Virus record (IMG/VR): IMGVR_UViG_3300016471_000834
Span: 1 to 64,000 of that record
DNA from: a virus
Lineage: Duplodnaviria; Caudoviricetes
Reading direction: 5' to 3' (one strand)
Length of the DNA stretch: 64,000 nucleotides
This document shows, piece after piece, positions 1-64,000 of this stretch; position 1 is the first letter of the stretch, and every line of letters starts with the position of its first letter. Both the position numbers and the translations under genes were made by a program. A model generated the notes under the pieces. That model did no database searches, had not been told where the DNA came from, and saw only the letters and a list, made by a program, of their open reading frames with translations.

Positions 1-81
1 GGGGTACATCTACCAGGGGGGTGGGCGTATGGGGGGGGAGGGGGGGGGCAAATGTAGGGGGTACATCTACCAGGGGGGTGG
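1..81. repeat. Two identical 24-bp direct repeats (1-24, 58-81), iteron-like
   Basis: GGGGTACATCTACCAGGGGGGTGG twice, 57-bp period, separated by G-runs, in frame inside the wHTH ORF. Confidence 0.85.
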
Positions 82-427
82 TATTTGAGTATTCAAGAGC
101 CCAGGCGCGAATCGCCGTCAGGTTGTACCACCAGCGTGGAGCTCGTCCAGTTGGCTTCTCTCCCTCTGCTTCTCGATTCATGAGGCCAAGCGCGATCATG
201 TCCTGCACAGCGCGCTTGGCCGTCCGGTCGTCCTGTCCTGTGGCTTTGCACACTGCCGGAAACGACCGTTCATCCATCCAAAGCATCTGGTGCTCTGCCC
301 ACTGGTCATGGGTGCCAGCATAGGCCAGCATGATCCAAAGCGTGAGCTTCAGCTCCTGTCGGACGCGTTTCGCGTCCGTAAGCGCAAGAGCAGTCAGTAT
401 TTCACCCAGCAGTCTTTTATCTGCCAT
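1..427 (-). CDS. Winged-helix protein, probable phage replication initiator (partial, runs off the left edge; not in ORF track)
   Basis: Hand translation from ATG 427 stays open to position 1: MADKRLLGEIL...FPAVCKATGQDDRTAKRAVQDMIALGLM (HTH-like), then a Pro-rich linker containing direct repeats. Start overlaps the upstream stop (TGATG). Confidence 0.6.
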   Translation of the reverse strand, partial: MADKRLLGEILTALALTDAKRVRQELKLTLWIMLAYAGTHDQWAEHQMLWMDERSFPAVCKATGQDDRTAKRAVQDMIALGLMNREAEGEKPTGRAPRWWYNLTAIRAWALEYSNTTPLVDVPPTFAPPLPPHTPTPLVDVP

Positions 428-560
428 CACATCCTCGGCTCTTGACTGCACAGCCAATAAGTGTTACCTTGGTCTTGTCGCCAGGACCGCGTGCCACGGT
501 TCTGGCGATTGGAGCGATGACCCCACAACTCCAGGCGGACCCGGGCGCGTGAATTCTCCC

Positions 561-1130
561 TCACGCTGCCCGGGGTCCCGTTTTCTCCGGGAAACGCTTC
601 CGGACTGCTTCGTCCTCTACTATCCTCCGGTGCTCTTCCGGCCCTACATTCCAAAGTCCAAAGTTACCTCTCGCAGGCACATGCACATTGAGCTCGATCA
701 GTTCATCAAACTCGAGGCCAAAACGACGCGGATCGTGCCAGTCCTGCTCGATCTCCGCAGTCTCATCGGACGTCAGTGGGTCTCGAATGCCCGAGACGTG
801 GGCGAGAGCCACGATCTTCCCCAGATATGACTGAATGTCATGTGGCATAATATCAAGCCTTAGCCCGCGCTCGAGAGCCATCATCTGGATCTTCATGCAA
901 GAGCCGTCATCAGACATGCCTTCAATGTTCATCTTGCTGGAAAAGTGAATTGCCACCCACTGCCCGATGATCGAGTGCCAGCGGTCATTCCGGTTCTCGA
1001 TACGCTTCCCCAGGTGAAGGATGGCATATCCCCAGACGCCTCGAACCGTCAAGGCTTTTAGAATCTTCGGGTTGTGGGACTTCACCTTGCCTCTGTGCCC
1101 GCACTTTTCACACTCATAGGTCTGCGCCAT
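561..1130 (-). CDS. ASCH-domain protein with N-terminal Zn ribbon
   Basis: ALTVRGVWGYAILHLGKRIENR...GQWVAIH is the ASCH signature; CEKC at N-terminus. Confidence 0.8.
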   Translation of the reverse strand: MAQTYECEKCGHRGKVKSHNPKILKALTVRGVWGYAILHLGKRIENRNDRWHSIIGQWVAIHFSSKMNIEGMSDDGSCMKIQMMALERGLRLDIMPHDIQSYLGKIVALAHVSGIRDPLTSDETAEIEQDWHDPRRFGLEFDELIELNVHVPARGNFGLWNVGPEEHRRIVEDEAVRKRFPEKTGPRAA

Positions 1131-1145
1131 ATCTCCCTCCCGGCG

Positions 1146-2006
1146 TCAGAAGTTCTTAATCCAGCGGGGCTGCCTGAAGGCGTCCCGCAACAACAGCTTT
1201 TCCACATAACACTGTGCAATTCGCACCCGTATGGTCCCGTCAGGTTCGACCTCGAGCGGAATGTCCACCTCAGCGCCCAGGATACTCCCTCGACGGCTCA
1301 CAGGCCTGGGCTGATGCGGTTTCGGAGGCAACGCCCCAGAACGGATTGCCTCACTCATCCTGGCATGCTCATCAGCGACACGCTGTCGCCACTCATCCAT
1401 CAGCCGCTGGAAAGCAGGCTTCCGATACACCACCATCGCCGTGCATTCATCCGCTGGCGCCGGCTGGTCTGATGGGACATCATCGGGGACTTCCTCAGAT
1501 GCGCTGGTATCCATCCCCGTTTGCACAGTCTGCTGTGCAGCATCTCGCGAGCGTCGCTTGAGAGCCTTCATCCTCCTCGTGATGGCAATCACCGCGGCCC
1601 CTGCAAAGTCGTCTGGCGAGGACTTCGACAACGAGCTGATGATGCCGCGCTTGATTTCCAGCTCGAGGTGCCTGTAGACGTACAGCACCTGAGCACATCG
1701 AATCCGTGGGCCTACCAGCATCCCCTTCCCCGTATCGACCCGATAGGGGAAGATGCAGTCCAATGCCCAGGCGCAGACGCCCATCAGCTCACCGAACCAA
1801 TAGGCTCCGACATACACTTCCAGCTCATGTCCGGCTGTGAGCGGATCGACATCCTCAACGAACCGCTCATCGTTGGTCACGCTGTAGCGCCGGGCAATAT
1901 CGTCGGCACGACGCGAAGCCAGCTCGCGTTCATGCTCCGTAGAAGCGCCTCGAGCCAGGGCGTCCAGAGATCGTACCTGGCGGATCTTGTCCTCTCGCCT
2001 ACCCAT
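1146..2006 (-). CDS. DUF2786-type domain protein
   Basis: N-terminal KIRQVRSLDALARGASTEHERELASRRADDIARRY. Confidence 0.65.
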   Translation of the reverse strand: MGRREDKIRQVRSLDALARGASTEHERELASRRADDIARRYSVTNDERFVEDVDPLTAGHELEVYVGAYWFGELMGVCAWALDCIFPYRVDTGKGMLVGPRIRCAQVLYVYRHLELEIKRGIISSLSKSSPDDFAGAAVIAITRRMKALKRRSRDAAQQTVQTGMDTSASEEVPDDVPSDQPAPADECTAMVVYRKPAFQRLMDEWRQRVADEHARMSEAIRSGALPPKPHQPRPVSRRGSILGAEVDIPLEVEPDGTIRVRIAQCYVEKLLLRDAFRQPRWIKNF

Positions 2007-2823
2007 GCTTCAGCGCCCCCAACACCAAAAGCCACTGACTGCCTTCGGACATAGAGGCCACCCGCACAACAATGTCCGCCTCCTCTCTGGAAAGCGATCC
2101 GTGCTCCTTCAGCCGGAAGTTGCGTCTGGGGTGCTCTGCGATGAACATCTCCATCGTGCAGCTGAGGATATCAGCCTTCTTGACGAGGGCTGCAACGTCG
2201 GCCGGCACTGGCCACGCAACTCCATAGTGGCGGTGGAACTTCTCCTCCCAGGGGTGCTCGAGCGCCTTGAGGTCTGGACACGCCTGCTTCAAGCCTGCAT
2301 GCCATTCACCGATGAAGGCTTCATGGAGGTCGTGGCAGGCTCCGGCTCGCACAGTCTCCTTGGGGGCATTCCAGGAGCGCAAGATCTCCACGACCAGGGC
2401 CAAGTGAAGCAGAATCGAGCTGCGAACCACGCTATCGAACCGACTCTTTCGCACGAGGCCCTGGAAAACATCGTCGTCAACGATCGGCGTTCTGTCTGGG
2501 TCGTGATACCAGATGGCGTGTCCGCTCGCTGTGCATGACGGAATGACCTGCTTCGGAAGTTGCCAATAATGCTCGAGTACTGCATGGAGCAGGTCCGCCG
2601 CCCCCATATCTTGCCCTCCATGGCACAGCGGGCACATGAAGGCTTGCAGCCCGCCAACAGCGACACAGGCACGCGTGATGGGCTTCCCATTGTAGCCGCA
2701 AATGTTGCAGGTGTAGGTTCCCGCCGCTTCCAGCCGCTCCGCGATGCACGAGGCACAGGAACAGCCATGATCGAGTCTCTTGGCGAGGAAGCCATCAATC
2801 AGCTTCTGAAACGTAGCGGCCAT
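1999..2823 (-). CDS. HD-domain phosphohydrolase (YfbR-like) with N-terminal Zn finger
   Basis: H...CHDLHEAFIGE...LK...E...VKKAD pattern; N-terminal CxxC...CxxC. Confidence 0.7.
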   Translation of the reverse strand: MAATFQKLIDGFLAKRLDHGCSCASCIAERLEAAGTYTCNICGYNGKPITRACVAVGGLQAFMCPLCHGGQDMGAADLLHAVLEHYWQLPKQVIPSCTASGHAIWYHDPDRTPIVDDDVFQGLVRKSRFDSVVRSSILLHLALVVEILRSWNAPKETVRAGACHDLHEAFIGEWHAGLKQACPDLKALEHPWEEKFHRHYGVAWPVPADVAALVKKADILSCTMEMFIAEHPRRNFRLKEHGSLSREEADIVVRVASMSEGSQWLLVLGALKHG

Positions 2824-2857
2824 GTCTCACCTCCAATGCAAGCGTTGAGGATTTTAC

Positions 2858-5455
2858 TCAGAGACCAGTGACTCGCACCGTTCCACCACCAACATGCACA
2901 AGCACATCCGCCTGCTCCCAGACTTCCTGGTTGTGGCTGACGACCCAGCACTGATGGAAGCCGCCCAGAGACATGGCCCGGCGCAGCATGTTCATGAACA
3001 GAGGCCGGACGCTGTCGTCTAACCCATCAGTGGACTCATCGAAGTAGAGGGTCTCGAGCGGAGCTGCTGCTCGAGCCCGGTTGAAGACGCAGAGGGCCAG
3101 ACGAAGCGTGCTGTCGAAGCACACCAGCTCGCCCTTGCTTAGATCGGCCGGCAGCTTCATCTCGCCGTCCTTCGAGTCGAAGATCTCGAAGTCAAAGACC
3201 TCCTTCATCTCACCCCGGGCCGCTCGAGCCTTGTCCGTGTACGGGACCTGGGTCGTGAGTCGACAGACGAACCGGGTGCCGTAGAGCTCTCGGAGCAGCT
3301 CGTTGAGAATGGTGCTAACCTCCGGACCGGCAGCGTCCATCTTGAGGGCCTGGATGCCGTTCCGGCCCAGCCCCTTGGCCAGGAGAACCGCGCCGGACAC
3401 CTCCTCCGCTTTGCGCTCGAGACTGGTTCGGAGCGAGGGCAACTTTGCGATCTTGGCCCGCTTCTCCTTCAGCCGCCCGGAAAGCTCACCCTGGCGTAGT
3501 CGCAGGTCATCCAGCTCTTTTGAAGCGGCCTTCGCCTGCGCCTCGGCATCCGACCATGCCGATGTGGCTTGAGAGACTTCCTCACGAGCCTCGACAGGCT
3601 CCGGGGGTATGACCACCTCCTCAAGAGCCAGTCTGAACCGAGCAAGATCTGCCTCGAGCGCCTTCTGCCGCTGAAGCAGATCAGGTCGACGCGCTTCCGC
3701 GCCCAGCAACTTCTCCAGCGATCGACGGCGTGGGCCTACGTGCGCGAGTGCGGGCGAGAGGGACTGCAGCGCCGCCTGGTGTTGGGCAACATCCTCCGTG
3801 GCTCGAGCGATCTCCTCCTCAAGTTGTTTCGCTTCCTCCTTCTTCACGCCGTGGGCATGGTAGAGCCGCTGAAGCATGGCTTTCGCTTCATCGAGCTTCT
3901 CCACTCGAGCCAGAGCCGCGGTGAGCTTCCGCTCCTCCGGCTCGAGCCCGGAGATGGCACTGTCCAGGCTGGCGATCCGCTGACCGAGTTCATCAGCCTT
4001 CGTCTGGGTCTGTCGGAAGTGCAGCCCGGCTTTGGATACATCCGCAGCCTGGGCCTCTGCGGCTTCCACCTCCGCTTCGAATGTCGGGATGTCAGCCTGG
4101 GCCTTCTGCGCCTTGGTAAGAAACTGGCAGGCTGCACAGTCGTGTCCTTCCAGGACAGCACCACCGCATGGAACGCCTGCGAGGAGGCTGGCATTGGTCC
4201 GCGCAGTTTCGAGCGCGAAGCGAGCCGACTGCACACGGCGCTGTGCGTTCTGCTCGTTTGTGGCCTGCTGCTGACGTTCGTTGCGGATGGCCGTTACCAT
4301 CTCCTGATGGCGGGTTCGGAGCCGAGTCCGCTCCTCACGAGCTTCAGCCAACGGCTCGAGCTTCTGGCGCAACTCCGGAATCTTTTCAGCGTCGGCCTCG
4401 ATCTGGCGCACGTAATCCCGCTGGCTCTTCCCATCCGTTACGATGGCTGCGATGTCGGTATTGAGTCCCTCGAGCTGCTTCTTGATCCGGTTCAGATGTG
4501 ACTGTGCAGCCTGGATCTGCTGTCGGAGACCTGTCTCCTGTTTGGCGTCTTCCTCGGCCTGTGCCGCTTCAGCGCGGGTCTGCGCCGCCGACTCAATGAC
4601 CGTAGCCATTTCCGCGAGGGATGTCTCGATGTCCGTCAGATCGCCCTCAGTCCGGGCAATGTCCCCCTGGAGTTCCGACTTCCGCCTCGTCGCCGATCGC
4701 AAAGCGGTCTCGAGTGTGTGCAACGCCCCAGCCTTGCGCTCCTTCGCTTGCAACAGCTGATTCGCCTGGGCCTGCACTCCTGCAAGGTGCAGTTGCTGGG
4801 CCTGAAGGTCCACATCGTGGTCGGCAGCCTCGCGCTCGAGCTGCTGAATCTCAATCTCCACGGCTTCGAGGGAGGCGACCTCGAGCCGCATAGTCTGGAT
4901 GGAGCCAGCCAACTTATCGGCCTCCGCCTGTGCCATCTCGCACAGGATCTCGTATTCCCGGAGACCTAGCATGAAGCTGAAGAGGCTCTTGCGCTCTGCC
5001 TGCTTCATTGACATCAGCCCCGCCTGCTGACGCAGCCGGGTGCTCTCTCCGGTGTAGCAGCTGGTGCTGATGACGGACATCGGCGGATAGATCTTGCCGA
5101 TGGCCTGGTCATAATCGGGCAGCTTCCCGGAGCTGGCCGGCGCCCCGTCCACCCAGAGAAAAGCCTCTTCTTTGCCCTTCGTGGCGTCCATCAGGATCTG
5201 GTGGCGGATAGTCCGTCCCCCGTAGGAGTAGATGGCCTCGAGCTCGCTTGAGCGGCTCGTTGCCCACTTCTTGAGGGGGCCGCCGCGGATCGATCTCTCA
5301 AGCACCCCGGGCACCATGCAGTCGAGTAGCGTCGTCTTACCGGCGCCGTTGGGGCCGATGACGGCGAAGATCTTTCCAGCGGGCACATTCTCCAGATCAA
5401 GAGTTGCCATCTGGTATGTCGTAATGCCGGCCACTTTCAGCCTGAGAAGTCGCAT
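2858..5455 (-). CDS. sbcC: SbcC/Rad50-like SMC ATPase
   Basis: Walker A GPNGAGKTT, long coiled coil, central Cys hook (CGG...CAAC), signature LSKGE, Walker B LYFDE, H-loop VVSH; RBS before ATG 5455. Confidence 0.9.
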   Translation of the reverse strand: MRLLRLKVAGITTYQMATLDLENVPAGKIFAVIGPNGAGKTTLLDCMVPGVLERSIRGGPLKKWATSRSSELEAIYSYGGRTIRHQILMDATKGKEEAFLWVDGAPASSGKLPDYDQAIGKIYPPMSVISTSCYTGESTRLRQQAGLMSMKQAERKSLFSFMLGLREYEILCEMAQAEADKLAGSIQTMRLEVASLEAVEIEIQQLEREAADHDVDLQAQQLHLAGVQAQANQLLQAKERKAGALHTLETALRSATRRKSELQGDIARTEGDLTDIETSLAEMATVIESAAQTRAEAAQAEEDAKQETGLRQQIQAAQSHLNRIKKQLEGLNTDIAAIVTDGKSQRDYVRQIEADAEKIPELRQKLEPLAEAREERTRLRTRHQEMVTAIRNERQQQATNEQNAQRRVQSARFALETARTNASLLAGVPCGGAVLEGHDCAACQFLTKAQKAQADIPTFEAEVEAAEAQAADVSKAGLHFRQTQTKADELGQRIASLDSAISGLEPEERKLTAALARVEKLDEAKAMLQRLYHAHGVKKEEAKQLEEEIARATEDVAQHQAALQSLSPALAHVGPRRRSLEKLLGAEARRPDLLQRQKALEADLARFRLALEEVVIPPEPVEAREEVSQATSAWSDAEAQAKAASKELDDLRLRQGELSGRLKEKRAKIAKLPSLRTSLERKAEEVSGAVLLAKGLGRNGIQALKMDAAGPEVSTILNELLRELYGTRFVCRLTTQVPYTDKARAARGEMKEVFDFEIFDSKDGEMKLPADLSKGELVCFDSTLRLALCVFNRARAAAPLETLYFDESTDGLDDSVRPLFMNMLRRAMSLGGFHQCWVVSHNQEVWEQADVLVHVGGGTVRVTGL

Positions 5456-5498
5456 ACGTCTCTCCTGCAATCCATTCTGTTCATCTTCGCATGGGAAT

Positions 5499-5525
5499 GC
5501 CCCAGGGGGCCGAGCCCCCCAGGGC
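5499..5525 (-). other. 12-bp GC hairpin between sbcD and sbcC (RNA stability/processing element)
   Basis: GCCCTGGGGGGC-TCG-GCCCCCTGGGGC with two G-U pairs; no U-tract. Confidence 0.5.
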
Positions 5526-5540
5526 TATCGGGACCGTTTA

Positions 5541-6887
5541 CTACAGCACTGCCCCGGCCTGAAGCCGGTCTGCCTGCAACCTCGTCAACAATTCCAGAGC
5601 TCGAGCCTGCTCCCCAGCTGAGGGGACCGGCTGAAGGGTCCGCCAGTATGCCCCCAACTCCTCATCGACAGACGTCGCAGTCGCCACCTCCGGCGCCCGC
5701 ATGCGCAGCGCCACCTCAATGTCCTTGTCCTCGCGGATTCGGACAGCTCCCAGGTCATGCACCTTGGTCCGCTCCTCCGACCAGGGGCAGGATGTTCTGT
5801 GGGCTTCGGGCACCTTGAGCCGCATGCGAACTTCTGCCCCCTTCACCAGCGCGAAGAGCTGAGGATCGGGGTACTTCCGCCAGCCCACGCCCTCAAGCAC
5901 CTCGCCCCATTCGTACTCGAGGGTCAAGAATCGCCGACACCCGGTTGGGAACTGCTGCCAGCGCATGGGAATACATCCACGATCGCCGTCGTAGCCCTTG
6001 ACCGCATGCTCTTTGAGCCCGTAGGTGATGCGCTCTCCGAACGGCCAGTGAATGATCCCAGGCGCCCACGTTGATCGAGGCGGCTCGAACTCAATAGCTG
6101 TCCAGGTCGGAACACGCTCTGTCTCCCCATGGTCCTGGAACCACTGAGCCCCGGCATAAAAGCAGCGGTCTACGAGTTCTTGGGCCAAGTGCACGTGGCC
6201 AAAGGCACCGTAGTCCACCCTGAGCAGATCCAGGTCCCCCTTGGTGATCTGGATGTCCCCGCCCTGCAGAATCTCCCCTCCGGCCATCATTGATCCGCCC
6301 ACCTGAATGTGCGAGGCCAGGATCTGGGGTTCGCCCGGGCGTTCGGCTCGAGCCTGCTGGATAAGCACTGCCCAGGTCATCAAGAGCGAGCGGAGCGACT
6401 GCTCCACGGTCACATGAGCCTGTTCTGCACCGATGTCAGCGACACCCAGCAGATAGCGCTTCGTCGGCCATGGAAGCGGGTATACCGTCACGGCTCCGCG
6501 CTTCGTGTAGATCTGCTCGCCCATCGGTGACGGCCGGTCAAAGACGTAAATGGGCCACTGCCGGTCGAGCCGGGCCAGGTTGTCAAGTTCCTGATCCGGA
6601 TCGTGGTTCCCATAGACGATGACGACAGGGCCGCTCGAGGCCATCTTCATGACGGCCTCTTCCATGAGCTGGCGCTCGCGGAAGTTGGAGCGCTGCCCAG
6701 CGGTGTGCTTGTAGATGTCTCCGGTGATGAACCAGAGATCGGGGTCGAGGTGCTCGAGCGCCTGCATGACGATCCGGTCCAGGTCCGCCCGCTGGTCCTC
6801 AAAGCGAGCGTCATCCGTGATGTGCAGGTCCGAGATATGAACGCAGGTGAGGCCCTGCGGTATGAGAATGCGCTGTCCCATGCTCAC
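5541..6887 (-). CDS. sbcD: SbcD/Mre11-like metallophosphoesterase nuclease
   Basis: HISDLH, TGDIY, YGNHD, GHVH motifs; adjacent to SbcC. Confidence 0.9.
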   Translation of the reverse strand: MSMGQRILIPQGLTCVHISDLHITDDARFEDQRADLDRIVMQALEHLDPDLWFITGDIYKHTAGQRSNFRERQLMEEAVMKMASSGPVVIVYGNHDPDQELDNLARLDRQWPIYVFDRPSPMGEQIYTKRGAVTVYPLPWPTKRYLLGVADIGAEQAHVTVEQSLRSLLMTWAVLIQQARAERPGEPQILASHIQVGGSMMAGGEILQGGDIQITKGDLDLLRVDYGAFGHVHLAQELVDRCFYAGAQWFQDHGETERVPTWTAIEFEPPRSTWAPGIIHWPFGERITYGLKEHAVKGYDGDRGCIPMRWQQFPTGCRRFLTLEYEWGEVLEGVGWRKYPDPQLFALVKGAEVRMRLKVPEAHRTSCPWSEERTKVHDLGAVRIREDKDIEVALRMRAPEVATATSVDEELGAYWRTLQPVPSAGEQARALELLTRLQADRLQAGAVL

Positions 6888-8113
6888 CTCTGCACCTTGG
6901 GCTTGCCTGCCTGGTGCTGACGACAGAACAGCTTCCCATACTGCCGGAAGCTATAGTCGGCCACGCGGGGATCGAGCTCCTGGCCGCACTCTTCGCACTT
7001 ATCCATGAGGCGCTGCTGCTCCTCGAATGGATCTTCACCGGTCTGTCCCTCCGCCCCCTGCTGGCTCGAGTCAGACAAACCCTGGAACATGGTCTGCTGC
7101 CCCTGGCCACCCGATGTTTCCTGAGTCGTCTGCTGGGGACGGCTCTGCTGCGGGGGAGGCGGGCCATAGTCGTCGTCATCGTCCATGTACGGGGGCGGTT
7201 CCTGGCCGGCGCCTAACGCACGCGGAGCGGGAGGGCCCGGCAGATACTGAGTGCCGAGATATCCAACACCCTGGGTCGGCAATGCCGGCGCTTTGGGACC
7301 GCCGTATACCTGATCGACAATGCCAAGCGCGTTTGCCGCCACCATCTTGGCGACCTCTGGATTGCTCATATCGAGCTGCGGGACGAGCACCACAAGCACG
7401 AAGGGCTTCAGCGCCTCCTGGCGGGTATAGGACCGGATGCCAAAGTGCTCGCGCAGAGCCCTGAGCTTCGCTTTGGTCTCCGCGTGGGCGAGGATGTGAT
7501 ACCGCAGGCTGTAGATCTGCTCTTCCGTCATCCGTTCCTTCTTCTTCTGGTAGATCTTGAAGAGCTGATCGCTGCCCTCTCGAAGGTCCACTTCCTTTTC
7601 TCCCGTGATGGTTTTGATCCGCCCGTCTGTATTGAGGACGCGGCCAACGGCCCGGTACATGCAATAGTGCGGATCCATTCCGTTGTCGACCCGGCCACAT
7701 TCAGCAGAGATCCAGCTCACAGCTCCCAGGTCCTGGAGCTTGTTCAGGCTGGACTTCGTGAAAGCCAGGTTGCCCCCTTGAACGATGTAGAAGTCACCAT
7801 TGCTTTTCGCCTTTTCCTGGTCTTCCGTGAAGGTGCCATTGAAGGACACCATTTTGAAGTCCAGCGCGAAACCGGCCGGCACCGCTGAGAGGCTCATGGC
7901 GCCGATGATGTTGAAGTTCTGTCGCAGGATATCCAACTTCCCGGCCACCGCTCCAAACTTGTCAGCGGTGATGACGCCCGTGCCAAAGCCCGCCTGTTGA
8001 AGCGTGACGACCGTCGTGGTCTGCCGCTCCTGCTGCCCGCGAGGCTGTTGATAGTTGCCGCCCCGCTGCCCCTGCCATTGCTGGCCCCTGTTGTAATTTC
8101 CGTTGCCGCTCAT
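6884..8113 (-). CDS. Putative single-strand annealing protein with Q/G-rich tails and C-terminal Zn ribbon
   Basis: Next to SbcCD; core ending AHAETKAKLRALR; disordered linker; CEECG...FCRQH. Confidence 0.4.
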   Translation of the reverse strand: MSGNGNYNRGQQWQGQRGGNYQQPRGQQERQTTTVVTLQQAGFGTGVITADKFGAVAGKLDILRQNFNIIGAMSLSAVPAGFALDFKMVSFNGTFTEDQEKAKSNGDFYIVQGGNLAFTKSSLNKLQDLGAVSWISAECGRVDNGMDPHYCMYRAVGRVLNTDGRIKTITGEKEVDLREGSDQLFKIYQKKKERMTEEQIYSLRYHILAHAETKAKLRALREHFGIRSYTRQEALKPFVLVVLVPQLDMSNPEVAKMVAANALGIVDQVYGGPKAPALPTQGVGYLGTQYLPGPPAPRALGAGQEPPPYMDDDDDYGPPPPQQSRPQQTTQETSGGQGQQTMFQGLSDSSQQGAEGQTGEDPFEEQQRLMDKCEECGQELDPRVADYSFRQYGKLFCRQHQAGKPKVQR

Positions 8114-8553
8114 TCTGAATCCTCCTCGCTATTGTTGGTGTAAAGGACTGCCCCTGTGCGGTTGAGCACGGCAGCCCCTTCGTCTGTCAGGCTGAGGTGA
8201 GCGCTCTCGGCCTGAATGAAGCCCTCGTCAATCAGCCCATCCAGCAGCTTCCGCCGCACGGGCTTCCCGCTCAGCATGTAGTGGCGTCCTTTGAGCTTGA
8301 GAGCCCCATCCTTTACCGACTGAAGGATGACCAGATCCTGGGGCACGACGACGGGCCGATCCAGACTCTGGGGGTCCACTCCGACCGCATGGCATAGTTG
8401 GTCAATCCGGTCCAGACTGAGCGAGTATTTCCCGCTGAGGTATCCGCTCAGCGTGGCCGGGTCCAAGTCAACCCGCTGTGCCAATTCTTGCAGCTGTACC
8501 GACTCGCACACTCGCCGGAGTCGATGGCGTTTCCGCGTGTTCCAGAGGCTCAT
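8110..8553 (-). CDS. XRE-family HTH regulator with C-terminal winged helix
   Basis: LQELAQRVDLDPATLSGYLSGKYSLSLDRIDQLCHAVGV. Confidence 0.8.
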   Translation of the reverse strand: MSLWNTRKRHRLRRVCESVQLQELAQRVDLDPATLSGYLSGKYSLSLDRIDQLCHAVGVDPQSLDRPVVVPQDLVILQSVKDGALKLKGRHYMLSGKPVRRKLLDGLIDEGFIQAESAHLSLTDEGAAVLNRTGAVLYTNNSEEDSE

Positions 8554-11500
8554 GCGTCCCCCATGGAGAGTTTCGCGGAGGCCGGCACGCCGGATGCCCG
8601 CAGTTTCCCGGTGATCAGGGCCATCTCACCCGCCAGGATGCCCCATCGAGCCAACAAATCCGCCAATGATGGCTCACCCTGGGGCTTCTGCTGGGTCTGT
8701 TGTTGAGCGCGAGCTGCCTGCTGCATACGCAGGCGCACCTGGCGGGCGACATCGCGGAGGTGTTCGTCGGTGGCCTGGCCCAGGTACCGAGGCGTCTGCC
8801 CGGGCTCCTGGTACCAGATCGCTTCCGTCTGATCAGGAAGCACGTATAGCTGCACGAGCTCGGGATTCACTTCCTCGTGTGATTGCCCGGGCTCCACGGG
8901 CTCAGATGATGTCGTCTTCTGCGCTTCATCCAATTGCTGATGCAGTTTCTGGTTCTGATAGGTCAGATCTCGAGCTGTGGTCTCCAGGTCTTCAATGGTG
9001 CCCTGGAACTTCCGGACATCGTTCTCGAGGTCCTCAATAAGGCGTCGCTGACGTCCAATCGTCTCGTCCCTGTCAGCGACGCTGTTTCTCTGCTGCTCGA
9101 TGGTCTTCAGCGCTTCCTGCATGGTGCGGTAGATCACGTCAAAGGCCTCTGCCAGGTCTTCCACCTTTTCCTGCTTGGTAATCTCAAGCAGCTTCAGCAA
9201 AAACTCTTCCTGCGCACCGTTGTGAATGGCCGCCTGCGTCAACTTGGCGAGTAGATCCTTGCTGCGAGCAATCTCCTCATTGAGCTGTTCGGACAACTCC
9301 CCCGTCGCCTCTTCCACCTGCGTCTCAAGCCATCCCTCAACCTCGTCGACGCTGACGAGGGTCTGAAGGATGGAGTCCGGACGCTCGAAATCGAGCTTCA
9401 CGATCTGGTCTCGAGCCCATTCAGCCTCTGTTGCCGTCATCGAGCTCCCAGGGCAGGCGAGCACATCAATGTGGGCACCCTGCTCTTCCTCCGACATGCG
9501 ATGGAAGGATTGCACACCGAAGGGGTGAAGCAGGAACTGCCATGCTTTCTCACCCCGCGGGGTCAAGCCCTGGAGGGTGCGACACATGGGACAGAAATGC
9601 TCAGGCGGGCCGTCTACTGGCGCCGGCGCAAGAGGCGCTCGCCCTTCGATCTGAGCCTTGCGCTCCTCAATGGCCTTCTCGATGTCCTTCCGGCGACGAG
9701 GCTGCTCTTGAGCAACCTCAAGTGCACATGTCAGCCATGCCACGTTCTCGCAGGTCCGAATCATCGTTGAAGCTGCCGGGCGTTTGGCAGCAAGAACCGC
9801 ATAGGCAAAGCCGACCCTGTCCACCTCGGCCTGTTTCTCGACTCCAAAGGCCTTGGCGCCATCGATCACTGCCTGGGTAACACAGTCCGCGCAGAACTGA
9901 AGTCCATCCCCGCCATCATGGAAGGAATCTTGTCCATCTACAGGCTTCAGGCAAATCCTGCAGTTGATAGACTCTCCCTCCGCCCGCTTCCGAATCGGCA
10001 GTTGGGGCAGCTCATTCCATATCGGGATAGGTGGCATCGGGCTGGCAGTCTGCACAGTCGAGCCCTCGATCACTGCCTGCACAGTCCGATCCTCGCCCGG
10101 CACAGCCATGTCCCACTGTACAGGCTCAGGCTCGAGTGAGGCCCCGACGGGTTCGGATGGCCGATCCGGAGGCAACATGGACGCCAAAGAAGGCGCGTCA
10201 TCCTCCCAGGCTTTCTCAGCGTCTTTGGCGGCGGTGTCGAGCACTTCAAGCCGCTCTCGAAGCAGCTCGAGAATGCCATGCGAGTGCAGATGACGCTCCC
10301 TGTTGGCCAGCACAATCTCCAGTGCTTCGCGATCCAGGCCTTCGATCTCGGCCCGCGCCTCTTCAGGCTGCATGTGCCAGAGCCTGTTGTAGCGCTGCTG
10401 CCGGGCGATGTTGTTCACCGTGAGGTAGCAGCCACACTTCATTACGTCGCCCATGCGAGCTGAGACAGCCTCAGCTGCCTGGGTATCGTTGTGCTCGAGG
10501 ATGACCTTCAGCGCCTTGTTCAGGCGCTCATCGTCGTTGGCCGTGTGTACCAACTGGATATCCCCGGCTGCCAGCGCCTCATACAGCGGCAGCTCACGTG
10601 TGGCAGGCTCCGGAGCGACCTCTGCAGGAGGCTTCAGCGCTGCTTGACGCTCATGAAGCGATGCGGTCAGAACGCCCGTGACAGGCCCCCATGGACTGCC
10701 GTTGGAGAGCTGCTGGAGAGCTGCCTCACATTCCTCTGCCGTGGCCAGGCCAATGGCTGCCTGAACATCCGCAAACTCGCTATCGGTGCTCGCCAGCAGC
10801 TCCGCCAGCGTCTTCGGAGTGGCCCCTTTCGGCTCGATGGCATTCACCACCGGCAGAGCCTTGGGCTCGAGCGTGCGTCGACGCGCCTTTAGCCGCTCAA
10901 TGATCGACACCCGGTGACGTTCCATCGGGATATCAGGACGAGATTCCCATGCCACCATGACATCAAGCAACGGCAGTTCCTCAGGCGTCAATGCCGTAAT
11001 GATGGGGCCACATGTCCTGTACGTGGAGTCGGCGAGCTCTTTGAGTCGAGGGAATGCCATGGTGGCCCGAACCGGAAAATGCTGGCCGAGCCACTGCCGC
11101 ATGACATCATCCGGGTCATCCTTCTTCTTCCGGCGAGCCCGAGTTGCTGCCCCTTCGATGTGATCAAAGGTCTTCGCATCTGCCTCTACCCGTTGAGTGC
11201 CCATGTCAACAGTCGCGGTGTGGAACGGGGATGGCCGCTCCTCGACCCGACTGCTCTGCTTCTCTGGCCAGTCCAAAACAGCTTTCCGCGTCAGCTCATC
11301 CAGCTCGCCAGCCAGCAGCCACTCCTTGAACTCCGGCCACCCGCCTCCGGACTGATTAAGCAGCGTATCAGTATCGATGGGCAGCACCTCCGCCGTGTTG
11401 CTGGCCCCAATCCCTTTCAGCAGGTCAAACCATCGCTGGCCTGGATTGGGTGGCGTCTCCTCGATCTCTGCGGACTTGATGGGGTCGGGAGGGGCGGCCT

Positions 11501-11876
11501 TCTGCGGCGGTGCGGAGAAGAGCGTCGGCTGTGCAGCAGGTGGCTTTGCCTGTGCCCGGCTGTGCGCCAGCATGATGGCCGACGTGATGGCGTTACGAGG
11601 GTCAAGGTCCGTGAGCAGGCTCTGCTCGCTTCGCGAAAGCTCTCCAATCTGGTCTCCCAGATCAGCGATGTCAGCTCCAACCATTCGGATCACCCGGCCT
11701 GTGGGCGCGAGTTCTTCGAGCTGATGGGAAGCGTCAATGGCTCGCTTGGTGCCGCGGGCTGGGCCTCGAAGCACTTTGCCAACGCCACCAGTGAAGTGTA
11801 AAACGGTACCTGCGCCAGGTCCAGAAACGATACGGTAGATCGCGTCCTCCCGCGCTTCTGTTCCGAGAATGGGCAT
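8550..11876 (-). CDS. Large (~1108 aa) hypothetical protein with helical repeats, Zn-finger-like motifs and coiled coil
   Basis: Long ORF with AGGAGG RBS before ATG 11876; first gene after an AT-rich promoter region. Confidence 0.75.
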   Translation of the reverse strand: MPILGTEAREDAIYRIVSGPGAGTVLHFTGGVGKVLRGPARGTKRAIDASHQLEELAPTGRVIRMVGADIADLGDQIGELSRSEQSLLTDLDPRNAITSAIMLAHSRAQAKPPAAQPTLFSAPPQKAAPPDPIKSAEIEETPPNPGQRWFDLLKGIGASNTAEVLPIDTDTLLNQSGGGWPEFKEWLLAGELDELTRKAVLDWPEKQSSRVEERPSPFHTATVDMGTQRVEADAKTFDHIEGAATRARRKKKDDPDDVMRQWLGQHFPVRATMAFPRLKELADSTYRTCGPIITALTPEELPLLDVMVAWESRPDIPMERHRVSIIERLKARRRTLEPKALPVVNAIEPKGATPKTLAELLASTDSEFADVQAAIGLATAEECEAALQQLSNGSPWGPVTGVLTASLHERQAALKPPAEVAPEPATRELPLYEALAAGDIQLVHTANDDERLNKALKVILEHNDTQAAEAVSARMGDVMKCGCYLTVNNIARQQRYNRLWHMQPEEARAEIEGLDREALEIVLANRERHLHSHGILELLRERLEVLDTAAKDAEKAWEDDAPSLASMLPPDRPSEPVGASLEPEPVQWDMAVPGEDRTVQAVIEGSTVQTASPMPPIPIWNELPQLPIRKRAEGESINCRICLKPVDGQDSFHDGGDGLQFCADCVTQAVIDGAKAFGVEKQAEVDRVGFAYAVLAAKRPAASTMIRTCENVAWLTCALEVAQEQPRRRKDIEKAIEERKAQIEGRAPLAPAPVDGPPEHFCPMCRTLQGLTPRGEKAWQFLLHPFGVQSFHRMSEEEQGAHIDVLACPGSSMTATEAEWARDQIVKLDFERPDSILQTLVSVDEVEGWLETQVEEATGELSEQLNEEIARSKDLLAKLTQAAIHNGAQEEFLLKLLEITKQEKVEDLAEAFDVIYRTMQEALKTIEQQRNSVADRDETIGRQRRLIEDLENDVRKFQGTIEDLETTARDLTYQNQKLHQQLDEAQKTTSSEPVEPGQSHEEVNPELVQLYVLPDQTEAIWYQEPGQTPRYLGQATDEHLRDVARQVRLRMQQAARAQQQTQQKPQGEPSLADLLARWGILAGEMALITGKLRASGVPASAKLSMGDA

Positions 11877-11922
11877 AGCCCCTCCTAAAAAGTGCAAATG
11901 AAGTAAAACAAGGTACAGAGGG

Positions 11923-11947
11923 ATTATAGCATGATATTAGGCTAATA
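11923..11947 (-). promoter_or_regulatory. Extended -10 promoter (TGc-TATAAT) with overlapping 13-bp palindrome
   Basis: Minus strand TATTAGCCTAATAtcaTGcTATAAT in an AT-rich intergenic gap; no consensus -35. Confidence 0.65.
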
Positions 11948-12071
11948 CCACTGTTTTTGATAAATGGCGTGAATTTTTCTCTCTGGGCGCTCTGGCGGGG
12001 ATTCCAATAGAGGATGGCGTTGATAAAGGCAAATTGGTGTCACAGATGATGGAGTACGGCACTGCAGGGCA

Positions 12072-12350
12072 TTATCGTTTCACTCCTTCCCAGACCAGCA
12101 TATTCTGCATACCGCTCGTGGAGACTGCCCAGATCTCGTTGGTCGGGCAGGCTTCCGCAAAAGGTTCCTCATAACCAGGATCACATCGCACGAGTTGTGC
12201 TGCAGTATCTCCCAGAAGCACCCGGGCCGTCCCTTGATGCTGAATACGAAGGAACACCCGACGACTATCCTCCGCGCACAGTCTCACGGGGTCCGTGCCC
12301 ACAGGGATGACCGCCGGAGTTCTGAGCGTCATTTGCTGCACAGTCTTCAT
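12072..12350 (-). CDS. Small beta-rich hypothetical protein
   Basis: GGGAGG RBS before ATG 12350. Confidence 0.6.
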   Translation of the reverse strand: MKTVQQMTLRTPAVIPVGTDPVRLCAEDSRRVFLRIQHQGTARVLLGDTAAQLVRCDPGYEEPFAEACPTNEIWAVSTSGMQNMLVWEGVKR

Positions 12351-12364
12351 GATCACATCCTCCC

Positions 12365-13303
12365 TCAATAGTAGATGCTCGCGCTGATATCCTTGCTGGA
12401 ACCACTCGTGTTGGTAATCGTAGTTCCAGTCGAAGACGTTGTCGCTGTGTAGTCCGTGCCAATGCGGAGGTGTGTTTTCGTTTGTTCCCCGGCAAAATCG
12501 GTTGCCGGGGGCGTGTAGCTCGATCCAGTATATCTCGCTGTTCCTACGGTCATCCTGAAGCGTCTCACGCGACCATCTAAATACTCTGTTGAGACACTCG
12601 ATGGACGTCCAAAAACCATCGCAGATGATGGGTTTAGGATGCTTGCGCTGGATGTCTGCGTGAAGACCTTGCTGCCATTTAAATAGCCATAGAAGCTATT
12701 GCCCGATCGCACGAGTGCGACCTGATACGTGGTAGCGGTGGCGATGGATGTCGATAATGCTACGTCATTCAGCACGTCACGATTGGTACTCGATCCGGCG
12801 AAACAGAGTAGTGTGGATCCATTCATAACAAACGCCCAAGCGTATAGTTCACCTGGGCCAGCGTGATTGACGATGTGGTGTGCCCCAGAGACTGTATCGA
12901 CGCGAAAGTCGAATTCGATGGTGAAGTCACTGGCCCCGAGAGTGTAGCTTGCATCGTCAGGGAACGTTAGGTAGTCGTTGGTTCCGTCTAACTCCAGCCA
13001 TCCAGCAGATATAGCAGCACCATTATTTGGTGTACCAGTCTGTCCTGTGTCAGCGTTGACGCTGGTCGCCCAGTTGGCCACCAACGTCCCGCTCAGAGTT
13101 GTTTGGATAGAGGCCACCTCAACGATTGGGACAGTCGTTGGTGCTCCATGAGAGATGGTTGTACTGGCTCCATCGGCCAATGTGATGGTTCCACTTGAAG
13201 CTCTTGCCAGGGTTGAAATGACCTTGACGTCAATGAGACCCTGGTGCTGAGGAACACATGCGACCAGAAGGCTCAGAAGCAATACGTTGAGACATCGAAG
13301 CAT
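12365..13303 (-). CDS. LamG/concanavalin-A-like domain protein with lipoprotein-like signal peptide
   Basis: LELDGTNDYLTFPD...DFTIEFDFR...YQVALVRSGNSFYGYLNG...YLDGRVRRFRMT; N-terminus MLRCLNVLLLSLLVAC. Confidence 0.8.
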   Translation of the reverse strand: MLRCLNVLLLSLLVACVPQHQGLIDVKVISTLARASSGTITLADGASTTISHGAPTTVPIVEVASIQTTLSGTLVANWATSVNADTGQTGTPNNGAAISAGWLELDGTNDYLTFPDDASYTLGASDFTIEFDFRVDTVSGAHHIVNHAGPGELYAWAFVMNGSTLLCFAGSSTNRDVLNDVALSTSIATATTYQVALVRSGNSFYGYLNGSKVFTQTSSASILNPSSAMVFGRPSSVSTEYLDGRVRRFRMTVGTARYTGSSYTPPATDFAGEQTKTHLRIGTDYTATTSSTGTTITNTSGSSKDISASIYY

Positions 13304-13314
13304 AGATACTCCCT

Positions 13315-13354
13315 AAAAAGGAAAAGGCGCACACACCGAAGTGCATACGCCTTT
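13315..13354 (-). terminator. Rho-independent terminator ending the tail operon
   Basis: AAAGGCG-TATGCAC-TTCG-GTGTGTG-CGCCTTTT-CCTTTTT on the minus strand; cUUCGg loop. Confidence 0.75.
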
Positions 13355-13376
13355 CGCCTGCCGTCACTGGACGAAA

Positions 13377-14237
13377 TTATCCCAGGTACTCACCATAAAG
13401 CGACACGGAATCATTTGGCTGAGCCGCACCATAGGTGATGGTCGCCCCGGACACGCTGAATGTGTTGTATGCGTTGTTGGTCCCGCCGGTACGGTTGATG
13501 TATTTCTGGCCTTCACCAGCAGTAATCTGGACGGACTTCTCCATCCCTGTAGCGCAGGCCGGGCTGAGAGTGTCGGTGGTCTGTCCGGTTCGGCTGCCCT
13601 CGAAGATCTGGGGCGCAAAGGCCAGATCAACAGCCGCCACAGATGCGTCATCGATTTCGGATGACCCGACCGCATCGGCACCGATGGCAGCGGCGTCCAC
13701 AACCCCTGTACCGAACATGTCGGAGGCGTTGATGCTGCCGACTCCGATTGAGGCATTGGGGGCCTCGCTCATGGGGGGCAGGCCTTCAAACTCGTCGGCA
13801 TCTGCGAGCTGCTCACGCTCGACATACTCGACGTAGAAGTCCTGTGACATGGAATACGGAGTGGCGCCTGAGGAGAATGGACCCGTGAAAAAATACAGCT
13901 TCTTCGTGGCCTCATCCGTCAACATGGCCCACACACGCCGCCCGCTGGACATGATGGGCTTCATTTCGGTGGACCAGACCTGGAGTTGCAGACCCTTCTT
14001 CTCGGACACACTGGCGTTGAAGGACGCCCCGGGCTTGGAGGTATCCGTGTCGAACTGGCTCGTATTGGCCGTGCCAGAAGTCGCAGCGATAATGCCTGGG
14101 GTGGTACTGGCCGCAACGGTGGTGTACGAACCGGCTCCGGGATCATACGCCATGTTATTGGCTGATGGATTGTTAAGAATACTGGACAACTTCCGGTTGG
14201 CATAATACTTGCCAACAACACGCGCTGAAATCGGCAT
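13377..14237 (-). CDS. Probable virion fibre/accessory structural protein
   Basis: S/T/G/A-rich; short repeats AIGADAVGSSEIDDASVAAVDLA typical of fibres. Confidence 0.55.
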   Translation of the reverse strand: MPISARVVGKYYANRKLSSILNNPSANNMAYDPGAGSYTTVAASTTPGIIAATSGTANTSQFDTDTSKPGASFNASVSEKKGLQLQVWSTEMKPIMSSGRRVWAMLTDEATKKLYFFTGPFSSGATPYSMSQDFYVEYVEREQLADADEFEGLPPMSEAPNASIGVGSINASDMFGTGVVDAAAIGADAVGSSEIDDASVAAVDLAFAPQIFEGSRTGQTTDTLSPACATGMEKSVQITAGEGQKYINRTGGTNNAYNTFSVSGATITYGAAQPNDSVSLYGEYLG

Positions 14238-14266
14238 GGTCTACCTCTGTGGAGATGTGAACGTAG

Positions 14267-14509
14267 TTAATACCACTCGACAACGACCTGAACGCCCACT
14301 GACAACGGCTCCGTCAAGGTAAGAATGGAGCCATCAACAGTGTAATCGCCTGCTTCCTGGAAGAGGTCTTCCCCCCTTCCAAGGTTTACTCGAGCGATTC
14401 TGGACGGGGGGCCAGATAACTCGAATTCCGACTGACCCTGTGTCGATGTGAAAAGGTCCCGTTCTGGTTCGGTATTTCCTCCTCCATCCGACCCAGTATA
14501 TCGTCTCAT
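14267..14509 (-). CDS. Small Ig-like tail-associated module protein (80 aa)
   Basis: FTSTQGQSEFEL...DYTVDGSILTLTEPLSVGVQVVVEWY; GGGAG RBS before ATG 14509. Confidence 0.6.
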   Translation of the reverse strand: MRRYTGSDGGGNTEPERDLFTSTQGQSEFELSGPPSRIARVNLGRGEDLFQEAGDYTVDGSILTLTEPLSVGVQVVVEWY

Positions 14510-14628
14510 CGTTTTCTCCCCGTTCATACCATGATCTTTTTTCCCACAGTCTATATGGACCAATTTCGATGTCAACATGATCCATCACGAGCATGTAAAG
14601 GCTCGCATTATGGGCAGTCCGTTTTTCC

Positions 14629-14751
14629 CTATGGGGTCTGCGTGCAGTAAACAAGATCAACTTCAGACCCCGCCTCTGGATAGTAGTGCGTTGCGATCAG
14701 AACTGTGGCGAACATAATCAATGCCAGCAGGACTCGCAAGCCATACCTCAT
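14629..14751 (-). CDS. 40-aa membrane/signal peptide ORF (not in ORF track)
   Basis: MRYGLRVLLALIMFATVLIATHYYPEAGSEVDLVYCTQTP; ATG overlaps the fibre stop (ATGA). Confidence 0.4.
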   Translation of the reverse strand: MRYGLRVLLALIMFATVLIATHYYPEAGSEVDLVYCTQTP

Positions 14752-16499
14752 CCGATTGCGATTGCCACCCTTGCACCTCGCAGGCTCGCCTGTCCGGTGC
14801 TGTTATCGTTGAGTTCAACTCGAATCCAATAAACCTTGTCCATGCTACCTGAGATGGAGAGTCCGGTCGAACTGGCCACCAGGTCTCCCGTTGATGCCGC
14901 ACATGCGCACGTAGCATGTACAGTCGTCGCCGCCCCGTAAGCGTTGTCCCAGTCCTTGCTGTGAAGTTTCGCCTCGATCACCTGTCCGGAGGATGTCTTA
15001 TTCCCAGCCAAATAGACCTCAATGATCTTTTCTCCCTCTTGCAGCTCAATGCTGCGTGAGTGAAGATAACGTGAGGTGTTATCTGGTGAACTGCCACCAA
15101 AGTCGCCAATGTTCCCATTCGTGCCCATCGTCCACTCTTCATACGAGCTGGACGCCTTGGTCGAAATAGGAACGAAATCCATCGGGCCCAGGTTCACCCA
15201 CCGAGTGCGGAGAAGCCTTCCGTCAGCTCGGACTGCCAGCGCCGTGGCGTTCGCCAGGTTCTTGAAAATGAGCACATGGTCTGCATCTGCTCCGCCGTCA
15301 ACGATGCGTACGGCCTCAGCTGAGCCAAAGGCCCCTGTCAGCGCCTTTATCTGTGTGGTGGTCTCGAGGGCGCCCCACACTTTCATTTTGACTGTACCAG
15401 CAGCAGCGGTATTTTTCACGTCAACTGTGCTTAAAACACTCGCTTTATAGGCGTCGATTACAAAAGCAGAACCTGCGAGGTTCAGGAGGCTGATCTCTGC
15501 CGTTTGCACTCGGGTGGGTGCGCGTAACTCCGGGACCTGAGTGTAGTCGCCCCTGACCTGCAGATAATTGGTCCCCCCTGCGGTATGCAACCGTACGTGG
15601 GTCTGCGAGCTGGCGTCACTCGCATGGGTGGTAATGTCAATTTTGACCTGCCCAGAGTTGTCAGGAATGACCGTCATCGCGCGGTGACTGCCTGTGTCTC
15701 TGTGCTCGACGAGGAATGCGGAGATGTAATCACCGATGGACTCCAGGAGAACCTGGGAGCTGTTGTCAAAGACTTGGTTGATGCTGGTCCCGAACTGGAT
15801 GTAATTCGCGTCCGCCGCCATGCTCGAGGTCTTCACCGTGGGGCCCTTGATGAAGACCTTGTAATCGCTCGCGGTCGTGCTCGGAGTGGTCTGTCCAAGG
15901 TATCCGTTGACAGTGACCTTGACGGCACCGCTCGTGTAGGTGGCCGTGCCTGTGAAGATGGCGGCACTCGAGCCCGTCACGGGAGTTGCCAACCAGACCG
16001 TCACGGGCCTCGAGACAGAGCCACTGGTCCAGCCGGCACAGGCGACAGTCGTGAGGGTCAGCACGAGGTTGTTGCCGTTGACAACCACCGCATCAGGCTG
16101 CCCCAACTCCCCGATGTCCTCGATGTAGGTCCGATAGTATGGCAGTCCATCTGTGCCTGTGCGGACGACAGTCGGGACGAGGTTGGATCGGGCCGCGATG
16201 TAATAGGTCACGCCCCCTGTATTGGGATAGGGCACGTTGTTCCAGCCGCTCCCGCTCGAGGCCGAGAGTCGTTCCCCATTGCCGTTCCAGCCGGCCCAAG
16301 GGGATGTGGCCAGGGAAAACGTCAAGGTGGACATGGTGAAGCTCACCCTCGTCCCACCAAGCACGCCGCCGCCGCCCCACACATCCCCGCCCAACAGCCG
16401 CTGCTGCTCGGTAAGTCGATCGTCCAAGTTGTCGCTGAAGTCCTGCAGGCTCAGCAGACCCGCCACGGGAAGGTTGCTCTTGCTCTGTCCAGTTGCCAT
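14748..16499 (-). CDS. Tail fibre / baseplate-attached fibre protein
   Basis: Follows the gpI-like gene; beta-rich; carries the shared LGQ..ST..DY domain. Confidence 0.7.
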   Translation of the reverse strand: MATGQSKSNLPVAGLLSLQDFSDNLDDRLTEQQRLLGGDVWGGGGVLGGTRVSFTMSTLTFSLATSPWAGWNGNGERLSASSGSGWNNVPYPNTGGVTYYIAARSNLVPTVVRTGTDGLPYYRTYIEDIGELGQPDAVVVNGNNLVLTLTTVACAGWTSGSVSRPVTVWLATPVTGSSAAIFTGTATYTSGAVKVTVNGYLGQTTPSTTASDYKVFIKGPTVKTSSMAADANYIQFGTSINQVFDNSSQVLLESIGDYISAFLVEHRDTGSHRAMTVIPDNSGQVKIDITTHASDASSQTHVRLHTAGGTNYLQVRGDYTQVPELRAPTRVQTAEISLLNLAGSAFVIDAYKASVLSTVDVKNTAAAGTVKMKVWGALETTTQIKALTGAFGSAEAVRIVDGGADADHVLIFKNLANATALAVRADGRLLRTRWVNLGPMDFVPISTKASSSYEEWTMGTNGNIGDFGGSSPDNTSRYLHSRSIELQEGEKIIEVYLAGNKTSSGQVIEAKLHSKDWDNAYGAATTVHATCACAASTGDLVASSTGLSISGSMDKVYWIRVELNDNSTGQASLRGARVAIAIG

Positions 16500-16508
16500 C
16501 GTTCTCCC

Positions 16509-17642
16509 CTATGGATTCGGCCCGACCCGGGTCGGTGCAGTCCCGTCCGGGTAGATGATGGCCGTGCTCAGAGATGCAATGTTGTCTGTTCCCAATCGGG
16601 CAACCCAACCCAGCGCTCCCGCTGTCAGTCGTGAGCTGCCAACGTCCAGATAAGTCAACACTTCCGTCGCTTCGAGAAACACTCGAATCTCTGTGGTGGA
16701 TGAGTAGCTGTAGATCTCCATCCGCCACAGATATGGATAGGCAGCGGCAATACTCACTGGCACCGCAGAAACCAGCGTTGTATTGGCCGCGGACTTGCGA
16801 CGAACAAGCGCCACTGTGCGAGCGTCACCATCGATCTGCACAGAGTAATAGTTGCTACTGTCCGTGTAGTACAGTAGCACATCTACCAGACCTGTCACTC
16901 CGAGTCGAAGCCAGGCCAGATAATTGGTCCAAGTCGCCTCAATTCCGCCAAGATTCGCCACCCATTGGTAGTAGTCGGTCGCTGTAATCTCGGCGCGTTC
17001 GGCATCGTAACGCCCGGTCCCGGTACCACTGCCCGTCCATAGCGCTGTGCCTGAGAGGCCATCATCCACCATCCAGGCCCTGAGCACATTGTAGCGCTCG
17101 TTGTACGGTCGGACCACATTCAGCATTGCGTGTAGGAGGTCGGCGTTCACCGAGCCGTCAGGGTCCCCATACCAGACATCCATGACGTTCTCAGGGTGGT
17201 CGTAGTTTGAACTCTCCTCACCGCTTTCATAGGGAAGGATGACGATCTCCCCTGTGTGATTCTCAATGGCCCGGCGATAGAACCAGTCCAAGAGCACCAC
17301 ACGCGATCGGGCGATGGCTGCCGCCAGCACGCGCACAGCGTCATTTCGTCCCTTCTTTTTCCAGGTCGGGATGGCGATCTGGATCAGTCGCCTCAATTCG
17401 TCAGTCGACGCGATGTTTGCTGGGGCGAGATCGAGCCCCATGCCAACAAGGGCCGCCAAGTGCGGTACGAGTTCATCGGGGCAGTTGGCAGGGTCCAGGA
17501 GCCACGGCAACCGGTCCTTGCGCAGCTCGAGGTATACCTCCATTGCTGCGAGAGGTCCGACCAGACCCCGTAGCGCCTGCTCGCTGTCGTCCGTCCTCAT
17601 GTAGCCGGGCAGGTAGCCCAGCAATTCATCCATCCGCCCCAT
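16509..17642 (-). CDS. Baseplate wedge protein (P2 gpI-like) with C-terminal lectin-like beta-sandwich
   Basis: LLDPANCPDELVPHLAALVG...LIQIAIPTWKKKG typical of gpI. Confidence 0.8.
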   Translation of the reverse strand: MGRMDELLGYLPGYMRTDDSEQALRGLVGPLAAMEVYLELRKDRLPWLLDPANCPDELVPHLAALVGMGLDLAPANIASTDELRRLIQIAIPTWKKKGRNDAVRVLAAAIARSRVVLLDWFYRRAIENHTGEIVILPYESGEESSNYDHPENVMDVWYGDPDGSVNADLLHAMLNVVRPYNERYNVLRAWMVDDGLSGTALWTGSGTGTGRYDAERAEITATDYYQWVANLGGIEATWTNYLAWLRLGVTGLVDVLLYYTDSSNYYSVQIDGDARTVALVRRKSAANTTLVSAVPVSIAAAYPYLWRMEIYSYSSTTEIRVFLEATEVLTYLDVGSSRLTAGALGWVARLGTDNIASLSTAIIYPDGTAPTRVGPNP

Positions 17643-17651
17643 GATCCCCCC

Positions 17652-19835
17652 TTACGCTGTCACCGAATTGACGGTGATCGTGATGGTCCCAGGGACCGGC
17701 AACTCTGCGGTATCAAGCGTGACATCCACCCACCCCGAGAGCGAGATGTCGATCACCCCTACCGTCGCCAGAGTGATCGAGGTGTTGATGGCCGCGCTCG
17801 TCACCTTCCCGTTCCAGCGCCATTGGTAGCTGGTGGTTTCCGATGTTGAGCCGTCCGCATTCAGCTTGACCCGCTTTGCAGTCGGCTGAAGCGTCGCATT
17901 GAGCGCGGCCTCGATGGCAGCCTTGGCCGATGTGGCGTATTCCGAGAGGACATCCACCGTTGCTGTGACATTGATCGAGTGCGGGACGAAGGCCGCGCTG
18001 ACGACCTGGGTATTTCCCATCACCAGGCCGCCGATCCGCTGTACGCCCACCAGCTCGCCGTTGAAGTAGGTATCTAGCTCGGTAAGTTCTTCGGTCGTGG
18101 GGGCGACATTTCCATACCCCACGCAGATGAGCTTCAGCGTCTTCGCGCCGGCGCCCTCCTCAATGGCAAGGGCTCGAATGATGGTCTGAGAGCCATCGGT
18201 CTGGCGGAAGGCAACCGCCATCGTCTCCGCGTCTGTGGGCGTGACGACTCGCTCGAGCGTGCGGATGGAGGCCGGAAGCGCCACACGAAGCTCGGCCAGG
18301 GATTTATCCGTGGTGCCCTCCTGCACCACCCAGCCGCTGGCAGCTCGAGGATTGCGGATGTTGGTCAGTCGGCCGTTGCCCGACCGATCCTGCTTGATTT
18401 CCGACGCCCCAACGTTCCCGCTCTTGTCGGCGCCGTAGCGATAGGTCGCCTTCACCGTCTGGAGAGCCCCCGGAATGGCCCCGTTGGAGCCGTCTCCAAA
18501 CTCAATCTGCCAGGTTCCGTCTGCCTGCTCCTTCAGCGTGTAGACGCTTTCGTAGCTGGCGGACGTCAGCAGGTTCTTTACCCGCGCCCACTCCACCCCG
18601 CCCACCGTGAGACTCAGGAATTCGATCAGCGGGCTGCTGTTGAGGCTGAACGCCTGAGACGCAGTCCCCTCATCTGTCGTCCCGATGGTATCCTCGACGC
18701 GCTGCCCCTGGTAGACATGCCACATCAGGGTCCATGTCGTGCGGGAGGGTTCCGCCAGCGAGGAGAGCGAAGGGGACGTGGGGCTCGAGACCGCTGTCAC
18801 CCGGCCTCGAAGCCAAAAGCCCGCGACATCCTCGGTCCCGTTGCTGACGATCGAGGAAGCCCATCGGCGATCCGTCGTCTGTGGCAGCGTCCAGCTGACC
18901 TCTCCTGTTGAGCTCATACGGGTGGACCCGTCGCTCAGACCCGGCAATTCCGGCCAATTCGTTTCTACGGTGTAGTCCGCGGGGTTCGTGCTGGGCGAGG
19001 TCTGGCCCAGGTAGCTCGCCGTGGTGATTTTGTTGGTGCTCGAGTTGTAGGCGACGCTGAGCGTCTCTGACAGGCCTGTTGACAGGCATGTGACCTTGAC
19101 ACTGAGGCCGGTTGCGTTCGTCGTTCCGACAACCGTGCCGACTGCGAAGACCAGGGTGGAGCCAGCAATGGTGACGGTATCAGGAGCTCCTTCCCGGAGA
19201 TCGTCGTAATACTCCCAGCGCAGCGCCGTGATGTTCGTGGCCCCGGTCCCCAGGCTCAACTTCACCTTGTTCCACATCAGGCCCGCATGCCCGATGTAGA
19301 GCGCATCTCCGACCGCAGGTGTGCCCCCCCAAAGCGTTCCCGAGGTGTACGCCGTCTTCACTCCGCCGTCGTCCTGGATCATCGTCCATACGCCCGTGGG
19401 GCCGGCGTAGAGATCGGAATCCTCGACGTACTCAAACACCAGGGGAGTAGTCTGGCTTGTGCCGGACGTGCCACAGAGACTGTGCGCCCGGAGCAGTAGC
19501 GTGGAACCGCTGAGCGCCCCCGAGATGTCCGCCAGGACATCAGCCTCTGCCGGGATGGGGGGGGCGAGTGTATAGCCCAGGAGGTTGGCCGGGCCAAAGA
19601 AGGATTGACGCAGCCGGGCCGTCGCCGGATAGGTCTCTCGAGCGGCATGGTCGAGCCGGCAGGCCTGCAAATGACCGACCAGTGCCATGAGCGCCAAGAG
19701 GTTATTCACCGGGTCATGGGAATCGGTCTCTGTATGCTCAGGCCATTCCCGGCTCTTGACCTGCTTCAGCGCGGCCAGGAGATTCGGGTAGTAGATGGCT
19801 CCCCATTGGAAATCTGGCGTTGTGCTACTAGCCAT
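17652..19835 (-). CDS. Baseplate J-like protein with inserted domains
   Basis: N-terminal ATARLRQS...LLGY; IEFGDGSNGAIP; YRYGADKSGNV; RVVTPTDAE. Confidence 0.9.
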   Translation of the reverse strand: MASSTTPDFQWGAIYYPNLLAALKQVKSREWPEHTETDSHDPVNNLLALMALVGHLQACRLDHAARETYPATARLRQSFFGPANLLGYTLAPPIPAEADVLADISGALSGSTLLLRAHSLCGTSGTSQTTPLVFEYVEDSDLYAGPTGVWTMIQDDGGVKTAYTSGTLWGGTPAVGDALYIGHAGLMWNKVKLSLGTGATNITALRWEYYDDLREGAPDTVTIAGSTLVFAVGTVVGTTNATGLSVKVTCLSTGLSETLSVAYNSSTNKITTASYLGQTSPSTNPADYTVETNWPELPGLSDGSTRMSSTGEVSWTLPQTTDRRWASSIVSNGTEDVAGFWLRGRVTAVSSPTSPSLSSLAEPSRTTWTLMWHVYQGQRVEDTIGTTDEGTASQAFSLNSSPLIEFLSLTVGGVEWARVKNLLTSASYESVYTLKEQADGTWQIEFGDGSNGAIPGALQTVKATYRYGADKSGNVGASEIKQDRSGNGRLTNIRNPRAASGWVVQEGTTDKSLAELRVALPASIRTLERVVTPTDAETMAVAFRQTDGSQTIIRALAIEEGAGAKTLKLICVGYGNVAPTTEELTELDTYFNGELVGVQRIGGLVMGNTQVVSAAFVPHSINVTATVDVLSEYATSAKAAIEAALNATLQPTAKRVKLNADGSTSETTSYQWRWNGKVTSAAINTSITLATVGVIDISLSGWVDVTLDTAELPVPGTITITVNSVTA

Positions 19836-20208
19836 TGAGGCTCACCCCCATATTACGACGGCCCCCGGTCTCCAGGTCTTCATAGGTCACATCCACGTTG
19901 AGCTGTCCATCCTTGAAATCGACGTGGAGTCCGACGAGCCGGGCCCGGCGTGCCCGCTCGAGCCGTCCGAACCGCTCCCGGATGTCACCCTCCAACTGTA
20001 CACGATCTTCGAGCTTGGCGCCCTTAAATGCGCGATCTTGCACCCCAAGCTTGATCTGTTCCAGCCACGGGTGCATAGAGCCCGCGTCCTGCACAGTCAT
20101 CACGACCAGCTGTGCCAATGCTTCGTTTTCGTTGCTCGATACCGGGTCCGGCGTCATCTGCGCCGCGCCGTCAATGAGCACAGGAGGCCAGACCATTGTG
20201 CGCTTCAC
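19828..20208 (-). CDS. gp25/gpW-like baseplate wedge initiator
   Basis: Position, size, C-terminal GQLNVDVTYEDL; AGGAGG RBS before GTG 20208. Confidence 0.7.
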   Translation of the reverse strand: MKRTMVWPPVLIDGAAQMTPDPVSSNENEALAQLVVMTVQDAGSMHPWLEQIKLGVQDRAFKGAKLEDRVQLEGDIRERFGRLERARRARLVGLHVDFKDGQLNVDVTYEDLETGGRRNMGVSLNG

Positions 20209-20462
20209 TCGATACCTCCTGAGACTGAGCCTGTGGCAGTCGTTGTGCCCGTGCCGGATGAAGGTGTGACCTGCACAGGAATACCACTCGCCGCAATGGC
20301 ACTTCGTAACTGTGCATTCGTCGCAAGTTCGCTGACAAGAAATCCACAAAATGCTCGCCACATCGCCCGTGCTGTGTCTTCCTGGTCCTGGGTCGTGATA
20401 AAACCATGGTCAATGCACCAGTCGACAAAGGCATCTGCGGGTCGGTCGCCATTCATCGCCAT
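20205..20462 (-). CDS. Small baseplate-associated protein (possible spike tip)
   Basis: Directly after the spike gene; C-terminal IPVQVTPSSGTGTTTATGSV. Confidence 0.5.
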   Translation of the reverse strand: MAMNGDRPADAFVDWCIDHGFITTQDQEDTARAMWRAFCGFLVSELATNAQLRSAIAASGIPVQVTPSSGTGTTTATGSVSGGIE

Positions 20463-20465
20463 TGG

Positions 20466-21071
20466 CTACTCCTTGATCGTCGCCAGCTGTGCGCGGAGCT
20501 GGCCGAACGTCGTCTGCGTTGCAGGGTCAAGGGGCTGAGGCCCCAGGGCTGTCGCCGTCAGCGCGGTCTGGAGCGCTCTGATGAGCGCGTCCAGAGTTCC
20601 CACGACGTCGACCGTGGCGCTGCCCAGATACACCTTGCCGCCCGTCACCAGCCGAGTCTTGCTGTCGGTCAGGCTCAGGCTTGACTTCGGCCCCTGAAGC
20701 AACAACTCCGCAGCGCTCACGAGCTCGACATTGGCTCCGGTCTCGAGGGCCAGGTAATGACTCCCGTCCTGCGAGGCCAGTCCGACTCGAGCGGGGTAGT
20801 TCGCTTTGAACGGCTCCGGGATGGTATTCACCGATCCCACCGTCGCCGGCCCCCAATAGAGAACGCCATCCTCCTCCTCGACGATGACCACGGAATCCAC
20901 CGGGGGAATCCACCACAGACCGCCGCCTTTGCCGATGTGCAGGCGCGGGGGAATCCACTCCGGATAGGCCTCATCCGGGCCGCTGTAGCCGCCGATCAGC
21001 AGCTTCAGATACCCGGGCCGCTCCGAATCGTCGTTTGCCTGCACTACGGCGCTATAGTAGCGCACGCTCAT
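20466..21071 (-). CDS. Baseplate spike (gpV/gp5-like OB fold)
   Basis: YSAVVQANDDSERPGYLKL...PEWIPP...WWIPPVDSVVIV. Confidence 0.8.
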   Translation of the reverse strand: MSVRYYSAVVQANDDSERPGYLKLLIGGYSGPDEAYPEWIPPRLHIGKGGGLWWIPPVDSVVIVEEEDGVLYWGPATVGSVNTIPEPFKANYPARVGLASQDGSHYLALETGANVELVSAAELLLQGPKSSLSLTDSKTRLVTGGKVYLGSATVDVVGTLDALIRALQTALTATALGPQPLDPATQTTFGQLRAQLATIKE

Positions 21072-22258
21072 GACGACTCCTTTGGCTCGGCAGCCTCTGT
21101 CATGACTCGAGCGAGATCGAGCTCGCAGGAGTAGCCCCCTTCGTCCATCCGGTGCGACACCTGCAGAAGCTCCCAGAGTCCGTTGTACGTTGTCGGCAAC
21201 CCGGTGAATTCATGCACCTGGCCCACCCACAGGCCGTTCCATCCGACCGTCCTGGCTCGAGCCGTCATATAGGCCTCGTTGCGCGTCTTGAGCCAGAGCT
21301 TTGCAAAGGCGAGCGCGTCATCGACGGTCGTCAGCTTCACCTGGGGGACGTTCTCCTTGGTGGCCGCTTTCTTGTTGGCGGACTTGTGCTGTGCCCCACT
21401 CTTTGGAGCGCGCAGCGCCTTGATCTGGTCCCCGCTGAAGAGCGTCGATTTCTGCCCGCTATCGGTGATCTCGACGACGACAACAAAGTCCTCCTGACGG
21501 GCCTTGTCGTGCCCGGTAATCTCGATCTTCGTCGGCACGCCAGCCAGGTTCATCACCGGGTCAAAGGACAGCAGGTTCCCCGCCTGAAGATCGCTGCCAG
21601 CTGCCCAGACATCATAGACGAAGGTCGCTTTCGAATCCTGATTGGCGAGACTCTGTGTCCGGAAGTGAAGCACCTCCTGACCGGTCTTTTCATCCCAGCG
21701 AATCACCGGGGGACCGAATCCGTTGGCAGCGGCCAGCCCCTGAAGGAACTCCAGATCGCTTTTGCCCTTCTCTTTCACCCGGCCTGATTGGCGCCGGCCG
21801 GTGGTTTCGACACTCGAACTCGTGACCGTCAGACCATATTCAGCCGCCAGGGCTTTAGCAATGTCCGCGTCCGTCATGGAAGCCGGGAACACGCGGGGAG
21901 CCTTCCCCTCTGCGAGATAATGCTCGAAGCTGTACCCTCGAATGGTCGCCGTTGGAGTACCCCCGTCAGGGAAATGCCCCTCCTCGCGCACCAGGTAGAA
22001 GCGTTGAAGCCCAAGCAGCTCATTGCCGTACCCGAACCGCGGCACCACCTGATTCCCGACCGCCAGCAGGTCCTCCCCCAGAAAGATGTATTTCCGCTGT
22101 GCACTGTCAAAGGCGTCGACCTCAATGGTCAACTCGTCGGCGCCGTCGATGGTCGCCTCGACAGAGATCGAGCGCACAAACGGACGGCGGTCTCGAGGGA
22201 GCTGGCGCCCGTTGATCAGCAGGTCCCATGCTGGTGCGTCGATCGTGATGACGGCCAT
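21068..22258 (-). CDS. Baseplate hub (late control D/gp44-like)
   Basis: VRSISVEATIDGADELTI; SDLEFLQGLAAANG; WELLQVSHRMDEGGYSCELDL. Confidence 0.85.
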   Translation of the reverse strand: MAVITIDAPAWDLLINGRQLPRDRRPFVRSISVEATIDGADELTIEVDAFDSAQRKYIFLGEDLLAVGNQVVPRFGYGNELLGLQRFYLVREEGHFPDGGTPTATIRGYSFEHYLAEGKAPRVFPASMTDADIAKALAAEYGLTVTSSSVETTGRRQSGRVKEKGKSDLEFLQGLAAANGFGPPVIRWDEKTGQEVLHFRTQSLANQDSKATFVYDVWAAGSDLQAGNLLSFDPVMNLAGVPTKIEITGHDKARQEDFVVVVEITDSGQKSTLFSGDQIKALRAPKSGAQHKSANKKAATKENVPQVKLTTVDDALAFAKLWLKTRNEAYMTARARTVGWNGLWVGQVHEFTGLPTTYNGLWELLQVSHRMDEGGYSCELDLARVMTEAAEPKESS

Positions 22259-23040
22259 CAGTATGCCACCTCCCCGGCCAGCACTTCAGGTAGCATGTCC
22301 CAGGTCATGCCCGCGTCGCTCGAGGTGCCTCGAGACCTGGCAAGGGTCTGCACAACGTCCGTCCAGTTGTCGCCGAGGAATGGGAGGGAGAGCGGCTCCA
22401 CCTCCTCCTGCATGCGCTCGTGATCCGCCTCGAGCACCTTCACCTTGTCGCCGGCCTGTTCGAGCCGGGAAGCGATGGATGGGTTTTCGCGCCTGATAAG
22501 CTCGCCCTTTAGGGGATCGAGCCCCATCTTCAGGGCGATGTGCTCAAACGTCTCCCCATCCCCCAGGGTCAGGTATTGGGTTTCTCCCGGGGCCGGAGAG
22601 CTCAACTCGAGCTGCACATCAGGAGCTTCCGTTACCTCAATGTCAAAGGTGAAGCCCTTCATGAAGCCAGTGGCGTAATAGCCGACCACCTTCAGGCTCT
22701 TGCTCGAGACGTAACCCCGGATGGATGTCCCGCCCCAGGTGAGCAGAATCTTGGGGGCACGGCCCAGCGTGCTGTCCCGCACGTTTAGCCGGTCCACCAG
22801 GTCATACGTGCTCTGGATGTTCGTCATGCAGTCCTGCGCTTTGAACTCGGCGCTGAACCGCAGCACGCGCTCTGTATTCGAGATCCACTGCACAGCGGGC
22901 GCAACTGTGCCGGGGGTGCTGATGGAACCGAGCTTCGCGCCTTTGCTGACCTCTATCCCTTCAGGCTTGTACTGCCCGACGATGGTGAGCTGCACCTGAG
23001 AGTCAAGGGAGACAATGCTCCAGAGCAGATCCTGGGCCAT
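22258..23040 (-). CDS. Tube-initiator/CIS-tube protein with LysM-like C-terminus
   Basis: PAVQWISNTERVLRFSAEF; APKILLTWG; YLTLGDGETFEHIA. Confidence 0.7.
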   Translation of the reverse strand: MAQDLLWSIVSLDSQVQLTIVGQYKPEGIEVSKGAKLGSISTPGTVAPAVQWISNTERVLRFSAEFKAQDCMTNIQSTYDLVDRLNVRDSTLGRAPKILLTWGGTSIRGYVSSKSLKVVGYYATGFMKGFTFDIEVTEAPDVQLELSSPAPGETQYLTLGDGETFEHIALKMGLDPLKGELIRRENPSIASRLEQAGDKVKVLEADHERMQEEVEPLSLPFLGDNWTDVVQTLARSRGTSSDAGMTWDMLPEVLAGEVAY

Positions 23041-23041
23041 C

Positions 23042-25117
23042 CTATCCTCCTACCGGCAGCACTTCCGCCGCCCCCAGCGGTGTCACATTCAGCCCACGCC
23101 TGAGCACGCGCCCGCGCTGGTGCGGAGGCAGGGCCGGGCCCGTACCGCGCTCGCCTGCGCGCACGGACTGGTCCCCCGTAGCTCGAGCTATCTCCTTCCC
23201 ATCGACCTTCACGCTGGCGCTGACGTTCACGTTGTTGTCGACCTTCGCAGGCGCCACGTTGACCTGTGGCGCGGCGGCCTGAGTCTTTGCCTGGTCGCGC
23301 TTCGTGGCCGCGTCCATCGTCCCCTGGGTGAGCCGTGTGACGGTCTCTCCGAACTCATGTCGTGCCTTTTCCATCGCACCAGAGATGGAGTCCAAGCCGT
23401 TCCAGTCCCCCATGCCAGGGATGGTCCGAACGACGTTCGTGATGAGCCGCAGGGCCATCTGCACGACCCCGAGCGTGACCTGAGCGACGATGTTGGCGGC
23501 GCCCAGCAACAACCCCAGCAGCCCACGGCCGATGTTCGCAACGAAGTCCCCAAAGCTGAGGGACCCCGTGAACAGGCCGACAAAGCCCTTGGCGATTTGC
23601 CAGACCGTGGCCAACACCGGTGCGAGCGCCTGAATGACTACATCCAGAGCAATGAGCACGACGTCGATGATGGCGGCCAAAGCCCGGAAAGCGACGCCCA
23701 CCACGCCCCCGATGAAGTTCCCCAGGGACTCCCAGAAATTCAGGTCGGCGCCGTCGCCGGCCAGCGACGAGAACAGCCCCTTGATGGTATCCCAGAGCCC
23801 CAGGATTGAGGGCTTGATCATGTCGATGGCCTCGCCAAACGCGGCGAAAGCGGAGCCCCCCAGGCCTGTGCCAAATGCCTTCACCAGGTCCCAGACATAG
23901 GTTGCCACCGACACGACCGTATCGATGAGGCTCGAGAACATGCTTTTGACGAACTCGAGCGGCCCTTCCCCCTCCTCACGGAAGATGCGGAACACCGCAT
24001 AGGCAGCGGCTCCGACGATGAGCAGGTTCTGTGCAAAGGCCGCCAGCGCAGCCGGCGCCAGGAACTCCAGGACAGCGGTGCCAATGGTGATAAGCCCGGA
24101 GATGATGGGTCCGAGAATTGCCGCGGCAGCTCCCACGCCCAGCAGCGCCGTACCGATCCCGGCAATGGTCATCACGAGCCGCACGACTTTGGCCTTGCCC
24201 TCATCGCCCAGGCCGTCCCACCAGCCCAGCAGTTGCTTCATGAGCGGGGCCAGGTATGCGTCGAAGATGGCTCGAGCTGCCTGAATCTGATCGGTGACTC
24301 CCTTTACGATGGCCGGCGTTTGTGCGCTGATCCATTCGGTGATAGGGACCAACGTCGGCCCGAGTTGGTCGTTGATCCCTTTCCCCACTGCCTTGAGGAT
24401 GGCGGTGCCCGCGTCTTTCAGCGTGGACAGCCGTCCCACGAAGGTCTCAGAGAGCGCCTTGACCAGGTCCCGGCCCCCGGTCATCTTTGCAATGTCCTTC
24501 TCGAGTCGCGCCTGCACAGCCGCAGCGAACGCAGCGGAGCCGGCCTCACCAGCGGCTTTGAAGTCCTCGGTCTTGTAGGTAAGACCGAACTCCTTCAGAC
24601 GCTCGAATCCACCTCCAGAGCTGGCGTCCAGCAGGGCCTCTACCGCGTCCGTGATGTTCTTGGTCGGATTGAGGGCAGTCAACTGCCCCATCGTCTTGAG
24701 CAGGTGGACATTGGCGTCCACGTTTTGCCCGGACAACCTCAACAGGCGCTTCGACCCTTCGATCAGATCCCCCTCCTCAAAGGGGGTAGCCGCTGCGTAT
24801 TGCGAGATGAGACTGAGCAGGTAAGCGCTACGTTCCTGGGAACCCAACAGGGTATCGAAAGTGATACGCTGGGCCTCGAGGTCCGCCGCAAGGCCGGAAG
24901 CCTTGAAGCCGAGGACGCCCATCATAGCGGAGAGAGGGGCCAGACCCAGGGCGATCTGGCCGAGACCAGTGGCAACGGACTTTGCAGTAGCGCCGAGTTG
25001 CTTGAAGGTGTCCCGGAGCGAGGACACGCCCTGACGAGCTCGCGCCATTCCGACTTGAGCAGGCCCTGCATTGAAGTTGAGGACGGCTCCGAGGCCCCAC
25101 TGCTGCAACAATCCCAT
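23042..25117 (-). CDS. Tape measure protein
   Basis: FDTLLGSQERS...YAAATPFE; long Ala/Gly/Leu-rich amphipathic helices. Confidence 0.9.
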   Translation of the reverse strand: MGLLQQWGLGAVLNFNAGPAQVGMARARQGVSSLRDTFKQLGATAKSVATGLGQIALGLAPLSAMMGVLGFKASGLAADLEAQRITFDTLLGSQERSAYLLSLISQYAAATPFEEGDLIEGSKRLLRLSGQNVDANVHLLKTMGQLTALNPTKNITDAVEALLDASSGGGFERLKEFGLTYKTEDFKAAGEAGSAAFAAAVQARLEKDIAKMTGGRDLVKALSETFVGRLSTLKDAGTAILKAVGKGINDQLGPTLVPITEWISAQTPAIVKGVTDQIQAARAIFDAYLAPLMKQLLGWWDGLGDEGKAKVVRLVMTIAGIGTALLGVGAAAAILGPIISGLITIGTAVLEFLAPAALAAFAQNLLIVGAAAYAVFRIFREEGEGPLEFVKSMFSSLIDTVVSVATYVWDLVKAFGTGLGGSAFAAFGEAIDMIKPSILGLWDTIKGLFSSLAGDGADLNFWESLGNFIGGVVGVAFRALAAIIDVVLIALDVVIQALAPVLATVWQIAKGFVGLFTGSLSFGDFVANIGRGLLGLLLGAANIVAQVTLGVVQMALRLITNVVRTIPGMGDWNGLDSISGAMEKARHEFGETVTRLTQGTMDAATKRDQAKTQAAAPQVNVAPAKVDNNVNVSASVKVDGKEIARATGDQSVRAGERGTGPALPPHQRGRVLRRGLNVTPLGAAEVLPVGG

Positions 25118-25314
25118 CAGCGACTCCTGCGGAGTTGTTCCGCCTCACGCTCAAAATCGTCGCGGAGGCGTTCGTAGAGGCGAAACGCCTCCTCCACTGA
25201 GAGCGTGCCGAATTGCTCAGGGCCTCCTAATCCGGGGAGGAAGCGGGCCAGCCCATAGAACAGACTGTCCCACTGTTCCCCGTCCACTACTTCAAAAAGG
25301 CCTGCATAAAACCC
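25117..25314 (-). CDS. -1 frameshift extension of the tail assembly chaperone (G/GT-like; not in ORF track)
   Basis: G GGT TTT heptamer at 25308-25314; -1 frame open for 65 codons (GFYAGLFEVVDGEQWDSLFYGLARF...RRSR*), stop overlaps the TMP ATG. Confidence 0.8.
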   Translation of the reverse strand, partial: GFYAGLFEVVDGEQWDSLFYGLARFLPGLGGPEQFGTLSVEEAFRLYERLRDDFEREAEQLRRSR

Positions 25315-26180
25315 GGAGACCTCCAGTCTACGAGCGCCTCGTTGAGCTCACCGCAACTGGGGCACTGAACATCCAGCCGGAGATCGAGTGTCGGCGTGAT
25401 GCGTCCCAGCGCCTCGTTGCATAGGTTCAAGTCCTCCTCCATCCAGGTATCGATGATCCCGGGCGGAAGCTTCATAAACTTGCCGATGTCCACAGTATCT
25501 ACCTGAACCACGGACGCCTCAATGAGCGCGGCCCCCAGGGCAACCGTGTTGTCCCATTCCTGCGCCGTCAGGGGCCACACCGACGTCATGAACGAAGGCG
25601 GCTTGAGCAGGACTGTCCGAACGGTTTCACCCTTGGGATATTCAAAGCCGTGGTGCAGGCCTACACGAACCAGGGGAGGATTCGCCAAGCTCGCATCGGG
25701 AGGCAACGCCGACACCTTCAGCGTGTCGAACTTCACATTCACCTCCGGCCAGTCGATTCCGCAGATCCCACAGCTCAACCCCTTCATCGCATAGCCGCCC
25801 GGCTTTGCGGCCCGATGATAGGCGATCATCAGGAAGAGGAAGTCCGCGAAGGTCAGCTCGGCCACCTTCAGGGCTCTCTGCTTCATGTTCCTCTCGCCCG
25901 CTAGGTCATGCTGACCGAGCCGCGAGATGCTCATACCCAGCCAGTGTGCGAAGAGCTGGCCGGTCTTCTTGACGAGGCCCTGATCCTGCTTCAGCTCTCC
26001 ACGTTTCTTGGCCAGTGCCACGGTCGCTCGCTCAAACACCACTTCGCGGCGACTGCCATCTGCCGTGAGAAAGCCGTGGGGGAGTTGCCCCTCCAGCTCT
26101 CCCAGGGTGGTTTCAACCAACTCGAACGATACCGATGTCTCGCCCGGCTGCAAACTCGGAATGCGCTCCGACTGTGCCAT
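25287..26180 (-). CDS. Tail assembly chaperone (T4 gp26-like, duplicated domain with Zn motifs)
   Basis: Between tube and TMP; CGIC and CPSC motifs; LTFADFLFL. Confidence 0.75.
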   Translation of the reverse strand: MAQSERIPSLQPGETSVSFELVETTLGELEGQLPHGFLTADGSRREVVFERATVALAKKRGELKQDQGLVKKTGQLFAHWLGMSISRLGQHDLAGERNMKQRALKVAELTFADFLFLMIAYHRAAKPGGYAMKGLSCGICGIDWPEVNVKFDTLKVSALPPDASLANPPLVRVGLHHGFEYPKGETVRTVLLKPPSFMTSVWPLTAQEWDNTVALGAALIEASVVQVDTVDIGKFMKLPPGIIDTWMEEDLNLCNEALGRITPTLDLRLDVQCPSCGELNEALVDWRSPGFMQAFLK

Positions 26181-26212
26181 TTGCCTGTCCTCTCCCTTGG
26201 GTTACGCAGAGA

Positions 26213-26656
26213 TCAGAGCTGAATCTCTGCCGAGTCCACGCTGATCGTGTACTTGGCGTTGCCCTGCTTGCCATCCTCTGCTTTGTTCATCGCCGGGAGG
26301 GTCTCCTTTTCGCAGATGCACCCGATGAGGGAAACAACACGAGCGGGAAGCCCCGCAGCGCTCATAAACGTCATGAGCCCGCCCTGCACATACCCCGGAA
26401 GTGCCGCCTTGCAGGCGAGCAACCAGGTGTGCAGCGCAAGCTGACCGGGGTCATGGAGCGGCACCTCGATATCGAAGCTGAACGGCTTCGTCTCTCCGGT
26501 AGACCGCTTGGTGCGATCACTCATCTCGGCCATGATGACTTCAGTCACCATCTCGCCGGTGCTGATGATGTACAGCAGCGGCACAGCGAACGCGCCAATA
26601 AACTCGAGCTTGAACTTATTGGTCATCACTGCGCCGGGAAGCACTTCGCCCTTCAT
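26213..26656 (-). CDS. Tail tube protein
   Basis: Follows the sheath; 147 aa; G.MT....G...R...L.GC pattern. Confidence 0.75.
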   Translation of the reverse strand: MKGEVLPGAVMTNKFKLEFIGAFAVPLLYIISTGEMVTEVIMAEMSDRTKRSTGETKPFSFDIEVPLHDPGQLALHTWLLACKAALPGYVQGGLMTFMSAAGLPARVVSLIGCICEKETLPAMNKAEDGKQGNAKYTISVDSAEIQL

Positions 26657-26679
26657 TTACGTCTCCTTCCTGGCATCGA

Positions 26680-29412
26680 TTAAGCCGCGCCCTGAACCGC
26701 CACGCCCTTGCTGCCCACCGACACGATCACCCGCTCCGCGGTGTTCACGATGTCGAACGCGATGTCGATGTGCATATTCCCCTTCTCGCGTTCGCTGACG
26801 GGGTTGTTGCTCGAGTCCACCTTGATCGACACCTGCTTGTCGAAGGTTGGCCCCTCAGAATCGTCAAACCAGCCAGCAACAAACCAGTCCTGGAACAGCG
26901 TCCGCAGCAGGTAGCGGGACTGTGCAAAGGTGCCATCGTTGATCGGCCTGAACTCGAGCTGATCCAGACCCGTCAGAAGCGTCTGCACCACATGACCGAT
27001 GGCGAGCTCCTTGTGCTTCCACAGTCGACCCTGATAGCCGGGAATCCGGTCCCCTCGCACGGTAATGACACTGCCTCGAGCACGAATCTCGATGAGCCCG
27101 TAGCTGTTCAGCGCCTCGTTGTTGAGCACCGTCTTGCCCGTTGGAAGGCTCTTGACGGTCGGGCTCAGTGTATAGTCGGGGCCGGCTGGCGCCAGATGAA
27201 CGCCCTTGTTGACGACGGCAAGCGCCGCTTCCTTGCCCATGATGAGCCCGGTCAGGCTCGCCAAGTACAGCCCGGTTCCATAGGGATTGGTGATGTACCC
27301 GTAGCTGGGCCAGTGGATGGCGTGGGCGTCCTGAGCCTCCCCGATCTTGAGGTTCGTTTCATGCCAGGCGATGGCTCCCGATTCTGTCGTGGTCCCGCTC
27401 GGGATTTCAGTGTATGCCATCATCCCCTTCTGAAAGGCGTACTGCATGAGCTGCGCCTGAGCCGTCGCGTCCGTCACACCCGGCATGGCGAGCTTCAGCA
27501 TGCCCGTGGGGTAGGGCAGAATGTTGTTGATCAGACTTGTGTTGCTGTCCAACTTTGCCACGTAGGTGCTCGCGGCGACGCCAGCAATGCCATCGTAGCC
27601 ACCGGCCAGAGCCTGACGGTATTGAATGCGCCCGATCTTGCCAGCCACTCCGATCAGTGCCTCAGCATTCGTGAAGCCAACGACTGCATTCAGAGTCCCG
27701 TTTCCGATGGTGAGCGTAGCCGTGTTCCCGAAGTCCTGGGCGCTCGAGATCCGTAGTTTGTTGCTCTCTGCGGTAAAGACCACCACGACATCCGAAGCCA
27801 CACCACTCACACGGGTCAGCTCAAGCCCGTTCAGATGATCCGCCAGCTGCTGAGCCGTCTGGGAGCTGGTGAGCGTCGATGTGAGCGTAATCGGAGATCT
27901 GCCTTGAGCCGTGAAAATGAGAGTCTGTCCGTTCGAGAGAGTCCAGGGGCCGGCAATGCTGCCAAGTCGCGTCGGAGCCGACGGGGGCACTACGAGTCCC
28001 GTCAGGTTAATCCCGGTCTGCAGCGTGATCGTGTCGTAGGTGTTCCCCACGATGAGGTACCGGTTCCGGACGTTCCCCTCGCTCGATGCCGCTGCGGGGT
28101 AGTAGTAGGCGCCGCCCTTCGACTGATGCAGGTTCGTCGGGAGAGGCCGGGCGTAGATGAAGAGCTTGTCACCGCTGACTGCGTTCACGCCACCGGCTCG
28201 AGCGGTGAAGCCTGGGAGCCAGGGGTGCTGTGCCGCATAGGCCATCCCCAGGGTGCCGTTGGGCAGTCCGACAACGGAATAGCCGCCCTCCTCCATGACC
28301 GCCGAAACGGTGAACGTGGTGGAGTTCGTGAACGTCAAGGTGATGAGGCATGGCCTGGGGTCGGACCCCCAGGTGACATCATTCACGGTGTCAACGTAGG
28401 GCGTCCCCGTACCTGTGCGCGTCCACCGCAGCACCTGAAACTTGACCTGGTTCGTGGAGATCATCCCGTTCGGGGCCGGGATCTCCGCGAAATTCGCCGG
28501 TCGGGCGAGCATGTCAGCCGGGTCTCCGACGTAGCTGTCCGTGACCGAGATCTCGTAGTTGTCGGTGTCGTCCTCGATCGAAGACTTCCAGTACCTCTTC
28601 CCGCTGGAGTCGAGCGCCAGATTCTCCCAGCCCGAACGGGGGGCGTCCCCATCGCGGTACGGGTAGAAGGAGAAGTAGCTGTTAGGGTTCTCGCCACCAT
28701 CCGAGATCTCCACCTCCAGCGCCTCCGCCATCCCGGTGATCTCGTTGGTATTCACGAGCTCCATGTTCCAACGGCCATCGCTGGGGTTGCTCAGACTCGA
28801 GTCGAACGTCCCGTCGATGGTGAACACGCCCTGAGCCGTGTTGGAGATGACCCGGTAGGCCGCCGCGGGGACGTCCTGGGGAAACTTCAGCATGGCCCCG
28901 ACCCAGGCATTCGCCTTGGTGGTAAAGCCGAGGTTGACCGTGGTCGTGCTGGTAACGGCGCCGGCGCCGATGTCTCCAGCCATGACGGCGCGTCGACCAC
29001 CCCAGCGCCCACCGTTGTGCGCGCTGATGGTACCCAGGTCGGCATAGACAATGTGGGGAGCCTGCTCCACGACCGACGTATCCACCTTCCGACCGCGAAG
29101 AGGCCTTGATGCCTTCACATCGGTGCCATCGGTGACACGCAGGATGTGCAACTCCCCGGCTCCCTCGCCAGCAGAGTAGTAGTGCTCGCAGCATAGGGGA
29201 GCTTGAGAGGAAGTGGTCAAGCCTCCATAGATCCGCCTGTACTGGCTGAGGCCGCTCTCGAGGCTGATGACCTTGTCGGTCGGGCCGCTGCGGAAAATAC
29301 CCAGAATGACAGCACCCCCATAAGGGCCCTGCTCGATGGGTCGCGCTGCCGCCTTGCGCACTACCTGCGTACCCACTCCCTTGATGGCACCGAACACCCG
29401 CGTCTGACTCAT
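26680..29412 (-). CDS. Contractile tail sheath protein with large insertions
   Basis: C-terminal AIHWPSYGY...HLAPAG...NEALNSYGL...FRPINDGT...KGNMHIDIAFDIVNTAERV. Confidence 0.92.
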   Translation of the reverse strand: MSQTRVFGAIKGVGTQVVRKAAARPIEQGPYGGAVILGIFRSGPTDKVISLESGLSQYRRIYGGLTTSSQAPLCCEHYYSAGEGAGELHILRVTDGTDVKASRPLRGRKVDTSVVEQAPHIVYADLGTISAHNGGRWGGRRAVMAGDIGAGAVTSTTTVNLGFTTKANAWVGAMLKFPQDVPAAAYRVISNTAQGVFTIDGTFDSSLSNPSDGRWNMELVNTNEITGMAEALEVEISDGGENPNSYFSFYPYRDGDAPRSGWENLALDSSGKRYWKSSIEDDTDNYEISVTDSYVGDPADMLARPANFAEIPAPNGMISTNQVKFQVLRWTRTGTGTPYVDTVNDVTWGSDPRPCLITLTFTNSTTFTVSAVMEEGGYSVVGLPNGTLGMAYAAQHPWLPGFTARAGGVNAVSGDKLFIYARPLPTNLHQSKGGAYYYPAAASSEGNVRNRYLIVGNTYDTITLQTGINLTGLVVPPSAPTRLGSIAGPWTLSNGQTLIFTAQGRSPITLTSTLTSSQTAQQLADHLNGLELTRVSGVASDVVVVFTAESNKLRISSAQDFGNTATLTIGNGTLNAVVGFTNAEALIGVAGKIGRIQYRQALAGGYDGIAGVAASTYVAKLDSNTSLINNILPYPTGMLKLAMPGVTDATAQAQLMQYAFQKGMMAYTEIPSGTTTESGAIAWHETNLKIGEAQDAHAIHWPSYGYITNPYGTGLYLASLTGLIMGKEAALAVVNKGVHLAPAGPDYTLSPTVKSLPTGKTVLNNEALNSYGLIEIRARGSVITVRGDRIPGYQGRLWKHKELAIGHVVQTLLTGLDQLEFRPINDGTFAQSRYLLRTLFQDWFVAGWFDDSEGPTFDKQVSIKVDSSNNPVSEREKGNMHIDIAFDIVNTAERVIVSVGSKGVAVQGAA

Positions 29413-30755
29413 GGCATCACCTCGTTGGTAAGAACTCCCCCCTCGCGCACGAGGTAGGTCGTGATGAGATCTTGAACCGGGAAAACCCAGAATGTCAACA
29501 AAACTGTTGCTTGTTGCTCATATATACCCCCGCTATCGGGTGCTGTATCGTTGAATTCGTCAACCAGCACGACTTCAACGACTTCTCCCGACGCCGGGCT
29601 GAGCATTGCCCGGTATCCAGCAGAGGTGAACCACGCCCGCAAAGAATCGACCAGGCGACCAACATCGGAACGCAGCTCTCCGATCACTCGCAGGTTCAGC
29701 CGGCGACGCACATGCGTGCGAGCTGGCATGACGAGGGCCGTTGGCGGGTCCGCATACAGGTCGCGGATGTAGATGTCCTCTCCGCCGTCGAGGGCATCCT
29801 CGATGGACTGGCCGAGCACCAGCACCGATGGCAGTTTGTCGACCTGTACAATATCCCGGTGCTGGGACACGACGATATGCGGAGCATACCGAAACTCGAG
29901 CCGATAGGCGTGTCCGGATGGGATGGGATCGTCAGGAGTCCATACGCCATCGGCGTAGACTCCTGACAGCTCTGTCTCTTCCGCAGGGTCCGCGGTCTGG
30001 TCAAACGCAGCGTCCACCCCTGTGACATCGTAGGTCCACTCGTCGCCTGGTACCGCAATGGAAGCGAGCTCGCTCTCGGCGGTGGATTCGATGACCCCGG
30101 TGGCGCTGATGCTCGCCCGCAGGCTTGCCAGGACTGTGCGGACCAGGGCGTCATCGTAGGCATCGATCTCGACGCATCCATACGCGAGCCGCGCCCCGTA
30201 AAAGGATGGAGTCACCTCTGGATCGTCCGTGGAGAGCTTGACCACGATCTGGATGATCCTGCTCGATGCCGAGAGCCCGGCGATGTTGCTCTGCAGGAGC
30301 TGCCCGGTGGACCAATGATCATCGGTCGTAGCCACTGCCCAGGCCGTCCCGTTCCACCACCATTCGTCTGAGCCATCAAACACGCGGAAGCTCACTGCGC
30401 TGCCCGTTGGAGCCTCCCAATAGAGCTCGAGCGCCTTCCAGGCTCGAACAGCAGATGCCTCGAGCACAGGAGTGCGAGCGGTGCGAGATCCCCCTGCAAA
30501 GTCATCGTCGATCACGTAGTGGCCGCTGACCTTTGGCAGCCTAGCTCGAGCCGTGAACATCATGCCTTTGCAGGCGTTGAAAAACATCCCTCCCAGCCCA
30601 CTGCCCGCGGTATAGGAGGGGGACAGGAGCTCCCATAGCACATCTTCGGAGTCAGGGCCTCGCTCGAGATCGGGCACATCCTGGCCGCTGTACAGACGCA
30701 ACGTCTTTTCATCCAGGAGCAGGTCGGCCACATGAATCTTGAGGACTCGAGCCAT
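29409..30755 (-). CDS. Tail terminator/completion-like protein
   Basis: Position upstream of sheath; C-terminal KLPSVLV...LNLRVIG. Confidence 0.5.
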   Translation of the reverse strand: MARVLKIHVADLLLDEKTLRLYSGQDVPDLERGPDSEDVLWELLSPSYTAGSGLGGMFFNACKGMMFTARARLPKVSGHYVIDDDFAGGSRTARTPVLEASAVRAWKALELYWEAPTGSAVSFRVFDGSDEWWWNGTAWAVATTDDHWSTGQLLQSNIAGLSASSRIIQIVVKLSTDDPEVTPSFYGARLAYGCVEIDAYDDALVRTVLASLRASISATGVIESTAESELASIAVPGDEWTYDVTGVDAAFDQTADPAEETELSGVYADGVWTPDDPIPSGHAYRLEFRYAPHIVVSQHRDIVQVDKLPSVLVLGQSIEDALDGGEDIYIRDLYADPPTALVMPARTHVRRRLNLRVIGELRSDVGRLVDSLRAWFTSAGYRAMLSPASGEVVEVVLVDEFNDTAPDSGGIYEQQATVLLTFWVFPVQDLITTYLVREGGVLTNEVMP

Positions 30756-31477
30756 TACGCGGCCTCCCTGAATGCCTGCTCAACAGCGTTCGTCCAGCGC
30801 TCTTTGACGTAGCCCTGGAAGGTTGCATCTCGAAGCACGGCCTCGAGGAATGGTCGTCCAGGGATGACCCAGATCCCGGGCTTGCCGCTGGCGCCACCCA
30901 GGCCGAAAAGCATGTCTGTTGCCGCCGCGTTCATGGCCTTGCGCTGTGCAGGCTTTCGCTCGCTGATAGAGACCATCGCCCGCCCAACCTCCGCAAGAAG
31001 GCGCTCGCGCTCTTCAGGCTTGTTGCGCATGTCCATCGTGAAGCCATCATGGAGCCGCTGCGCGATGGATACCTGCTCCTCCCCCACCTCTGTCTTGATG
31101 ACGCCAACCCGTAGCTCAAACGGGTTCTGCAGCTTGTAGCTGATGGCCTTGATGAGGTTGCCGTGATGGACGAGGGGCGTACTCGATCCCTTCAGAATGA
31201 TCGTGATGGGCGAGTTCGGAGCATACTCCTTGGCTCGAATCTTTCGCACGGCCATCGCCCTGAACTTCATCCCGATGGCTTCGTTTGCGTTCCGAACACG
31301 AGCCGTGAGGACTGGTCCAAAGACCGCCCAATTCAGTGCACGATCCATCCGGTCCCAATCCCCTGAGAGGACAACACCGCTTTCGCCAGAGCCGCCCCCG
31401 CCGCTGCCCGCCGCTCCACCGCTCGAGCCTCCAGTGCCCTTGATAAAGCGGCCTTTGCTGTCCCTCATCGCTGGCAC
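30755..31477 (-). CDS. Virion morphogenesis/neck protein (Mu gpG / HK97 gp10-like)
   Basis: APNSPITIILKGSSTPLVHHGNL...IPGRPFL. Confidence 0.75.
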   Translation of the reverse strand: MPAMRDSKGRFIKGTGGSSGGAAGSGGGGSGESGVVLSGDWDRMDRALNWAVFGPVLTARVRNANEAIGMKFRAMAVRKIRAKEYAPNSPITIILKGSSTPLVHHGNLIKAISYKLQNPFELRVGVIKTEVGEEQVSIAQRLHDGFTMDMRNKPEERERLLAEVGRAMVSISERKPAQRKAMNAAATDMLFGLGGASGKPGIWVIPGRPFLEAVLRDATFQGYVKERWTNAVEQAFREAA

Positions 31478-31908
31478 TATAAGCCCTCCTTGACTGTGCG
31501 GCTTGGGGGCCGGGTCTTTGCAACGGCTGTGACCGTCTTATCCGCATGGAACTCCGCAGCGTCCGGCTTTGCCAGCTCGAGGTACCAGTTACAGGTCGTG
31601 ATCAGTCCGGCCCGGTCTCGATAGCCGATCATAAAGTCGCCATCAGCTGGCGAATAGCCGAGTCGCGTCAGGTCTCGACGAAGGAACACCACATCGGCCT
31701 GGGCGTCCAAGCGGGCGCCTCCAGGGTACATGGCTCGACGGTTCTCGCTGATGACGTCGACCTGTGCTGGGATCTCCACAAGGTCACCTCGAGCGATGTA
31801 TGTCGACGGCTCCCGGAGCAGATCATCGATGCGGGTGGATGACCTGGCGATGGGCCTGATGAGCACTGTGCGCGGGTTGATCAGGCGAGCTCTCATGGCT
31901 TCTTGCAC
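31477..31908 (-). CDS. Head closure (stopper) protein
   Basis: Position and size; DDLLREP...AQV...FLRRDL...GD. Confidence 0.6.
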   Translation of the reverse strand: MQEAMRARLINPRTVLIRPIARSSTRIDDLLREPSTYIARGDLVEIPAQVDVISENRRAMYPGGARLDAQADVVFLRRDLTRLGYSPADGDFMIGYRDRAGLITTCNWYLELAKPDAAEFHADKTVTAVAKTRPPSRTVKEGL

Positions 31909-32210
31909 CTCCGACGACTGTGCGGGGGCAATATGAGCGGGAGAACGTGTTGCGGCATGGGCCGCATTTCGTACTCTCCATCAATCCCCTGGTTTCTCAG
32001 CTCTGCCATGATGGCTTCCGCCTCCACCCGGCTCGGTACCAGCAGCGGCTGGCCCGGCAGGAGTTGCCATCCGCGCACCCATCGTGGTATGGACGATCCT
32101 CGTGCCACAATGGCCTGGCACTGGTTGTGCTTACACCATTCGGAAGACCAGTCCACCGATTTCGTCGACACTGGCGACCCCCACAAAGGGCGGGCGCTTG
32201 TACTTGGCAA
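31893..32210 (-). CDS. Possible small hypothetical protein (true start uncertain)
   Basis: Fills the gap between adaptor and stopper; no clear RBS. Confidence 0.3.
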   Translation of the reverse strand: MPSTSARPLWGSPVSTKSVDWSSEWCKHNQCQAIVARGSSIPRWVRGWQLLPGQPLLVPSRVEAEAIMAELRNQGIDGEYEMRPMPQHVLPLILPPHSRRRCKKP

Positions 32211-32919
32211 TAATCTGGTCGACGATTCTGTCTCCCGTGAGGCCCCCGGACATGCCTATCTGCGCCACCATGTACCCACGCCCGTGGGTGTTTTCCTGCG
32301 CGATAAAATGGCGCCGCTTGTCTTCCTGCGCGTCCGCGTCACCCTCGTAGGGAGACAGGATCTCCACGAGGCGAGCGATAGCTTTCAGAATGAGGCCCGG
32401 GGTTGTTCCATCCTCCTCGAGATAGCCCCAATCGGCCGTCACATGGACGTTCCGAGTGCCACGGGACCATTTCGCAGTGGGGAACAGGCTACTCAGCGAT
32501 GCGCCGCTTTGGCCTGTGAGCTCGATATACGGATCTTGGCGGGGGTCGTCGAACCCAGCAAACCCGACGCCATCATTGATTCGAAGATCGTCCACGTCGA
32601 TCTCAGTGGCGTTATCACCCTCGCCCACCGTCACCGCCGTGACTCCTGTGCCTCCCTGGGCAGTGGATACAACAGGTAGCGGAAGCTCGAGCCGCCTTTT
32701 GCCAGTCCCGTCGATATCCAGTGTACCGTTGCGCTTGAGGAAGAATCGCCCGGTGGCCGCATGAAAAGTTTGCACAGCGTCCCGGAGTAGAACCTCAAGC
32801 CGAGCGTTTGAGGGGCTTGAAGTCCATTGCGGACCCAGGTAGTCCGACCGGAGGGCGCTGAGTGCGAGCTCTTTCGTGCTGCCAAAGTAGCGCCAAGTCT
32901 CGATCGCTTCAAGTGCCAT
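32131..32919 (-). CDS. Head-tail adaptor/connector
   Basis: TGRFF...WSRGTRNVHVTADWGY...TPGLILKAIARLV. Confidence 0.75.
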   Translation of the reverse strand: MALEAIETWRYFGSTKELALSALRSDYLGPQWTSSPSNARLEVLLRDAVQTFHAATGRFFLKRNGTLDIDGTGKRRLELPLPVVSTAQGGTGVTAVTVGEGDNATEIDVDDLRINDGVGFAGFDDPRQDPYIELTGQSGASLSSLFPTAKWSRGTRNVHVTADWGYLEEDGTTPGLILKAIARLVEILSPYEGDADAQEDKRRHFIAQENTHGRGYMVAQIGMSGGLTGDRIVDQIIAKYKRPPFVGVASVDEIGGLVFRMV

Positions 32920-32937
32920 ATGCCAACCCCTCAGAGT

Positions 32938-32970
32938 AAAAGGCCCGGCACCGCTCTCACGGCCCGGGCC
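32938..32970 (-). terminator. Rho-independent terminator after capsid/decoration genes
   Basis: GGCCCGG...CCGGGCC followed by TTTT on the minus strand. Confidence 0.65.
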
Positions 32971-33002
32971 AGTCCTGCCAACATGCCGGTCGCTGGGCCA
33001 AA

Positions 33003-33893
33003 TTACTGTACCAGCTCCTCAAGATCCAACTCAATCGCCAACCGCCCCTCCGCGAAGGCCGTCACGCTGGCGATCACGAGGGAAAGGCTATCGCCGGGAG
33101 CGAAGGCATTGTTGGCGCTGGCCGCGCTCAATGCGGTCACAGCACCGATGGTCTTCGTGCCAGCGTAGGTGGCCGCGAGGCCACTGATCGCCGTGCTGCC
33201 GATCTTGAAGCTCAGAGCCGCCGTCTTGCTACCGGTCGTGATGGCCTTCTCGCAGATGACCCGGCCACCGGTGATACGGCCGTGGATCTTCGGCAGAGGC
33301 AGAGTGATGAACGGGTCGGCATTGGCCAGGTCCGCCGCGTCGAAGGAGCCCAGGCGAAGCGACTGGAACGGACGATAGAACGACTTCGAGCTGACCGGGT
33401 CCTTCAGATAGCTCGAGCCCACGCTCTTGTAGGACGGATCCAGCTCATAAGAGCGCCGGGTCCGATCCAGGGTTAGTGTTACCGTCGAACTCGAACGCAC
33501 GAACTTCGCGTCGCCGCAGATCTGGTAGCTGTAATCACCGATGGCCGACTCGAGCGCCGACTCCGAGATGATGGATGTGCTCCCAGTGGTGCCTGGCGTT
33601 CCGGTGATGACCTTGCTGAAGAGGCCGTTCACTTCTGGCACGTAGTAGATGACGACCGTGGCGCGAACTTCGTACCCATCGGCTAGAGTGCTGTTGTCGT
33701 AGGGCTTGAGATTGTTCTCGCCCGGAAAGTACTGCACCTTCCCATCGATCACCGCTTCACCGGGCTCAAGATCGAGCCTCAGCGCGTTCGAGGCCTGAGC
33801 CACGCTGGGGTGCAGCAGGTGAAGACCGAAGAGCCGATTGACGCCCATGACGCTGTGAGGTGTCACAGACTCCTGCCTGTTGTCCAACCGCAT
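33003..33893 (-). CDS. Probable capsid decoration/accessory protein
   Basis: Beta-rich two-domain protein in the head cluster; strong RBS. Confidence 0.55.
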   Translation of the reverse strand: MRLDNRQESVTPHSVMGVNRLFGLHLLHPSVAQASNALRLDLEPGEAVIDGKVQYFPGENNLKPYDNSTLADGYEVRATVVIYYVPEVNGLFSKVITGTPGTTGSTSIISESALESAIGDYSYQICGDAKFVRSSSTVTLTLDRTRRSYELDPSYKSVGSSYLKDPVSSKSFYRPFQSLRLGSFDAADLANADPFITLPLPKIHGRITGGRVICEKAITTGSKTAALSFKIGSTAISGLAATYAGTKTIGAVTALSAASANNAFAPGDSLSLVIASVTAFAEGRLAIELDLEELVQ

Positions 33894-33919
33894 GAAAAAC
33901 CTCCTGCACCTCGTGGGTG

Positions 33920-34861
33920 CTACTTCAGATGGGCCTGCACAGCGGCCACGAGATCATTCCAGCTCATGCTCTTGGCGTTCTCCGGCAGAGGAATCCCGGC
34001 CTTCCGCGCTTCGGAGCGGAGCGACATCACGGACTTGGACGGACCCGCGATCAGGGCTCTCACCTTCTCGAGGGGGTCCGCAGAATCACCACCAGAGCCG
34101 GACTGGTGCAACGGCTCATCCTCCAGGTCGGCAGCGGAGAGGCCTTCGCCCGGGCTGCCTGAACGCTCAGGCAGGGAGGACACTTCGGGACGAGGTGACG
34201 GCGCTGGCTGGACAGGCTTGCCTGGTTCCTTCTCGGGCTCTTTCACCTTCACTTCTTCCTGACGCGGCTGCTCAACCACGGGGGGGGGAGCCTTCGCAGG
34301 AGGCGGTGTGGGTGCAGGAGCACGGGCAGATCCCAGGAGCACGTCCAGCACGTCCTCATCAGTCAACAGCAGGAGCGCTGACACGATCGCGATAACTGTC
34401 GTTTTCCGCTGGGGTCGAGGTAGTCCCTCAACCCAGGCAGTGACTTCCGCAACGCGCTCAGCAGATGACAACTCTCGAGGCGGCTCAGGGGTGGGAACCT
34501 GCAATGTCAGGCCCGATGGAACGAGCCCGGCAAGCAGTGGCCCCACATCGTTGGAAACGGTCTCATAGATCGCCCGCGCTTCTGGCGAAAGCTCGGAGAG
34601 CATGGCACCAACTTCCATCAGCGACTTGCGGAGGACCCCTACCACGCGCATGGCCGTTTCACGAGGCTCATGAGCTGTGATGGGAATGCCTCCCGGCGCG
34701 TCGTGCCCGTGAGTCTCCACGCACTTCCAGGCAGGGTCCTGCCGAAGTGTAAGAGCAGAGGGGGACGACAGAGCCACAGTTATTTCCGCACCGCGATGAT
34801 ATGTCTGCCCCTCAAAGACTCGGCTGTGCGCCGTCAGAGTCGCCTTTAGAATCCGTGCCAT
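33920..34861 (-). CDS. Hypothetical protein with Pro-rich linker and C-terminal Rho-N/HeH-like domain
   Basis: KSVMSLRSEARKAGIPLPENAKSMSWNDLVAAV; immediately after MCP. Confidence 0.6.
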   Translation of the reverse strand: MARILKATLTAHSRVFEGQTYHRGAEITVALSSPSALTLRQDPAWKCVETHGHDAPGGIPITAHEPRETAMRVVGVLRKSLMEVGAMLSELSPEARAIYETVSNDVGPLLAGLVPSGLTLQVPTPEPPRELSSAERVAEVTAWVEGLPRPQRKTTVIAIVSALLLLTDEDVLDVLLGSARAPAPTPPPAKAPPPVVEQPRQEEVKVKEPEKEPGKPVQPAPSPRPEVSSLPERSGSPGEGLSAADLEDEPLHQSGSGGDSADPLEKVRALIAGPSKSVMSLRSEARKAGIPLPENAKSMSWNDLVAAVQAHLK

Positions 34862-34916
34862 GCCTTCATCTCCTCGCCATAGTGCGCAGGCGTTACATCA
34901 GGCCGTCAGTCCGGGA

Positions 34917-36212
34917 TTAGAACTCCTCAACCGGGATGACCACGCCGTCCTGTAGAACCATCGCGTCGGGGTTGAAGAGAATGACGTCCATCTCCCAATA
35001 AACGTCGAAGCGAATCCGCTCGAACTCCTGCTCAAACTTCCGGTACACTCGGACGCCACCGTCCCCGGACCGGGTGCACATGACGAAGCAGATGTTCTTG
35101 GGGTTCGTCAGAATGATGGACGTGCAGTCCACCACGTCAAGCGTGTAGTCGCTCGCGGTCGTGCTGATGGTCGACTGGCCCAGGGTGCCCGACGCGGTCA
35201 CGTACAGGTGGCTGGACTCTGCCGTCACGCTCAGCGTCTCGCTCTTGCCGGTGGCCACGCAGGTGAGCTTGACCTGGCGTCCGACGTGAGTGCTGTTGTA
35301 CCCGCCGAAGAGCGTATCCACCTGGGCCTTGACCTTGCCGGAGCTGTTGGTCACGGCGTCCGCTGCGGACGTGCTCTTGTTCAGGGTGCTGAAGCCCTGG
35401 GTGTTCGGAAGCTGGGGCACCAGCAATGGCGCGATACCCTGGGGATTGTACCGAAGCCGCTGCTCGGTGAGGCCCCGCAGAGAGCCAGCGTTACCCTGAG
35501 CGGCGAATTCGTTGACCTCCCAGGTGAACTCCTGGTCGATTCCGGGGTGGACCATGAACCGCAGATTCGGATCGTCGACATACTCGACCGGCATCTTCTG
35601 CTGGATGGCCTTCCACACGTTCCTGGCGTAGGTCTTCCCGTAGTCCGTGGTCCGCCGAATGGCCTTCGACCGGGCCTGAACCAGCACACCATCGGACCCA
35701 ACCAGGAGGCGATTCTCCCTGGTGCTCAGATCGGTGATGGACTTGTCGCCCCGGATGATGACCTTACCGAGCGAGTTGGCGAGCTTCCGAGCAAACAGGG
35801 TGACCACGGCCTGCTGGAAGTTCTGCGTCCCCGACGCCCGTGCCTCGCTGATGTCCTCGAGGGTCAGGTAGAAGGTGGACTGGTACTTCGTACAGGAATA
35901 GGCCCGACGATCCATGCTTGGGCTCGAGGTGATGGTCTTGCCGTCGTTCTCCTTGACGGCCTCCGCCACATCGCCGCTGATGTCTACGGTCGGAATCTCG
36001 CCAGACCGCTGCTCGCGCAGCCGATAGCTGACCTGGCTCAGCCACTGCACATTCGCCGTCGCCAGCACGACGAGAGATTCGATCTGGGGCCGGTTCATAA
36101 ACTGACCGACCTGCACGGACGATGTCGTGATGACGCTCGGCTCCGCAGCCTTCAGCGCATCATGCCCGGCAAGCGTGGCTCCGGCGCTGTTCAAAAGCTC
36201 CTGGTTATTCAA
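34917..36212 (-). CDS. Major capsid protein (HK97 fold, P2/XkdG-like) with ~80-aa insertion
   Basis: GQFMNRPQIESL; LANSLGKVIIRGD; IILTNPKNI; RIRFDVYWEMD. Confidence 0.9.
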   Translation of the reverse strand: MNNQELLNSAGATLAGHDALKAAEPSVITTSSVQVGQFMNRPQIESLVVLATANVQWLSQVSYRLREQRSGEIPTVDISGDVAEAVKENDGKTITSSPSMDRRAYSCTKYQSTFYLTLEDISEARASGTQNFQQAVVTLFARKLANSLGKVIIRGDKSITDLSTRENRLLVGSDGVLVQARSKAIRRTTDYGKTYARNVWKAIQQKMPVEYVDDPNLRFMVHPGIDQEFTWEVNEFAAQGNAGSLRGLTEQRLRYNPQGIAPLLVPQLPNTQGFSTLNKSTSAADAVTNSSGKVKAQVDTLFGGYNSTHVGRQVKLTCVATGKSETLSVTAESSHLYVTASGTLGQSTISTTASDYTLDVVDCTSIILTNPKNICFVMCTRSGDGGVRVYRKFEQEFERIRFDVYWEMDVILFNPDAMVLQDGVVIPVEEF

Positions 36213-36250
36213 AATACAACCCTCCTACTGAATGAACGCCGACGCCACGA

Positions 36251-37963
36251 TTACCGAGTGGCCGTCAGACCGGTGAGGTCGAAAACGGACCCGGCGAAAA
36301 TGTCATTGCCCTTGACCGCAGACTCTCCACCGCCACCACCCGGCAGTGAAACTGGGGGCCGCGGAGCCTCCCTGAGCTGCTTCAGTTCGGCGGTAACCTG
36401 ATCGAGCTGAGCCTTCATCGCCTCCACGCCCTGGCCCCCCTGTCCATGGGTCTGAGCCTGATCGATGGCGGCCTTGAGTGCGGCAAGCTGCTCGGGCTTT
36501 GCCGCCTTGAGGGCTGGCACGATGGTGTTTGTGTCCAGAGCCCCCATGAGCCCGCGCTGGAACATTCCCAGGAGGTCTGGCGGAGTGCCATTCAGGTTCT
36601 GCCCAGAAAGCTGCCCTGCCAGAGCGTCCTGAATCATGGACGGCTGTGGCTCGCCCTGCACAGCGGCCTTCATGGTGGACTGGTAAACCTCAAGCCCCTT
36701 GGCCGCCAGTTCCGCGTCGGTCGCCTTGGGGTTCAGGGTCTTAAGAACTTCAATCGCACCCTTGGCGGCAGCCTGAGAATACTGGACTGCCTGCTCGGGG
36801 CTCATCGGCTGCTTCGCCATGTTAACACCCTCCGACGCCGATGGCGTCTGGTTGTAAGACTTGGCCGCAGGGGAACACTTCCCCTTGTCGGCTCCGGTCG
36901 CGGTTTCCCCTCCAATGCTCTCATCCTCAGAGGAAGAGGAAGTACCATCCACCGCCAACAGCTCATCGAGAAGAGAGAGCACCATCTCGAGGCCAGTCTT
37001 CATATCGGCTCCCTTGGACTTCGCTTCATCGAGCTTCGCCCGGGTGGCCTTCGAAATCGTTCTGCCAGCCTTCATCACTTCCATCGAGGTGGAAGCGGAC
37101 ATCCGGCTGGATGCGCACATCGTTGCGCAGGTGAGGCAGGTGCTTGCACACGCCTTGGCCTCAGCGAGATCAGACCCTGCACAGGCCATTGCACAGGCTC
37201 GACAGGCCATCTCGCACATCACGAGGGCCATCGGAGCAAACGACGAACTCCTATTGCAGAGTTGAATGCAAAGGGAACAGATGTCAACACATTCTTGGCA
37301 GGCGCGAATGCAAGCACCCATATCCGCGACGTTTGCCTGGTTCATGCAGGCGGAGATACACAACTGGCATGCTCCGATACACGCCTGGCAACAGGCAACG
37401 ATGGAGGCCGTATCCATCGTCATCGCCTTGATAGCCTTCGCGGCAGCGGCCAAAGCCTTCCGCACAGTCGCATTTTTGGCTGCAGCCAGCGGAGCAACGA
37501 TAGACATCAGGTGACGATGGAACTGAGTGAGAGCAGCGTCTACTGCAGCGACTTTGTCGGGAACAGCCTCATCTTCGAGGATGTTCCGGATCACGTCCTG
37601 CAAAGCGTCTGTCGACCGCCAGAGGCCGTTGTTCAGCGTGTTGACGGCGAGAGCCGCATCAAAAGTGGTAGCGTCCACCGACTTCGTTGCACCTGCGAGG
37701 AACGCTTCACCGAGCGCGCCACCGCCGAACCACTCAGCCGGGCTGATCATCCGCTGGTACCAAGCGAGCTTCACGCCAGGAGTGAACGTGATGGGCGCGG
37801 AGGTATCGGACTTCGCCGTGACGGTCCTGCGGTTGGCGCCGGCCGGCACAAGAGAGACGAACGCCCGGTCTCCGTCCATCTGAGGATGGGACATGATGGT
37901 GAACATCGGCTTACCAGCCCCATCACGGGGGAGTTTGTCCAGCATTTCGGCGTTGTCAGGCAT
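36251..37963 (-). CDS. Head scaffold-like protein with inserted 20-Cys four-helix-bundle (copper storage protein/DUF326-like) domain
   Basis: FVSLVPAGANRR and KAGRTIS motifs typical of XkdF-associated scaffolds flank CCQACIGACQLCISAC...CASTCLTCATMC. Confidence 0.8.
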   Translation of the reverse strand: MPDNAEMLDKLPRDGAGKPMFTIMSHPQMDGDRAFVSLVPAGANRRTVTAKSDTSAPITFTPGVKLAWYQRMISPAEWFGGGALGEAFLAGATKSVDATTFDAALAVNTLNNGLWRSTDALQDVIRNILEDEAVPDKVAAVDAALTQFHRHLMSIVAPLAAAKNATVRKALAAAAKAIKAMTMDTASIVACCQACIGACQLCISACMNQANVADMGACIRACQECVDICSLCIQLCNRSSSFAPMALVMCEMACRACAMACAGSDLAEAKACASTCLTCATMCASSRMSASTSMEVMKAGRTISKATRAKLDEAKSKGADMKTGLEMVLSLLDELLAVDGTSSSSEDESIGGETATGADKGKCSPAAKSYNQTPSASEGVNMAKQPMSPEQAVQYSQAAAKGAIEVLKTLNPKATDAELAAKGLEVYQSTMKAAVQGEPQPSMIQDALAGQLSGQNLNGTPPDLLGMFQRGLMGALDTNTIVPALKAAKPEQLAALKAAIDQAQTHGQGGQGVEAMKAQLDQVTAELKQLREAPRPPVSLPGGGGGESAVKGNDIFAGSVFDLTGLTATR

Positions 37964-38531
37964 GTGCCTCTCCTCCGGTCCGTACAGTCACAAGGGTTTT
38001 GTTGACGAGGGTCTCGAAGGATACTGCCTCGAGCACACCGGAGTCAACCATGAGCCATTCGGGCGTGCCCGGCTGAATCTTCACGACCAGCACCCAGCAG
38101 CCAGGAAAAAAATTGGGGGAGGCGATCTCCGGAGTGTTCACGAAGCTCTGCACGACCTTCAACCCCTCTCGAGGCTGCTTGTCGTGAAAGGCGTCCAACT
38201 TCCGGCTGTGGACCAAGAAGTCCTCGGCCATCTTGATGAGGTCATCTTGCAGCATGACCTCCCCCTGGCTGTCGATTGGATCGAGCGCCAGTCGGGCAAG
38301 GTCAGGCTGTGCAGCTATGACCTGGCGATAAGCGTCGCGCTGTGTCAGCACAGTATTCGCGGTCATCAGTGCTTCGACCTGGGTCCAGAAGTCCGAGAAC
38401 GCCTTGGGATCGAACGGGAGGTATACTTCAGCGTAGATAAGTCCTTCCTTGAGGACACCGCCATCAGTGCCCTTCCGAACTCGAGCGATCTTGACTTGCG
38501 CTCTGCTCACGCGGTCGACAGCCTCAGCCAC
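37956..38531 (-). CDS. XkdF-like prohead serine protease
   Basis: GLIYAEVYLP...DSQGEVM...HD...VVQSF...WVLVVKI...W..V.SG...S. Confidence 0.8.
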   Translation of the reverse strand: MAEAVDRVSRAQVKIARVRKGTDGGVLKEGLIYAEVYLPFDPKAFSDFWTQVEALMTANTVLTQRDAYRQVIAAQPDLARLALDPIDSQGEVMLQDDLIKMAEDFLVHSRKLDAFHDKQPREGLKVVQSFVNTPEIASPNFFPGCWVLVVKIQPGTPEWLMVDSGVLEAVSFETLVNKTLVTVRTGGEAHA

Positions 38532-38686
38532 CTACGATCCCTTTCAAAATGGATAGCGTAGTCCGGATTGCAAACGGTTCACCCACCAACATTAGCGATA
38601 GACTACGCACACACTCTAAGGATATGACTGCTTTCAACGAAGCGTCAATAAAATCCATGTAGGCTGTGCCTGTTTTCTGCACAGTC

Positions 38687-39643
38687 TTAGCGGATGAGGA
38701 TCTGCGAGCGACAGAACATGTGCTGGGGGGGCATGATGACACCCATCGCAACGAGCTCAGGAGCGCTCAAGAGCGCTCCCGTCGCGTCCGTGATGTCGGA
38801 AACCTTGACCCAGGGGGCGATGGCCTTCCACTCCTCCGGGTCCTGGGCCTGAAGTAGACGATCGCGAAGGTCTATGGCGTGTTCGACTCGAAAGATGGTC
38901 CCGTTCAGCGCCTCGCACACGGGAGACGTGCGCTCGTCCATCGGGTTGACGTACTCGTACTCTTCCACCTCGATGTTGACCATCGTGGAGAGGGACCCGA
39001 ACGTGCGCGCCCGGGTCGTGATGACGTGGCTGAACCCCTTCCAGTAGCTCTCACTCCGCTTGAAGACGGCGTTCTTGAACATGCTGGCCAGCTTCTCGCC
39101 AGCTGCTTCAGCGCCATATCCCTTCTCGAGCACCATCTCGCGAAGCACATCGTCAATTACCCCCTGGGGAATGACGTCGCCGTAGTGCTTCCCGACCCAA
39201 TAGATTCCATTCCGGTTCAACCCGGCGATAGCGTCGGCATCGGCCACCCCGAAGGACATGCTGACGTTCGCCGCCGTGGACATCTCCTTGAGGCCCAGCT
39301 TGTACGAGCCCCGAAGCGCTGGCAGCAGCAGATCCTTGTCATCGTCGGTCAGTTGTATGCCAGCGGCTATCAGCGCTTCGCGTAGCGAAAGCATTTCCCC
39401 GGTAACGGCGGCAGCTCTCTCTGCGATGGTTCCAGGCCGATCCGAGATGGCAGCAATCTTCCTGATGGCTGCTCCGATGAGGGGGCCGGCTGCCGTGGAG
39501 AACGCATCGATCAGCAGCTTACTCAGGCGAGATGTCAGGACGGTGTAGCTGGGGGGGGAGGCTTTGATCCCTGCGACTGCGCACATAAGTCCGTGCGCGT
39601 CATCAGCTGCCTGTACCAAAGGACTGTCCAGGTCAAAACACAC
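38687..39643 (-). CDS. Head morphogenesis protein (MuF/SPP1 gp7-like)
   Basis: YEYVNPMDERTSPVCEALNG...PPQHMFCRS. Confidence 0.88.
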   Translation of the reverse strand: MCFDLDSPLVQAADDAHGLMCAVAGIKASPPSYTVLTSRLSKLLIDAFSTAAGPLIGAAIRKIAAISDRPGTIAERAAAVTGEMLSLREALIAAGIQLTDDDKDLLLPALRGSYKLGLKEMSTAANVSMSFGVADADAIAGLNRNGIYWVGKHYGDVIPQGVIDDVLREMVLEKGYGAEAAGEKLASMFKNAVFKRSESYWKGFSHVITTRARTFGSLSTMVNIEVEEYEYVNPMDERTSPVCEALNGTIFRVEHAIDLRDRLLQAQDPEEWKAIAPWVKVSDITDATGALLSAPELVAMGVIMPPQHMFCRSQILIR

Positions 39644-39646
39644 AGG

Positions 39647-40060
39647 CTATTCCTCCGGAGCTGCAAGGGTCTCAACGAGGGCCGGAATAGGCTCGAGATC
39701 CACATGCACGAGGAATGGGACCATCAGTCCCTCAACTTCCTGGGCCGGGACATGAAGATACGCACCCATGTCGATGTTAGGAGTGTAGGGAGTTCCATTC
39801 CCCTGGTCATCATAGCCTATGAGACTTAACTCAGCTCTCTTGCCATCCGCGCTGTATACAAGGCTCTCACACCTTGCGATGATGCGAAGCCCTCCAGCGG
39901 GAGTTGGACGGCGCCCCCAACGCCAGGGCTCCAACCGCAGATTGATCTCATGCCCCTTCGTAAATGGCACCGCATCATTCTTGAGCCCGTCGACCCATAA
40001 CCATCCTTCATCGGTTCTCAGCTCGAGCCATGTGCCAACCTGCACAACCTGCATTTTCAT
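39647..40060 (-). CDS. Hypothetical protein
   Basis: ORF abutting the MuF start. Confidence 0.55.
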   Translation of the reverse strand: MKMQVVQVGTWLELRTDEGWLWVDGLKNDAVPFTKGHEINLRLEPWRWGRRPTPAGGLRIIARCESLVYSADGKRAELSLIGYDDQGNGTPYTPNIDMGAYLHVPAQEVEGLMVPFLVHVDLEPIPALVETLAAPEE

Positions 40061-40194
40061 CGGCTTTTCCCTGGAATGTGTAAACGATTTGACGGACTAC
40101 CAGATCAGTCCTACATGGGAAAAATGCGGTACCATATCCTGTCGTCCGTCAGACAGCAGACTACAGCCACACAGGAACACGATAGCACACAGAA

Positions 40195-40386
40195 TTACTG
40201 TCCGCACCGTTCTTGCTCCAACCTCTCGGCATCATAATACCGGCTCTGCGCCCTGTACTGCTTGTGGATGACGAACTTCCGCCTCACGAGGCTCGAGACG
40301 GACTGAAGGTCGAAGGAGATCCCCACCATCCGGCCTGTCTCGAGTTCGAGGTACCCGAAAAACCAGTGCATCGATGTTTCCTTCAA
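40195..40386 (-). CDS. Small hypothetical protein
   Basis: ATGA overlap with the upstream gene. Confidence 0.5.
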   Translation of the reverse strand: MKETSMHWFFGYLELETGRMVGISFDLQSVSSLVRRKFVIHKQYRAQSRYYDAERLEQERCGQ

Positions 40387-41402
40387 GCCGCCTGACGCAT
40401 TCTGGCAACGATGGCGCGGCCTTCATCACTCAACGCATAGAAGATCCTGGGCGCTCCCCTTTCCGTCCCCTTGAATACCCTGCGTTGCACAGTCATGAGC
40501 CCCTGAACCTCGAGTCGAAGGAGCGCTTGCTTGATCGACTCCTTGCTCAAGGGGGTCCAATCCCCGTAGATGGCCCCGGCCAGCTCGAATCGGGTCTCAA
40601 GCCCATCAGCCAGCGCTTGCAGAATGCGCAGGCGCACGAGGGATAGGGTCTCGATCACAGGAGGCTGCACCGGATTGTCGGTGTATCGACTCTCCGGCTT
40701 CCCCTCGGCGAGAGTGCTCACCTTCCGGCCACAGGCCGGGCAGCTTGGGAGCGAAAAGATGGGGGCCCAGAAGTGGATCGGCATGAGCGTCGCGTGCTTA
40801 TCCCCGTGCTGGCAGACTACCAACTTGAACAGTTTGGGGAGTGGCACATTGAAGCTCAATCCCAACTTCTGGCATATGGCTGGAGATACCCGATCAGGGT
40901 CGTAACACTCTGGCCGCTTGCGGAAGAATGCTTCCAGCCACTCCGGATAGATCATGTGTGCGCGATTCGGGCCAGCGTTGGGGCCGTTCCGATACTCGAG
41001 CCCCAGCTCGTTGCACCACCATGTGACCGTCTTTTCCTCAACGCCCATGGCTCGAGCAATCTGGCGAGCGGAATACATCCCCTGCATGGTGTACTGGTTC
41101 ATCCCGTATTCGCGCCTGGCCCGGATCTTGAGCGCATTTTTGCTCCGCTGTCCCAAGCGCCTTCCCAGACGCTCGGCGGAGGTGACGCCGTAGTGCTCCC
41201 GGAATTCCTCCTCCTGCTCCGGGCGCCACTACCGCTCTGTCAACGCCTTGGCCGGTACAAAGCCAGCCTGACAGCGGCCACAGCCCTGCCCCGCGCACGG
41301 CTTGTGCGGTCGAATACGGCCTGAGCCTTTGCACAGCGCACAATCGCCGCCTTTACCATTGCACTCCTTACACCACACCGGTCTCCAGGGTCCAACGCTC
41401 AT
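40383..41402 (-). pseudogene. Zn-finger + Myb-like/HTH multi-domain regulator split by one in-frame TAG (41229-41231)
   Basis: ATG 41402 with RBS gives a 57-aa Cys-rich peptide; the frame continues after TAG as WRPEQEEEFREHYG...LGRRLGQRSKNALKIRA into ORF 40383-41156. Confidence 0.6.
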
Positions 41403-41426
41403 TTCTCCCTCCGCTTCAGCATGCCA

Positions 41427-41885
41427 CTACGTGATGGTGAGTCTCGAGATCTCCGTTCCATCCCGCCGAGCGGCGACGATGGTGATGGGCGGGCGTTCTG
41501 CCTCTATGGGAGGGGGCTTCAGCTCGCTCTGATACAAACCATCGTCGACCGTTGGGAGCGCTCGGTAGACCGGGCCGTACACGATGGTTGCCTGCCCCTG
41601 TGCCCAGGTGACGCCCACCGTTGAAAGCCCCTGCTTCCATGCCTCATCCAGGAACGGCCCGACCTGTGTCAGGTCTCTGGTCGGAGCTGCCGCCAGCATG
41701 TCGCCCTCTACCATCGTCCGCACAGCGACCGGGCACGTCTGATGACACGGGCAAGAGCAGGTGACGTACTCCTCGGAGTCCAGGGAATGGCTGCCGGTAC
41801 ACATCGTGTGCTGCTCAATCCACCAGTCTCCCTGATCCCCGGGGCTGGCGCATGGGTTCAACACTGTTTTGCCTACTTCACGCAC
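41427..41885 (-). CDS. Hypothetical protein with Cys/His motif
   Basis: GGAGG RBS before GTG 41885; CSCPCH. Confidence 0.5.
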   Translation of the reverse strand: MREVGKTVLNPCASPGDQGDWWIEQHTMCTGSHSLDSEEYVTCSCPCHQTCPVAVRTMVEGDMLAAAPTRDLTQVGPFLDEAWKQGLSTVGVTWAQGQATIVYGPVYRALPTVDDGLYQSELKPPPIEAERPPITIVAARRDGTEISRLTIT

Positions 41886-42117
41886 AGCGACCTCCATGTA
41901 GAGCCCGGAACTTCGCCGTCTCCTCCCTGGAGACTCGAGCCGCCCAGGCTTCGGTTTCCTCATCGTATTGCTCGCCTCTTCGGGACCGGCACCGCCAGCA
42001 CTGGCACCGGTCGCCGATGAGGCCGGAGACACAGTTGGCGGAAAAGGAGATTCGCACCTCCCCTGCTCGAACCATGTCATCTAACTCCGACAGAAGTTCG
42101 TCCAGCACATGACTCAT
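41878..42117 (-). CDS. Small hypothetical protein
   Basis: Coupled overlap; CQCWRC. Confidence 0.55.
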   Translation of the reverse strand: MSHVLDELLSELDDMVRAGEVRISFSANCVSGLIGDRCQCWRCRSRRGEQYDEETEAWAARVSREETAKFRALHGGRCA

Positions 42118-42638
42118 CTGGTCACCACCGGGATCTCTTGAATCAGAACAGGCTTCGTCCGGTCTAGCACCAGAGCCTCCATCTCCCCTCGCCGCAGGAA
42201 GAGCGCTAGGATCTCCGTCTTCGGCACCTCGTACTGGTGAACCACGCGGACGTCCCGACGCAACGCGAACTCGGCGGCCTTGATGGGCGAGATGGTGTAG
42301 GCGATCCAGTCATCCTCGCCGGGCCGATGAGCGCGGAAGAGCGTCACCACGTCAGGCAAAGCGCGAAGCACATCGAGCTCACTCGGCTTCATGAGGCTGG
42401 TTTCTCGGTTGCGCCGCTTGGAACTGAATAGCCGCTTCCAGAGCGCCAGGTCGGACCATCCGGTATAGCTCACCCACAACGTGCCCAAGGTGAACCAGTA
42501 TGCGTAGTCGGTCAGGTCGTTGGCGTCCCGTGCAAAGCGCTCAATAGCCCTTGGCGTCGCCTCGTGCTTCAGGATTCCCTTGATGATCCTGGCGTCCCGC
42601 ATGTTCGGGCGGAAGTCTGGCGAGATGTCCTGGTTCAT
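42114..42638 (-). CDS. Hypothetical protein
   Basis: Coupled overlaps; TLFRAH...WIAYT...A..FA.R...E motif of unresolved family. Confidence 0.6.
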   Translation of the reverse strand: MNQDISPDFRPNMRDARIIKGILKHEATPRAIERFARDANDLTDYAYWFTLGTLWVSYTGWSDLALWKRLFSSKRRNRETSLMKPSELDVLRALPDVVTLFRAHRPGEDDWIAYTISPIKAAEFALRRDVRVVHQYEVPKTEILALFLRRGEMEALVLDRTKPVLIQEIPVVTR

Positions 42639-43084
42639 GCTCCATCATCCTCCCGTGTACCTTTCAGCCGGGCGTACTCGATGAAGTTGGTCTGACTGAT
42701 GACCTCAAAGGGCATCTCCGTTACGTTCTGCGGCTTGCCCTGGAAGAGCACCGTGATCTCCCGAAAGTGCTTGAGCGCTACCTTCACTTCGGCGTAAACC
42801 CCGCGCCCTATAACGCCGTCATCCGGCACCAACACGAGGAACCATGTGGAGGCCCGAATCTGATCCTGCCCGCGATCCTGCCATTCTCCCCAGCTATACT
42901 GTGGCGCGAATACTTGGGCGCCGTCGTAGAGGCACAGTATGGTACCGCTCCACCTAGAGAGCATCGTCCGTCGACATCTATTCGGTAAGCTCACGTAAAC
43001 GCGATACCCGCTCATCGTACCCTCGTCGTGCTGTGGGAGGCCAGCCATGCCACACCTGGTCACACAGTCAATCATCGATACCAA
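42635..43084 (-). CDS. Hypothetical protein
   Basis: Coupled overlaps. Confidence 0.55.
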   Translation of the reverse strand: MVSMIDCVTRCGMAGLPQHDEGTMSGYRVYVSLPNRCRRTMLSRWSGTILCLYDGAQVFAPQYSWGEWQDRGQDQIRASTWFLVLVPDDGVIGRGVYAEVKVALKHFREITVLFQGKPQNVTEMPFEVISQTNFIEYARLKGTREDDGA

Positions 43085-43324
43085 CTATACATCGTGCTCC
43101 CATTCGTAGGCTTCAAGCGCACTCTGAGGCGACACTGGACAGTGGTTGATCGTCGCTTCAACCCGCCCAGTGTCTGTACAGTAAACCGACATTACGGTTA
43201 CATCCTGGGTACCTGCATCGTGGAGCCCGATCACAAGGCTGGGAAATGGCTGCAACGGCAGGTCCACGTCCCGCTCCCATGTCACATCGGCCTCAATGTC
43301 GTGCCAGCACAAACGCACCTTCAT
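43085..43324 (-). CDS. Small hypothetical protein
   Basis: ATG 43324 overlaps the upstream stop. Confidence 0.5.
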   Translation of the reverse strand: MKVRLCWHDIEADVTWERDVDLPLQPFPSLVIGLHDAGTQDVTVMSVYCTDTGRVEATINHCPVSPQSALEAYEWEHDV

Positions 43325-43500
43325 CCCAACCTCACTGTATGAGGCGCAGCAGCCCCGCGCACGCACGGAACACCCTGACGGAACGAGCTGTAGCGCACTC
43401 CAGCATCACAGGTGTTGTGGTCGATGCCGTTGAAGTGAGTGCAGCGATTCATTGCCCGATCAAGATCGATGGCCTGCTTGCGCTCCTTGAAGGTGCTCAT
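43321..43500 (-). CDS. 59-aa Cys/His protein (not in ORF track)
   Basis: MSTFKERKQ...RCTHFNGIDHNTCDAGVRY...VPC; ATGA overlaps at both ends. Confidence 0.55.
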   Translation of the reverse strand: MSTFKERKQAIDLDRAMNRCTHFNGIDHNTCDAGVRYSSFRQGVPCVRGAAAPHTVRLG

Positions 43501-43742
43501 GAGGTTCCCTTCCGCTTCACTCCCGTCCAGGGGAAGCCCTGCTGTATTGTTTCGATCTCCGGGTCATGGCAGAGTTGCTCGAAGAGCTCGGCCACATGCT
43601 GGCTTGAGGTGGCCTCGAACACTGAGAACTGACATGCCTCGAGCACCAGCTCCTTCAGCCGGTCATAGGTCAGTTCGTCCGTGAGTTCCTCCTCGGGGAG
43701 CGCCGTGGTGTTGCAGACATAGATGGCCGTTTGTCTTGTCAC
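43497..43742 (-). CDS. Small acidic hypothetical protein
   Basis: Coupled overlaps. Confidence 0.5.
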   Translation of the reverse strand: MTRQTAIYVCNTTALPEEELTDELTYDRLKELVLEACQFSVFEATSSQHVAELFEQLCHDPEIETIQQGFPWTGVKRKGTS

Positions 43743-44182
43743 CGGGAACCCTCTTCAGACGTGTGGCCCAGGGCCGCGGCAGCTCGCTGCACAGCCATTC
43801 GGCGGCGAGCCTCCATGCAGCCGTCTCCCCCGGGTTCAAACGCCCGGCAGATGAGGGGCCGCTGGGCATAGATAGCGCACCGATTCCCGCGCAGCGCGAT
43901 ACAGCACTGGCGGTGATGGGACCACTTCATTCGCTGCCGTTCAGCGAGCTGGTCGAACACCGTCAAGTCTCGAGGCGTTGGGTCATCATCGTAGACCTGG
44001 ACAAAGGTGAAGGCCCGGCAACAGTCTGCTGCACAGTCTCGACATAGATCAGTCGACGGATGTTCCTCATAGGCCTGATGGACAGCCTCGAGACATTCCG
44101 GATGCACATTCCCGTCTCGAGATGGGACGGATGTCGTCATCGTTTTCCAGCAATGCGCACACATAGGGCTTGAGTCGATCAC
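43739..44182 (-). CDS. YkgJ-family cysteine-cluster (putative Zn/Fe-S) protein
   Basis: CRDCAADCC...CIAL...CAIYAQRPLICRAF. Confidence 0.8.
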   Translation of the reverse strand: MIDSSPMCAHCWKTMTTSVPSRDGNVHPECLEAVHQAYEEHPSTDLCRDCAADCCRAFTFVQVYDDDPTPRDLTVFDQLAERQRMKWSHHRQCCIALRGNRCAIYAQRPLICRAFEPGGDGCMEARRRMAVQRAAAALGHTSEEGSR

Positions 44183-44499
44183 GCTACGCTCCCTCCCTGG
44201 GGACCGCCAAAGAGCAGTTCCTGCCGCGGGTCCACAGGCTCAGGCTGTTGGGCTTTGACAGCTCCCGTGGCTTGAGCCACGGGTATTGGCGCGAAAACTC
44301 GCCGATACCGATAGCTGTTCGCCCGGTCCCGCACGCCCATGAATTCGATCAGCGCCATGCCCAGGTCGGACTTGGCGCACACCAGATGCATGCGTCGGCG
44401 AGGTCCACCTTCGTAGTAAACGACTCCAACACGGATCTGCGTCTTGCACTGCATGCAACGCATGAGATGCATGCTAATTGCGAGCTGTTCGGTTCTCAT
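44179..44499 (-). CDS. Hypothetical Zn-finger-like protein
   Basis: CMQC...H..C; ATG 44499 overlaps the upstream stop. Confidence 0.5.
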   Translation of the reverse strand: MRTEQLAISMHLMRCMQCKTQIRVGVVYYEGGPRRRMHLVCAKSDLGMALIEFMGVRDRANSYRYRRVFAPIPVAQATGAVKAQQPEPVDPRQELLFGGPQGGSVA

Positions 44500-44747
44500 G
44501 ACCCACCTTTCTCGGGCCAGCCTTTCCCGCCCGGTCCAAGGTCCAGGAAAACGAGGCCCACCCCGTTGGCGTCGTCGGGCTGCTCGAAGATGGAGACGGC
44601 CTCGACTTTGGCCCAGCGCCACTTGCCGTGGCCCCCTGCTCGATGCTCCACGCACTCGCCTTTTGCCTGTGCTTCCTGACACTCTTTCAGGCCGACGAGT
44701 CCTTTCTCGCCAAAGAATCTGAGCTGTAGTCTGCGTTTCATCCCCAT
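44496..44747 (-). CDS. Small hypothetical protein
   Basis: GGGAG RBS before ATG. Confidence 0.5.
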   Translation of the reverse strand: MGMKRRLQLRFFGEKGLVGLKECQEAQAKGECVEHRAGGHGKWRWAKVEAVSIFEQPDDANGVGLVFLDLGPGGKGWPEKGGS

Positions 44748-44753
44748 CTCCCT

Positions 44754-44790
44754 GCTACCCTCTGAATAGCAATGCTACTTCAGAGATAGC
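44754..44790. promoter_or_regulatory. Imperfect 37-bp inverted repeat in the intergenic gap after the PAPS-reductase gene
   Basis: Minus: GCTATCTCTGAA-G-TAGC-ATT-GCTA-TTCAGAGGGTAGC. Confidence 0.55.
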
Positions 44791-44797
44791 GCCAGAA

Positions 44798-46495
44798 CTA
44801 CTTCCCCCAGAGGTCCAACAGAGGTTGGGATGTCCCATCGCGGAACACATCTGCCACCAGCTCATCCGCTCGAGGCTCGGTTCCTGCCCACTTATCGGGC
44901 CAGGTCTCAGCGGCGATGAGTTCCCGCACTCTCAATTCCTCCTCGGCATTCAGGATGTCGATACGAGGCCGCCCCAGCCGTTCCGCTGCGGTATTCACCT
45001 CGAGCTGAATGGCGAGCACCTGCTCGAGCGCCTCGAGCCTTGATGTGAGGACGATGGGTCCCATGCGATTTGGATTGGTGACCGGCTTGCCGTCCTTCCT
45101 GAATTCGAGTTCTGCCTTGCGGAGCCGGTTGCGTGGGAGTCGCAGCCAGACGTAGATCTCCCGGAGCCTGCGGAGCGGAGCCAGGTATGCCCACTGCTCG
45201 AGCTTGATCAGGTTCTCCAGGGCCACATCCTCCTGGACCAGAGGGCAGCCAATGCAGCCTGTACGCGCCGCCAGGTCGGCAGCCTCGTTCCCGTCCCGCC
45301 CCCCGTAGGCCTCAGCGACGAGACGGGTTGACCACCCACCGTATGGCTCGAGCGGGGCCCAGCCCCATAGCCATTCCCAGACGTGGCAGATCCGCCAGTG
45401 GTCCAGGGGTGCCAGGGTGTCGGCCACAGAGCCTGGAAGGTCCCGCTGAAACCACCCCTGCCCGCATTCTGCACGGTCAGTCGTACAGGAGGCGTAGATC
45501 CGCTGATCGCGCACAGCGCTCTCACCTCTGCGCACGCCCGTGAGCACCAGGAGCTTGCGAGGGGACTGGATGAGCTGCTGCTCTCGCTGTCGGAGCTCAA
45601 TCTCGAGCTGAGGAACGGCGCCTCGAGCTGCTTCCTGTTGCGCTTCAAAGACATTCCGCCGATCGGCCTCGAGCTGGTTGTGCTCAACGGGGTCCATTCC
45701 CTCCTTTGGAGCTCGAGGCTTGAACTTCCGATTCATGAGCCGGCGCATGGAGCGTAGTCGACTATCCAGGCCAGACCAGATCTCATCGTTGTCCATGACG
45801 TCATGGTCAAAACCCCGGTAGATTGTCCCCGTCGCCTCATCCTCGAGGATGAACTCGGCGCCAGCCTCCTCACCCACATCTGCCGTCAGCTTGGTGGGGC
45901 TCGAGCTCTTGCCCTTGCGGGGCACCATTCGCCCCAGGCCAGCGGCGCAGGCGACTTCCATGAGCGCTCGGCTCATGGGCTCGATCTTGATCTTCGGCGT
46001 ACACCACCGCATGGTGGCGTTGTTGGAAGGGGGAACGCCCCGGCCCAGCATGTACACGAGGTAGCGGAGATCAAGCGGCGCACAGACCACCCGGTAGGAG
46101 AGCTCGCAGCTGAGTCCGTCTTCAGCCCATGCCTGTGCCAAGCATTCGATCTCCTCTCCCAGGGCCATCGCGTTCAGCGCGAGCGGCGTCAACTCCATGC
46201 GCGTGTCCGCGTAGCAGACCGTGATGGAGCGGGGGACCCGGATGGAACGGAGAATGGTCAGCACCTCCCCCTGGATTCCATCCACCTTATCCCCGGCCTG
46301 GACCTTCATCGCTGTCCAGATGGCCCAGAGGACGAAGGTAACAGCTGCGGTGCTATCCTTCCCTCCGCTGTACGCAATAGCCCAATGTGGATACCTCGAT
46401 CCGTAGGTCTCCAGGTTGCGCAGGGTGAGCACGATCGAGTCGTGCATGTTCAGCCGGGGACCACTGTCAACAAGTCCGCCCTGTCGAGACATCAC
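44798..46495 (-). CDS. PAPS-reductase-fold (DndC-like) protein with ~130-aa insertion
   Basis: AYSGGKDS, YADTRME, RWCTPKIKIEP, LTGVRRGESAVRD, LAPLDHW...VW, RTGCIGCPLV. Confidence 0.85.
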   Translation of the reverse strand: MMSRQGGLVDSGPRLNMHDSIVLTLRNLETYGSRYPHWAIAYSGGKDSTAAVTFVLWAIWTAMKVQAGDKVDGIQGEVLTILRSIRVPRSITVCYADTRMELTPLALNAMALGEEIECLAQAWAEDGLSCELSYRVVCAPLDLRYLVYMLGRGVPPSNNATMRWCTPKIKIEPMSRALMEVACAAGLGRMVPRKGKSSSPTKLTADVGEEAGAEFILEDEATGTIYRGFDHDVMDNDEIWSGLDSRLRSMRRLMNRKFKPRAPKEGMDPVEHNQLEADRRNVFEAQQEAARGAVPQLEIELRQREQQLIQSPRKLLVLTGVRRGESAVRDQRIYASCTTDRAECGQGWFQRDLPGSVADTLAPLDHWRICHVWEWLWGWAPLEPYGGWSTRLVAEAYGGRDGNEAADLAARTGCIGCPLVQEDVALENLIKLEQWAYLAPLRRLREIYVWLRLPRNRLRKAELEFRKDGKPVTNPNRMGPIVLTSRLEALEQVLAIQLEVNTAAERLGRPRIDILNAEEELRVRELIAAETWPDKWAGTEPRADELVADVFRDGTSQPLLDLWGK

Positions 46496-46902
46496 GCCTC
46501 CTCATCATCATGCTGCTCCCGCACATGGGCCGGGGGTGGAGAAGAAGCCACCAGATTGATCCCGAAGCCATCGTGACCCGTGCCGTCCCTCATTCCCCTG
46601 GCTAGTCGCTCGAGCCATTCCGCCATCTTGTCGATGGCCGCGCCGGGGAAATCGAGCCATGGCGTCTCGATGAGCATGGTGGCTTTGCACATCGGCTCAC
46701 GCACGCGGCCAGGCACCTGAACATCAAGAGTCAGATCGTTGTAGACGTAGGTTGTGAAGCCTTCCCGGTCCCCTGTATGCCTCACGATGTAAGTTGCCCG
46801 GAGCTGTGTCGGAGTATCGCCTTTGGCGATCTTCTCCGAAGGCTGCTCGAGACGACAGTCGCCGACCGGTACCGGAATGACGGACTTCAGGCAGATTGAC
46901 AT
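46492..46902 (-). CDS. Hypothetical protein
   Basis: Coupled overlap; RBS before ATG 46902. Confidence 0.5.
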   Translation of the reverse strand: MSICLKSVIPVPVGDCRLEQPSEKIAKGDTPTQLRATYIVRHTGDREGFTTYVYNDLTLDVQVPGRVREPMCKATMLIETPWLDFPGAAIDKMAEWLERLARGMRDGTGHDGFGINLVASSPPPAHVREQHDDEEA

Positions 46903-47255
46903 CGTTCCCCCGCACTTGTGAGCTGACGCACAACCCATTTCCCACGGGTCCCAAACATCGGCTGTACTGTGTCCCGCTCGTACAGTACCTCGTAGAAGCG
47001 GATCTCATCGCCGTGGATGCCGCTCGTGAGCTCATAGTCCGGAAGGCGGTGCTTGCTCCAATCCCAGGTCATAGATAGGAAGAGGGTCACCATGCAGCCG
47101 ATCTCGGAGCCAGACCATCGGTCCTTTGCCGTCGCAAGGAGTTTCTCCAGGTCGAGCATCACGTTCTCTGGGTTCCCGTCGTGGCCGCGGTAAACGTGAA
47201 AGACAGTCCCAAACTCGTCACGGAATTGAATGTTCGCACGCGTTCCCATAAACAT
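46887..47255 (-). CDS. Conserved phage hypothetical (MGTRA...YRGHDG.P type)
   Basis: GAGG RBS before ATG 47255. Confidence 0.6.
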   Translation of the reverse strand: MFMGTRANIQFRDEFGTVFHVYRGHDGNPENVMLDLEKLLATAKDRWSGSEIGCMVTLFLSMTWDWSKHRLPDYELTSGIHGDEIRFYEVLYERDTVQPMFGTRGKWVVRQLTSAGERCQSA

Positions 47256-47372
47256 TTCCTCAATTTTATCAGACCGCCGCTCATGTTGCGGACGAACCGG
47301 CACAAGGGTCTTGATCTGCTCAACGACGCTCTGAAGGTGCACCGCTGAGACGTAGAAATTCTTCCATGTTGC

Positions 47373-47939
47373 CTACTGGCACAATGACACCTTCTTCCCG
47401 GCGTCAGGAAAATGGTCGGGGCCAGGCTCAGGCTGAGCGCTGTCGCACTCCGAGCAGAAGCACATGCGCCCCGAAGAGGACGCCGGACGCTGGTACGGCT
47501 GGAATTCGGGGCGATCCATGCGGGGGTCCGGCCCCTGGCCACGGACATGGGCAGCCATTGCCCGGTACCAGCGGGACTTCAAATGGTCGGGCTCAGCAGC
47601 CCCCTTCAGGCCGGCGCGGTCCTCGTACTTGATGGCGTTGCCCAGGCAAAAGGCAACGAAGCCCTCGTCGCCCAGCTCATCGCGGATGCGGTCGATAGTC
47701 TCCCGGCCTGTCGCCATGTAACGGACAGGAGCAGATTGAAATCCGACCGGATCGTCTTCGGCAGTCGCTGTTTCCTCCCGTTCCTCCAGTTTGTCCCAGT
47801 ACCTCTCAAGCCCGTCGCGGCCCCCATTCGAAAACGCGTCAACCTCCTCTTCAGAGAGGCTGATACACCATTCGCAGGACGGCGAGTTGAAGCAGGTGCA
47901 GTATCCCTGTCGTTTCTCTTCTTGAGTCAGATCGCTCAC
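47373..47939 (-). CDS. DUF3310-domain protein with N-terminal Cys motif
   Basis: ETIDRI...GFVAFCLGNAIKYEDRAGLKG...DHLKSRWY. Confidence 0.8.
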   Translation of the reverse strand: MSDLTQEEKRQGYCTCFNSPSCEWCISLSEEEVDAFSNGGRDGLERYWDKLEEREETATAEDDPVGFQSAPVRYMATGRETIDRIRDELGDEGFVAFCLGNAIKYEDRAGLKGAAEPDHLKSRWYRAMAAHVRGQGPDPRMDRPEFQPYQRPASSSGRMCFCSECDSAQPEPGPDHFPDAGKKVSLCQ

Positions 47940-48433
47940 AGGCTCCCCTCCTCAATCATCTGCACGGTCATAGCAAGAATACTCTCAAGACTCCGCTGCT
48001 CAATGGCCCCCAATACTCCGGGCCGTTTTTTGTAGCCAGACGACCAGAGCATGATCGCCCCCGCAGGGTGGCCACGCCATGGCGCTCGAAGCCGATAGGT
48101 CATTGAATAGGACGGAATGCCGGTGAGCTCGCACAGTTTCCCCATATCCTCGGCATAACGCTCAAACTTCATCGGAATGTCTTGGATCGCCGTGTAGTCC
48201 ACTTGGTGGACAGTGGCCATCCGCGTCACTGCCTTCGTCTGGTGATCGACGAAGACTCCGCTCACACGCCATCCGTAAACTCCCTCAATGCGCTCCATCA
48301 ATTCATCATGTCGGAACAGCCTGGCGTCCTCAATGTGAGGATTGGTCGCCTGAGTGTCTCGGATGATCACGGGCCGGTCATTGACGATCCATGCCTGGAA
48401 GCCGTCTCCCAGGTCAGTCCACTCGAGCTTCAT
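47936..48433 (-). CDS. Hypothetical protein
   Basis: GGGAG RBS before ATG 48433. Confidence 0.55.
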   Translation of the reverse strand: MKLEWTDLGDGFQAWIVNDRPVIIRDTQATNPHIEDARLFRHDELMERIEGVYGWRVSGVFVDHQTKAVTRMATVHQVDYTAIQDIPMKFERYAEDMGKLCELTGIPSYSMTYRLRAPWRGHPAGAIMLWSSGYKKRPGVLGAIEQRSLESILAMTVQMIEEGSL

Positions 48434-48683
48434 TGGTCTCTCCCTGTGCACTAGAGGTTTCTGGGTATTCACGCTTCACAAAGTCCTCATAAGTATCGGC
48501 CTTCATCGTGACGGCTTCCTCATCGATATCCAGATGAAGAAACGCCTTGCAGTGCAGACAACTCCCTCCACCGTGGTTCATGCCCATCTGCATGAGGATA
48601 GACGGGGCAGCGTCCAGTGACACCTTGCACACCGGGCAGGTGAAGGGATAGCGATCCTTCAGTTCTTTGGTGAGTGGCGTCAT
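48414..48683 (-). CDS. Zn-ribbon protein
   Basis: CPVC...CLHC. Confidence 0.55.
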   Translation of the reverse strand: MTPLTKELKDRYPFTCPVCKVSLDAAPSILMQMGMNHGGGSCLHCKAFLHLDIDEEAVTMKADTYEDFVKREYPETSSAQGETNEARVD

Positions 48684-48919
48684 TGAGCAGTCTCCTGCTG
48701 AACTGGTGCCACGGCAGGCGGCGGGACGATACAGTCCGCCCATCCAGCGCAAGTGAACGTGGCGATGACTCCACCAAAAGGCTTCGCCCGAACGGTGTAC
48801 GGGAACTTCCCGCGACGGCCGGTGAGCTTGATCGACTCGATCTCGCGCGGCTCAGGCATTCCCTTGACCTGGATGCACATTCCCGGAACAAAGTTGGTGC
48901 ATGCGTCTTGAACATTCAT
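48680..48919 (-). CDS. Small hypothetical protein
   Basis: ATGA overlaps. Confidence 0.5.
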   Translation of the reverse strand: MNVQDACTNFVPGMCIQVKGMPEPREIESIKLTGRRGKFPYTVRAKPFGGVIATFTCAGWADCIVPPPAVAPVQQETAQ

Positions 48920-49515
48920 TCGGCGGCTCCTTCTTCAGTGCGAGCCCGGTAGACGATGGGCGTCGCGGCGTTTGGCTCATAGAGAGGATGCTTGGGCGTC
49001 CCGCCCTGGTTGACCTTCGTACAGTGGACGATTTCGACCACGCTGAGGAGCAGCGCCTCGACCTCGCGGGCCCGTCCGGCGAACTGTGGATGCGCCGCGT
49101 GCGTCCCCCACCCACAGATGACCATGCCGGCGACTCGGGCAGCCGAGAGGATGGCCTGGTCGTTGGCCTGTCCTTTCGGCTGCCCCACCTCGTACAGCTC
49201 CTTGGGGTCCGTGCTCCGCCACGCGAAGGCGTTCACGACGATAATCCCGCCGTGCCCCCAGGCTCGAGCCCATCGCGTGACCTTCTCCACGGTCGGATCA
49301 GTGTCCACCTCCGTTGCCGTGCTGGGGTTCAGCATGCATGCCACTAGGGGCGGTAGCTTCGGGTTCCAGCATCGCCATAGGAGGTAGCGATAGACCTTAA
49401 GATCGTCGAACACAGCGCCGGAGAGGATCCCCAACTTCAGGTCAATACACGTCTCTCGTCGGACAAATGCAGGGGCAATAAACTCAGGGAAGTGAAACCA
49501 ACTTCCAACATTCAT
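48916..49515 (-). CDS. DUF1643-family protein
   Basis: YRYLLWR.W...MLNPSTA...DPT...VVNAFAWRSTDP...WG...PKHPLY. Confidence 0.9.
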   Translation of the reverse strand: MNVGSWFHFPEFIAPAFVRRETCIDLKLGILSGAVFDDLKVYRYLLWRCWNPKLPPLVACMLNPSTATEVDTDPTVEKVTRWARAWGHGGIIVVNAFAWRSTDPKELYEVGQPKGQANDQAILSAARVAGMVICGWGTHAAHPQFAGRAREVEALLLSVVEIVHCTKVNQGGTPKHPLYEPNAATPIVYRARTEEGAAE

Positions 49516-50399
49516 GCTCCGCTCCTATAATTTCGAACAATGACGCACTCCTCCGCGTCTCTACCGGTGCCGTCGTTATTGATCGACCTGGCTTCCTTGG
49601 AGCTGATGATCTCGAACTCCGAGAATCTCGCCCGAGTGGCCTTCGTATCGCTGTTGGTGAGCAGGAAGAGAACGCCCCGGTCATGCAGAATCTCGCATGT
49701 TCTGGCCAGCCTGTCCTGATCCTTGGGCCCGAAGCCGCCGCCCAGGTAGCCCGTGAAGGTCCCATCATAGGGGGAGTCGATGAAGACCAGATCCCCGCGC
49801 TGTGCCTCGAGCGCCGCGTCTGCAAAGTCCCTGCAGGTGAGCTGTGCCCCTGCAAGAGCTTGTGCTGTTGCCCTCAGCTCGTCGGCACGCAAGGTGAACT
49901 GCGCCGGGTTGTGGCAGTAGCCGACGTTGTAGCCACCGTTTCGCCGCTCTCTGAAGAGACCGTTGAAGCAGAGGCGGATGATGAACAAGAGCAACGCCGC
50001 CTGGCGGGCAAGGGGCAGCTGCTCACGCATGGGGAACAGCAGGTGGCTGCCAGCAGGTTCAGGCCGATGGGCATTGAACTCCTTGACGGCCCGAAGATAG
50101 CCAGCCTCGGAAGTGTCCAGGGCCAGGTGCTCGAGTTCTCGGACGACAGCCTCCACATCAGCCTGGAGCCCGCGGTACAGGTTCATCAGGCGCTGGTTCA
50201 GGTCGTTCAGGCTCGAGCCTCCCGTGAGCCGGCCAGCAGACCACAGGTGGAAGAACAGCGCTCCGCCCCCCAAGCACGGCTCATAGTACCGGCCCCACGA
50301 CTGCGGGAGCAGGGGCTCGAGCACAGGGAGCAGCTTCCGCTTTCCGCCTGCCCATTTCACGCATGGTGCTGCCTGCACGACCACAGGACCTCCGCTCAA
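49512..50399 (-). CDS. dam: Dam-like (D12 class) DNA adenine methyltransferase
   Basis: KWAGGKRKL, YYEPCLGGGALF, LNDLN, FNGLFR, FIDSPY, FLLTNSD. Confidence 0.9.
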   Translation of the reverse strand: MSGGPVVVQAAPCVKWAGGKRKLLPVLEPLLPQSWGRYYEPCLGGGALFFHLWSAGRLTGGSSLNDLNQRLMNLYRGLQADVEAVVRELEHLALDTSEAGYLRAVKEFNAHRPEPAGSHLLFPMREQLPLARQAALLLFIIRLCFNGLFRERRNGGYNVGYCHNPAQFTLRADELRATAQALAGAQLTCRDFADAALEAQRGDLVFIDSPYDGTFTGYLGGGFGPKDQDRLARTCEILHDRGVLFLLTNSDTKATRARFSEFEIISSKEARSINNDGTGRDAEECVIVRNYRSGA

Positions 50400-50644
50400 G
50401 CGTCGAACATCTCAGGCGTGAGGTGCTCACCGTAGTGCTGAAGCCATCCGAGCGCATTCTGATGCTGCACGGCGAGCTGAGCCACTCGAGCCTCGAGCTC
50501 CGGAGTCGCCTCCTCCCCCATCTGAGCCTTGGCTGCCTCGAGCTTCTCCTCGAGCTGCTGGGCATGGATCGCAAACTGCTTGACCCCTTCACGAGGGTCC
50601 TTCCGACAACCGCAAATCATGACTACCTCCAGAAACGAGTTCAA
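50396..50644 (-). CDS. Small coiled-coil hypothetical protein
   Basis: Immediately after the sigma70-like promoter. Confidence 0.5.
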   Translation of the reverse strand: MNSFLEVVMICGCRKDPREGVKQFAIHAQQLEEKLEAAKAQMGEEATPELEARVAQLAVQHQNALGWLQHYGEHLTPEMFDA

Positions 50645-50649
50645 GAGTC

Positions 50650-50678
50650 AGGATAGCACTCTATTATCATACTATCAA
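50650..50678 (-). promoter_or_regulatory. Sigma70-like promoter for the dam/DUF1643 block
   Basis: TTGATA-N17-(TGc)TATCCT on the minus strand in an AT-rich gap. Confidence 0.7.
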
Positions 50679-50758
50679 GCGTTTCTCATGTTTTGAGTCG
50701 AAAATTCGTATCTACCATCAGATAGGCGGTGTATCCGAGCCATGAGGCGAGCCTTTGA

Positions 50759-50875
50759 CTATGCAATCTCTTCTGGGGTCGGCTCGGGATGGGTGGTTTG
50801 AATGTCCAGGGACTCCTGCTCGCGGATGTCGCGGGCGAGGACCTGCAGAAGCAGCTCGAGCTCGTCGAACGTCAT
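50759..50875 (-). CDS. 38-aa hypothetical peptide
   Basis: GAGGAG RBS before ATG 50875. Confidence 0.4.
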   Translation of the reverse strand: MTFDELELLLQVLARDIREQESLDIQTTHPEPTPEEIA

Positions 50876-50988
50876 GGTAGCTCCTCGGGTGAAGGTTCTA
50901 CCTGGTACAACGAGCGAGGGGACCAGAATTGCCGTGAGGGGAGGGGAATTGATACCGCTGGTATCAAAAAGCGGCAGACCTGGGTGCG

Positions 50989-51420
50989 TCAGGCGTTTCG
51001 GCGTCCGGCCTTGAGCACCCATTCGGGGGCGGTGTCGAGCTGCACAGCGGGCTTTCCCTCATAGGCTCGAGTTTCGCTCTCGGCCTGGACCTGGAGATCC
51101 ACCGGGACGCTCATGCGCTGCGTCATGATCCGGCTCTGCTTGAGCCCGTCGTAGGCCCGTCGCCATTCCCATGGCTGGTAGTCGAAGCGGGCCTCAATAG
51201 GCTTCTCGTCCAGAGGGTGCCCGCCGTAGAGTCGGCGAAAGTCATCATTGGGGAGAATGATGCGGACGTCGTAGTCTCGAGGTTCCTCGTCCTCGAGCGC
51301 TCCGCCCACCAGAAAGACGTGAGCACCGTACCGAGCGGCCAAGCTGTTTGCATTGCGCCGGAAGCGTAGCCGGAAGGTATCGTAGGGCGGTTCGGGCCGG
51401 GTCGGCTGTTCGTCGTTCAT
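50989..51420 (-). CDS. Minimal nucleotidyltransferase (Pol-beta superfamily)
   Basis: VFLVGGAL...PRDYDVRIIL...PVDLQV. Confidence 0.7.
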   Translation of the reverse strand: MNDEQPTRPEPPYDTFRLRFRRNANSLAARYGAHVFLVGGALEDEEPRDYDVRIILPNDDFRRLYGGHPLDEKPIEARFDYQPWEWRRAYDGLKQSRIMTQRMSVPVDLQVQAESETRAYEGKPAVQLDTAPEWVLKAGRRNA

Positions 51421-51989
51421 CAGCAACTCCTCAGCACACCGTCCGTGAGGAACCCGTGGTAGGAGGGAGTCAGGATCGATGGACTGGCCGTGAGCTTGGG
51501 GGCCTCTCCCGTCACAGTCCATCCGGTGCCGTGGACTTGACCGTTCGATCTGGCCCGCTCGTCCACGCACCATGCGCCACCAGCGGGGAGTTGTACGACG
51601 ACAGGAGGCCGCTTCCCCTCATGATCCCGGATGTACTCCGGCGAGAGGGACCAGCGCCCATCGAGCAAATATGGCGCGTACCACATCGCGCCAGCTGGGG
51701 CCTGTGCGAGATGACGAAACGTGCTCCCGTCGCGAGGGTCTCGGTACCACCGCCCGGAGCTGGTGCTCGTCGTATGGGGACTGAAGATGTGCCCGCAGTC
51801 GCACGTCGTGGGCACCCGGGGATCTCCATCCTCCGGGATGTCCGGAGCGCCTTCGGTGTCCACGTCATCCACATAGCTGGTCGCGTGGTGGTAGTCACCA
51901 TGCACTGTGCATGGGCCTTTCTCGAAGCGACCGTAGCTATGCCATCTCCGGCCAGTCTCCTCGAGCATGAAGCAGACGTGCTCAGTCAT
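51420..51989 (-). CDS. DUF6527-like protein with Zn-binding N-terminus
   Basis: C-terminal WTVTGEAPKLTASPSIL...YHGFLTDG; CTVH, CDCGH. Confidence 0.6.
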   Translation of the reverse strand: MTEHVCFMLEETGRRWHSYGRFEKGPCTVHGDYHHATSYVDDVDTEGAPDIPEDGDPRVPTTCDCGHIFSPHTTSTSSGRWYRDPRDGSTFRHLAQAPAGAMWYAPYLLDGRWSLSPEYIRDHEGKRPPVVVQLPAGGAWCVDERARSNGQVHGTGWTVTGEAPKLTASPSILTPSYHGFLTDGVLRSC

Positions 51990-52240
51990 CACCCTCTCCT
52001 CCCGTGTTCCAAGCCGCGCTGGTACCACTGTGCAGCCTGCCAATCCACATCTCCGCCGCAAGAGATGCACCTCGAGCGACTGTTGAGGCCCGGCCCCAGC
52101 CGGACGAAGACATGAGGCCCGGGACAGGCCTCGAGCCTCTGGGCGTTATCCTTGGCCTGCTTCCAGACGTCACCGATCTCGTCGCGGCTCAGGCCGGTGA
52201 ACTTCGAGAGGATGCCAGCCGGGTCCCGCGTCGTGCTCAA
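51989..52240 (-). CDS. Small Zn-finger-like protein
   Basis: TTG start with GGGGAG RBS; C..PH...CISCGG. Confidence 0.55.
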   Translation of the reverse strand: MSTTRDPAGILSKFTGLSRDEIGDVWKQAKDNAQRLEACPGPHVFVRLGPGLNSRSRCISCGGDVDWQAAQWYQRGLEHGRRG

Positions 52241-52467
52241 TGTCGGCTCCCCTTCATGCCTTCCTTGAGTTCGGCATCGGAGATGACCACCTGCCCCGTT
52301 ACGTGCCCATGCAACTCCCGGTCTCGAGCCAGGAGGAACCGCACAGTCGCCTCTGCCTTTGCGTCCGGGCACAGGGTAGGATCGACATCATCCCCGTCCG
52401 GGGTCAGGAACTGGCGGAAGTCCCTCGGCCTGCCTTGCTGGCGGAGTTCCTTGAAGTTGACGGGCAC
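52237..52467 (-). CDS. Small hypothetical protein
   Basis: GGAGG RBS before GTG 52467. Confidence 0.55.
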   Translation of the reverse strand: MPVNFKELRQQGRPRDFRQFLTPDGDDVDPTLCPDAKAEATVRFLLARDRELHGHVTGQVVISDAELKEGMKGSRH

Positions 52468-52469
52468 AG

Positions 52470-52818
52470 GATACCTCCAGAAACACGAACGCCCAGGGGT
52501 TTATCAGGCCCCCGGGCGTCGCGTAGAACCTGTTTTGCCGCGTGGCCGCTTCTGCCCGGTAATCCGGCAGTCCACGCCCCGTTTCCTCGCTCCTCCCGGG
52601 GGGAGGGACTTCTCCGGGTATCTAAGGCAACTTTGGACACCGAGAGCATTGGCCCCCTGGAAGATCTTTCCTCCAGGGAGCCGCCGCCGTCCGGCTATAG
52701 CGGGGGAGCGTTGAACCCAAAGCGGTAGAACCGAAGTCCGTAGCGCATACCCAGGGACCGCGTTGCACGCGACCTCCCCCTGTGGGATCTGGTGAGCAGC
52801 AACGTGCTCTGCTATAGA
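52470..52818 (-). ncRNA. Candidate structured RNA / 5' leader (~350 nt)
   Basis: At least 6 stems, most only fully paired through G-U pairs on the minus strand; cUUCGg loop; long-range stem covers the SD of ORF 52237-52467. Confidence 0.55.
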
Positions 52819-52906
52819 TGTACACCGAGCGCTGGATTTCTTACAACTATTTTCGTGAGGGACAATCTTTTTCGCGGGGAGGATGACGGCAGGGTACAGA
52901 GGGGCC

Positions 52907-53221
52907 TCAGATGTTGCGGCGCGGACTGATGAGATAGCGCCGGGGCTGGGGCAGCTCGCGCACGGCGTAGGTCGGGACATCGATCTCGGACAGATTCTCG
53001 CTGTGGGGACGGAAGGGCAGCGGAGCCTCGATGCGGTACTCCTCGAAGCTGCGGATGGTCAGGTCCGGAACGAACGACGGAAGGTCCGGAGGGAGCGCAT
53101 CCACATGGGTGTTGACGCTCGTACTGCCCGGCGAGAAGGCCATCAGAAGCAGCGCGGCAGCCATCGTCATGGCGCAGAGAATGATGCGGAACGACCGCGA
53201 AAAGGTGCTGGGCAAGGCCAT
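52907..53221 (-). CDS. Secreted/membrane hypothetical protein
   Basis: AAGGAG RBS before ATG 53221; hydrophobic RIILCAMTMAAALLLMAFS. Confidence 0.55.
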   Translation of the reverse strand: MALPSTFSRSFRIILCAMTMAAALLLMAFSPGSTSVNTHVDALPPDLPSFVPDLTIRSFEEYRIEAPLPFRPHSENLSEIDVPTYAVRELPQPRRYLISPRRNI

Positions 53222-53285
53222 CGGAGACTCCTTCGAAGAGATGTGCTGAGTGTGCGCCGGATTGGCGCGGGACAAACCTATCCAG

Positions 53286-53315
53286 AGCATAACTGTCAGG
53301 GGTCGGACTCGTCAA
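53286..53315 (-). promoter_or_regulatory. Sigma70-like promoter at the start of the accessory island
   Basis: TTGACG-N18-TATGCT just downstream of the portal stop. Confidence 0.5.
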
Positions 53316-53336
53316 CGACTTTGCGGTGGCTCGAGC

Positions 53337-55718
53337 TCATGCATACCACTGCGGGTCTACCCCTTCCTCCTCCTGACGCTTCGCTTCCGCCTGAACCAGC
53401 TTACGGAACGCCATCAGGCCATCCAAAGCACCGGTGAGCGCCGTGGCAGCTCCCTGGACCTCTCCATCCCCGAACCACTGGAGAACGTCAGCTGGCGTCA
53501 TGGGAAGGACTCCCCCGAACCGAGCGGCGCTGTCCATGTTCGCCAGGTACAGGGCTCGAGCCGCCTCGGCTGTCTCCTCGCACATGACCACCTTGTACTC
53601 GTCCCAGGTTCCCGTGGTAGGGTGAACCTGGATGACGACGAACGCCTTTCCCGTTGGCTTTGCGTCCGGCCTCCACCAGACGTCTGCAGGCTCACCATCC
53701 GTGCCCAGCGTCCCCTTGATGTAGCCGTAGTTGGCCGTGAGGGGGGCAGACCCCTCGAAGCGCACGGCGCCGGCCGGCACTTCGGTCACCAGCGTCAGCC
53801 CGTCGAGCACTGTTTCAGGCAGCTCGCCTTTGCGGGCAGCTCGAGCGGCGGCAGGCTTTGCGTCCTTCGGCTTTGCAGCCTGGGGCTGCTCCTGAGCTGC
53901 CGGGAGCGGCTTGGGCTTCCTGCCGGCTGCCGGGGCTTTGCCGGGGGTCGACGGGGTCGGCTGCTCGCCGGGCTGTCCTGCGCTGGCCCGAGCGGCAGTG
54001 GCTTGAGCCTTCAGCTGCATCTCCAGCTGGGTTCTAGCCTGCTCCTCAGCCTGAGCCGTTGCATTCTGGATGGCGTCGGTGATGGACCCGTTGGGGTCCA
54101 TGCTCTTGTCGAGCATTTGCGTCACCAACTCGAGCGGCTTATCACCCCACTTTTCCTTGATGAGCGGGGTCTCGAGTCCGGTGAGCTCATTCCAGAGCCG
54201 GATGAGCTGGTTCGGGGAGGCACCACCTCCCTGCACAACCTGCCCGACCACCTGGGCCTGACGGTAGTTCACCGCGGCCAGAGACTTGAACCGCAGCGTC
54301 CAGTAGTTGACGCCCATCTCCGGCAGGAGCCGGGTATTGAGGGGTGTCTCCCATCGGAGTTGCCGAATTGGCCTGAATACCTGGTCCTCTGTCACGCTGA
54401 GCGCGGTGTCGGCGGTCTCTCGGTTGTAGCTCTCGGTGTCCCCGTAGAAGATGGGGGAGAGCCGGAACATCCGAGCCACCGCCTGCCTCGATGTAGCGAT
54501 GAGCGAGTCCTTCCCATGGTAGATGGCCTCGGGGACCTCCCAGGTAATGTCCTCCATTGCCATCCGGGGGGCGGCATCCTTCGTACCGTTCAAGCTGTCC
54601 ATGCTCGTGTCGGTCTCCGCCTCGAGGACGAGGACGCTGAAGCTCTGCCGCTCCCCTCGAATGGAGTCGGTTCCCTCGAGCTTCGCCATGAATTGCTTGA
54701 GCGAGGCCTGCTTCCAGGTACCCCCGGCGATCATGGCCACCTTCAGCCCGATGGGCGCCTTCGCAAACCAGCGCGGCATGAGTTCTGCCGCTGATCGCCC
54801 GGCGCGAATGTGCGGGGAGGCTCCGACCCAGGAAGGCACGCCGTAGCTCCCCTCTGGGAAGTAGTTCGCGAAGTGAAGTACCTCGGTTCCGTTCAGGTCA
54901 GATCCATCCTCAGCGGCAGGCCACGGATCATTCCTGAACGCGCCTGTGCGCCAGTTGATGTGGCGCGGGTCTCCGAACGCCTTGAACCAGCGGATGCCAT
55001 TCGCCGTCACCTGACAGAAGGCCCGGAAACGCTTGTAGCGCTGCACAGCCACCAGCTTCCCCGTCGTCGGGTGCCTCACCGGGATCTGCACAGCGATGAG
55101 ATCGGACGGCGTCCCGTGAAGCATGGTGGCGGCCTGAATGTGCTCGAAGGCGGCGATCTTCCCCATGCTGTTTCTCAGCACCTCGATATAGCCGTCGCCA
55201 GTCACTTCCACGTCCAGGTCCACCCGATGCGTCAGGAGGGCGATTCCCATGCCCCCGTTCTCGTCGACGAAGCAGGTACTGAGAAACAGCTCGAGTTCGT
55301 TTTTCTCCTGGTCTGCCTCTGGGGGAGGCTTCAGCGGGTTGCCCTCCTCATCCTCTTTCGGGAAGAGTGGGATGAGCTCGTATCCGAGCCCCGTGATGTT
55401 GTTGGTCATGGCGGCGATGGCTGGGCCCAGAATGTCGCTGTGCTCGTAGTGCAGCACCAGGTCTGGCTTGCTGTACCGCTGCGCCTCAAGCGCGCCTCTC
55501 TCAAAGAGGGATTCCGCATTGGCAGCGGTCGTGCGCGAGACTCTGCTCGGCTCGATTTCAGGTAGCACATACTTCGGATCAACACCCTGGTCTTGTGACT
55601 GTGCAGACGCATCTTCACGTGGAATCTGAGGAATCTTCTCGCTATCGGGGGACTGCTCAAACCCCGCGAATGGAAGAACCAGACCAAACTTCTGAGCCAC
55701 TTCAGGCCGATCGCTCAT
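53337..55718 (-). CDS. Portal protein (PBSX/XkdE-like) with C-terminal inorganic-pyrophosphatase-like domain
   Basis: DLDVEVTGDGYIEVLRN, EVLHF, YGVPSW, VARMFRLSP; C-terminal NYGYIKGTLGTDGEPADV...DEYKV. Confidence 0.9.
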   Translation of the reverse strand: MSDRPEVAQKFGLVLPFAGFEQSPDSEKIPQIPREDASAQSQDQGVDPKYVLPEIEPSRVSRTTAANAESLFERGALEAQRYSKPDLVLHYEHSDILGPAIAAMTNNITGLGYELIPLFPKEDEEGNPLKPPPEADQEKNELELFLSTCFVDENGGMGIALLTHRVDLDVEVTGDGYIEVLRNSMGKIAAFEHIQAATMLHGTPSDLIAVQIPVRHPTTGKLVAVQRYKRFRAFCQVTANGIRWFKAFGDPRHINWRTGAFRNDPWPAAEDGSDLNGTEVLHFANYFPEGSYGVPSWVGASPHIRAGRSAAELMPRWFAKAPIGLKVAMIAGGTWKQASLKQFMAKLEGTDSIRGERQSFSVLVLEAETDTSMDSLNGTKDAAPRMAMEDITWEVPEAIYHGKDSLIATSRQAVARMFRLSPIFYGDTESYNRETADTALSVTEDQVFRPIRQLRWETPLNTRLLPEMGVNYWTLRFKSLAAVNYRQAQVVGQVVQGGGASPNQLIRLWNELTGLETPLIKEKWGDKPLELVTQMLDKSMDPNGSITDAIQNATAQAEEQARTQLEMQLKAQATAARASAGQPGEQPTPSTPGKAPAAGRKPKPLPAAQEQPQAAKPKDAKPAAARAARKGELPETVLDGLTLVTEVPAGAVRFEGSAPLTANYGYIKGTLGTDGEPADVWWRPDAKPTGKAFVVIQVHPTTGTWDEYKVVMCEETAEAARALYLANMDSAARFGGVLPMTPADVLQWFGDGEVQGAATALTGALDGLMAFRKLVQAEAKRQEEEGVDPQWYA

Positions 55719-57508
55719 CGCTTCTCCTCCCTATGAAATCGATGCGGGAAGGGGGAGACCCGACTCGATGGGGGGTCTCCTATCGTCTTCCTACGCCTAT
55801 CGTCTCGCTTCTCCATCCACCTCCGGATCTTCGTGAGCGCGATCCAGAGTGCCATCACCGTATCGTCGTGGGCCTCGGCTCCGATTCCGTGGAGCTCTCC
55901 GACCAATGTGTCCAGCTTACGCTTCTCCTCCTCGCTCGCCCAGCAGAAGGAGATGTGTCCAAGCTGAAAGAGCAGGGCGAGCCCCGGAATGCCCTCGTAA
56001 GCGTTGTGCTTCTTGCTGTCCGTCGTGAAGCCCACGATCGGCAGCTTTGCGTCCCGCTTCAGACCCCACTCGATGAGTCGACCCCCGGCATTATTCTCGA
56101 CGACTACGAAGTCGGGCCGGATCAGGTCGTGCTCAGTGGTGACCCGCTCGCAAATGTCCAGCGGAGTCATGCCCCTCTTTCGGTATAACCGGATGACATC
56201 AATCTTGTCATCATACCTGAGCCCCAGCGTGATCCCCACGGTGTAATCGCTATCTCGCTCCCTCGCTTTGTGCTCGTCGTCCACAAACGCAAGGTCCCAG
56301 GCCGTCATCACCACCTGGTACAGCGCCCCAGGGGGGGCCATCCGTGCGATCTCCTCCGGGTTCCAGGAGCTCACCACTGTACCGAATGGGATTCTTGGCA
56401 TGGGGCCGTAGGCGAATCCGCGACCACATCCCCGATTCATGGCAGCGGTGAGCCATTCATGCCTGAACGGACTGGTCTCGTCGTCGTAGGGGAGGTTCAG
56501 GTACTCCTGGGCGAAGGCGACGGGCCCCACAAGCCTCATCTGCTCGCGCAGCGCCTCGAGCGTCCACTCCTCGGGCCACAGGGGGACAGTCCCATCTACG
56601 TCCGGCAGTCCGCCCTCATTGTACAGCGCCGCGTATCGCCGCTTGATCCAGCTCGTGAAGTTCCGTTCGTCCAGCAGTCGGGATAGGACCGAATCAGCGT
56701 GCAGAATGGTCCCGATGACGATGGTGAGGCACTTCCCCGCCTTGCCTCCGGTCCCGATGAGGGCCTTCAGGATCCACTTCTCGAGCTTGTCCCGCTGGAG
56801 CTTCGTGATGACGAGATCGTCGTTCTCCAGGTCATCCACAAGGATGAGGTTGGGCCGGATACCAGCCTTGACGTGTCCTCGCACACTCCCGTGCGAGTGT
56901 GCAGCCATGACCCGCACACCCGTGGTCGTTGTGAAGTCGTGGTCCGTCCAGGTCTGTGTGGACCGCTTCCGCTTCCCCTGGGGAGGTCTCGAGGCCGGCG
57001 TCAGATCCCCGTAGTCCTGATGGAGCAGTTGATTCATCTCGAGCTGGTCCCGGATATCCTTCACCCGCTCAACCGAGTTCCCCGCGGTGTCACCGGTGAT
57101 GATGATGAAGGGAGGACGGCCCCTGAAGTGGGGCATGCGCTGCCACTCGTGAATCACCCACAGGGCAAGGCCGATGACCAGCGTGGTGCTCTTCCCGTGA
57201 GCTCGAGGCGCAGCATAGGCCGCCGCAACACGGTCTCGATTCTCACCGTCAGCCGCCTCCATTGGCTCGTGCCAGAGCATGGCGTGGGCATCCGCCCAGA
57301 GTTCTCTGTGCAGTCGCCCGGGAAGCTGGCTGAACATGCCGGGGAGGTAGCGATAGCACCAGGCGCCCATGTGCTCGGGCGCAGCTTTCGCCTGGATAGC
57401 CTCAAGGGTGAGGATATCCTCTATCAGCACGGCCCGCTCTTCGGCCTCCAGGTCGAAGTTCGAGAGGGCGAGCCCGCTTGGTGCCAGCTGCGTGCTCGAC
57501 GTGCTCAT
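55715..57508 (-). CDS. terL: Terminase large subunit
   Basis: Walker A APRAHGKST, LILVDDLEND, IGTILH, FAQEYLN, AWDLA, HDDTVMAL. Confidence 0.93.
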   Translation of the reverse strand: MSTSSTQLAPSGLALSNFDLEAEERAVLIEDILTLEAIQAKAAPEHMGAWCYRYLPGMFSQLPGRLHRELWADAHAMLWHEPMEAADGENRDRVAAAYAAPRAHGKSTTLVIGLALWVIHEWQRMPHFRGRPPFIIITGDTAGNSVERVKDIRDQLEMNQLLHQDYGDLTPASRPPQGKRKRSTQTWTDHDFTTTTGVRVMAAHSHGSVRGHVKAGIRPNLILVDDLENDDLVITKLQRDKLEKWILKALIGTGGKAGKCLTIVIGTILHADSVLSRLLDERNFTSWIKRRYAALYNEGGLPDVDGTVPLWPEEWTLEALREQMRLVGPVAFAQEYLNLPYDDETSPFRHEWLTAAMNRGCGRGFAYGPMPRIPFGTVVSSWNPEEIARMAPPGALYQVVMTAWDLAFVDDEHKARERDSDYTVGITLGLRYDDKIDVIRLYRKRGMTPLDICERVTTEHDLIRPDFVVVENNAGGRLIEWGLKRDAKLPIVGFTTDSKKHNAYEGIPGLALLFQLGHISFCWASEEEKRKLDTLVGELHGIGAEAHDDTVMALWIALTKIRRWMEKRDDRRRKTIGDPPSSRVSPFPHRFHREEKR

Positions 57509-58149
57509 TACTTCCCTTCAGCTTTGCCCTGGATCACTCCCAGACCCAGAGCCGCCATTTTCCGCTCCGCTGCAGCTCGACGTTCAATCAACTCAGCTCG
57601 CGGGAGTTTTGCCAGCTTCTTGATCTGCTCCTCATCCTCTGGGGAGATGGCGGGCTTCTCCTCCCCCATGCCGATCGCACGACGCTCGATGCTGCTGGTC
57701 TGGTAGATGAGGCGGGACAGGGACTCAAGCTCGAAAGAACTAATCTTGGTACGCCCCCCATTCCCCTCAAGCTGAGTCAATCTCGCGTCGCACAGTCGCC
57801 GGATACGCTGTGCAGCCTTCAGGTCGGCGAGACGCGATTGAGTGAGATGCTTTGCAAAGTCAGTTCCAACCTCTATATCCCCCTCGAGAATGGCCTTCGA
57901 TTGCGTCTGGGACCGAGTCTGGTCCCACTTGAGCGCCCGGTCCTTCCAGTGGTACTCTCGAAACCAATCATTCCAATGCCCAGGCGCATGTTTGGCGTCC
58001 TGGTGCCCTTCTGTTGTACGGTAGGCATTCCGTACACTCCGCTTTCCGGGCAGATTCCGATAAACCAGAAACGCTTGGAAAGCGTCAGACGTTTCTCCCT
58101 CCAGAGGATTCACTGGATCTAAATTGTCAACTGCCATTCTGCCCCCCAA
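57508..58149 (-). CDS. Terminase small subunit-like protein B
   Basis: GETSDAFQAFLVYRNL...W..W...HW..RA; directly before TerL. Confidence 0.65.
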   Translation of the reverse strand: MGGRMAVDNLDPVNPLEGETSDAFQAFLVYRNLPGKRSVRNAYRTTEGHQDAKHAPGHWNDWFREYHWKDRALKWDQTRSQTQSKAILEGDIEVGTDFAKHLTQSRLADLKAAQRIRRLCDARLTQLEGNGGRTKISSFELESLSRLIYQTSSIERRAIGMGEEKPAISPEDEEQIKKLAKLPRAELIERRAAAERKMAALGLGVIQGKAEGK

Positions 58150-58786
58150 AACTCTTCAGCCGCTGGATGAGCAGCTTCCGGTACTCGCGCAGCTCTTCTA
58201 CAGACATACTCTCGAGCTGTGCGGCGAGCAATACCCATCTATTATTTGGCGCATCCTTGGCGTAAACGCCAGAAGTATCTTCCGGCTGGCCAACTTGCAC
58301 AGTCAGCGAAGGCGGGGCGTCCATCTTGAGCAGACGACGCTCGAGTTCGAGCCCGGTGGTGAGGAAGCGAAGCGTCTGCTCAGGGTTCAAATCAGACACG
58401 TTATTTAGGCCAGTAACACCTTTCGACTGTATGGTGCGCACAACCTTGAGCTGACGCACAGCCGTCGTTTTGACCTCCTCGGCCATCTCTTGTAGTGCCA
58501 CAGCGCTCAGGGTCTGGCGCACCCATACCCAATAGGCGTCCCGTCGAATCTCCCAACTCCACGTCGATGACCAGCCCGTCCATTGCCCACTCGGAAACTG
58601 CGCGCCCGGATGGCCTGCCTCCTGGTATGCCTTCAGGAGGGTGCCATCATGGCCCAGATCGCGATACCGCATAAAGGCGATGTATGCGTCCGCAGGCTCC
58701 CCAGGTCTTTGGTCCCATAGCGTTCTCGGTGTCGGCTGTACAGGAGGCGGATTCTTCGGGGGACGCTGCGATGTCCCCTTCCCCAT
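58127..58786 (-). CDS. Terminase small subunit-like protein A (paralogue of B)
   Basis: GEPADAYIAFMRYRDL...W..W...W.W..R..AY. Confidence 0.65.
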   Translation of the reverse strand: MGKGTSQRPPKNPPPVQPTPRTLWDQRPGEPADAYIAFMRYRDLGHDGTLLKAYQEAGHPGAQFPSGQWTGWSSTWSWEIRRDAYWVWVRQTLSAVALQEMAEEVKTTAVRQLKVVRTIQSKGVTGLNNVSDLNPEQTLRFLTTGLELERRLLKMDAPPSLTVQVGQPEDTSGVYAKDAPNNRWVLLAAQLESMSVEELREYRKLLIQRLKSFGGQNGS

Positions 58787-58789
58787 GAA

Positions 58790-59737
58790 CTACTCCTTCG
58801 ACTTTGCAGAACTGCCACCCATGTACTCGCTGCACAGTCGCTCGAGTCCACGCCACCGCTTATCCGAGTCGAGCTCTCCCCTGGCCACCATCGCGTCCAG
58901 CGCTCGATTCATCTGCACAGCCGTTGCTGCTGGCACCTTCGTCACACCTGCCACGCTGCACAGTGGCACCCAACCCTTGTGCTTTGCGCTTCCATCATCT
59001 GCGGTGTAGCCGCTTTGCAGGTCAACTAGGTGCCGTTCAAACACGTCCAGCATGCACAGGAGGCTCACCGCGACGTTCCGCACACCGTTGGCAGCTCCTG
59101 CAGCCTCTATGCCGTCCATCAGACGCTGGTACTCCGCAAACCGGGCCAGGAGCACAGCGTCCCCGGTGATGGCCGACTTTGCAGCTTCGAACACGCTCAG
59201 CACCTTCTCGGCCTCATCCGGCAGGAAGAGGTATTGCACAGTCTGAAAGTCCAGGTTGGCCTCACTCAGGCCCGTGATCTTGGGTTGCTCAATGAGTCCC
59301 AGGGCTTTGTCATCCAGACCGGAGTAGGCCCTCCAGTCCACGTCATCGATCTTCTCGAAGAGGCGCCGCAGAATCTCCGGGTCGTCCTCTCCCGTTATGG
59401 CGTTGTGCGAGAGCTGGATCGCCAGGCGCTGCGATGGGTCCAGGGGCTGACGGGTGACCTGCAGCTGGATAGTCTCGAGGCCGGCGACGATGGAGCCCTT
59501 CACTCTGTGATTCCCGCTCAACACCTCCCACTTCCAGACGCCATCTTCCCAGGTCTGGATCGGGTCCTCGGCAGTGTAGTGCCCCAGGGGTGCCGCAAAC
59601 GGTATCTGGCTCAGGCAGCCGTCCCGCTTGATGTTCGCCACAAGGCGCTGGAACGTCTCGGGCTTCATGTACCGCGCATTCTCCTCCAGCAGCACACAGC
59701 GCCGGGGGTCAATCGTGATGATCTCGGTTTGCAACAT
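58790..59737 (-). CDS. ParB/Srx N-terminal-domain protein
   Basis: ENARYM...FQRLVANIKRDG...EVLSGNHRVKG...QLSHNAITGEDD. Confidence 0.85.
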   Translation of the reverse strand: MLQTEIITIDPRRCVLLEENARYMKPETFQRLVANIKRDGCLSQIPFAAPLGHYTAEDPIQTWEDGVWKWEVLSGNHRVKGSIVAGLETIQLQVTRQPLDPSQRLAIQLSHNAITGEDDPEILRRLFEKIDDVDWRAYSGLDDKALGLIEQPKITGLSEANLDFQTVQYLFLPDEAEKVLSVFEAAKSAITGDAVLLARFAEYQRLMDGIEAAGAANGVRNVAVSLLCMLDVFERHLVDLQSGYTADDGSAKHKGWVPLCSVAGVTKVPAATAVQMNRALDAMVARGELDSDKRWRGLERLCSEYMGGSSAKSKE

Positions 59738-59754
59738 CGCTCACATCTCCACTT

Positions 59755-61143
59755 TCAGGCCTCGCTCGAGGCCCCGGTCTCGTACTTTCCATGCTTCTTA
59801 CGCCACTGAGCGTAAGCCTCCGCCAAAGACCACTGTCCCGCCATCGCCCCGTAGACCAAAGAGTAGGCGAATGCGTCCTGTACATCACCCTTCCCCAGCT
59901 TCTTGCGGCTCAGGCGCTTCAGCACCCCGCGATACTTCATGCTCTCCATCCGGTTGCTGAACGCGGTCGTCACGAGGGAGCGGATGCGCCCGTTCGCAAG
60001 TCTCTCTACGATGAGCTGGACCTCCCTGCTCAGCGCTGCCATCAGCACCAGCTTTGACAGCCGGGGATAGCTCGTTGGCGCAACGGCAAAGTCCGTCAGC
60101 ATGTAAGCCGTAGGCCCCTCCATCATGCTTTCGTAGGCCGCCGCCGTGTCTCCCCCAATCCTTACCGCAAACACCCCAACCATGACCTCATCCACAAACA
60201 CACCGTAGGCCGCGGTCGGCGTGCCTGGGATGATTCCCGGGTTCAGGTATGCCGCTCGCAGGCTCTCGAACACGGGCTGCTTCAGCTGCTTGACGTGGAG
60301 CACGCCTTTCTCTGGGAGCTGCATGCCCTCCTTCAATCGATTCAGCAATGCTGGCTCGAGCTGGCGCTGCCGGGTGACCAGACGCACGGGGCCACCGTTC
60401 GAATAGATGAAGATGGGCACGCCTCCCCCGTCCGTAAAGCAGATCCCTCGAAGGAAGCTTTCCCACTCCTCGAGCCGCTCCTTCGTCCCGAAGAGCCAGT
60501 GTCGGCGCTCGGCCATCTTCCGAAAGAGTTCCATGACCCCGGACAGCTCAAGCATGGGGTAGCTGGGCCGGGGCCAGTCGAAGACGGCTTCGAGCGGCGC
60601 ATAGAGCTTCTCGTAACCGCCTCCCCAGAATGGCGGGAAGCTCACCACCCCGGCATCCAGGGGAATCCGGTCGATGTGCTCCATGATGTCACCGCAGAAG
60701 AAGGAGGCCAGCTTCAACGTGCTCTTCCGCACCTTCTCAGCGGTTGCCTTGTGGAGCGCCGGCCACTGTGCTTTCCAGGCCTGCTGCATCCGCTTGTAGT
60801 AGGCGTTCTGCTTCCCCCAGCCCTCCAGCAGTCGGGTGGCGAGCATGATGGTCGCCACCGCGTCAACCGGCTCCTTCAAGTAGGCCTCGAGCCATCCATA
60901 CTGCTCCTTCACCTCCTCCTTGACACTGATCTCGTGCGGCGTCCCTGCCGCATACAGGCCCAGGGTGGACGTGTAGAGGCTCACATCGTTGCCATGGAGC
61001 CGCAGATCTGGCAGGTTGTCGCAGCACATCCGTTCGATCGTCAGATTCCCGGAGCAGCCCACATAGAGGTCCGTGATCTGCCACTCACGAATGTGCTGCA
61101 AGAGAATCGCTCTCATCGCGCTTGGAATAGAACCTTGAAACAT
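59755..61143 (-). CDS. Adenine-methyltransferase-like domain fused to GNAT/Mom-like domain (putative antirestriction DNA modifier)
   Basis: LYVGCSGN (motif I-like), SFPPF (motif IV-like); C-terminal YGVFVDEVMVGVF...YMLTDFAV...RLSKLVL...TTAFS...SMKYRG. Confidence 0.7.
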   Translation of the reverse strand: MFQGSIPSAMRAILLQHIREWQITDLYVGCSGNLTIERMCCDNLPDLRLHGNDVSLYTSTLGLYAAGTPHEISVKEEVKEQYGWLEAYLKEPVDAVATIMLATRLLEGWGKQNAYYKRMQQAWKAQWPALHKATAEKVRKSTLKLASFFCGDIMEHIDRIPLDAGVVSFPPFWGGGYEKLYAPLEAVFDWPRPSYPMLELSGVMELFRKMAERRHWLFGTKERLEEWESFLRGICFTDGGGVPIFIYSNGGPVRLVTRQRQLEPALLNRLKEGMQLPEKGVLHVKQLKQPVFESLRAAYLNPGIIPGTPTAAYGVFVDEVMVGVFAVRIGGDTAAAYESMMEGPTAYMLTDFAVAPTSYPRLSKLVLMAALSREVQLIVERLANGRIRSLVTTAFSNRMESMKYRGVLKRLSRKKLGKGDVQDAFAYSLVYGAMAGQWSLAEAYAQWRKKHGKYETGASSEA

Positions 61144-61167
61144 GGAGTCCTCCTATACCTCATATAG

Positions 61168-61231
61168 ATCGTAGCATGACTGGCAGACTCTGCTATAGCC
61201 GAATGAGCTTACTCGTCTGCGTTGTTGCTAC
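61168..61231 (-). promoter_or_regulatory. Extended -10 promoter (TGc-TACGAT) embedded in nested inverted repeats
   Basis: GTAGCA/TGCTAC (61171-76, 61226-31) and GCAGAC/GTCTGC (61183-88, 61215-20); upstream of an AGGAGG RBS. Confidence 0.55.
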
Positions 61232-61268
61232 TTAGGTGATAGGATGGGATTTCGCGGCGGGCGTGTGG

Positions 61269-61655
61269 TCAGGACTCAGGCGGATTGATGGGCTGAAGAG
61301 ACCGAAGTTCAAATGATTCCATCCGATTCGACCCATCAGGCGAGGATATCAATCTGTGAATAACAATTTTCACTCCACTATCCAGAAATCCCCTGAGCAG
61401 GTCAGCAGTGAAGGCATGGTATCCTATTCCCTCGAAGCTCTGGAGATGGACTCCTGACTTCAACTTGGCGCTCCAGATCGAGCTGTAGCCGATGAACACC
61501 ACATCTGCTTCTGAACCGACCTTCAACCCATATTTATACTGCTCCCGGTGTCGATTCTCGAACGGGAACATCGACTCCCATTCCGTTCTAAACCGTTCTG
61601 GCTCAAGGTAGTCAGCAGCTGGAACCTGGATGAGTTCCTTGTAACTCCTGCTCAT
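61269..61655 (-). CDS. Hypothetical protein
   Basis: ATGA overlap with ssb. Confidence 0.55.
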   Translation of the reverse strand: MSRSYKELIQVPAADYLEPERFRTEWESMFPFENRHREQYKYGLKVGSEADVVFIGYSSIWSAKLKSGVHLQSFEGIGYHAFTADLLRGFLDSGVKIVIHRLISSPDGSNRMESFELRSLQPINPPES

Positions 61656-62029
61656 CGCGCCTCCCCGTCGTGCATATCATCTGCCAGAGCGGGTTGCTGG
61701 CCGGGCCGAAGCAGTTGGATGGTATCAACCACCACTTCCGTTGACGAGCGATGTTCTCCCTCTGCCGTTGTCCAGGTTCGAGTGTGCAGACGACCCTCGA
61801 GGTAGATCGGGCGGCCCTTCTCGCAATACTGGCCGATGATCTCCGCCAGCTTTCCAAAGGCCACAGCCTTGTGCCACTCAACCTCCTCCTGACGCTCGCC
61901 TGACTTATCCAGGAAGGTTCGCGCCGTCGCCAGCGAGAACGCTGCCACAGGCCTGCCTTCGGGTGTGTACTTCAATTCCGGTGTCCGCCCCAGGTTGCCC
62001 ATCAAAATGACCTTGTTGATACCCCTCAT
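61652..62029 (-). CDS. ssb: Single-stranded DNA-binding protein (short acidic tail)
   Basis: MRGINKVILMGNLGRTPELKYTP...FSLAT...EWHKAVAFGKLAE...KG..IYLEGRL.TR.W. Confidence 0.95.
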   Translation of the reverse strand: MRGINKVILMGNLGRTPELKYTPEGRPVAAFSLATARTFLDKSGERQEEVEWHKAVAFGKLAEIIGQYCEKGRPIYLEGRLHTRTWTTAEGEHRSSTEVVVDTIQLLRPGQQPALADDMHDGEAR

Positions 62030-62051
62030 CGCGTTCTCCCTTCGTGCCATA

Positions 62052-62504
62052 TCAGGCTCCCATCATTCTCTCGGCAGCTACCTCTCGAGCAAAGTCCGCA
62101 TCCGCCTTCTGCTTGTCCTGGATGCACTTGACCAGATCCGCCGATGTTGCGCTGATGTCCAGAACAGGCACAACCCGCTTGCCCTTGCACTGCGGGCAGT
62201 CGATATCATAGGTCCCAGAGGTATACTCCTCGGCCAGGTCGGGATCGGCATCAAAGTCCGCGCTCGTCAGACCACCACAGTCGACCGATGGGTTGACGAC
62301 CTTCCCCCGCCCCTCGCAAAGGTCGCACACCTCGAATCTCAAATGGACCTGCTTCACGACTTCCTCACCATCATCATTCTCGTAGGTGAAGTTCGCGGTC
62401 ATGCTCTTCTCATTCACATCCGTGAACAGAGGCTCCGCCTCCATCGCACGAACACGACGGTCGTTGTAGTAGTTCATGTCCTCAATGTGCTGACGCCAGT
62501 TCAT
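62052..62504 (-). CDS. DnaJ-type Zn-finger hypothetical protein
   Basis: CDLCEGRG...CPQCKGKR; AAGGGGG RBS before ATG 62504. Confidence 0.65.
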   Translation of the reverse strand: MNWRQHIEDMNYYNDRRVRAMEAEPLFTDVNEKSMTANFTYENDDGEEVVKQVHLRFEVCDLCEGRGKVVNPSVDCGGLTSADFDADPDLAEEYTSGTYDIDCPQCKGKRVVPVLDISATSADLVKCIQDKQKADADFAREVAAERMMGA

Positions 62505-62697
62505 CTTGACCCCCTTCATCATGCGCTGTTGCCGTCCCGGCGAATACCCTTCGTGCCATCGAAGCACCCGCCGTAACCATCTCATAAAGTAGGTTGATGG
62601 TGTAATAGTATCCTAACATATTGACGCTGGATTGGAAGAAAAAAGCGGGAGTGTGCAGAAAAGTGGTTCATTTTCGCGGGTGTTGCTATCTGCACAG

Positions 62698-63081
62698 TCA
62701 CTGTGCAGGATGGATCTTCCTGGTTCGGCCCTTTCTCCATCCCCCCTTCTGGAGATCCGGCCCGCGGCTCTTGCGCTCGAGGTACAGACGCCAGACATCT
62801 GCCGGCCCGAATGTAGAGGGGCCTGTCTCCTGCTCCGCATGGAGCTGTCCCTGGCGCTTCATCGCGATGACTCGCTGGCTGGTCACTCCCAGAACGCGGC
62901 CCACTTCCTGTGCCGTGAGGCTTGCCCTCATCTCTGGGCCTGCCAGCGCTTGCACCTCAGATTTTCCCTCCGAAGCATCTGCGCATCGCTTCTCCCATAC
63001 GCCCAAGGGCTCCTGAAACAGCCTGGCCTCGCCTAACTTGCGGAGCCAGTAACCCAGCATGATCTTCTGCTCCATGCTCAT
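62698..63081 (-). CDS. MerR/excisionase-like HTH DNA-binding protein
   Basis: LTAQEVGRVLGVTSQRVIAMKRQGQLHA...F...DV. Confidence 0.7.
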   Translation of the reverse strand: MSMEQKIMLGYWLRKLGEARLFQEPLGVWEKRCADASEGKSEVQALAGPEMRASLTAQEVGRVLGVTSQRVIAMKRQGQLHAEQETGPSTFGPADVWRLYLERKSRGPDLQKGGWRKGRTRKIHPAQ

Positions 63082-63773
63082 GACTTCACCTGAGAGTCTA
63101 CGGTTTCTACAATCAGCTCATGGGGAGCCGGAACCGGCGTGCCCCATGATATATCCCCACAGCGTGCAACTCGGATTTCCAGAAAGCGCTCAAGCCATGC
63201 CTGATTCAGATAGGCGGTCGCCATGACCTCAGCTTCGGCCTGGGTGTCAGTGCTCCCGATCTCCCTCTTGTGCCCTCCCAGGCCAATCGCATATACCCAC
63301 CTGCCATTCACAGGCCGGACAGAGCAGAAGAGGTGCTCTGAGGACATGCTCATGATTCCCGCGTGGAAGGCCGATTCGCGCTCGAGCTGCACGGGAGCTG
63401 TCCAGGCGAATACGTCGAGATTGGGATCGCCTCGCCATTGGCGGACGTGGTCGTCCAACTGCTCTCCCTGCAGGCCCTGCAGCAACTCTGGGAACCCGTG
63501 AACATTTTCATAGGCGGCACAATCCAGCCGATCATCCTCGCTCACGGGATAACGGTCTCTGCTGACGACCATCGCGCCTTCGGGCACGATCGGCACTCGA
63601 GCCATTGTGCGATACAGGTCATACTCCACATCGCGCCAGGTCCATTCCCTGGCCCAGACGTGCCATTGTACCCCTGGGGCCTGAACGCCAGCCGGCACGG
63701 CAATCATCGTGATGAGACGGGACTTTCTCAGGTGTCGCGCCCCAGCCGTCGTGATAAACAGGTGCTCTTTCAT
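63078..63773 (-). CDS. Hypothetical protein
   Basis: GAGGAG RBS before ATG 63773. Confidence 0.55.
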   Translation of the reverse strand: MKEHLFITTAGARHLRKSRLITMIAVPAGVQAPGVQWHVWAREWTWRDVEYDLYRTMARVPIVPEGAMVVSRDRYPVSEDDRLDCAAYENVHGFPELLQGLQGEQLDDHVRQWRGDPNLDVFAWTAPVQLERESAFHAGIMSMSSEHLFCSVRPVNGRWVYAIGLGGHKREIGSTDTQAEAEVMATAYLNQAWLERFLEIRVARCGDISWGTPVPAPHELIVETVDSQVKS

Positions 63774-63817
63774 TTCATGCTCCTCGCCCTCTCTCAAGGG
63801 CCATCGGTCGTTGCGTT

Positions 63818-64000
63818 CTACTTCTTGCCTTGTTCCATCTCCAGCCATGCGTCTCGCTTCTCACGAGCTGCCTCGAGCGAGTTCGCCACGCAGCTGAATA
63901 ACTTCCCCTCGGGCGTCCGATAATCGTATTGGTATCGAACCTTACCTCCGACATTGAACTGCTCATGCCGCTCTGTTCCAGGAGGACACATTGAACAGCC
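63818..64000 (-). CDS. DUF3873-like protein (5'-partial; not in ORF track)
   Basis: GCSMCPPGTERHEQF...YQYDYRTPEGKLFSCVANSLEAAREKRDAWL*. Confidence 0.7.
   Translation of the reverse strand, partial: GCSMCPPGTERHEQFNVGGKVRYQYDYRTPEGKLFSCVANSLEAAREKRDAWLEMEQGKK

Follow-up and report, generated by a model that had tools for sequence, protein, structure and literature searches.

A domain predicted to form a small β-barrel occurs in the capsid, baseplate and tail fibre proteins of uncultured contractile-tailed phages

The locus and its three homologous segments

The window, i.e., the whole 64,000-nt stretch of viral DNA analysed here, belongs to a genome of 87,765 bp. It encodes a major capsid protein (MCP), a baseplate-J-like wedge protein (BpJ) and a tail fibre, each of which contains a homologous segment of ~77 aa (Table 1). 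The initial annotation had reported these three segments, and all of them were recovered at their positions on the minus strand. In the tail region, the gene order is BpJ, P2-I-like (PF09684) and fibre.

Table 1. Coordinates of the features in the window.
Feature	Coordinates	Strand	Remarks
Major capsid protein (MCP), 431 aa	34917..36212	-	HK97 fold, P2 gpN family; phrog_1623, E = 4e-21
Capsid copy of the barrel	35136..35366	-	MCP aa 283-359; insertion relative to P2 gpN
296-aa protein	33003..33893	-	Two genes downstream of MCP; candidate partner in the initial annotation
Baseplate-J-like wedge protein (BpJ), 727 aa	17652..19835	-	phrog_219 baseplate wedge, E = 4e-15
Baseplate copy of the barrel	18963..19187	-	BpJ aa 217-291; between ...LRWEYYDDLREG and TNWPELPG...
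P2 gpI-like baseplate protein	16509..17642	-	PF09684 Tail_P2_I, E = 5e-6; TIGR01634, E = 8e-4; no barrel
Tail fibre / receptor-binding protein, 583 aa	14748..16499	-	P2 gpH position, after the gpI-like gene
Fibre N-terminal anchor, ~133 aa	16101..16499	-	Conserved; always precedes the barrel
Fibre copy of the barrel	15852..16100	-	Fibre aa 134-216; extra loop of 8 residues, as is usual in fibre copies

The three segments were compared by pairwise BLASTP with composition correction, which gave E = 1e-14 and 43% identity for MCP and BpJ, E = 8e-8 for MCP and fibre, and E = 1e-8 for BpJ and fibre. Profiles were built from one carrier family each, excluding the window's own copies, and searched against the six-frame translation of the whole genome. 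Each of these single-family profiles recovered the other two copies with E-values between 1e-10 and 3e-19; no fourth copy was present in the 87,765 bp, the next match having E = 0.6. When the family profiles were aligned with each other, hhalign probabilities reached 99.7-99.8% (E = 1e-26 to 5e-29). By sequence, these segments represent copies of a single homologous domain, as the initial annotation had proposed for these virion proteins. Its signature is PDxV ... GRxVxV ... TGxSE ... N ... LGQxxxST(T)AxDY, in which the residues L62, G63, Q64, S68, T69, D73 and Y74 form a strongly conserved polar loop and Tyr74 is the sole invariant aromatic residue of the domain.

A mere chance likeness of Thr/Ser/Gly/Val-rich β segments, with no real common domain behind it, might be considered, as the segments have a composition biased in favour of T, S, G, V and A. 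The probability of this explanation is practically nil: it is refuted by the composition-corrected BLASTP values, by the independent profiles, which found no other match in the genome, by hhalign, and by the same motif being kept across 279 cluster representatives.

The initial annotation had also pointed out 20 of 21 nt common to the capsid copy (35145-35165) and the fibre copy (15861-15881). This identity is real, and both stretches encode STTASDY. Over the whole MCP/fibre alignment, identical residues have a common codon in 10 cases, whereas 9.4 are expected; since codon sharing is close to expectation, the nucleotide identity is no sign of a recent DNA transfer. Recent transfer or gene conversion between the copies was ruled out in this way: codon sharing is as expected for the pairs MCP/fibre and BpJ/fibre and mildly above expectation for MCP/BpJ (19 versus 12).

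BpJ matched TIGR02243 with E = 4e-25 over profile positions 7-89 and 322-547, at 88.4 bits against a curated cut-off of 155.8. Judged from its sequence, BpJ is related to this family, but falls outside it under the curated rule. A weak match was obtained to the baseplate J-like protein of PDB 9gtp. Among the homologues retrieved, 48 BpJ-type proteins have the barrel at about aa 215-300, and tandem copies are present in some of the baseplate proteins (P0080, P0036). A nesting of the BpJ copy within another inserted domain, suggested previously, was not borne out.

For the fibre, a jackhmmer search via the N-terminal anchor linked 67 of 67 fibre-type representatives, whose C-terminal remainders range from 231 to 1791 aa. 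The C-terminal domains of the relatives are of β-helix, pectate-lyase, Kelch or endosialidase type. According to these sequence comparisons, the fibre barrel is part of the conserved baseplate-proximal portion, and the distal parts (depolymerase β-helix, Kelch and endosialidase types) are swapped. A conserved proximal barrel combined with swapped distal parts argues against a host-specific receptor role.

Predicted fold and the insertion site in the capsid protein

The domain was modelled with AlphaFold2 as a compact six-stranded β-barrel (pLDDT 97.7; strands 4-7, 12-15, 31-36, 42-46/48-50, 53-57 and 74-76), and, from their sequence relationship, the three copies will share one fold. No match to Pfam was found for the barrel at E-values up to 10, which covers carbohydrate-binding modules, Ig-family profiles and the E1_FCCH-type barrels (PF16190). 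Nothing significant was returned from PHROGs or by a sequence profile search of the PDB, and NCBIfam, searched with the three whole carrier proteins, gave no barrel-specific match. Structure searches yielded generic small barrels only: the best Z was 5.5 in the wide VIA-align search and 5.6 in a second VIA search, and the best Foldseek E-values were 0.3 against the PDB and 0.085 against BFVD. Hence, the view of the initial annotation that no described family covers the domain still stands.

The top fold matches were the six-stranded N-terminal domains of V1/F1-ATPase subunits and FliI, and the barrels of periplasmic membrane-fusion proteins (VIA-align Z 5.0-5.6, 63-73 residues aligned, rmsd 2.8-3.3 Å). 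They are the best matches in fold, but share only 6-15% identity and have Z values under VIA-align's own meaningful level; the likeness is one of common barrel arrangement only and implies neither function nor descent. E1 chains were absent from the 50 matches listed by either VIA-align search, and barrels of the Bridgette gp7 type were likewise not matched in the Pfam and VIA-align searches. CBM56 appeared with just Z 3.8 (VIA) or E = 1.2 (Foldseek), and a few Ig-type chains were among the Foldseek matches, only at E > 1. ESM Atlas scores of at most 0.81 are at chance level; a lead from this source, a cluster with P22_CoatProtein in 43% of its members, had a score of 0.81 and was discarded. 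The domain thus constitutes a new, well-delimited family of 279 representative clusters with a very confident predicted fold and no prior annotation.

The MCP profile matched P2-family capsid proteins, with E = 3e-10 for 7oz4 and E = 3e-7 (2.6e-7) for 7jw1 (gpN). The MCP model (pLDDT 85) aligned to 7jw1 with a VIA-align Z of 21.5 over 283 residues and to 7oz4 with 21.4. With an HK97 fold closest to gpN and a sequence relation to it, the protein belongs to the P2-family MCPs (PF05125); this Pfam family was assigned to its homologues P0014, P0032 and P0037, and the window MCP itself has no Pfam match above cut-off. The MCPs of P2 (gpN) and phiRSA1 (7jw1 and 7oz4) are the closest solved relatives of the capsid protein, but lack the barrel. 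That the capsid copy is an insertion, as the initial annotation had it, agrees with the profile alignment, which ends at gpN residue 284, just ahead of the barrel, and with the length of the MCP, which exceeds gpN by ~75 aa. All 31 full-length MCP homologues have the barrel at the same place. MCP residues 40-275 were used as query for barrel-less homologues and returned only three proteins, which was uninformative.

In the MCP model, the barrel is followed by a short strand, a long β-hairpin and a C-terminal strand. In the P22 coat protein, the order is I-domain (222-345), A-domain (346-357), P-domain (358-416) and A-domain (417-430) (PMC9965877). Since the order of elements after the barrel matches this domain map, the capsid barrel is, as far as the model goes, apparently inserted in the A-domain at the site of the P22 I-domain. 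The I-domain of P22-like coat proteins (P22 gp5 222-345; CUS-3, Sf6) is a six-stranded β-barrel in the A-domain of an HK97 fold (PMC9965877, PMC11243222). The likeness extends to several features: a six-stranded barrel, here predicted, is genetically inserted in an HK97-fold capsid protein, here apparently in the A-domain; it precedes a short A-domain strand, the P-domain hairpin and a C-terminal A-domain strand; and it is an integral, conserved part of the coat protein and not a separate decoration protein. The two differ in size (~124 residues versus 77 here), and equivalents of the D-loop and S-loop are missing from our barrel. Sequence similarity is absent, PF11651 being matched neither by the barrel (E up to 10) nor by the MCP, and the capsid protein here is of the P2 gpN family. 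Paralogues in baseplate or tail fibre proteins, as observed here, are not known for the I-domain of P22.

In two related phages (G001 and G002), the baseplate and fibre barrels are present, and the capsid protein has an unrelated insert at the same spot. A relationship of this insert to the barrel or to BpJ was ruled out (hhalign 2%, BLAST E > 0.02). The capsid barrel is a second, unrelated β-barrel at the apparent P22 I-domain site, here in a P2-type capsid protein, and the two relatives have a third unrelated insert there, which makes this loop of the HK97 fold look like a general acceptor site for accessory domains.

Distribution and descent

A profile search for the domain returned 279 cluster representatives, of which the best 150 all fall in the same three protein families and have the barrel at the same positions. 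In a tree, the copies group by carrier protein and not by genome (fibre 70/71, MCP 58/59). In each of the three families, conservation is higher in the barrel than in the flanking sequence; the BpJ and fibre figures carry an ascertainment bias, as these proteins were found through the barrel itself. For the MCPs obtained by full-length search, identity is 49% in the core, 54% in the barrel and 71% in the C-terminal motif. Copies in BpJ and fibre co-occur in all five genomes showing both genes (the window, G001, G002, G003 and L017).

The initial annotation had regarded the domain as mobile. This does not hold for recent times, given the grouping by carrier protein, the fixed positions among the best 150 of 279 representatives, and a barrel at least as conserved as the proteins carrying it. 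From these sequence data, we conclude that the domain gave rise to three copies in the distant past and that these have been passed on vertically ever since, each as a constant constituent of its virion protein.

The carriers form a clade of uncultured contractile-tailed phages, represented by metagenomic and IMG/VR contigs. Barrel-bearing contigs reach about 50-115 kb. No clade member has a match among the cultured phages of the collection searched: the MCP was unmatched in tblastn, and matches of BpJ cover its C-terminal half only. A match to Chryseobacterium phage MA9V-1 was rejected, as it does not include the barrel. Two scans of GTDB genomes for prophages or hosts gave a 4.8-kb contig binned with an Ilumatobacter MAG as sole match. 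Metagenomic phage proteins containing the domain can now be labelled as such, and the domain marks this clade.

Possible roles of the barrel

The reading we put first, somewhat short of an even chance, is that the barrel acts as a rigid structural or assembly knob making inter-subunit contacts on the outside of each assembly. It is supported by the fixed positions of the barrel, its conservation, which at least equals that of the carrier proteins, and its proximal location in the fibres. The motifs at its two ends, PDxV and DYxV, are conserved and probably pair to give a neck of two strands, which would let the barrel plug into a loop of the carrier protein and project from the particle surface. 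By analogy with the P22 I-domain, the capsid copies might be a built-in reinforcement or a folding aid, and the copies at the baseplate rim could be part of the joint between fibre shoulder and wedge. As the assemblies differ in symmetry (5/6-fold, 2-fold and 3-fold), one common interface is not obvious, and the capsid copy is not indispensable to the virion plan, since some relatives have a different capsid insert. Judged from its sequence, the conserved polar loop could equally be a ligand site.

The main alternative, a multivalent version of which the initial annotation had also considered, is a generic adhesin, i.e., a low-affinity module binding some widespread carbohydrate of surfaces or matrix, with the LGQ...ST...DY loop as putative binding site. 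It would be present in many hundreds of copies on the head, with further copies at baseplate and fibre shoulder, similar to Ig-like domains (Hoc, Big_2, FN3) of other phages. We consider this less likely than the structural knob, though well within reach. The presence of the same domain on capsid, baseplate and fibre is a distribution known for phage Ig-like domains; the near-invariant polar loop is kept in three quaternary settings; the tandem copies in baseplate proteins are expected if avidity matters; and the weak Foldseek and VIA matches include CBM56 as well as accessory domains of carbohydrate enzymes. However, the barrel is more conserved than its carriers, whereas the same fibres freely exchange their receptor-binding ends; a ligand on the host surface would have to be common to hosts whose surfaces differ greatly; and Tyr74 is the only invariant aromatic. 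In addition, no carbohydrate-binding family is found by sequence, and none of the corresponding matches in fold rises above chance (E ≥ 0.3, Z < 4).

Three further proposals concern binding between virion parts. A common docking platform, in which one further virion protein (decoration, cement or fibre) would bind to head, baseplate and fibre by way of an identical surface on each copy, is very unlikely. It draws on the conserved surface motif of the three copies and on the conserved 296-aa protein, which is encoded near the MCP in the window, in G003 and in L028, and which had been put forward as docking partner. This protein, which has no family match in Pfam, PHROG or NCBIfam searches, is kept in some, but not all, phages with a capsid barrel: no homologue was detected in L037, where the barrel is part of the capsid protein, or in G001 and G002, in which baseplate and fibre both carry it. 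It is thereby ruled out as a universal partner, and no other gene was found to track the barrel. Moreover, the capsid copy is missing from G001 and G002, although both retain the copies of the tail. Their unrelated capsid insert and the patchy occurrence of the 296-aa protein disfavour a single docking site for one shared partner as well as an obligatory head-to-tail link; a shared docking site and a head-to-tail module had been among the suggestions of the initial annotation.

Self-association through one lateral interface, with fibre barrels docking on baseplate barrels and possibly on capsid barrels (stowing the fibres), is likewise very doubtful. Wherever both genes are visible, a barrel in BpJ goes along with one in the fibre, but this concerns five genomes only. 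The N-terminal barrels of F1/V1-ATPases, the nearest fold class, pack side by side and form a crown; the fold match is generic, though (Z 5-5.6). The missing capsid copy in G001 and G002 and the different symmetries of the three assemblies also speak against it. Quite unlikely, too, is a homotypic connector acting via the LGQ...ST...DY surface, which would brace capsomers, join the fibre shoulder to the wedge and let fibres dock on the head where the capsid copy is present. If true, a single homotypic 'Velcro' domain would organise three virion parts.

Phage virion proteins carry Ig-like domains of the types Big_2, I-set and FN3, e.g., in T4 Hoc and phi29 gp8; Fraser et al. reportedly surveyed such domains in 2006 (J Mol Biol). 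Like these, the barrels are small β domains on capsid, baseplate and fibre proteins, and they are presumably displayed on the particle surface. In contrast to the Ig sandwich, the fold predicted here is a closed barrel, as are its top fold matches, and no Ig-family Pfam profile is matched; the barrel is also more conserved than its carriers, has fixed positions clade-wide and occurs in three proteins of one phage. It is a new example of a known phage habit, the plugging of small domains into particle proteins, and not a new kind of system. A clear structural question arises from a barrel that is more conserved than its three carriers and that, in the fibres, belongs to the constant portion while the remainder is freely swapped.

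Homology and predicted fold of the barrel domain

The barrel, a predicted six-stranded beta-barrel domain of ~77 aa, is found in the major capsid protein (MCP), the baseplate-J-like wedge protein (BpJ) and the tail fibre, and exactly three copies are present in the whole 87,765-bp genome. A mobile domain shared by these proteins had been proposed in the initial annotation, whose three translated stretches match the minus-strand reading exactly. The copies align end to end with 16 invariant columns, and composition-corrected pairwise BLASTP gave E-values of 1e-14, 8e-8 and 1e-8. To avoid circularity, three profiles were built, one per host family, leaving out the window's own copies. Each one-family profile recovered the other two copies in a six-frame translation of the whole genome (E 1e-10 to 3e-19), in which no further match was better than E 0.6, and hhalign between the family profiles gave probabilities of 99.7-99.8%. 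The 20/21-nt identity noticed earlier between the MCP and fibre copies is real, STTASDY being encoded in both. Residues identical between MCP and fibre use the same codon in 10 cases (9.4 expected from codon usage), and those identical between MCP and BpJ in 19 (12 expected; mildly raised). There is no sign of recent DNA exchange between the copies, with MCP/fibre codon sharing at expectation.

The alignment used for fold prediction, inspected for each column, had 70 rows, consisting of trimmed copies from the window and 17 loci together with full-length MCP homologues. The AlphaFold2 model of the barrel (mean pLDDT 97.7, pTM 0.85) has short strands at residues 4-7, 12-15, 31-36, 42-50, 53-57 and 74-76, and the LGQxxxST motif lies on a well-defined coil (residues 58-70). 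Foldseek searches with this model gave nothing significant against the PDB (best E 0.3) or BFVD (best E 0.085). The best Z obtained with VIA-align was 5.5 against 48,161 representative chains and 5.6 on Foldseek's top 1000. Recurrent matches were six-stranded closed barrels, i.e., the N-terminal domains of V1/F1-ATPase and FliI as well as membrane-fusion-protein, aminopeptidase and FAD-binding barrels. According to the guidance for the tool, Z < 8 possibly reflects a common arrangement only; thus, we regard the barrel as a generic beta-barrel of small size for which no relative can be recognised. The barrel had no match in Pfam, PHROGs or the PDB as a sequence profile, and NCBIfam searches with the whole host proteins gave no barrel-specific match.

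Distribution and placement in the host proteins

A search of 1.84 billion cluster representatives with the three-copy profile yielded 279 proteins at E ≤ 1e-3. The best 150 of these 279 were classified with the barrel masked and fell into an MCP, a BpJ-type and a fibre-type group; the same three classes were obtained from a second set of 5.8 billion clusters. In the MCP group, proteins are about 420-480 aa long and the barrel lies at about 275-365; in the BpJ-type group, the typical length is about 700-750 aa and the barrel position about 215-300. The latter group also includes fragments, two proteins with tandem barrels and a subclass of ~800 aa, in which about 90 residues are added upstream (see table); this region of the wedge protein is thus a further hot spot for sequence additions. 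The fibre-type group comprises 67 proteins with the barrel at about 133-217. The two proteins with tandem barrels are P0080 (881 aa), which matches the window BpJ over nearly its entire length, and P0036 (304 aa), which outside its barrels matches no window protein. Barrel-carrying contigs reach about 50-115 kb. Among the INPHARED cultured phages, no match to the MCP was found, and in the GTDB species genomes the only copy of the barrel found was on one 4.8-kb MAG contig assigned to Ilumatobacter sp. (JAGQSS010000284.1). The short length of this contig does not allow a prophage to be told apart from misbinned sequence, so that it gives a weak hint to the host at best.

Coordinates of the barrel host proteins, neighbouring features and related loci
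Feature	Location	Strand	Remark
MCP (P2 gpN family)	34917-36212	-	barrel 35136..35366 (aa 283-359)
BpJ	17652-19835	-	barrel 18963..19187 (aa 217-291)
P2 gpI-like protein	16509-17642	-	
Fibre	14748-16499	-	583 aa; barrel 15852..16100 (aa 134-216)
Pro/Ala/Lys/Glu-rich protein	33920-34861	-	313 aa; directly after MCP
Proposed partner	33003-33893	-	296 aa; two genes downstream of MCP
Tail sheath	26680-29412	-	910 aa
G-rich record start	1-60		runs of 7-9 G
Alternative-insert MCP, G002	L023:1087-2280	-	viral contig
Alternative-insert MCP, G001	L026:1156-2505	+	viral contig
Long BpJ subclass	P0073, P0075, P0087, P0113, P0159, P0179; also L003:10001-10243		796-821 aa (P entries); ~90 extra residues just upstream of barrel region
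Barrel copy, Ilumatobacter sp. MAG	L021:194-409		
MuF-like head protein	L028 and L029, gene 4459-6915		upstream of MCP

The MCP model (pLDDT 85) has the HK97 fold and is closest to P2 gpN (7jw1; Z 21.5, 283 residues aligned), followed by phiRSA1 (7oz4; Z 21.4). An interruption of the MCP by the domain had been suggested, and this is supported by the alignment of the MCP profile to gpN, which ends at gpN residue 284, directly before the barrel (VRVPYFPAD vs ...VPQ.P..). Past this point, 73 residues remain in gpN compared to 159 in the window MCP. Behind the barrel, the model shows one short strand, a hairpin made of two long strands and, last, a strand at the C-terminus. In P22 gp5, the I-domain (222-345) is followed by A-domain (346-357), P-domain (358-416) and again A-domain (417-430) segments (PMC9965877), which is the same element order. 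From this match and the predicted structure, we infer that the MCP barrel occupies the site of the P22 I-domain.

For BpJ, where nesting of the barrel within another inserted domain had been proposed, TIGR02243 matched in two stretches (profile positions 7-89 and 322-547). The middle parts left unaligned are similar in length (233 profile positions vs about 243 residues), so the TIGR02243 family may, judging from the alignment, carry something else at the position of the BpJ barrel. The fibre copy is not an insertion but a module that follows the anchor in series. The N-terminal anchor of ~133 aa is common to 67/67 fibres (jackhmmer), and the C-terminal remainder varies from 231 to 1791 aa. 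Fibre C-termini in the set of 5.8 billion clusters contain domains of the beta-helix (PF13229, PF05048), pectate-lyase (PF12708), Kelch and endosialidase (PF12219) types.

Conservation, age and the capsid site

A maximum-likelihood tree was calculated for 183 barrel copies. One clade holds 70/71 fibre copies and another 58/59 MCP copies, with the BpJ copies in between; copies from the same genome never group together. The triplication is therefore old, and concerted evolution is absent. A full-length search found 31 MCP homologues, all of 426-445 aa, and the barrel is at the same place in all 17 of them that were aligned. In this less biased set, mean pairwise identity was 49% for the core, 54% for the barrel and 71% for its last 20 residues. 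Identity of barrel vs flanks was 47% vs 38/43% for MCP, 39% vs 31/35% for BpJ and 47% vs 31/25% for the fibre, where the BpJ and fibre figures carry an ascertainment bias since these sets were found through the barrel itself. Conserved in all three families are V5, G29, L62, G63, Q64, S68, T69, D73 and Y74 (100%); in the fibre copies, position 38 is followed by an additional loop of 8 residues.

All three copies were found in the window and in the related genome G003 (57 kb), and BpJ and fibre copies were seen in the 20-kb locus L017, which is part of a 104-kb contig. The related genomes G001 and G002 have barrels in BpJ and fibre, and their MCPs match the MCP profile up to position 270 only. 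Exactly at the capsid site of the barrel, they contain an insert of 76-79 aa (…TDYTLDATNGTIARIGGGAIGDGDTVKVTY…), which is unrelated to the barrel (hhalign probability 2%) and has no detected relation to BpJ. Hence, the capsid copy is confined to a subclade, and the capsid site appears to be a hot spot at which accessory domains are inserted.

Small beta domains plugged into several virion proteins are a known phenomenon; Ig-like domains on phage virion proteins were reportedly surveyed by Fraser et al. in 2006. Another known case of a beta domain plugged into a virion protein is the P22 I-domain (PMC9965877, PMC11243222). New are the barrel family as such, the occurrence of one of its members at the apparent I-domain site of a P2-type capsid protein, the highly conserved, clade-wide placement of three copies, and the occupation of this capsid site by another domain in relatives.

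Possible role of the barrel and the structural module

The barrel is a confidently folded, autonomous domain conserved at three fixed sites. Its conserved PDxV start and DYxV end probably pair as a neck, with which the barrel could be fitted into a loop and point outwards. A structural or assembly role is tentatively favoured, because the barrel is more conserved than its hosts and, in fibres, belongs to the constant baseplate-proximal region while the receptor-binding ends are swapped. In the manner of the P22 I-domain, the capsid copy might then provide built-in reinforcement or assist folding; between the wedge and the fibre shoulder, the BpJ and fibre copies might form a joint. A generic adhesin, comparable to Hoc or Ig-like domains, is a rather less probable but serious rival to this structural role, as three different quaternary settings have preserved the same invariant polar loop and some proteins carry the barrel in tandem.

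That the copies serve as a docking platform for a single common partner is improbable. The candidate put forward for such a partner, the 296-aa product (see table), has no family match. Homologues are present in G003 and the syntenic relative L028, but none was found in G001 and G002, which have tail barrels, or in the smaller relative L037, whose MCP has the barrel. This weakens the docking platform. The product may be a clade-specific head decoration or neck protein. Self-association between barrels appears equally doubtful, given that the fold analogy is generic and that G001 and G002 have no capsid copy.

The window covers the first 64 kb of a linear virus record, which has 60% G+C and is 86% complete (CheckV). 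A comparison of both ends of this 87.8-kb record revealed no terminal repeat, and its very G-rich start may be a contig-end or assembly artefact. The structural module on the minus strand runs from a scaffold/protease-like gene through MCP, two unknowns, head-tail adaptor, neck, sheath, tube, tape-measure and hub proteins to BpJ, the P2 gpI-like protein, fibre and small downstream genes. The J-like, I-like and fibre genes are in the same order as J, I and H of P2. The product directly after MCP has a long low-complexity middle and is weakly conserved, with 29% identity to its L028 counterpart over 124 aa. At 910 aa, the tail sheath is unusually long (the sheath of L037 has 569 aa). Its match to phrog_23 (tail sheath) is restricted to residues 639-744 and its alignment with the G001 and G002 sheaths to the C-terminal ~300-340 residues; accordingly, its first two thirds consist of additional domains. 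In L028 and L029, the precomputed Pfam list assigns an ADP-ribosyltransferase toxin-type domain (PF03496) to the MuF-like head protein.

Follow-up and report, generated by a model that had tools for sequence, protein, structure and literature searches.

The window (the whole 64,000-nucleotide stretch of DNA that was analysed) came from an uncultured phage with a genome of roughly 100 kb. Its head module was P2/PBSX-like, comprising TerL, portal, MuF, an XkdF-type protease, a separate scaffold, and an HK97-fold capsid protein, with every head-module gene on the minus strand:

34917..36212, minus strand: major capsid protein (431 aa), HK97 fold, P2-like (model pLDDT 81.5), with a candidate propeptide site K21↓A22 (codon 36150-36152)
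36251..37963, minus strand: scaffolding protein (570 aa), all-helical in the AlphaFold model, between the protease and capsid genes (synteny in relatives L002, L005, L008, L009, and L010; 43 homologs)
37956..38531, minus strand: XkdF-type prohead protease (191 aa), its stop overlapping the scaffold start (PF14550, 30.3 bits against a cut-off of 24; phrog_15223, E 7e-17)
38687..39643, minus strand: MuF/SPP1 gp7-type minor head protein (318 aa), bare (TIGR01641, E 7e-12; PF04233, E 1.8e-6)
39647..53315, minus strand: accessory island of 13.7 kb between portal and MuF, with a DndC-like gene, a Dam methylase, a kinase-like gene, and unknowns
53337..55718, minus strand: portal (793 aa), with a PBSX-type core to about residue 560, a linker, an InPase domain, and a terminal helix (TIGR01540, E 9e-24; homologs P0006-P0023 40-46% identical)
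55715..57508, minus strand: large terminase (597 aa), upstream neighbour of the portal (phrog_38, E 5.5e-63; 43-56% identity in relatives L002-L009)

The accessory island fell within the interval 34917-55718 and is not part of the head module; no head genes were found within 39647-53315, and portal and MuF were adjacent in the relatives. The MuF protein was without an extra domain, as the earlier note had reported, consisting of the MuF/SPP1 gp7 domain alone and aligning over its full length with the MuF portion of the relatives' proteins. Three of five relatives load MuF, which reached 818-936 aa in L002, L005, and L009 and ended in an ADP-ribosyltransferase in L005. The window contained nothing homologous to the MuF cargo of the relatives or to the 350-370-aa gene that they have before the protease. 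A frameshift fusion of protease and scaffold was considered and rejected, as the two overlapping genes were kept in all five relatives.

Portal, scaffold, and capsid protein each carried an additional domain, in agreement with the earlier note: its PPase-like domain was an InPase (PF18823) at portal residues 637-749, its Csp-like domain was a Csp3/DUF326-like bundle with 20 Cys at scaffold residues ~181-292, and its shared beta domain, at capsid residues 283-359, matched a baseplate J and a fibre protein. In one assembly the scaffold gene was split into 430 + 140 aa, as might be expected if the fusions were artefacts of chimeric assembly, read-through of frameshifted neighbours, or chance composition. 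However, identical full-length portal, scaffold, and capsid proteins were recovered on three to four contigs from independent assemblies (JGI, Logan, and ENA), the frames were open with no internal stops, and on either side of each domain the sequence was homologous to that of relatives, making an artefact extremely improbable.

The domain of the capsid protein was found at three places in the window:

15861..16085, minus strand: beta domain copy, residues 139-213 of the fibre protein (14748-16499; blastp E 1e-5; independent profile E 3.5e-6)
18963..19187, minus strand: beta domain copy, residues 217-291 of the baseplate-J-like protein (17652-19835; blastp E 1e-11, 43% identity; independent profile E 1.4e-12)
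35136..35366, minus strand: beta-rich insertion domain of ~77 aa, capsid residues 283-359 (conserved in 31/31 family members)

The independent profile was built without any window sequence. The capsid model resembled the P2 capsid protein gpN most closely, matching 280 residues of 7jw1_B (P2/P4 capsid protein) with Z 20.1 and phiRSA1 with Z 19.8, while PF05125 matched 10 of the 31 family members. The beta domain was present in 30/30 capsid homologs, with G304, R312, T317, E325, G342, L344, G345, Q346, Y356, and D359 invariant. It occupied the same position in the baseplate-J homologs L102 and L103, was also present in the fibre homologs L099, L104, and L105, and recurred in capsid, baseplate-J, and fibre homologs on other viral contigs. 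No Pfam family matched it in any of the 31 capsid proteins, and scores in an ESM Atlas search with the domain were all below 0.9. A tblastn search of 50,697 phage records with capsid protein and scaffold gave no match, and scanning viral contigs with the single capsid sequence likewise gave none. With the alignment of capsid proteins as query, 185,579 prokaryote genomes yielded no related prophage and a metagenome scan yielded just three loci. The earlier note had counted the domain as cargo; conserved in every family member and recurring in the tail proteins of other phages, it is instead a fixed structural module of the capsid family. Capsid insertions and promiscuous virion-surface domains are familiar from the P22 I-domain and from the Ig-like domains on phage heads and tails. 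As with those modules, a small beta domain is held by an HK97-fold capsid protein and copied in tail proteins of the same virion; it differs from them in having no Pfam family match. By this precedent, and by its presence in tail proteins, the domain most likely faces outward and serves for decoration, adhesion, or stabilisation.

The portal tail was composed of three parts:

53340..53471, minus strand: terminal helix, residues 750-793, common to relatives without the InPase (e.g. NPGWFA in a relative, DPQWYA here)
53472..53810, minus strand: InPase domain, a phage-type family-I pyrophosphatase, residues 637-749 (PF18823, E 1.9e-18; E 3.7e-21 in a second search)
53829..54038, minus strand: Ala/Pro/Lys-rich linker, residues 561-630, ending in AARK630↓GE, the sole [VA]xK[ASG] site of the portal (codon 53829-53831)

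The InPase domain scored 67.1 bits against PF18823 (gathering cut-off 26.8; model positions 15-134 of 135), or 71.6 bits in the second search, and matched residues 633-730 of the Pa193 portal gp19 (E 1.7e-6). Its NYGY...TDGEPAD aligned with NYGY...EDGDPLD of solved pyrophosphatases and with DGDEVD of Pa193. As the middle Asp of the family-I signature D-x-D-x-x-D is replaced by Glu (D-G-E-P-A-D), enzyme activity is not assured. The domain and the portal, a virion-packaged protein, form one polypeptide. The domain was matched by 393 phage records, those among the matches listed being mostly head proteins. It was absent from all 18 close and 80 wider related portals, in which the tail consisted of linker and helix, leaving this phage as the one in ~100 with a recognisable globular enzyme there; three relatives had a helical insert of 60-100 aa in the tail. 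The [VA]xK[ASG] site was found in the portal tail of 15 of 18 relatives, leaving a C-terminal piece of 36-52 aa in 12 and of 15-28 aa in three. The portal tail faces the capsid interior; in relatives it is a flexible linker with a terminal helix, and here it has acquired the InPase.

Portal-InPase fusions, as in BcepF1, have been published together with precedents for packaged InPase (Iyer et al. 2017; PMC5512222), and in the Pbunavirus portal Pa193 gp19 (PDB 9b41) residues 529-765 had no density (PMC11456595), which fits a flexible or detached domain. Like the portal described here, those of the Pbunavirus/BcepF1 type have a core, a long flexible linker, and a phage-type InPase near the C-terminus (633-730 in Pa193, 637-749 here), and the domain is predicted to lie inside the head and perhaps to be injected. 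In contrast, the core here belongs to PBSX/TIGR01540 and phrog_12 rather than phrog_4660, so that the fusion arose separately, and the InPase lies between a conserved candidate protease site and a terminal helix common to relatives without it. The earlier note's suggestion of an undescribed system did not hold for the portal-InPase fusion, which is of a published kind; new here are the scaffold-Csp fusion and the motif described below.

The scaffold contained two nested features:

37070..37474, minus strand: predicted excised fragment N164-K298 (135 aa), bounded by two family-conserved K sites
37088..37423, minus strand: cleanly inserted Csp3/DUF326-like region with 20 Cys, a predicted four-helix bundle, residues 181-292 (PDB 5fig, E 1.3e-10)

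The Csp region aligned without gaps to residues 7-105 of the 108 of B. subtilis Csp3 (PDB 5fig), 16 of its 20 Cys falling on Cys of 5fig over 99 ungapped columns (hand count); 14 further Csp entries had E < 1e-3, and DUF326 (PF03860) reached 22.9 bits with repeats summed, against a cut-off of 20.4. AlphaFold placed helices at residues 185-208, 212-237, 243-261, and 266-290, with a moderate pLDDT of ~62-71 because no homolog covers the region, and Foldseek with the entire scaffold model gave no meaningful match. The region belongs to the copper storage family, a reading of "Csp" as cold-shock protein having been rejected. The bundle is likely to be a binder of Cu(I) or some other thiophilic metal.

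At the position of the insert the 43 scaffold homologs had 0-8 aa (22 in one), and their total Cys numbered 0-4, 42 of them having 0-2 and P0029 having four, in a zinc ribbon. These homologs came from an exhaustive search of 1.84 billion representative proteins; Csp was absent from all 43, and no second scaffold-Csp fusion exists in that set. The other database matches of the Csp region were free-standing proteins of ~72-310 aa, most of 100-250 aa, at identities up to ~40%. Nothing useful on phage copper storage proteins emerged from the literature, and the matches to "DUF326" that were checked in fact concerned DUF3263 and DUF3268. P0029, the closest scaffold homolog, comes from the nearest relative (P0029/P0030, on a 6.2-kb contig), its zinc ribbon being at a site other than that of the Csp insert.

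These distributions bear on the earlier note's central proposal, that the lineage uses portal, scaffold, and capsid as a general cargo platform, with swappable domains at fixed points for delivery to the host, in place of MuF. Three fusions in one phage with a bare MuF, where three of five relatives load MuF, would suit such a platform, as would the zinc ribbon of P0029 and the 60-100-aa tail inserts of the three portal relatives. However, the capsid domain is invariant in its family and common to tail proteins, and thus not swappable; Csp was found in 1/44 scaffolds, with the zinc ribbon of P0029 at a different site; and a recognisable globular enzyme was found in one of ~100 portals. Judged by the refuting condition that the earlier note itself had set, the fusions proved unique and did not co-occur in relatives, none of which has two of them together. 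The platform reading is largely refuted by the comparative data, and we regard it as quite improbable. The extra domains of portal, scaffold, and capsid were better described as three separate stories with no shared cargo system: a portal-InPase of published kind, an ordinary surface domain, and a new Csp-like bundle in a scaffold.

The Csp insert and the InPase had one feature in common with the capsid N-terminus, a short motif, [V/A]-x-K↓[A/S/G]. It occurred 362 times in the 44 scaffolds against 87 expected, a 4-fold enrichment, while control motifs bearing R, E, or Q at P1 gave ratios of 0.93-1.03. In the scaffold family, K was conserved at 8-9 columns; nearly every sequence had V/A two positions ahead of this K, and at most of these columns the residue that most often followed it was A/S/G. 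This phage's scaffold had 13 motif sites (2.3 expected), of which K52, K298, K360, K368, K486, and K551 lay in model segments with pLDDT < 50. K163 and K298, kept in 80% and 73% of scaffold sequences, respectively, bracketed the Csp insert, their spacing being 135 aa here and 13-44 aa (median 22) in homologs. The one site in the 793 aa of the portal, K630, directly preceded the InPase, and K21, 94% conserved, lay in the disordered N-terminus of the capsid protein, adjoining the disordered stretch 14-38. Motif sites between MuF and cargo in relatives were inconsistent.

We know of no described cleavage rules for XkdF-type prohead proteases, and a literature search for one found nothing. The position of the motif, bracketing the Csp bundle and directly preceding the InPase, lends indirect support to the earlier note's idea of protease release, and we infer that the neighbouring XkdF-type protease cuts at the motif, freeing both inside the head. 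With three defined positions only, in Ala/Lys-rich proteins, the motif could alternatively mark a helix or a capsid-binding repeat. Under the proposed mechanism, the protease would cut after Lys, removing ~21 residues from the capsid protein N-terminus and chopping the scaffold at 8-13 sites. The scaffold has acquired a Csp3-like Cys-lined bundle in a short peptide between two conserved sites, and its cleavage would free a 135-aa Csp fragment in the procapsid, one per scaffold copy and likely in the hundreds, alongside 12 copies of a 163-aa InPase fragment. Once free, the fragments could remain in the head and exit together with the DNA. Space may not suffice for hundreds of 14-kDa bundles beside a full genome, in which case they may exit from the procapsid instead. 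On balance, we lean towards this explanation as a whole, that is, three unrelated elaborations side by side with protease release of Csp and InPase.

Scaffolds function as oligomers and rank with the most abundant late proteins, and Csp proteins are tetramers. The bundle might then never be delivered, acting as a scaffold oligomerisation module in the infected cell or procapsid, or as a high-copy cytoplasmic copper sink late in infection, and being degraded or expelled with the scaffold. Its location mid-scaffold rather than at a free end, and a Cys pattern so close to that of Csp3, are consistent with such a role. However, 43 homologous scaffolds assemble heads without Csp, and the placement of the bundle exactly between two conserved candidate sites suggests separation from the assembly-active parts; we consider non-delivery possible, if doubtful.

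In T4, internal proteins and Alt enter via the scaffolding core, lose a capsid-targeting sequence to the prohead protease, remain in the head, and pass into the host along with the DNA (see PMC9026906). Those passengers are proteins in their own right, each bearing a short N-terminal tag, whereas the Csp bundle is part of the scaffold polypeptide and has a cleavage-type site on either side; the T4 protease cuts after Glu, whereas the protease family here is another and the candidate motif would place the cut after Lys. MuF-anchored polymorphic effectors and polyvalent proteins likewise carry an enzyme into the capsid on a head-assembly protein (Iyer et al. 2017), as relatives of this phage do, for example L005 with its ADP-ribosyltransferase. 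Here, in contrast, MuF is bare, and portal and scaffold are the carriers, with one domain each and no multi-domain chain. Csp3 (B. subtilis YhjQ; DUF326) is a four-helix bundle of ~100 aa, as the Csp region here is predicted to be; there it is free-standing, and here it lies inside a phage scaffold. As far as our searches of literature and databases reach, no metal-storage domain in a scaffolding protein has been described.

Phages smuggle proteins into hosts on MuF and on short targeting tags, and the portal case is published. Should the Csp fragment be excised and retained in the head, the scaffold would be a natural counterpart of the engineered scaffold-fused cargo of virus-like particles, linking phage biology with copper handling. 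In addition, the conserved [V/A]-x-K↓[A/S/G] motif offers a testable specificity prediction for the XkdF-type prohead protease, a family common in phages. In its fullest form, which we consider rather unlikely, hundreds of Cu(I)-binding bundles per procapsid would be cut out by the prohead protease, turning the head into an encapsulin-like, metal-loaded HK97-fold compartment that delivers copper, or a sponge for it, to the next host along with the DNA, or shields the packaged genome from copper damage. If this were true, then together with the portal pyrophosphatase it would mean that delivery can make use of any head protein whose flexible segment is bounded by protease sites.

The extra domains described in the earlier note were confirmed on the portal (phage-type inorganic pyrophosphatase, InPase; PF18823), scaffold (copper storage protein, Csp; Csp3, 5fig) and capsid (beta domain, residues 283-359), as was a bare MuF of 318 aa. 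The note's interpretation was supported in part: protease release is plausible, but a cargo platform common to the lineage is not, as the InPase was unique in the portal family, the Csp was unique among scaffolds, and the beta domain was fixed in all capsid homologs. Most likely, the three domains are not one system. Identical portal, scaffold and capsid proteins were found in three to four independent assemblies, and the fusion proteins are therefore real. In one other assembly of the same phage (P0028 / P0208, a 60.5-kb contig), a change of frame around residue 427 divides the scaffold gene into parts of 430 and 140 aa; it was intact at 570 aa in three other contigs.

The window comes from an IMG/VR virus record of 87.8 kb, in which the genes of interest all lie on the minus strand:

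55715-57508, minus strand: large terminase, first in gene order; ORFs at 57508-58786 and 58790-61143, also on the minus strand, lie upstream of it
53337-55718, minus strand: portal, after the terminase
39647-53315, minus strand: 13.7-kb accessory-gene island, between portal and MuF
38687-39643, minus strand: MuF, after the island
37956-38531, minus strand: XkdF-type protease, between MuF and scaffold
36251-37963, minus strand: scaffold, between protease and capsid gene
34917-36212, minus strand: major capsid protein, last in gene order

The order in five related viral contigs (L002, L005, L008, L009 and L010), whose proteins showed 28-55% identity to their counterparts in the window, was terminase, portal, MuF, 2.5-3 kb of other genes, protease, scaffold and capsid protein. 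Portal and MuF were neighbors without a gap of genes in all five, whereas they are 13.7 kb apart in the window, which indicated that the island is a local insertion. A search of the island (39647-53315) for head genes found none; among its genes were those for a DndC-like PP-loop enzyme and a Dam methylase as well as a nucleotide-kinase-like gene, and many others matched no family. Directly after the capsid gene, a 313-aa gene (33920-34861, minus strand) had neither a PHROG match nor a homolog among the relatives, where this slot holds a different, variable gene; the next gene (33003-33893) was conserved.

The MuF of the window consists of the MuF part alone, while that of three of the five relatives reached 818-936 aa and carried variable cargo (L005:9404-11860, plus strand; L002:4870-7680; L009:9004-11478). 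One ended in an ADP-ribosyltransferase (PF03496, E 4.5e-22), and the other two had in common a different C-terminal part of about 500 aa. MuF thus serves as the usual carrier elsewhere in the clade but is empty in this phage.

The capsid protein model (pLDDT 81.5) showed an HK97 fold, nearest to that of the P2/P4 capsid protein (Z 20.1 over 280 aligned residues), with residues 283-359 forming the extra beta-rich domain. Copies of this domain were found in the baseplate-J-like protein (residues 217-291, 43% identity) and in a fibre (residues 139-213, 37% identity), and a profile built without window sequences recovered both copies (E 1.4e-12 and 3.5e-6, respectively). It was present in all 30 capsid homologs (426-445 aa), with ten of the family's invariant residues falling within it, and a viral-contig scan with the domain recovered it in more distant capsid proteins (L097, L098, L100) as well as homologs of baseplate-J (L102, L103) and fibre (L099, L104, L105). 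Given this presence and recurrence, the domain is a fixed module of long standing that three virion proteins of the phage group share, and an ordinary feature of the capsid family. Judging from other capsid insertion domains and from its occurrence in tail proteins, the domain most likely lies outside the shell.

The portal has a PBSX-type core (residues about 82-550; TIGR01540, E 9e-24), followed by an Ala/Pro/Lys-rich linker (561-630), the InPase (637-749; 67 bits against a PF18823 cut-off of 26.8) and a terminal helix. Portal-InPase fusions are already known (Iyer et al., PMC5512222). In the PDB, the domain best matched gp19, which is the portal of Pseudomonas phage Pa193 (9b41, residues 633-730 of 765, E 1.7e-6), in whose structure residues 529-765 have no density (PMC11456595), and 288 of the 393 phage records matched were Pseudomonas phages. 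The Pa193-type portal belongs to phrog_4660, whereas the window's core belongs to phrog_12, and the fusion therefore seems to have more than one origin. Within the portal's own family, no InPase was found in 18 homologs (40-46% identity) or 80 wider relatives. Tails of the 18 homologs (77-199 aa) comprised a coiled stretch, a Pro/Gly/Lys linker and a terminal helix; only 3 of the 80 wider relatives extended more than 100 aa past the core, and two distinct long tails among them (L043, L051) were likewise linker plus helix. Three homologs (P0016, P0017, P0023) carried a helical tail insert of 60-100 aa, matching no Pfam family, about where the InPase sits in the window's portal.

Within the databases and literature searched, the scaffold-Csp fusion is new. 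Scaffold residues 181-292 contain 20 Cys and aligned without gaps to Bacillus subtilis Csp3 (5fig, E 1.3e-10), with 16 of the 20 opposite Cys of Csp3 by our own count; 14 more copper-storage entries matched at E < 1e-3, DUF326 exceeded its cut-off once repeats were summed, and the AlphaFold model placed four helices at 185-290 with moderate confidence. An exhaustive HMMER search over 1.84 billion representatives returned about 50 scaffold homologs, covering the N- and C-terminal parts, and free-standing Csp proteins (mostly 100-250 aa) matching only residues 181-292; no other fusion was found there except a truncated record of the same gene. Phage records contained no similar scaffold, and Csp-like genes were nearly absent from them. 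Alignment of 44 scaffolds showed a clean insertion, the others having 0-8 residues at this position (22 in one) and 0-2 Cys in the whole protein in 42 cases. The closest homolog, P0029 (67% identity at the N-terminus), lacks the Csp; its four Cys lie within a small zinc ribbon about 60 residues closer to the C-terminus. A single block is invariant across the scaffold family, S-x-V-x-x-G-A-N-x-R (FVSLVPAGANRR in the window; residues 35-46; 37826-37861, minus strand); it sits directly past the overlap with the protease gene and may be a docking element for the XkdF-type protease.

Across the 44 scaffolds, Lys was kept at 8-9 alignment columns in 66-93% of sequences, preceded two positions earlier by Val or Ala in nearly all and followed most commonly by Ala, Ser or Gly at most sites. 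The resulting motif, [VA]-x-K-[ASG], had 362 occurrences where shuffling of the sequences predicted 87, while control patterns with Arg, Glu or Gln replacing Lys gave ratios of 0.93-1.03. The window's scaffold had 13 sites against 2.3 expected (P < 0.0005), several in low-confidence model segments that are probably flexible. In the capsid family, the motif recurred at K21 (94% conserved), adjoining a disordered stretch (14-38) ahead of the folded part, and in relatives' capsid proteins it occurred only near the N-terminus. Its conservation suggested recognition by the neighboring XkdF-type protease, a family for which we found no published specificity. Conserved K163 and K298 flank the Csp insert, an interval of 135 aa compared with 13-44 aa (median 22) in homologs. 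The single site in the 793-residue portal (AARK/GE, putative cut after K630) lies at the linker end, seven residues ahead of the InPase. Tails of 15 of the 18 related portals had a site, at the linker end in 12 (predicted terminal piece 36-52 aa) and nearer the end in three (15-28 aa).

From these sequence patterns, protease release of the passengers is plausible. Most likely, the capsid beta domain is part of the shell, and the InPase and Csp are recent, lineage-specific passengers that landed in flexible, protease-bounded segments facing the procapsid interior. During maturation, 12 pyrophosphatase fragments of 163 aa would be released in each head, and every copy of the scaffold would yield one Cys-rich bundle of 135 aa. 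Once freed, the pyrophosphatase may act on pyrophosphate or nucleotide signals at an early stage of infection, a role proposed for such enzymes by Iyer et al. (PMC5512222). The Csp bundle could be a delivered copper binder, protect packaged DNA, aid scaffold oligomerization or serve as a sink for copper during infection of the cell.

Follow-up and report, generated by a model that had tools for sequence, protein, structure and literature searches.

A copper-storage-protein-type four-helix bundle inserted in the head scaffolding-type protein of an uncultured freshwater phage

The window analyzed here is a stretch of 64,000 nucleotides from the 87.8-kb record of an uncultured freshwater phage. 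Its head module carries, in order, genes for a Mu F-like minor head protein, an XkdF-type prohead protease, a scaffolding-type protein, and the major capsid protein. The minor head protein (318 aa; 38687..39643, - strand) matches several minor-head-protein PHROGs, and scores 29.1 bits against PF04233, just under the cut-off of 29.6. The prohead serine protease (191 aa; 37956..38531, - strand) scores 30.3 bits against PF14550 (cut-off 24) and matches phrog_15223 with an E of 6.7e-17. The major capsid protein (431 aa; 34917..36212, - strand) matches phrog_1623 (E 4.3e-21) and, weakly, Phage_capsid. Between these last two genes, and on the same - strand, lies the open reading frame of interest here (36251..37963), whose translation is a protein of 570 aa (P0001).

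Direct reading of the sequence shows, upstream of this gene, a strong ribosome-binding site, the Shine-Dalgarno sequence GGAGGAGAGG (37967..37976, - strand), separated by 3 nt from the ATG (37963-37961). The start of the gene overlaps the stop of the protease gene by 8 nt, and the gene sits in a single continuous open frame of 578 codons. An open reading frame on the + strand that overlaps it (36446-38005) was considered and set aside as a shadow frame without support. Among the sequencing runs listed as holding phage sequence, none provides RNA data. No tRNA is found in the 64-kb window, and the head module has no DNA match among GenBank phages. A relative (L003) presents the same MuF, protease, scaffold, and capsid order, but its scaffold has 429 aa and is without Cys.

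The view that the 570-aa protein is a head scaffolding-type protein is suggested by the position of its gene, by its composition, and by weak PHROG matches. It is Ala/Lys/Gln-rich in the manner of scaffolds (99 of its 570 residues are Ala), has no Pfam enzyme domain, and is predicted with low confidence to be largely helical (single-sequence AF2 of the whole protein, pLDDT 45.6). A scan of 1.84 billion representatives delivered 46 homologues, 306-487 aa in length, each with 0-4 Cys. The family alignment used here has 44 members, this protein and 43 homologues. Matches to phrog_3017, which represents what lies outside the protease in “head maturation protease” fusions, are found in 26 of these 44, and also in the region of our protein around its KAGRTIS motif. 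The family has no solved homologue, its profile collecting from PDB sequences only coiled-coil noise. Likewise, residues 1-176 find in the ESM Atlas only unrelated PhoX clusters (scores < 0.9), and this N-terminal domain has no protein match among GenBank phages. A search with one of the alignments led to one locus, in a Victivallales MAG; this provides no reliable clue to the host.

Aligned with its family, the protein divides into conserved ends and variable linkers. The conserved N-terminal domain (residues 1-176; 37436..37963, - strand) carries the invariant residues S37, V39, G42, A43, N44, and F101. The conserved C-terminal region (residues 386-570; 36254..36808, - strand) is marked in the family consensus by K408, K432, K486, and K551, and by a terminal GS(A/V)F motif. 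Between them, preceding an acidic, Ser-rich second variable linker (residues 305-385; 36809..37051, - strand), is a 121-aa insertion (residues 177-297; 37073..37435, - strand). This appears as a clean gap in the alignment with a relative, P0004, which is 67% identical to our protein over residues 1-163 and 44% identical over residues 386-570, and which is without the inserted domain. In the 43 other aligned members, the slot holds 1-31 residues (median 9). Thus, what has been added is a clean insertion in a variable scaffold linker, unique within the scaffold family to the lineage of this protein. The base composition of the insert (GC and GC3) matches that of its flanks. Its flanks show no notable direct or inverted repeats, and there is therefore no sign of a mobile cassette.

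The insert is remarkable for its Cys. The preliminary description of this DNA had reported 20 Cys in CxxxC/CxxC register, and the count is exact: 20 fall within residues 191-283 (window 37115-37393), and every string that it quoted is present. They are spaced, in four blocks, by 1,3,4,3,4 / 4,3,4,3,4 / 4,3,4 / 4,3,4 residues. Any other stop-free stretch of 93 aa, in all six frames of the window, has 11 Cys at most. All 20 fall within four predicted helices and, within each helix, on one side; the helical-wheel resultants are 0.83-0.93, against ~0.33-0.42 at random (p 0.0002-0.007).

Sequence comparison places the segment in the copper storage protein (Csp), or DUF326, family. The best PDB-sequence match of the 100-aa segment is the Csp3 of B. 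subtilis (BsCsp3, 5fig), found by phmmer with E 2.3e-10 and aligned without gaps over 97 residues. Identity is ~32%, and 16 of the 20 Cys face a Cys of BsCsp3. All other PDB-sequence matches are proteins of the Csp1, Csp3, or Ccsp type, or engineered fusions containing one. Among the 1.84 billion representatives, ~100 short DUF326-type proteins match the segment (E 1e-10 to 1e-4), and Pfam DUF326 is assigned in 62 of 71 aligned homologues of the segment. The 14 family columns that are near-invariant (at least 90% Cys) are Cys here, every one. Against the DUF326 profile itself, the check that had been proposed, the score with repeats summed is 22.9 bits, over the cut-off of 20.4, while the segment alone gives 17 bits, under it. 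A related-contig protein, P0003, has a precomputed match to PF03860. Phage domains are absent from the longer DUF326 proteins among the matches, one of which is fused to MerR.

The structural prediction points the same way. An AF2 model of the segment from a 72-row alignment (pLDDT 93, pTM 0.86) has four helices. With the Foldseek and phmmer matches, it places four Cys-lined helices at residues 185-207, 212-237, 243-262, and 267-287 (37103..37411, - strand). Superposition on Csp3, again as the preliminary description had advised, gives Cu(I)-BsCsp3 (6wkt) as the top Foldseek match, with TM 0.82/0.94 and an rmsd of 1.1 A. Csps occupy the ~20 highest ranks among PDB structures, with TM up to 0.83/0.95. 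As modeled, then, the segment folds as a Csp-type four-helix bundle whose Cys would line the core. The core lining, too, had been foreseen; the predicted arrangement has the Cys on a single face of each helix, with 16 of them aligned to core Cys of BsCsp3.

The score of the bundle against TIGR04401, which describes the Tat-exported Csp1 subfamily, is 20.1 bits for a cut-off of 100, which places it outside Csp1. The domain is internal to the protein and so is without a signal peptide. The His motif of classical Csp3 proteins is absent, the loop reading GSDLAEAK where BsCsp3 has KHDHDH, and only 4 His occur in all 570 residues. The mouth region is Met-rich; M216, for example, is aligned with L35 of BsCsp3.

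A domain fusion seen in one metagenomic record naturally invites the question of whether the DNA is real. The exact 570-aa protein occurs on 3 contigs from 3 sources (JGI/IMG, Logan, and ENA). Independently assembled contigs of another sample span both junctions of the insert with zero differences, and both junctions are in frame. Near-identical reads of this phage are found in soil, wetland, and sludge metagenomes. One diverged read, from a sludge metagenome of an unrelated study, is ~84% identical in the domain and keeps 7 of the 7 Cys that it covers; at positions 247 and 269, two further columns where the family has Cys, it gains one. The 10 substitutions in this read (X5) miss all 7 covered Cys, which is not significant alone (p ~0.13, hand calculation). 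The sequence of a soil read, X3, parts from that of the window precisely where the insert ends on its C-terminal side (37076), with only 10 codons visible.

Relatives that bear the insert are another matter. None was found among viral contigs, whether the query was the protein, either of two alignments, or the capsid protein, and none among metagenome contigs. A word-based search of proteins for longer fusions that contain the Csp segment gave nothing beyond the protein of the window itself, and none was found when shorter fragments of residues 150-330 were sought. The only Csp matches among GenBank phages are two records labeled “Acinetobacter phage MD-2021a”; these are mislabeled bacterial contigs, where the gene lies beside cueR, a P-type ATPase, and a copper chaperone. 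“DUF326” strings in phage papers proved to be DUF3263, DUF3268, and DUF3269, and a literature search on XkdF together with scaffold gave unrelated papers. The fusion had been thought to be undescribed, and none indeed appears in GenBank phages or in the literature searched. The domain architecture is new, and is built from known parts.

It is almost certain that a Csp-family domain is fused within a head scaffolding-type protein, which is encoded between the XkdF-type protease and the major capsid protein; a Csp-like bundle embedded in the head scaffold is what the preliminary description had proposed. What the domain does for the phage is, of course, a different question. By analogy with its homologs, it probably binds Cu(I) or some other thiophilic metal. 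Csp3 bundles, whose Cys all face the core, bind about one Cu(I) per Cys, with 18-19 Cys per monomer and ~80 Cu(I) per tetramer (PMC5171941). The affinity of Csps for Cu(I) is about 1e17 M-1. A subgroup of Csp3 proteins that lacks the His still binds Cu(I), and releases it quickly (PMC10155185).

The explanation that we prefer begins with a genuine Csp/DUF326 bundle of ~100 residues, of the cytosolic Csp3 kind, whose core would hold 20 Cys thiolates. Because it is part of the scaffold, the domain would be abundant late in infection, when scaffold is produced in bulk. The capsid-binding regions of the scaffold would bring it into every procapsid, probably as tetramers. Cu(I) may be loaded there or already in the cytoplasm, with about one ion per Cys if Csp3 is a guide. 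The prohead protease would then cut the scaffold, most likely at conserved Lys-(Ala/Gly/Asn) sites at K163 and K298, to free a folded fragment of ~14 kDa. The freed fragment would be a high-capacity Cu(I) sink, targeted to the capsid. Shielding of the packaged DNA or a defense against copper intoxication, the benefits named in the preliminary description, would be possible consequences.

The proposed cleavage sites come from motif conservation. K163 (37475..37477, - strand), upstream of the insert, is a candidate site because alignment column frequencies make it a family-conserved Lys (80%). Directly after the insert, the motif KAGRTIS (residues 298-304; 37052..37072, - strand) corresponds to the family consensus KAGxVISxAN, and its K298, the second candidate, lies in a column where 73% of family members have K and 14% have R. 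The conserved lysines that bracket the insert are, then, K163 and K298. Cleavage would further be predicted after K432, K486, and K551 of the scaffold and after K21 of the capsid protein. The flanks proposed earlier were IKAM and MKAG. Both are present (K179 and K298), and K298 stands as a family-conserved residue; K179 does not, since IKAM lies in insert-specific sequence, and the conserved Lys upstream is K163 instead. The same proposal had similar sites recurring at the N-terminus of the capsid protein. Here, “ALK/AAEP” is a possible maturation site, and the “KA” aligns with the “KA” of the L003 capsid protein at the point where conservation begins. A K-A shared with this one relative at the start of the conserved part may be read as a faint hint in favor of such sites.

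To the whole of this chain, from a scaffold-borne Cu(I) bundle through its excision by the protease to a sink inside the capsid, we assign a probability of roughly 0.45. The step that sets it apart, that the domain acts as encapsidated cargo rather than only as a cytoplasmic or structural module, is by itself held with a little less than even confidence. Several points count against the chain. The mouth of the bundle is without the three His of classical Csp3 proteins, and neither a copper chaperone (HMA domain) nor any other copper gene is found in the 87.8-kb record. The cytosol ordinarily contains very little free copper, which could leave the bundle mostly empty, and scaffold fragments as a rule exit the capsid. 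Further, heads are assembled without the domain in 43 of the 44 aligned family members; since only this lineage has it and the others manage without, it may have been acquired recently and be dispensable.

A bundle of this type might, alternatively, have been co-opted as a structural or oligomerization module, given the stable tetramers that Csp bundles form. These could hold four scaffold chains together and in this way nucleate the procapsid or set its size, with metal irrelevant or merely stabilizing. A four-copy model of the domain scores 0.76 against 0.11 for the best control, with runs agreeing in at least 81% of contacts and pLDDT at least 82, although the prediction may echo solved Csp tetramers; the score mark applied is reached by 20 of 30 solved one-chain pairs and by 1 of 23 solved single chains. 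In other phages, scaffolding proteins work as oligomers, which also fits. So does the relative P0004, which carries in the neighboring second linker slot a different small Cys-based domain, a zinc-ribbon (PF13240) with four Cys at 226-243. Yet the 43 aligned homologues function with no domain at the slot of the insert. A structural module, moreover, would not need to keep 14 family-invariant core Cys and six more, nor would it predict the gain of Cys at canonical positions in a diverged relative. For these reasons, a purely structural role is judged unlikely.

The bundle might also serve only in the cytoplasm. Freed by the protease, it would buffer or hoard host copper late in infection as a piece of auxiliary metabolism, with no role in the virion. 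The scaffold gene would be a vehicle for high expression, and the benefit would be replication shielded from copper stress, or a supply to copper enzymes. These are the roles known for Csp3 proteins, which guard cells against toxic copper and keep a store of it for cuproenzymes (PMC5171941, PMC9484137). Stand-alone Csp-like proteins in two viral metagenomic records (BFVD A0A8D9FR86 and A0A5J6VLP3) show that the fold can be carried by viruses as a gene of its own, and the soil, wetland, and sludge from which reads of the phage come can have a high copper load. This would be more compelling if a free-standing gene would not have sufficed. The location of the domain, in frame and in the middle of a protein bound for the interior of the capsid, points to a role for targeting. 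In HK97-type systems, prohead proteases as a rule work within the assembled procapsid, which would put release there and not in the cytoplasm. A role confined to the cytoplasm is accordingly a minority view.

The ligand need not be copper. The bundle could hold Zn, Cd, Ag, Hg, an iron-sulfur-type cluster, or sulfane sulfur, or could be a thiol redox buffer in the capsid interior. The classical copper mouth with its His is missing, and cadmium binding is also reported for DUF326 proteins (PMC6727835). The mouth is Met-rich, with M216 at the position of the Cu-ligand Met48 of MtCsp1 (PMC5171941). However, Csp1 uses a mouth Met as a Cu(I) ligand, the Csp3 subgroup without His binds Cu(I) normally (PMC10155185), and every close solved structural match is a Cu(I) protein. 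A ligand other than copper is for these reasons quite improbable. Last, an assembly chimera or mis-called frame, a worry raised at the outset by the metagenomic origin of the contig and since joined by a frameshift later in the gene on one related contig (P0003/P0153), is practically excluded by the identical protein on three contigs from three sources, by a second sample crossing both junctions unchanged, and by in-frame junctions, flank-like GC and GC3, and one 578-codon frame.

The encapsidated Cu(I) sink that we prefer can be carried further, to a reading that is improbable and would matter if true. Here, scaffold-borne Csp tetramers make the procapsid a natural metal-loaded nanocompartment, whose bundles stay with the DNA and enter the next host by ejection. 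With several hundred copies of the scaffold, each head would then carry several thousand Cu(I), and the excised bundles would be too big to escape from it. Upon ejection, they would be a copper payload, or a ready copper sink, in the new host. Such a phage would be a living intermediate between phage scaffolds and the loading of cargo by encapsulins.

Among known systems, the closest to the bundle itself is BsCsp3 (YhjQ; 5FIG apo, 6WKT Cu(I)-bound), a four-helix bundle of the same length with 19-20 Cys and no signal peptide. Unlike BsCsp3, a free cytosolic protein of 108 aa, the phage bundle is a domain within a 570-aa head protein. It is without the His84/86/88 motif in the alpha3-alpha4 loop of BsCsp3 (PMC5171941), and has six extra or variable Cys (191, 192, 206, 222, 232, and 236). 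In lacking the His of the mouth, it resembles the non-classical RkCsp3 of Methylocystis sp. Rockwell (6ZIF; PMC10155185). RkCsp3, however, is a free cellular protein and, unlike the phage domain, is also without three mouth Cys; the domain model fits 6zif less well (TM 0.54) than it fits BsCsp3.

The layout has its own parallels. Encapsulin cargo (for context, PMC13669383), including metal stores that are ferritin-like four-helix bundles, enters an HK97-fold shell by means of a terminal targeting peptide. Likewise, the phage protein joins a metal-storage-type bundle to a sequence that would direct it into an HK97-fold shell. Here, in contrast, the shell is a tailed-phage procapsid later filled with DNA, and the carrier is the scaffold. 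The metal would presumably be thiolate-bound Cu(I) in place of mineralized iron, and the likeness is one of layout, with no homology claimed. The internal proteins of T4 have short N-terminal capsid-targeting peptides that are removed by the prohead protease; these are products of separate genes and are not metal stores. The phage domain resembles them in entering the procapsid by way of a targeting sequence, with possible release by a protease, and differs from them in not being a separate gene.

Csps have so far been cellular, serving copper supply in methanotrophs, the spore-coat laccase of B. subtilis, and copper tolerance, while phage scaffolds are regarded as pure assembly chaperones. 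Even as a passenger that the phage could do without, the Csp domain would remain the first of its family seen in a virion-assembly protein. If a natural Cu(I)-bundle scaffold is what it appears to be, phages use the scaffold to deliver functional cargo. The protease, scaffold, and capsid protein would then form a three-gene system that bears on the packaging of metal in phage heads, on copper in virion stability or early infection, and on the origin of encapsulin-type loading from scaffolds. A likeness to such delivery is man-made: in engineered fusions of cargo to the P22 scaffold, a foreign protein enters the procapsid on the scaffold (PMC9962691). Thus, what has been done artificially with P22, and by encapsulins with ferritin-like proteins, would here be done by a phage with a copper storage protein.

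Here, a bundle of the copper storage protein (Csp) family is encoded within a protein that is, by gene position and family, a head scaffold. That protein, P0001, comes from translation of a single 570-codon open frame on the minus strand (36251-37963), with a strong Shine-Dalgarno sequence, GGAGGAGAGG, upstream and an ATG that overlaps the stop of the preceding gene by 8 nt. Exactly 20 Cys lie in residues 191-283 (window 37115-37393), in four blocks with alternating spacings of 3 and 4, and the Cys of each helix cluster on one face. Elsewhere in the 64-kb window, a stop-free stretch of 93 residues in any frame holds at most 11. The count, strings and coordinates quoted in the preliminary description were all correct on translation.

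Its assignment of the segment to the Csp (DUF326) family, whose members are Cys-lined four-helix bundles, is likewise borne out. A phmmer search of all PDB sequences with the 100-aa segment matched only copper storage proteins and uncharacterised structural-genomics relatives. The top match, Csp3 of B. subtilis (BsCsp3; 5fig, E 2.3e-10), gave a 97-residue gapless alignment that sets 16 of the 20 Cys opposite Cys. About 100 short proteins in a library of 1.84 billion representatives match residues ~185-290 (E 1e-10 to 1e-4), and Pfam assigns DUF326 to 62 of the 71 that were aligned. All 14 family columns that are at least 90% Cys are Cys in P0001; its remaining six Cys occupy variable or lineage-specific positions. 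The suggested comparison with the DUF326 repeat model (21 positions) succeeds for the repeats summed over the frame (22.9 bits, cut-off 20.4) but fails for the segment alone (17 bits), and the segment scores far below the cut-off of the Csp1-specific model TIGR04401. AlphaFold2 (72-row alignment) predicts a confident four-helix bundle (pLDDT 93, pTM 0.86). The superposition on Csp3 that had been proposed agrees closely: Cu(I)-bound BsCsp3 (6wkt) ranks first in Foldseek (TM 0.82/0.94, rmsd 1.1 Å, 103 columns), followed only by other Csp1/Csp3/Ccsp entries. Alignment and model thus support a true Csp domain.

The surroundings are those of a phage head. The record, a virus contig of IMG/VR, is 87.8 kb long (completeness rating 86%), and the whole window is phage genome with its genes in one orientation. 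A Mu F-like minor head protein (38687-39643) is followed by a 191-aa XkdF-type prohead protease (37956-38531; PF14550, 30.3 bits, above cut-off), P0001, the major capsid protein (34917-36212; phrog_1623, E 4e-21) and, farther along, a head-tail adaptor and a neck protein. A 519-codon open frame on the plus strand (36446-38005), antisense to the scaffold gene, is Arg/Gly/His-rich, has no matches, and was set aside as a shadow frame of a GC-rich gene.

P0001 is predicted to be helical, is rich in Ala (99 residues), and gave no enzymatic domain in Pfam. A full HMMER scan of the 1.84 billion representatives returned 46 homologues of 306-487 aa, 43 of which form with P0001 an aligned family of 44. 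Of these, 26 match the post-protease part of phrog_3017 ("head maturation protease" fusions). One relative's 58.5-kb contig (L003, 846-7836) encodes a 911-aa MuF-domain protein, an XkdF protease, a 429-aa Cys-free homologue of P0001 and a capsid protein, ordered as in the window. L003 is probably a phage or prophage contig; its binning with an uncultured Victivallales MAG is a weak hint at a host, and for the wider family only. Because of its position between protease and capsid genes, its composition, the weak phrog_3017 matches and the order in L003, "head scaffolding protein" is the best label for P0001. PDB sequences yielded no solved homologue of this family.

Residues 34-46 of P0001 (window 37825-37863, minus strand) read AFVSLVPAGANRR; within them all 44 aligned members share S37, V39, G42, A43 and N44 without exception. 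The motif resembles the "SLV..PAN" strand that ends HK97-type prohead proteases, and may be a docking or duplicated element. The XkdF-type protease upstream has its own comparable stretch, AVSFETLVNK.

Where, then, does the Csp domain sit in this family? P0004, a 452-aa protein encoded on a 3.3-kb ENA contig, is the closest homologue: it is 67% identical to P0001 over residues 1-163 and 44% over 374-536, with a clean gap opposite residues ~177-297. This interval spans 121 residues in P0001 versus 1-31 (median 9) in the 43 other aligned homologues, and the 46 homologues carry 0-4 Cys each. The comparison of scaffolds with and without the insert, as the preliminary description had advised, therefore finds the Csp insertion, among these homologues, in P0001 only. 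Family motifs flank it: V-x-K-A-(E/D)-D (K163) and KAG(R/K)(V/I)(I/L)S-x-x-N (K298). Its edges show no flanking repeats hinting at a mobile cassette, and its GC/GC3 (0.57/0.67) matches the rest of the gene. P0004 has a zinc-ribbon (PF13240, four Cys; residues ~224-245) in the variable linker that comes next; the family's linkers can therefore take up small metal-binding domains of different kinds.

The fusion is genuine DNA and not an assembly chimera, the possibility raised at the outset: the identical 570-aa protein occurs on three contigs (JGI/IMG, Logan, ENA; the longest 99.7 kb), and Logan contigs from a second freshwater sample cross both insert junctions with zero differences. Metagenomes of soil (2023), wetland (2025) and sludge (2025) from different studies yielded short contigs that match parts of the gene, within the head module at 36200-38600, at 96-100% identity; this phage or its close relatives are therefore widespread. 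At 37076, precisely the C-terminal edge of the insert, the soil variant parts from the window sequence. One read from sludge, with ~84% nucleotide identity, falls within the Csp domain; with the listed differences applied it reads NSAFAPMACAMCEMACRACANACAASDMECCKVCASTCLTCAT. It keeps all seven Cys that it covers and gains three more, two of them at family Cys columns 247 (34% Cys) and 269 (79% Cys). A bacterial origin is unlikely because no library protein is nearly as close to the domain. The read, a single one with weak statistics, points to a diverged relative that also carries the domain, its thiolates under selection.

A related 60.5-kb ENA contig has a 1-nt deletion in a T3 run (36685-36687, minus strand; codons V425-Y426). 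In place of one intact gene this leaves a 430-aa protein (N-domain, Csp and linker, ending EVTSPP) and a 140-aa ORF starting at M431, immediately ahead of conserved K432. The second-freshwater contigs end at 36679-36685, adjoining the run, pointing either to a genuine variant in the population or to a sequencing error that recurs.

What might such a scaffold do? As part of it, the bundle would enter each procapsid at scaffold stoichiometry and would associate in fours, as free Csps do. A four-copy model scored 0.76 versus 0.11 for the best control (contacts agreeing at least 81%, pLDDT at least 82), a result that may reflect memorised Csp tetramers, which have been solved; among proteins of solved structure, 20 of 30 homo-pairs and 1 of 23 single chains attain the mark for this score. 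Each bundle could then bind up to ~20 Cu(I), and the XkdF-type protease would cut the scaffold at conserved Lys sites. Conservation in the family reaches at least 73% for seven lysines (K137, K163, K298, K408, K432, K486, K551), most of which follow a hydrophobic residue and precede Ala, Gly, Thr or Asn. Cleavage at K163 and K298, the conserved Lys on either side of the insert, would release a 135-residue fragment. Of the flanking sites first proposed, MKAG (K298) belongs to a conserved family motif, whereas IKAM (K179) is not conserved. In the capsid protein, ALK/AAEP lies opposite VRK/ALTP of a 40%-identical relative; the N-terminal stretches ahead of these sites differ in length, and conservation starts precisely at them.

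Once freed, the bundle may serve as an internal virion protein, act as a copper sink inside the infected cell, or help in assembly. Capsid-targeted cargo is favoured, because a cytoplasmic role would need no more than a free gene, the aligned homologues manage assembly without such a domain, and the core thiolates are all kept. The earlier proposal, a protease-released Cu(I) sink that shields packaged DNA or counters host metal intoxication, is a plausible hypothesis.

No phage-encoded Csp was found in the literature searched, where "DUF326" matches in phage papers are other DUFs. Among 50,697 GenBank phage records, there was no genuine phage match. The only two hits, "Acinetobacter phage MD-2021a" (CAKLQH020000032.1 and CAKLQF020000006.1), are mislabelled as phage and look like bacterial chromosome contigs: they carry a tRNA and xseA, and their free DUF326 gene has cueR, a P-type ATPase and a copper chaperone as neighbours. 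Predicted viral structures include two free-standing Csp-like proteins, from an uncultured marine phage (116 aa) and an environmental Megaviridae (193 aa). In P0072 (245 aa), a cellular library protein, a DUF326 bundle is joined to a MerR-family DNA-binding domain; the protein is possibly a metal-sensing regulator with a Csp-type sensor domain.

The domain architecture is new, built from two known kinds of part. In published Csp structures the 18-19 Cys are all directed inward, to the core, with about one Cu(I) bound by each and ~80 per tetramer (PMC5171941). Classical Csp3s have three conserved His in the alpha3-alpha4 loop (KHDHDH in BsCsp3), whereas P0001 has GSDLAEAK there, without His. 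Some Csp3s form a His-less subgroup, and rapid Cu(I) uptake or release does not depend on the motif (PMC10155185). M216 of P0001 aligns with L35 of BsCsp3, the equivalent of the Cu ligand Met48 in MtCsp1 (PMC5171941).

Follow-up and report, generated by a model that had tools for sequence, protein, structure and literature searches.

The 64-kb window analysed here opens an IMG/VR virus record of 87,765 bp, estimated to be 86% complete, which belongs to a freshwater phage with nearly all of its genes on the minus strand. The 869 bp between the stop codon of the portal gene and the start of a 76-aa gene, P0002, hold a promoter match, a Shine-Dalgarno sequence (SD), a 104-aa gene (P0004), a non-coding gap and a terminator-like hairpin; beyond P0002 lie further small genes, a Dam-type methylase gene and a DndC-like gene. 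Because the gap is part of a co-directional minus-strand operon, it is expected to be transcribed from the minus strand. The genes and signals of the locus are as follows.

55715-57508, minus strand: gene for the large terminase, upstream of the portal gene
53337-55718: portal fused to an InPase-like domain, between the large terminase gene and the 104-aa gene
53315-53286, minus strand: sigma-70-like promoter match (TTGACG, 18-nt spacer, TATGCT), 22 nt past the portal stop
52907-53221 (alternative start 53290), minus strand: P0004, 104 aa, a predicted membrane or secreted protein without known family
52468-52906, minus strand: non-coding gap of 439 nt, between P0004 and the 76-aa gene
52478-52474, minus strand: GGAGG, the SD of P0002
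52237-52467, minus strand: P0002, 76 aa, with a GTG start codon at 52467

The 439-nt gap is non-coding. Both flanking genes show strong GC3 periodicity, whereas 52906 to 52480 shows none, and codon scores (a log-ratio of codon usage, with 48 long genes from the same phage as training set) were +0.275 (P0004), +0.270 and +0.157 for flanking genes and -0.29 to -0.04 for the open reading frames (ORFs) within the gap. A sequence-only reading of this DNA had also taken the gap as non-coding and had pointed to one overlapping ORF, 52504-52980, as a possible conserved protein; that ORF had no homologue among 5.8 billion proteins. Nine stop-to-stop frames from both strands matched no family in Pfam or PHROG (best E 0.2), two gap frames gave no match by tblastn against phage genomes, and gene callers placed no gene here in either of two independent assemblies (ENA, Logan).

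A faint coding-like signal was seen at 52469-52621, a start-less stretch of 51 codons with a codon score of +0.09. At 0.61, the G+C of the gap is at the level of coding DNA and above that of the genome's other large gaps (0.50-0.56), as might be seen if a gene had decayed here recently or if the RNA were structured. The signal and the coding-like G+C both favor an alternative that we consider rather unlikely, in which the gap is functionless or a decayed former gene and its hairpins and complementarities are products of chance in 61% G+C sequence. The failure of every frame to match a protein family or a phage protein argues against it.

To the eye, the gap had appeared to hold a highly structured RNA of about 350 nt, with a three-way junction in its 5' part. 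The complementary segments listed for that fold are all present in the sequence. They include a GAGCA/TGCTC hairpin and a GGAC-UUCG-GUUC hairpin on the minus strand, together with the strands of the junction.

52817-52811, minus strand: CTATAGC, a junction strand
52780-52774, minus strand: GGGGGAG, a junction strand
52708-52695, minus strand: contiguous CTCCCCC-GCTATAG, which pairs with both CTATAGC and GGGGGAG
52695-52817, minus strand: the three-way-junction domain drawn from these strands, without statistical support

As a whole, the gap folded at -189.5 kcal/mol on the minus strand (z -1.59). An unremarkable z-score had been named in the sequence-only reading as grounds to reject the structured RNA, and both the whole gap and the junction domain gave one. 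The plus strand did if anything better, at -190.6 kcal/mol (z -1.93), and unremarkable values on both strands are what a functionless gap would give. The three-way junction as drawn is what the domain folds into at minimum energy when isolated (52693-52819, -46.1 kcal/mol), but its stability is at the level of chance (z -0.98; 32 of 200 shuffles were equally stable). In the full 371-nt leader the junction pairs have a probability of about 0.001, and a fold forced to contain them is 5.3 kcal/mol less stable. The gap shows no enrichment of complementary 7-mers, with 10 found and 6.0 +/- 3.3 in shuffles (p 0.14). A single 14-nt strand with two partners occurred in 1.9% of shuffles, a nominally low figure that was obtained post hoc. 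The elaborate proposed fold is no more than chance would give.

These results bear on a second alternative, which we regard as unlikely: that the gap is a cis-regulatory leader, either riboswitch-like or an attenuator controlled by a protein or antiterminator, gating transcription or translation into a 13.7-kb accessory island. In this alternative a sensor formed by the 5' three-way junction would be followed by a choice between an antiterminator and a terminator hairpin beside the SD. The coding-like G+C would suit such a leader, as would the drawn junction being the minimum-energy fold of the domain that is transcribed first, but the chance-level stability of the sensor domain and the near absence of its pairs from the full RNA do not. 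A further objection is the spacing of about 175 nt between the supposed aptamer and the terminator.

Searches for known RNAs also weigh against the leader. None of the 4227 models of Rfam 15 matched the 64-kb window at the gathering score, and an E-value search of 52300-53000 gave at best 14-15 bits (E 6-9), with no match even at E up to 10. ARAGORN found no tRNA or tmRNA genes in the window. A tRNA-like or attP reading of the GGGUUCAA segment was rejected by inspection and by the ARAGORN result, and a boxA-like reading of a direct repeat matching at 12 of 14 positions (52832-52819 and 52647-52634) was dropped as being at chance level (about 0.3-1 expected, an estimate). Riboswitch leaders and the large structured phage-associated RNAs GOLLD and ROOL (Rfam) share with the gap a long G+C-rich non-coding stretch of phage DNA, and a multi-helix fold can be drawn for the gap too. 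Unlike them, the gap matches no Rfam family, folds no more stably than shuffles and has neither homologues nor covariation.

Occlusion of the P0002 SD by a long-range helix between 52620-52611 and 52483-52472 had also been proposed. This helix is absent from the predicted ensemble (probability 0) and carries an energy cost of 9.3 kcal/mol. The predicted partner of the SD and start codon is a local one, the base of the last hairpin of the gap, at a mean pairing probability of 0.57. Since this places P0002 at rank 47 among 97 genes of the genome, its SD pairing is ordinary, and an average SD pairing counts against a regulatory leader.

The only part of the gap that folds better than shuffles is its 3' half. 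For 52462-52690 the z-score was -3.26 and none of 200 shuffles did as well, because of two long hairpins.

52682-52651, minus strand: 14-bp hairpin closing a 4-nt loop, its stem including two G-U pairs, without a U-tract; essentially certain in the ensemble (pair probabilities 0.83-1.0)
52520-52488, minus strand: 12-bp hairpin, essentially certain in the ensemble

Both are more stable as minus-strand RNA, the 14-bp hairpin at -28.1 kcal/mol compared with -21.3 on the plus strand and the 12-bp hairpin at -28.1 compared with -23.8, because their imperfect positions are G-U pairs. The proposal that G-U rather than A-C asymmetry marks selection on the minus-strand RNA is therefore borne out for the two long hairpins but not for the gap as a whole. 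This strand asymmetry would favor a leader, and imperfect positions that are G-U and never A-C argue against a decayed or functionless gap. The 14-bp hairpin is probably an RNA-stability or processing hairpin.

A third alternative is that the 3' half, from about 52690 to 52479, forms a trans-acting small RNA (sRNA) that derives from the 3'UTR of the P0004 mRNA or from its own transcript and ends at the terminator-like hairpin. In its favor, no other part of the gap folds better than shuffles, and the 3' half ends in a U-tailed hairpin, as is seen in 3'UTR-derived sRNAs. However, when 1459 windows of 230 nt were compared across the genome against a background corrected for dinucleotide content, the best windows of the gap ranked only 28-34 (z about -2.3), placing them in the top 2% but not as outliers. 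A scan for sigma-70-like promoters gave no match within the gap, and the candidate sRNA has no homologue and no identifiable target. We consider this alternative quite improbable.

Extended by the nucleotides that follow it, the 12-bp hairpin resembles an intrinsic terminator, and a segment further upstream could compete for its 5' arm.

52479-52520, minus strand: intrinsic-terminator-like hairpin whose G+C-rich 12-bp stem carries a loop of 9 nt and is followed by a UCGUGUUUCU tail
52595-52602, minus strand: CCCCCGGG, an inverted repeat and possible antiterminator partner of the terminator 5' arm (52516-52509)

With 12 pairs, nine of them G-C, and five U in the next eight nucleotides, the hairpin has the G+C-rich stem-loop and subsequent U-rich tract by which intrinsic terminators are defined. 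The UCGUGUUUCU tail ends at 52479 and the SD of P0002 starts at 52478; the placement of a hairpin and U-tract exactly at a gene boundary is a further point against a functionless gap. A scan of the entire 88 kb for hairpins with a U-tract, in which loops of up to 10 nt were allowed, gave eight minus-strand sites. The gap hairpin has the second-longest stem among these eight matches. Five of the eight fall mostly or entirely in non-coding DNA, the gap hairpin and a textbook terminator at genome position 67025-67002 among them. A standard terminator scan missed the gap hairpin, which fits its criteria in all but the 9-nt loop, most likely because that scan allows loops of at most 8 nt.

As the stretch from the hairpin to the SD holds no sigma-70-like promoter match, P0002 would be expressed only by read-through, and the hairpin would then be an attenuator-like site. 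The earlier suggestion of a riboswitch or attenuator-like leader is partly supported: a terminator-like hairpin directly 5' of the next SD is attenuator-like, while a riboswitch identity is unsupported. The order of 5' domain, terminator-like hairpin and SD is a layout that resembles riboswitch leaders. The 8-bp pairing of CCCCCGGG with the terminator 5' arm, which forms in the lowest-energy structure predicted for nascent RNA transcribed as far as 52500, when the 3' arm has yet to be made, would also support a leader. However, a G/C-only pairing of 8 bp is expected by chance about 0.1 times per such leader (an estimate), or about once in ten such leaders. The full-length RNA favors the terminator hairpin over the CCCCCGGG pairing (-67.0 vs -54.7).

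A 23-codon ORF (52504-52575, minus strand) starts with GTG at 52575, preceded by an SD-like GAGG at a 9-nt spacing. Its stop codon is the UGA in the loop of the terminator-like hairpin, and ribosomes translating the ORF would open up the hairpin on its 5' side. The CCCCCGGG pairing, the first-folding 5' junction and the 23-codon ORF are each near chance expectation in 61% G+C sequence.

Like known Rho-independent terminators and attenuators, the gap hairpin has a 12-bp G+C-rich stem followed by a U-rich tail, lies between two cistrons and has an upstream segment that can pair with its 5' arm. Unlike Rho-independent terminators, it has an interrupted U-tract (UCGUGUUUCU) and a 9-nt loop; unlike in known attenuators, a leader peptide or ligand-binding domain is only hypothetical. 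An orphan, lineage-specific leader, in which the junction with an antiterminator/terminator switch, or translation of the 23-codon upstream ORF, gates entry into the island, would be a new class of attenuator or riboswitch; we hold this to be rather improbable. If the hairpin were a regulated gate, it would stand at the entrance to the 13.7-kb island, whose DNA-modification and Cys-rich genes interrupt the head module, and such a switch would time the accessory genes relative to the virion genes.

Comparative evidence for the region is sparse. A Logan contig and a 99.6-kb ENA assembly contain copies of the gap region, both 100% identical over 491 nt, and the 90%-identity clusters of six neighboring genes held no variants. 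There was no match by blastn at a distant setting to 50,697 phage records; no relatives of the region emerged from IMG/VR protein-guided scans with the portal, P0004 and P0002, nor from a JGI metagenome scan with P0004; seven exact DNA patterns from five parts of the gap had no matches in viral, metagenome and genome collections. A look for sequencing runs that contain this sequence turned up no RNA run. No paralogue of the gap was found elsewhere in the genome or in the related-phage loci. The collections searched thus yielded no diverged homologue and hence no covariation, which counts against the leader. An orphan region limited to one phage lineage is in keeping with a decayed or functionless stretch.

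A related phage is represented by a 275-nt metagenome contig that spans 52749-53022, the only contig from four DNA runs to touch the region. In 52749-52856 it differs at 1 of 108 nt, a C-to-U change in a hairpin loop. The adjoining spacer, 52857-52906, is hypervariable, with 10 changes in 50 nt (nine substitutions and one insertion). The coding part has four changes in 116 nt, all at codon position 1 or 2. The contrast between the first block and the spacer would favor a leader, but the block is not significantly more conserved than the neighboring coding DNA; because that DNA is equally conserved and its changes avoid codon position 3, purifying selection on 52749-52856 was dropped as an interpretation.

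At the other end of the 869-bp unit, the promoter match has 9 of 12 consensus positions and is the only match in 1.4 kb, where 0.2 would be expected. P0004 has an SD, AAGGAG, 6 nt ahead of its ATG at 53221, is coding by GC3 as well as by codon score, and is called as 104 aa in two other assemblies. It matched no family in Pfam or PHROG and only itself among 5.8 billion proteins. Metagenomes of freshwater, wetland and soil (runs X3, X4 and X6) hold fragments of related phages. In related-phage fragments from three metagenomes that cover P0004 (52907-53110), nearly all substitutions were at codon positions 1 and 2, as assigned by hand (5/6 in X6 and 4/4 in X4), which suggests relaxed or diversifying selection on P0004. 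Past its stop codon the transcript would enter a spacer of unusual composition.

52830-52906, minus strand: C-rich, G-poor spacer just past the P0004 stop (C 0.34, G 0.19)

The 3' part of P0004 and the first 110 nt of the gap (52796-53085, minus strand) make up the least-structured stretch of 230-290 nt in the 88 kb, with a regression z of +4.0 to +4.6 (rank 1458-1459 of 1459), C at 0.37 and G at 0.23. In composition this stretch, directly after the stop codon, is like a Rho-utilisation site.

The gene arrangement in other phages indicates what lies on either side of the unit. Against 1.8 billion representatives, P0002 had one real homologue, P0006 (39% identical over 70 aa, E 2e-15); two Ig-repeat proteins among its matches were set aside as spurious. 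P0006 (L004:4001-4225) belongs to a distant phage whose portal is of the Mu type (PF06074); its gene begins with the very next base once the portal gene has ended, with no gap. P0002 may be a conserved small protein encoded next to portal genes. None of five loci with portals 42-46% identical has a comparable gap after the portal. A large gene directly follows the portal in four of the five; the one faintly MuF-like annotation is in L006, where the large gene is preceded by two small ones.

Morons have been described as additions to phage genomes with their own promoter and terminator (PMC3594210). The explanation we favor, to which we give an even chance, is that the gap is the untranslated tail or spacer of a moron-like insert in the phage head operon and ends in an intrinsic-terminator or attenuator-like hairpin. 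A discrete RNA with a complex fold is not favored by this reading, a judgement we hold with the same even confidence. The insert would span from just past the portal stop to just before the P0002 SD, opening with the sigma-70-like promoter and then the 104-aa membrane-protein gene, and closing about 390 nt past the P0004 stop with the G+C-rich hairpin and its U-rich tail. Its proposed boundaries are flush with the neighboring genes because the promoter match lies 22 nt past the portal stop and the U-tail meets the SD. Transcripts from the insert promoter and from the upstream terminase-portal (late) operon would pass through the C-rich unstructured spacer and several hairpins before reaching 52520-52479, which would most likely act as a partial Rho-independent terminator that damps transcription into the next genes. 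The fraction that reads through would supply mRNA for P0002 and beyond. We infer promoter use, termination, read-through and any regulation from the arrangement of sequence elements.

Measured against the features of morons, the moron-like insert gives a mixed picture. It is extra DNA between genes that are adjacent in relatives, the downstream gene being placed by one distant comparator (L004). Its own promoter and terminator are consensus-level sequence matches only. Base composition does not deviate, the G+C of the insert being 0.60-0.63 like that of the flanks; its strand skew does differ from that of the flanks, with a C-rich coding strand. With HK97/HK022-type morons it shares the position of an extra unit between two genes adjacent in a comparator phage, a promoter match at the 5' edge and a U-tailed hairpin at the 3' edge, and a small membrane protein without known family. 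Unlike these morons, it has about 390 nt of untranslated RNA between gene and terminator and the same G+C as its neighbors, is found in a phage without signs of being temperate, and opens a 13.7-kb island rather than standing alone.

Several of these points count against the moron-like reading. A 3'UTR of about 390 nt is long for a moron, and the interrupted U-tract, the 9-nt loop and the consensus-only promoter weigh in the same direction, as do the coding-level G+C of the gap, the lack of any G+C contrast between insert and surroundings, and the single distant comparator behind the insertion argument. A terminator with no promoter after it also raises a question, as the next ~13 kb of co-oriented genes need transcription. 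The usual rationale for morons is expression from a prophage. Searches of the 86%-complete record for an integrase, a serine recombinase or an rve transposase found none, so this rationale is unsupported here. If the moron-like reading is true, the locus is ordinary phage architecture, an inserted unit with a promoter at one end and a terminator-like hairpin at the other, and it serves mainly as an example of visual inspection taking a G+C-rich spacer for a highly structured RNA.

One of the junction motifs recurs elsewhere in the window.

52694-52701, 52811-52817, 61192-61199, 6950-6956 and 21051-21057: CTATAGC sites, two of which are the palindrome GCTATAGC

This recurrence is the basis of a last alternative, in which the gap holds a DNA-level element such as operator sites on CTATAGC, the palindrome GCTATAGC being found both here and upstream of the late operon. 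CTATAGC occurs seven times in the window where 1.67 are expected, a count that none of 100 shuffles reached, and CTATAGCAGAG is common to the gap and to the 125-nt gap before the methylase-terminase operon (61199-61189). But two of the five CTATAGC sites lie within genes, shared 11-mers are expected by chance among some 8 kb of gaps (about 7 pairs, an estimate), the flanks do not align, and there are no iterons or longer repeats. We consider a DNA-level element very improbable. A T7-like promoter reading of CTATAGCAGAG was rejected on the same two grounds of non-aligning flanks and a chance-level 11-mer match.

Two other regulatory-looking words were noted in the genome. A long promoter-like motif consisting of a T-rich tract, CAGG/CGT, ATATG, TAGGA and TACTATTAC is present in three copies, at 62600-62660 (minus strand) and, outside the window, at genome positions ~66706 and ~67885. 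The three copies lie in AT-rich gaps and are probably a family of early promoters. An 8-mer, ACGCAGAC, has six copies in the genome, five of them in intergenic gaps, and may be a regulatory word. One copy lies before the late operon.

12661, 14643, 20519, 44736 and 61222 (minus-strand starts), with 65840 outside the window: copies of ACGCAGAC
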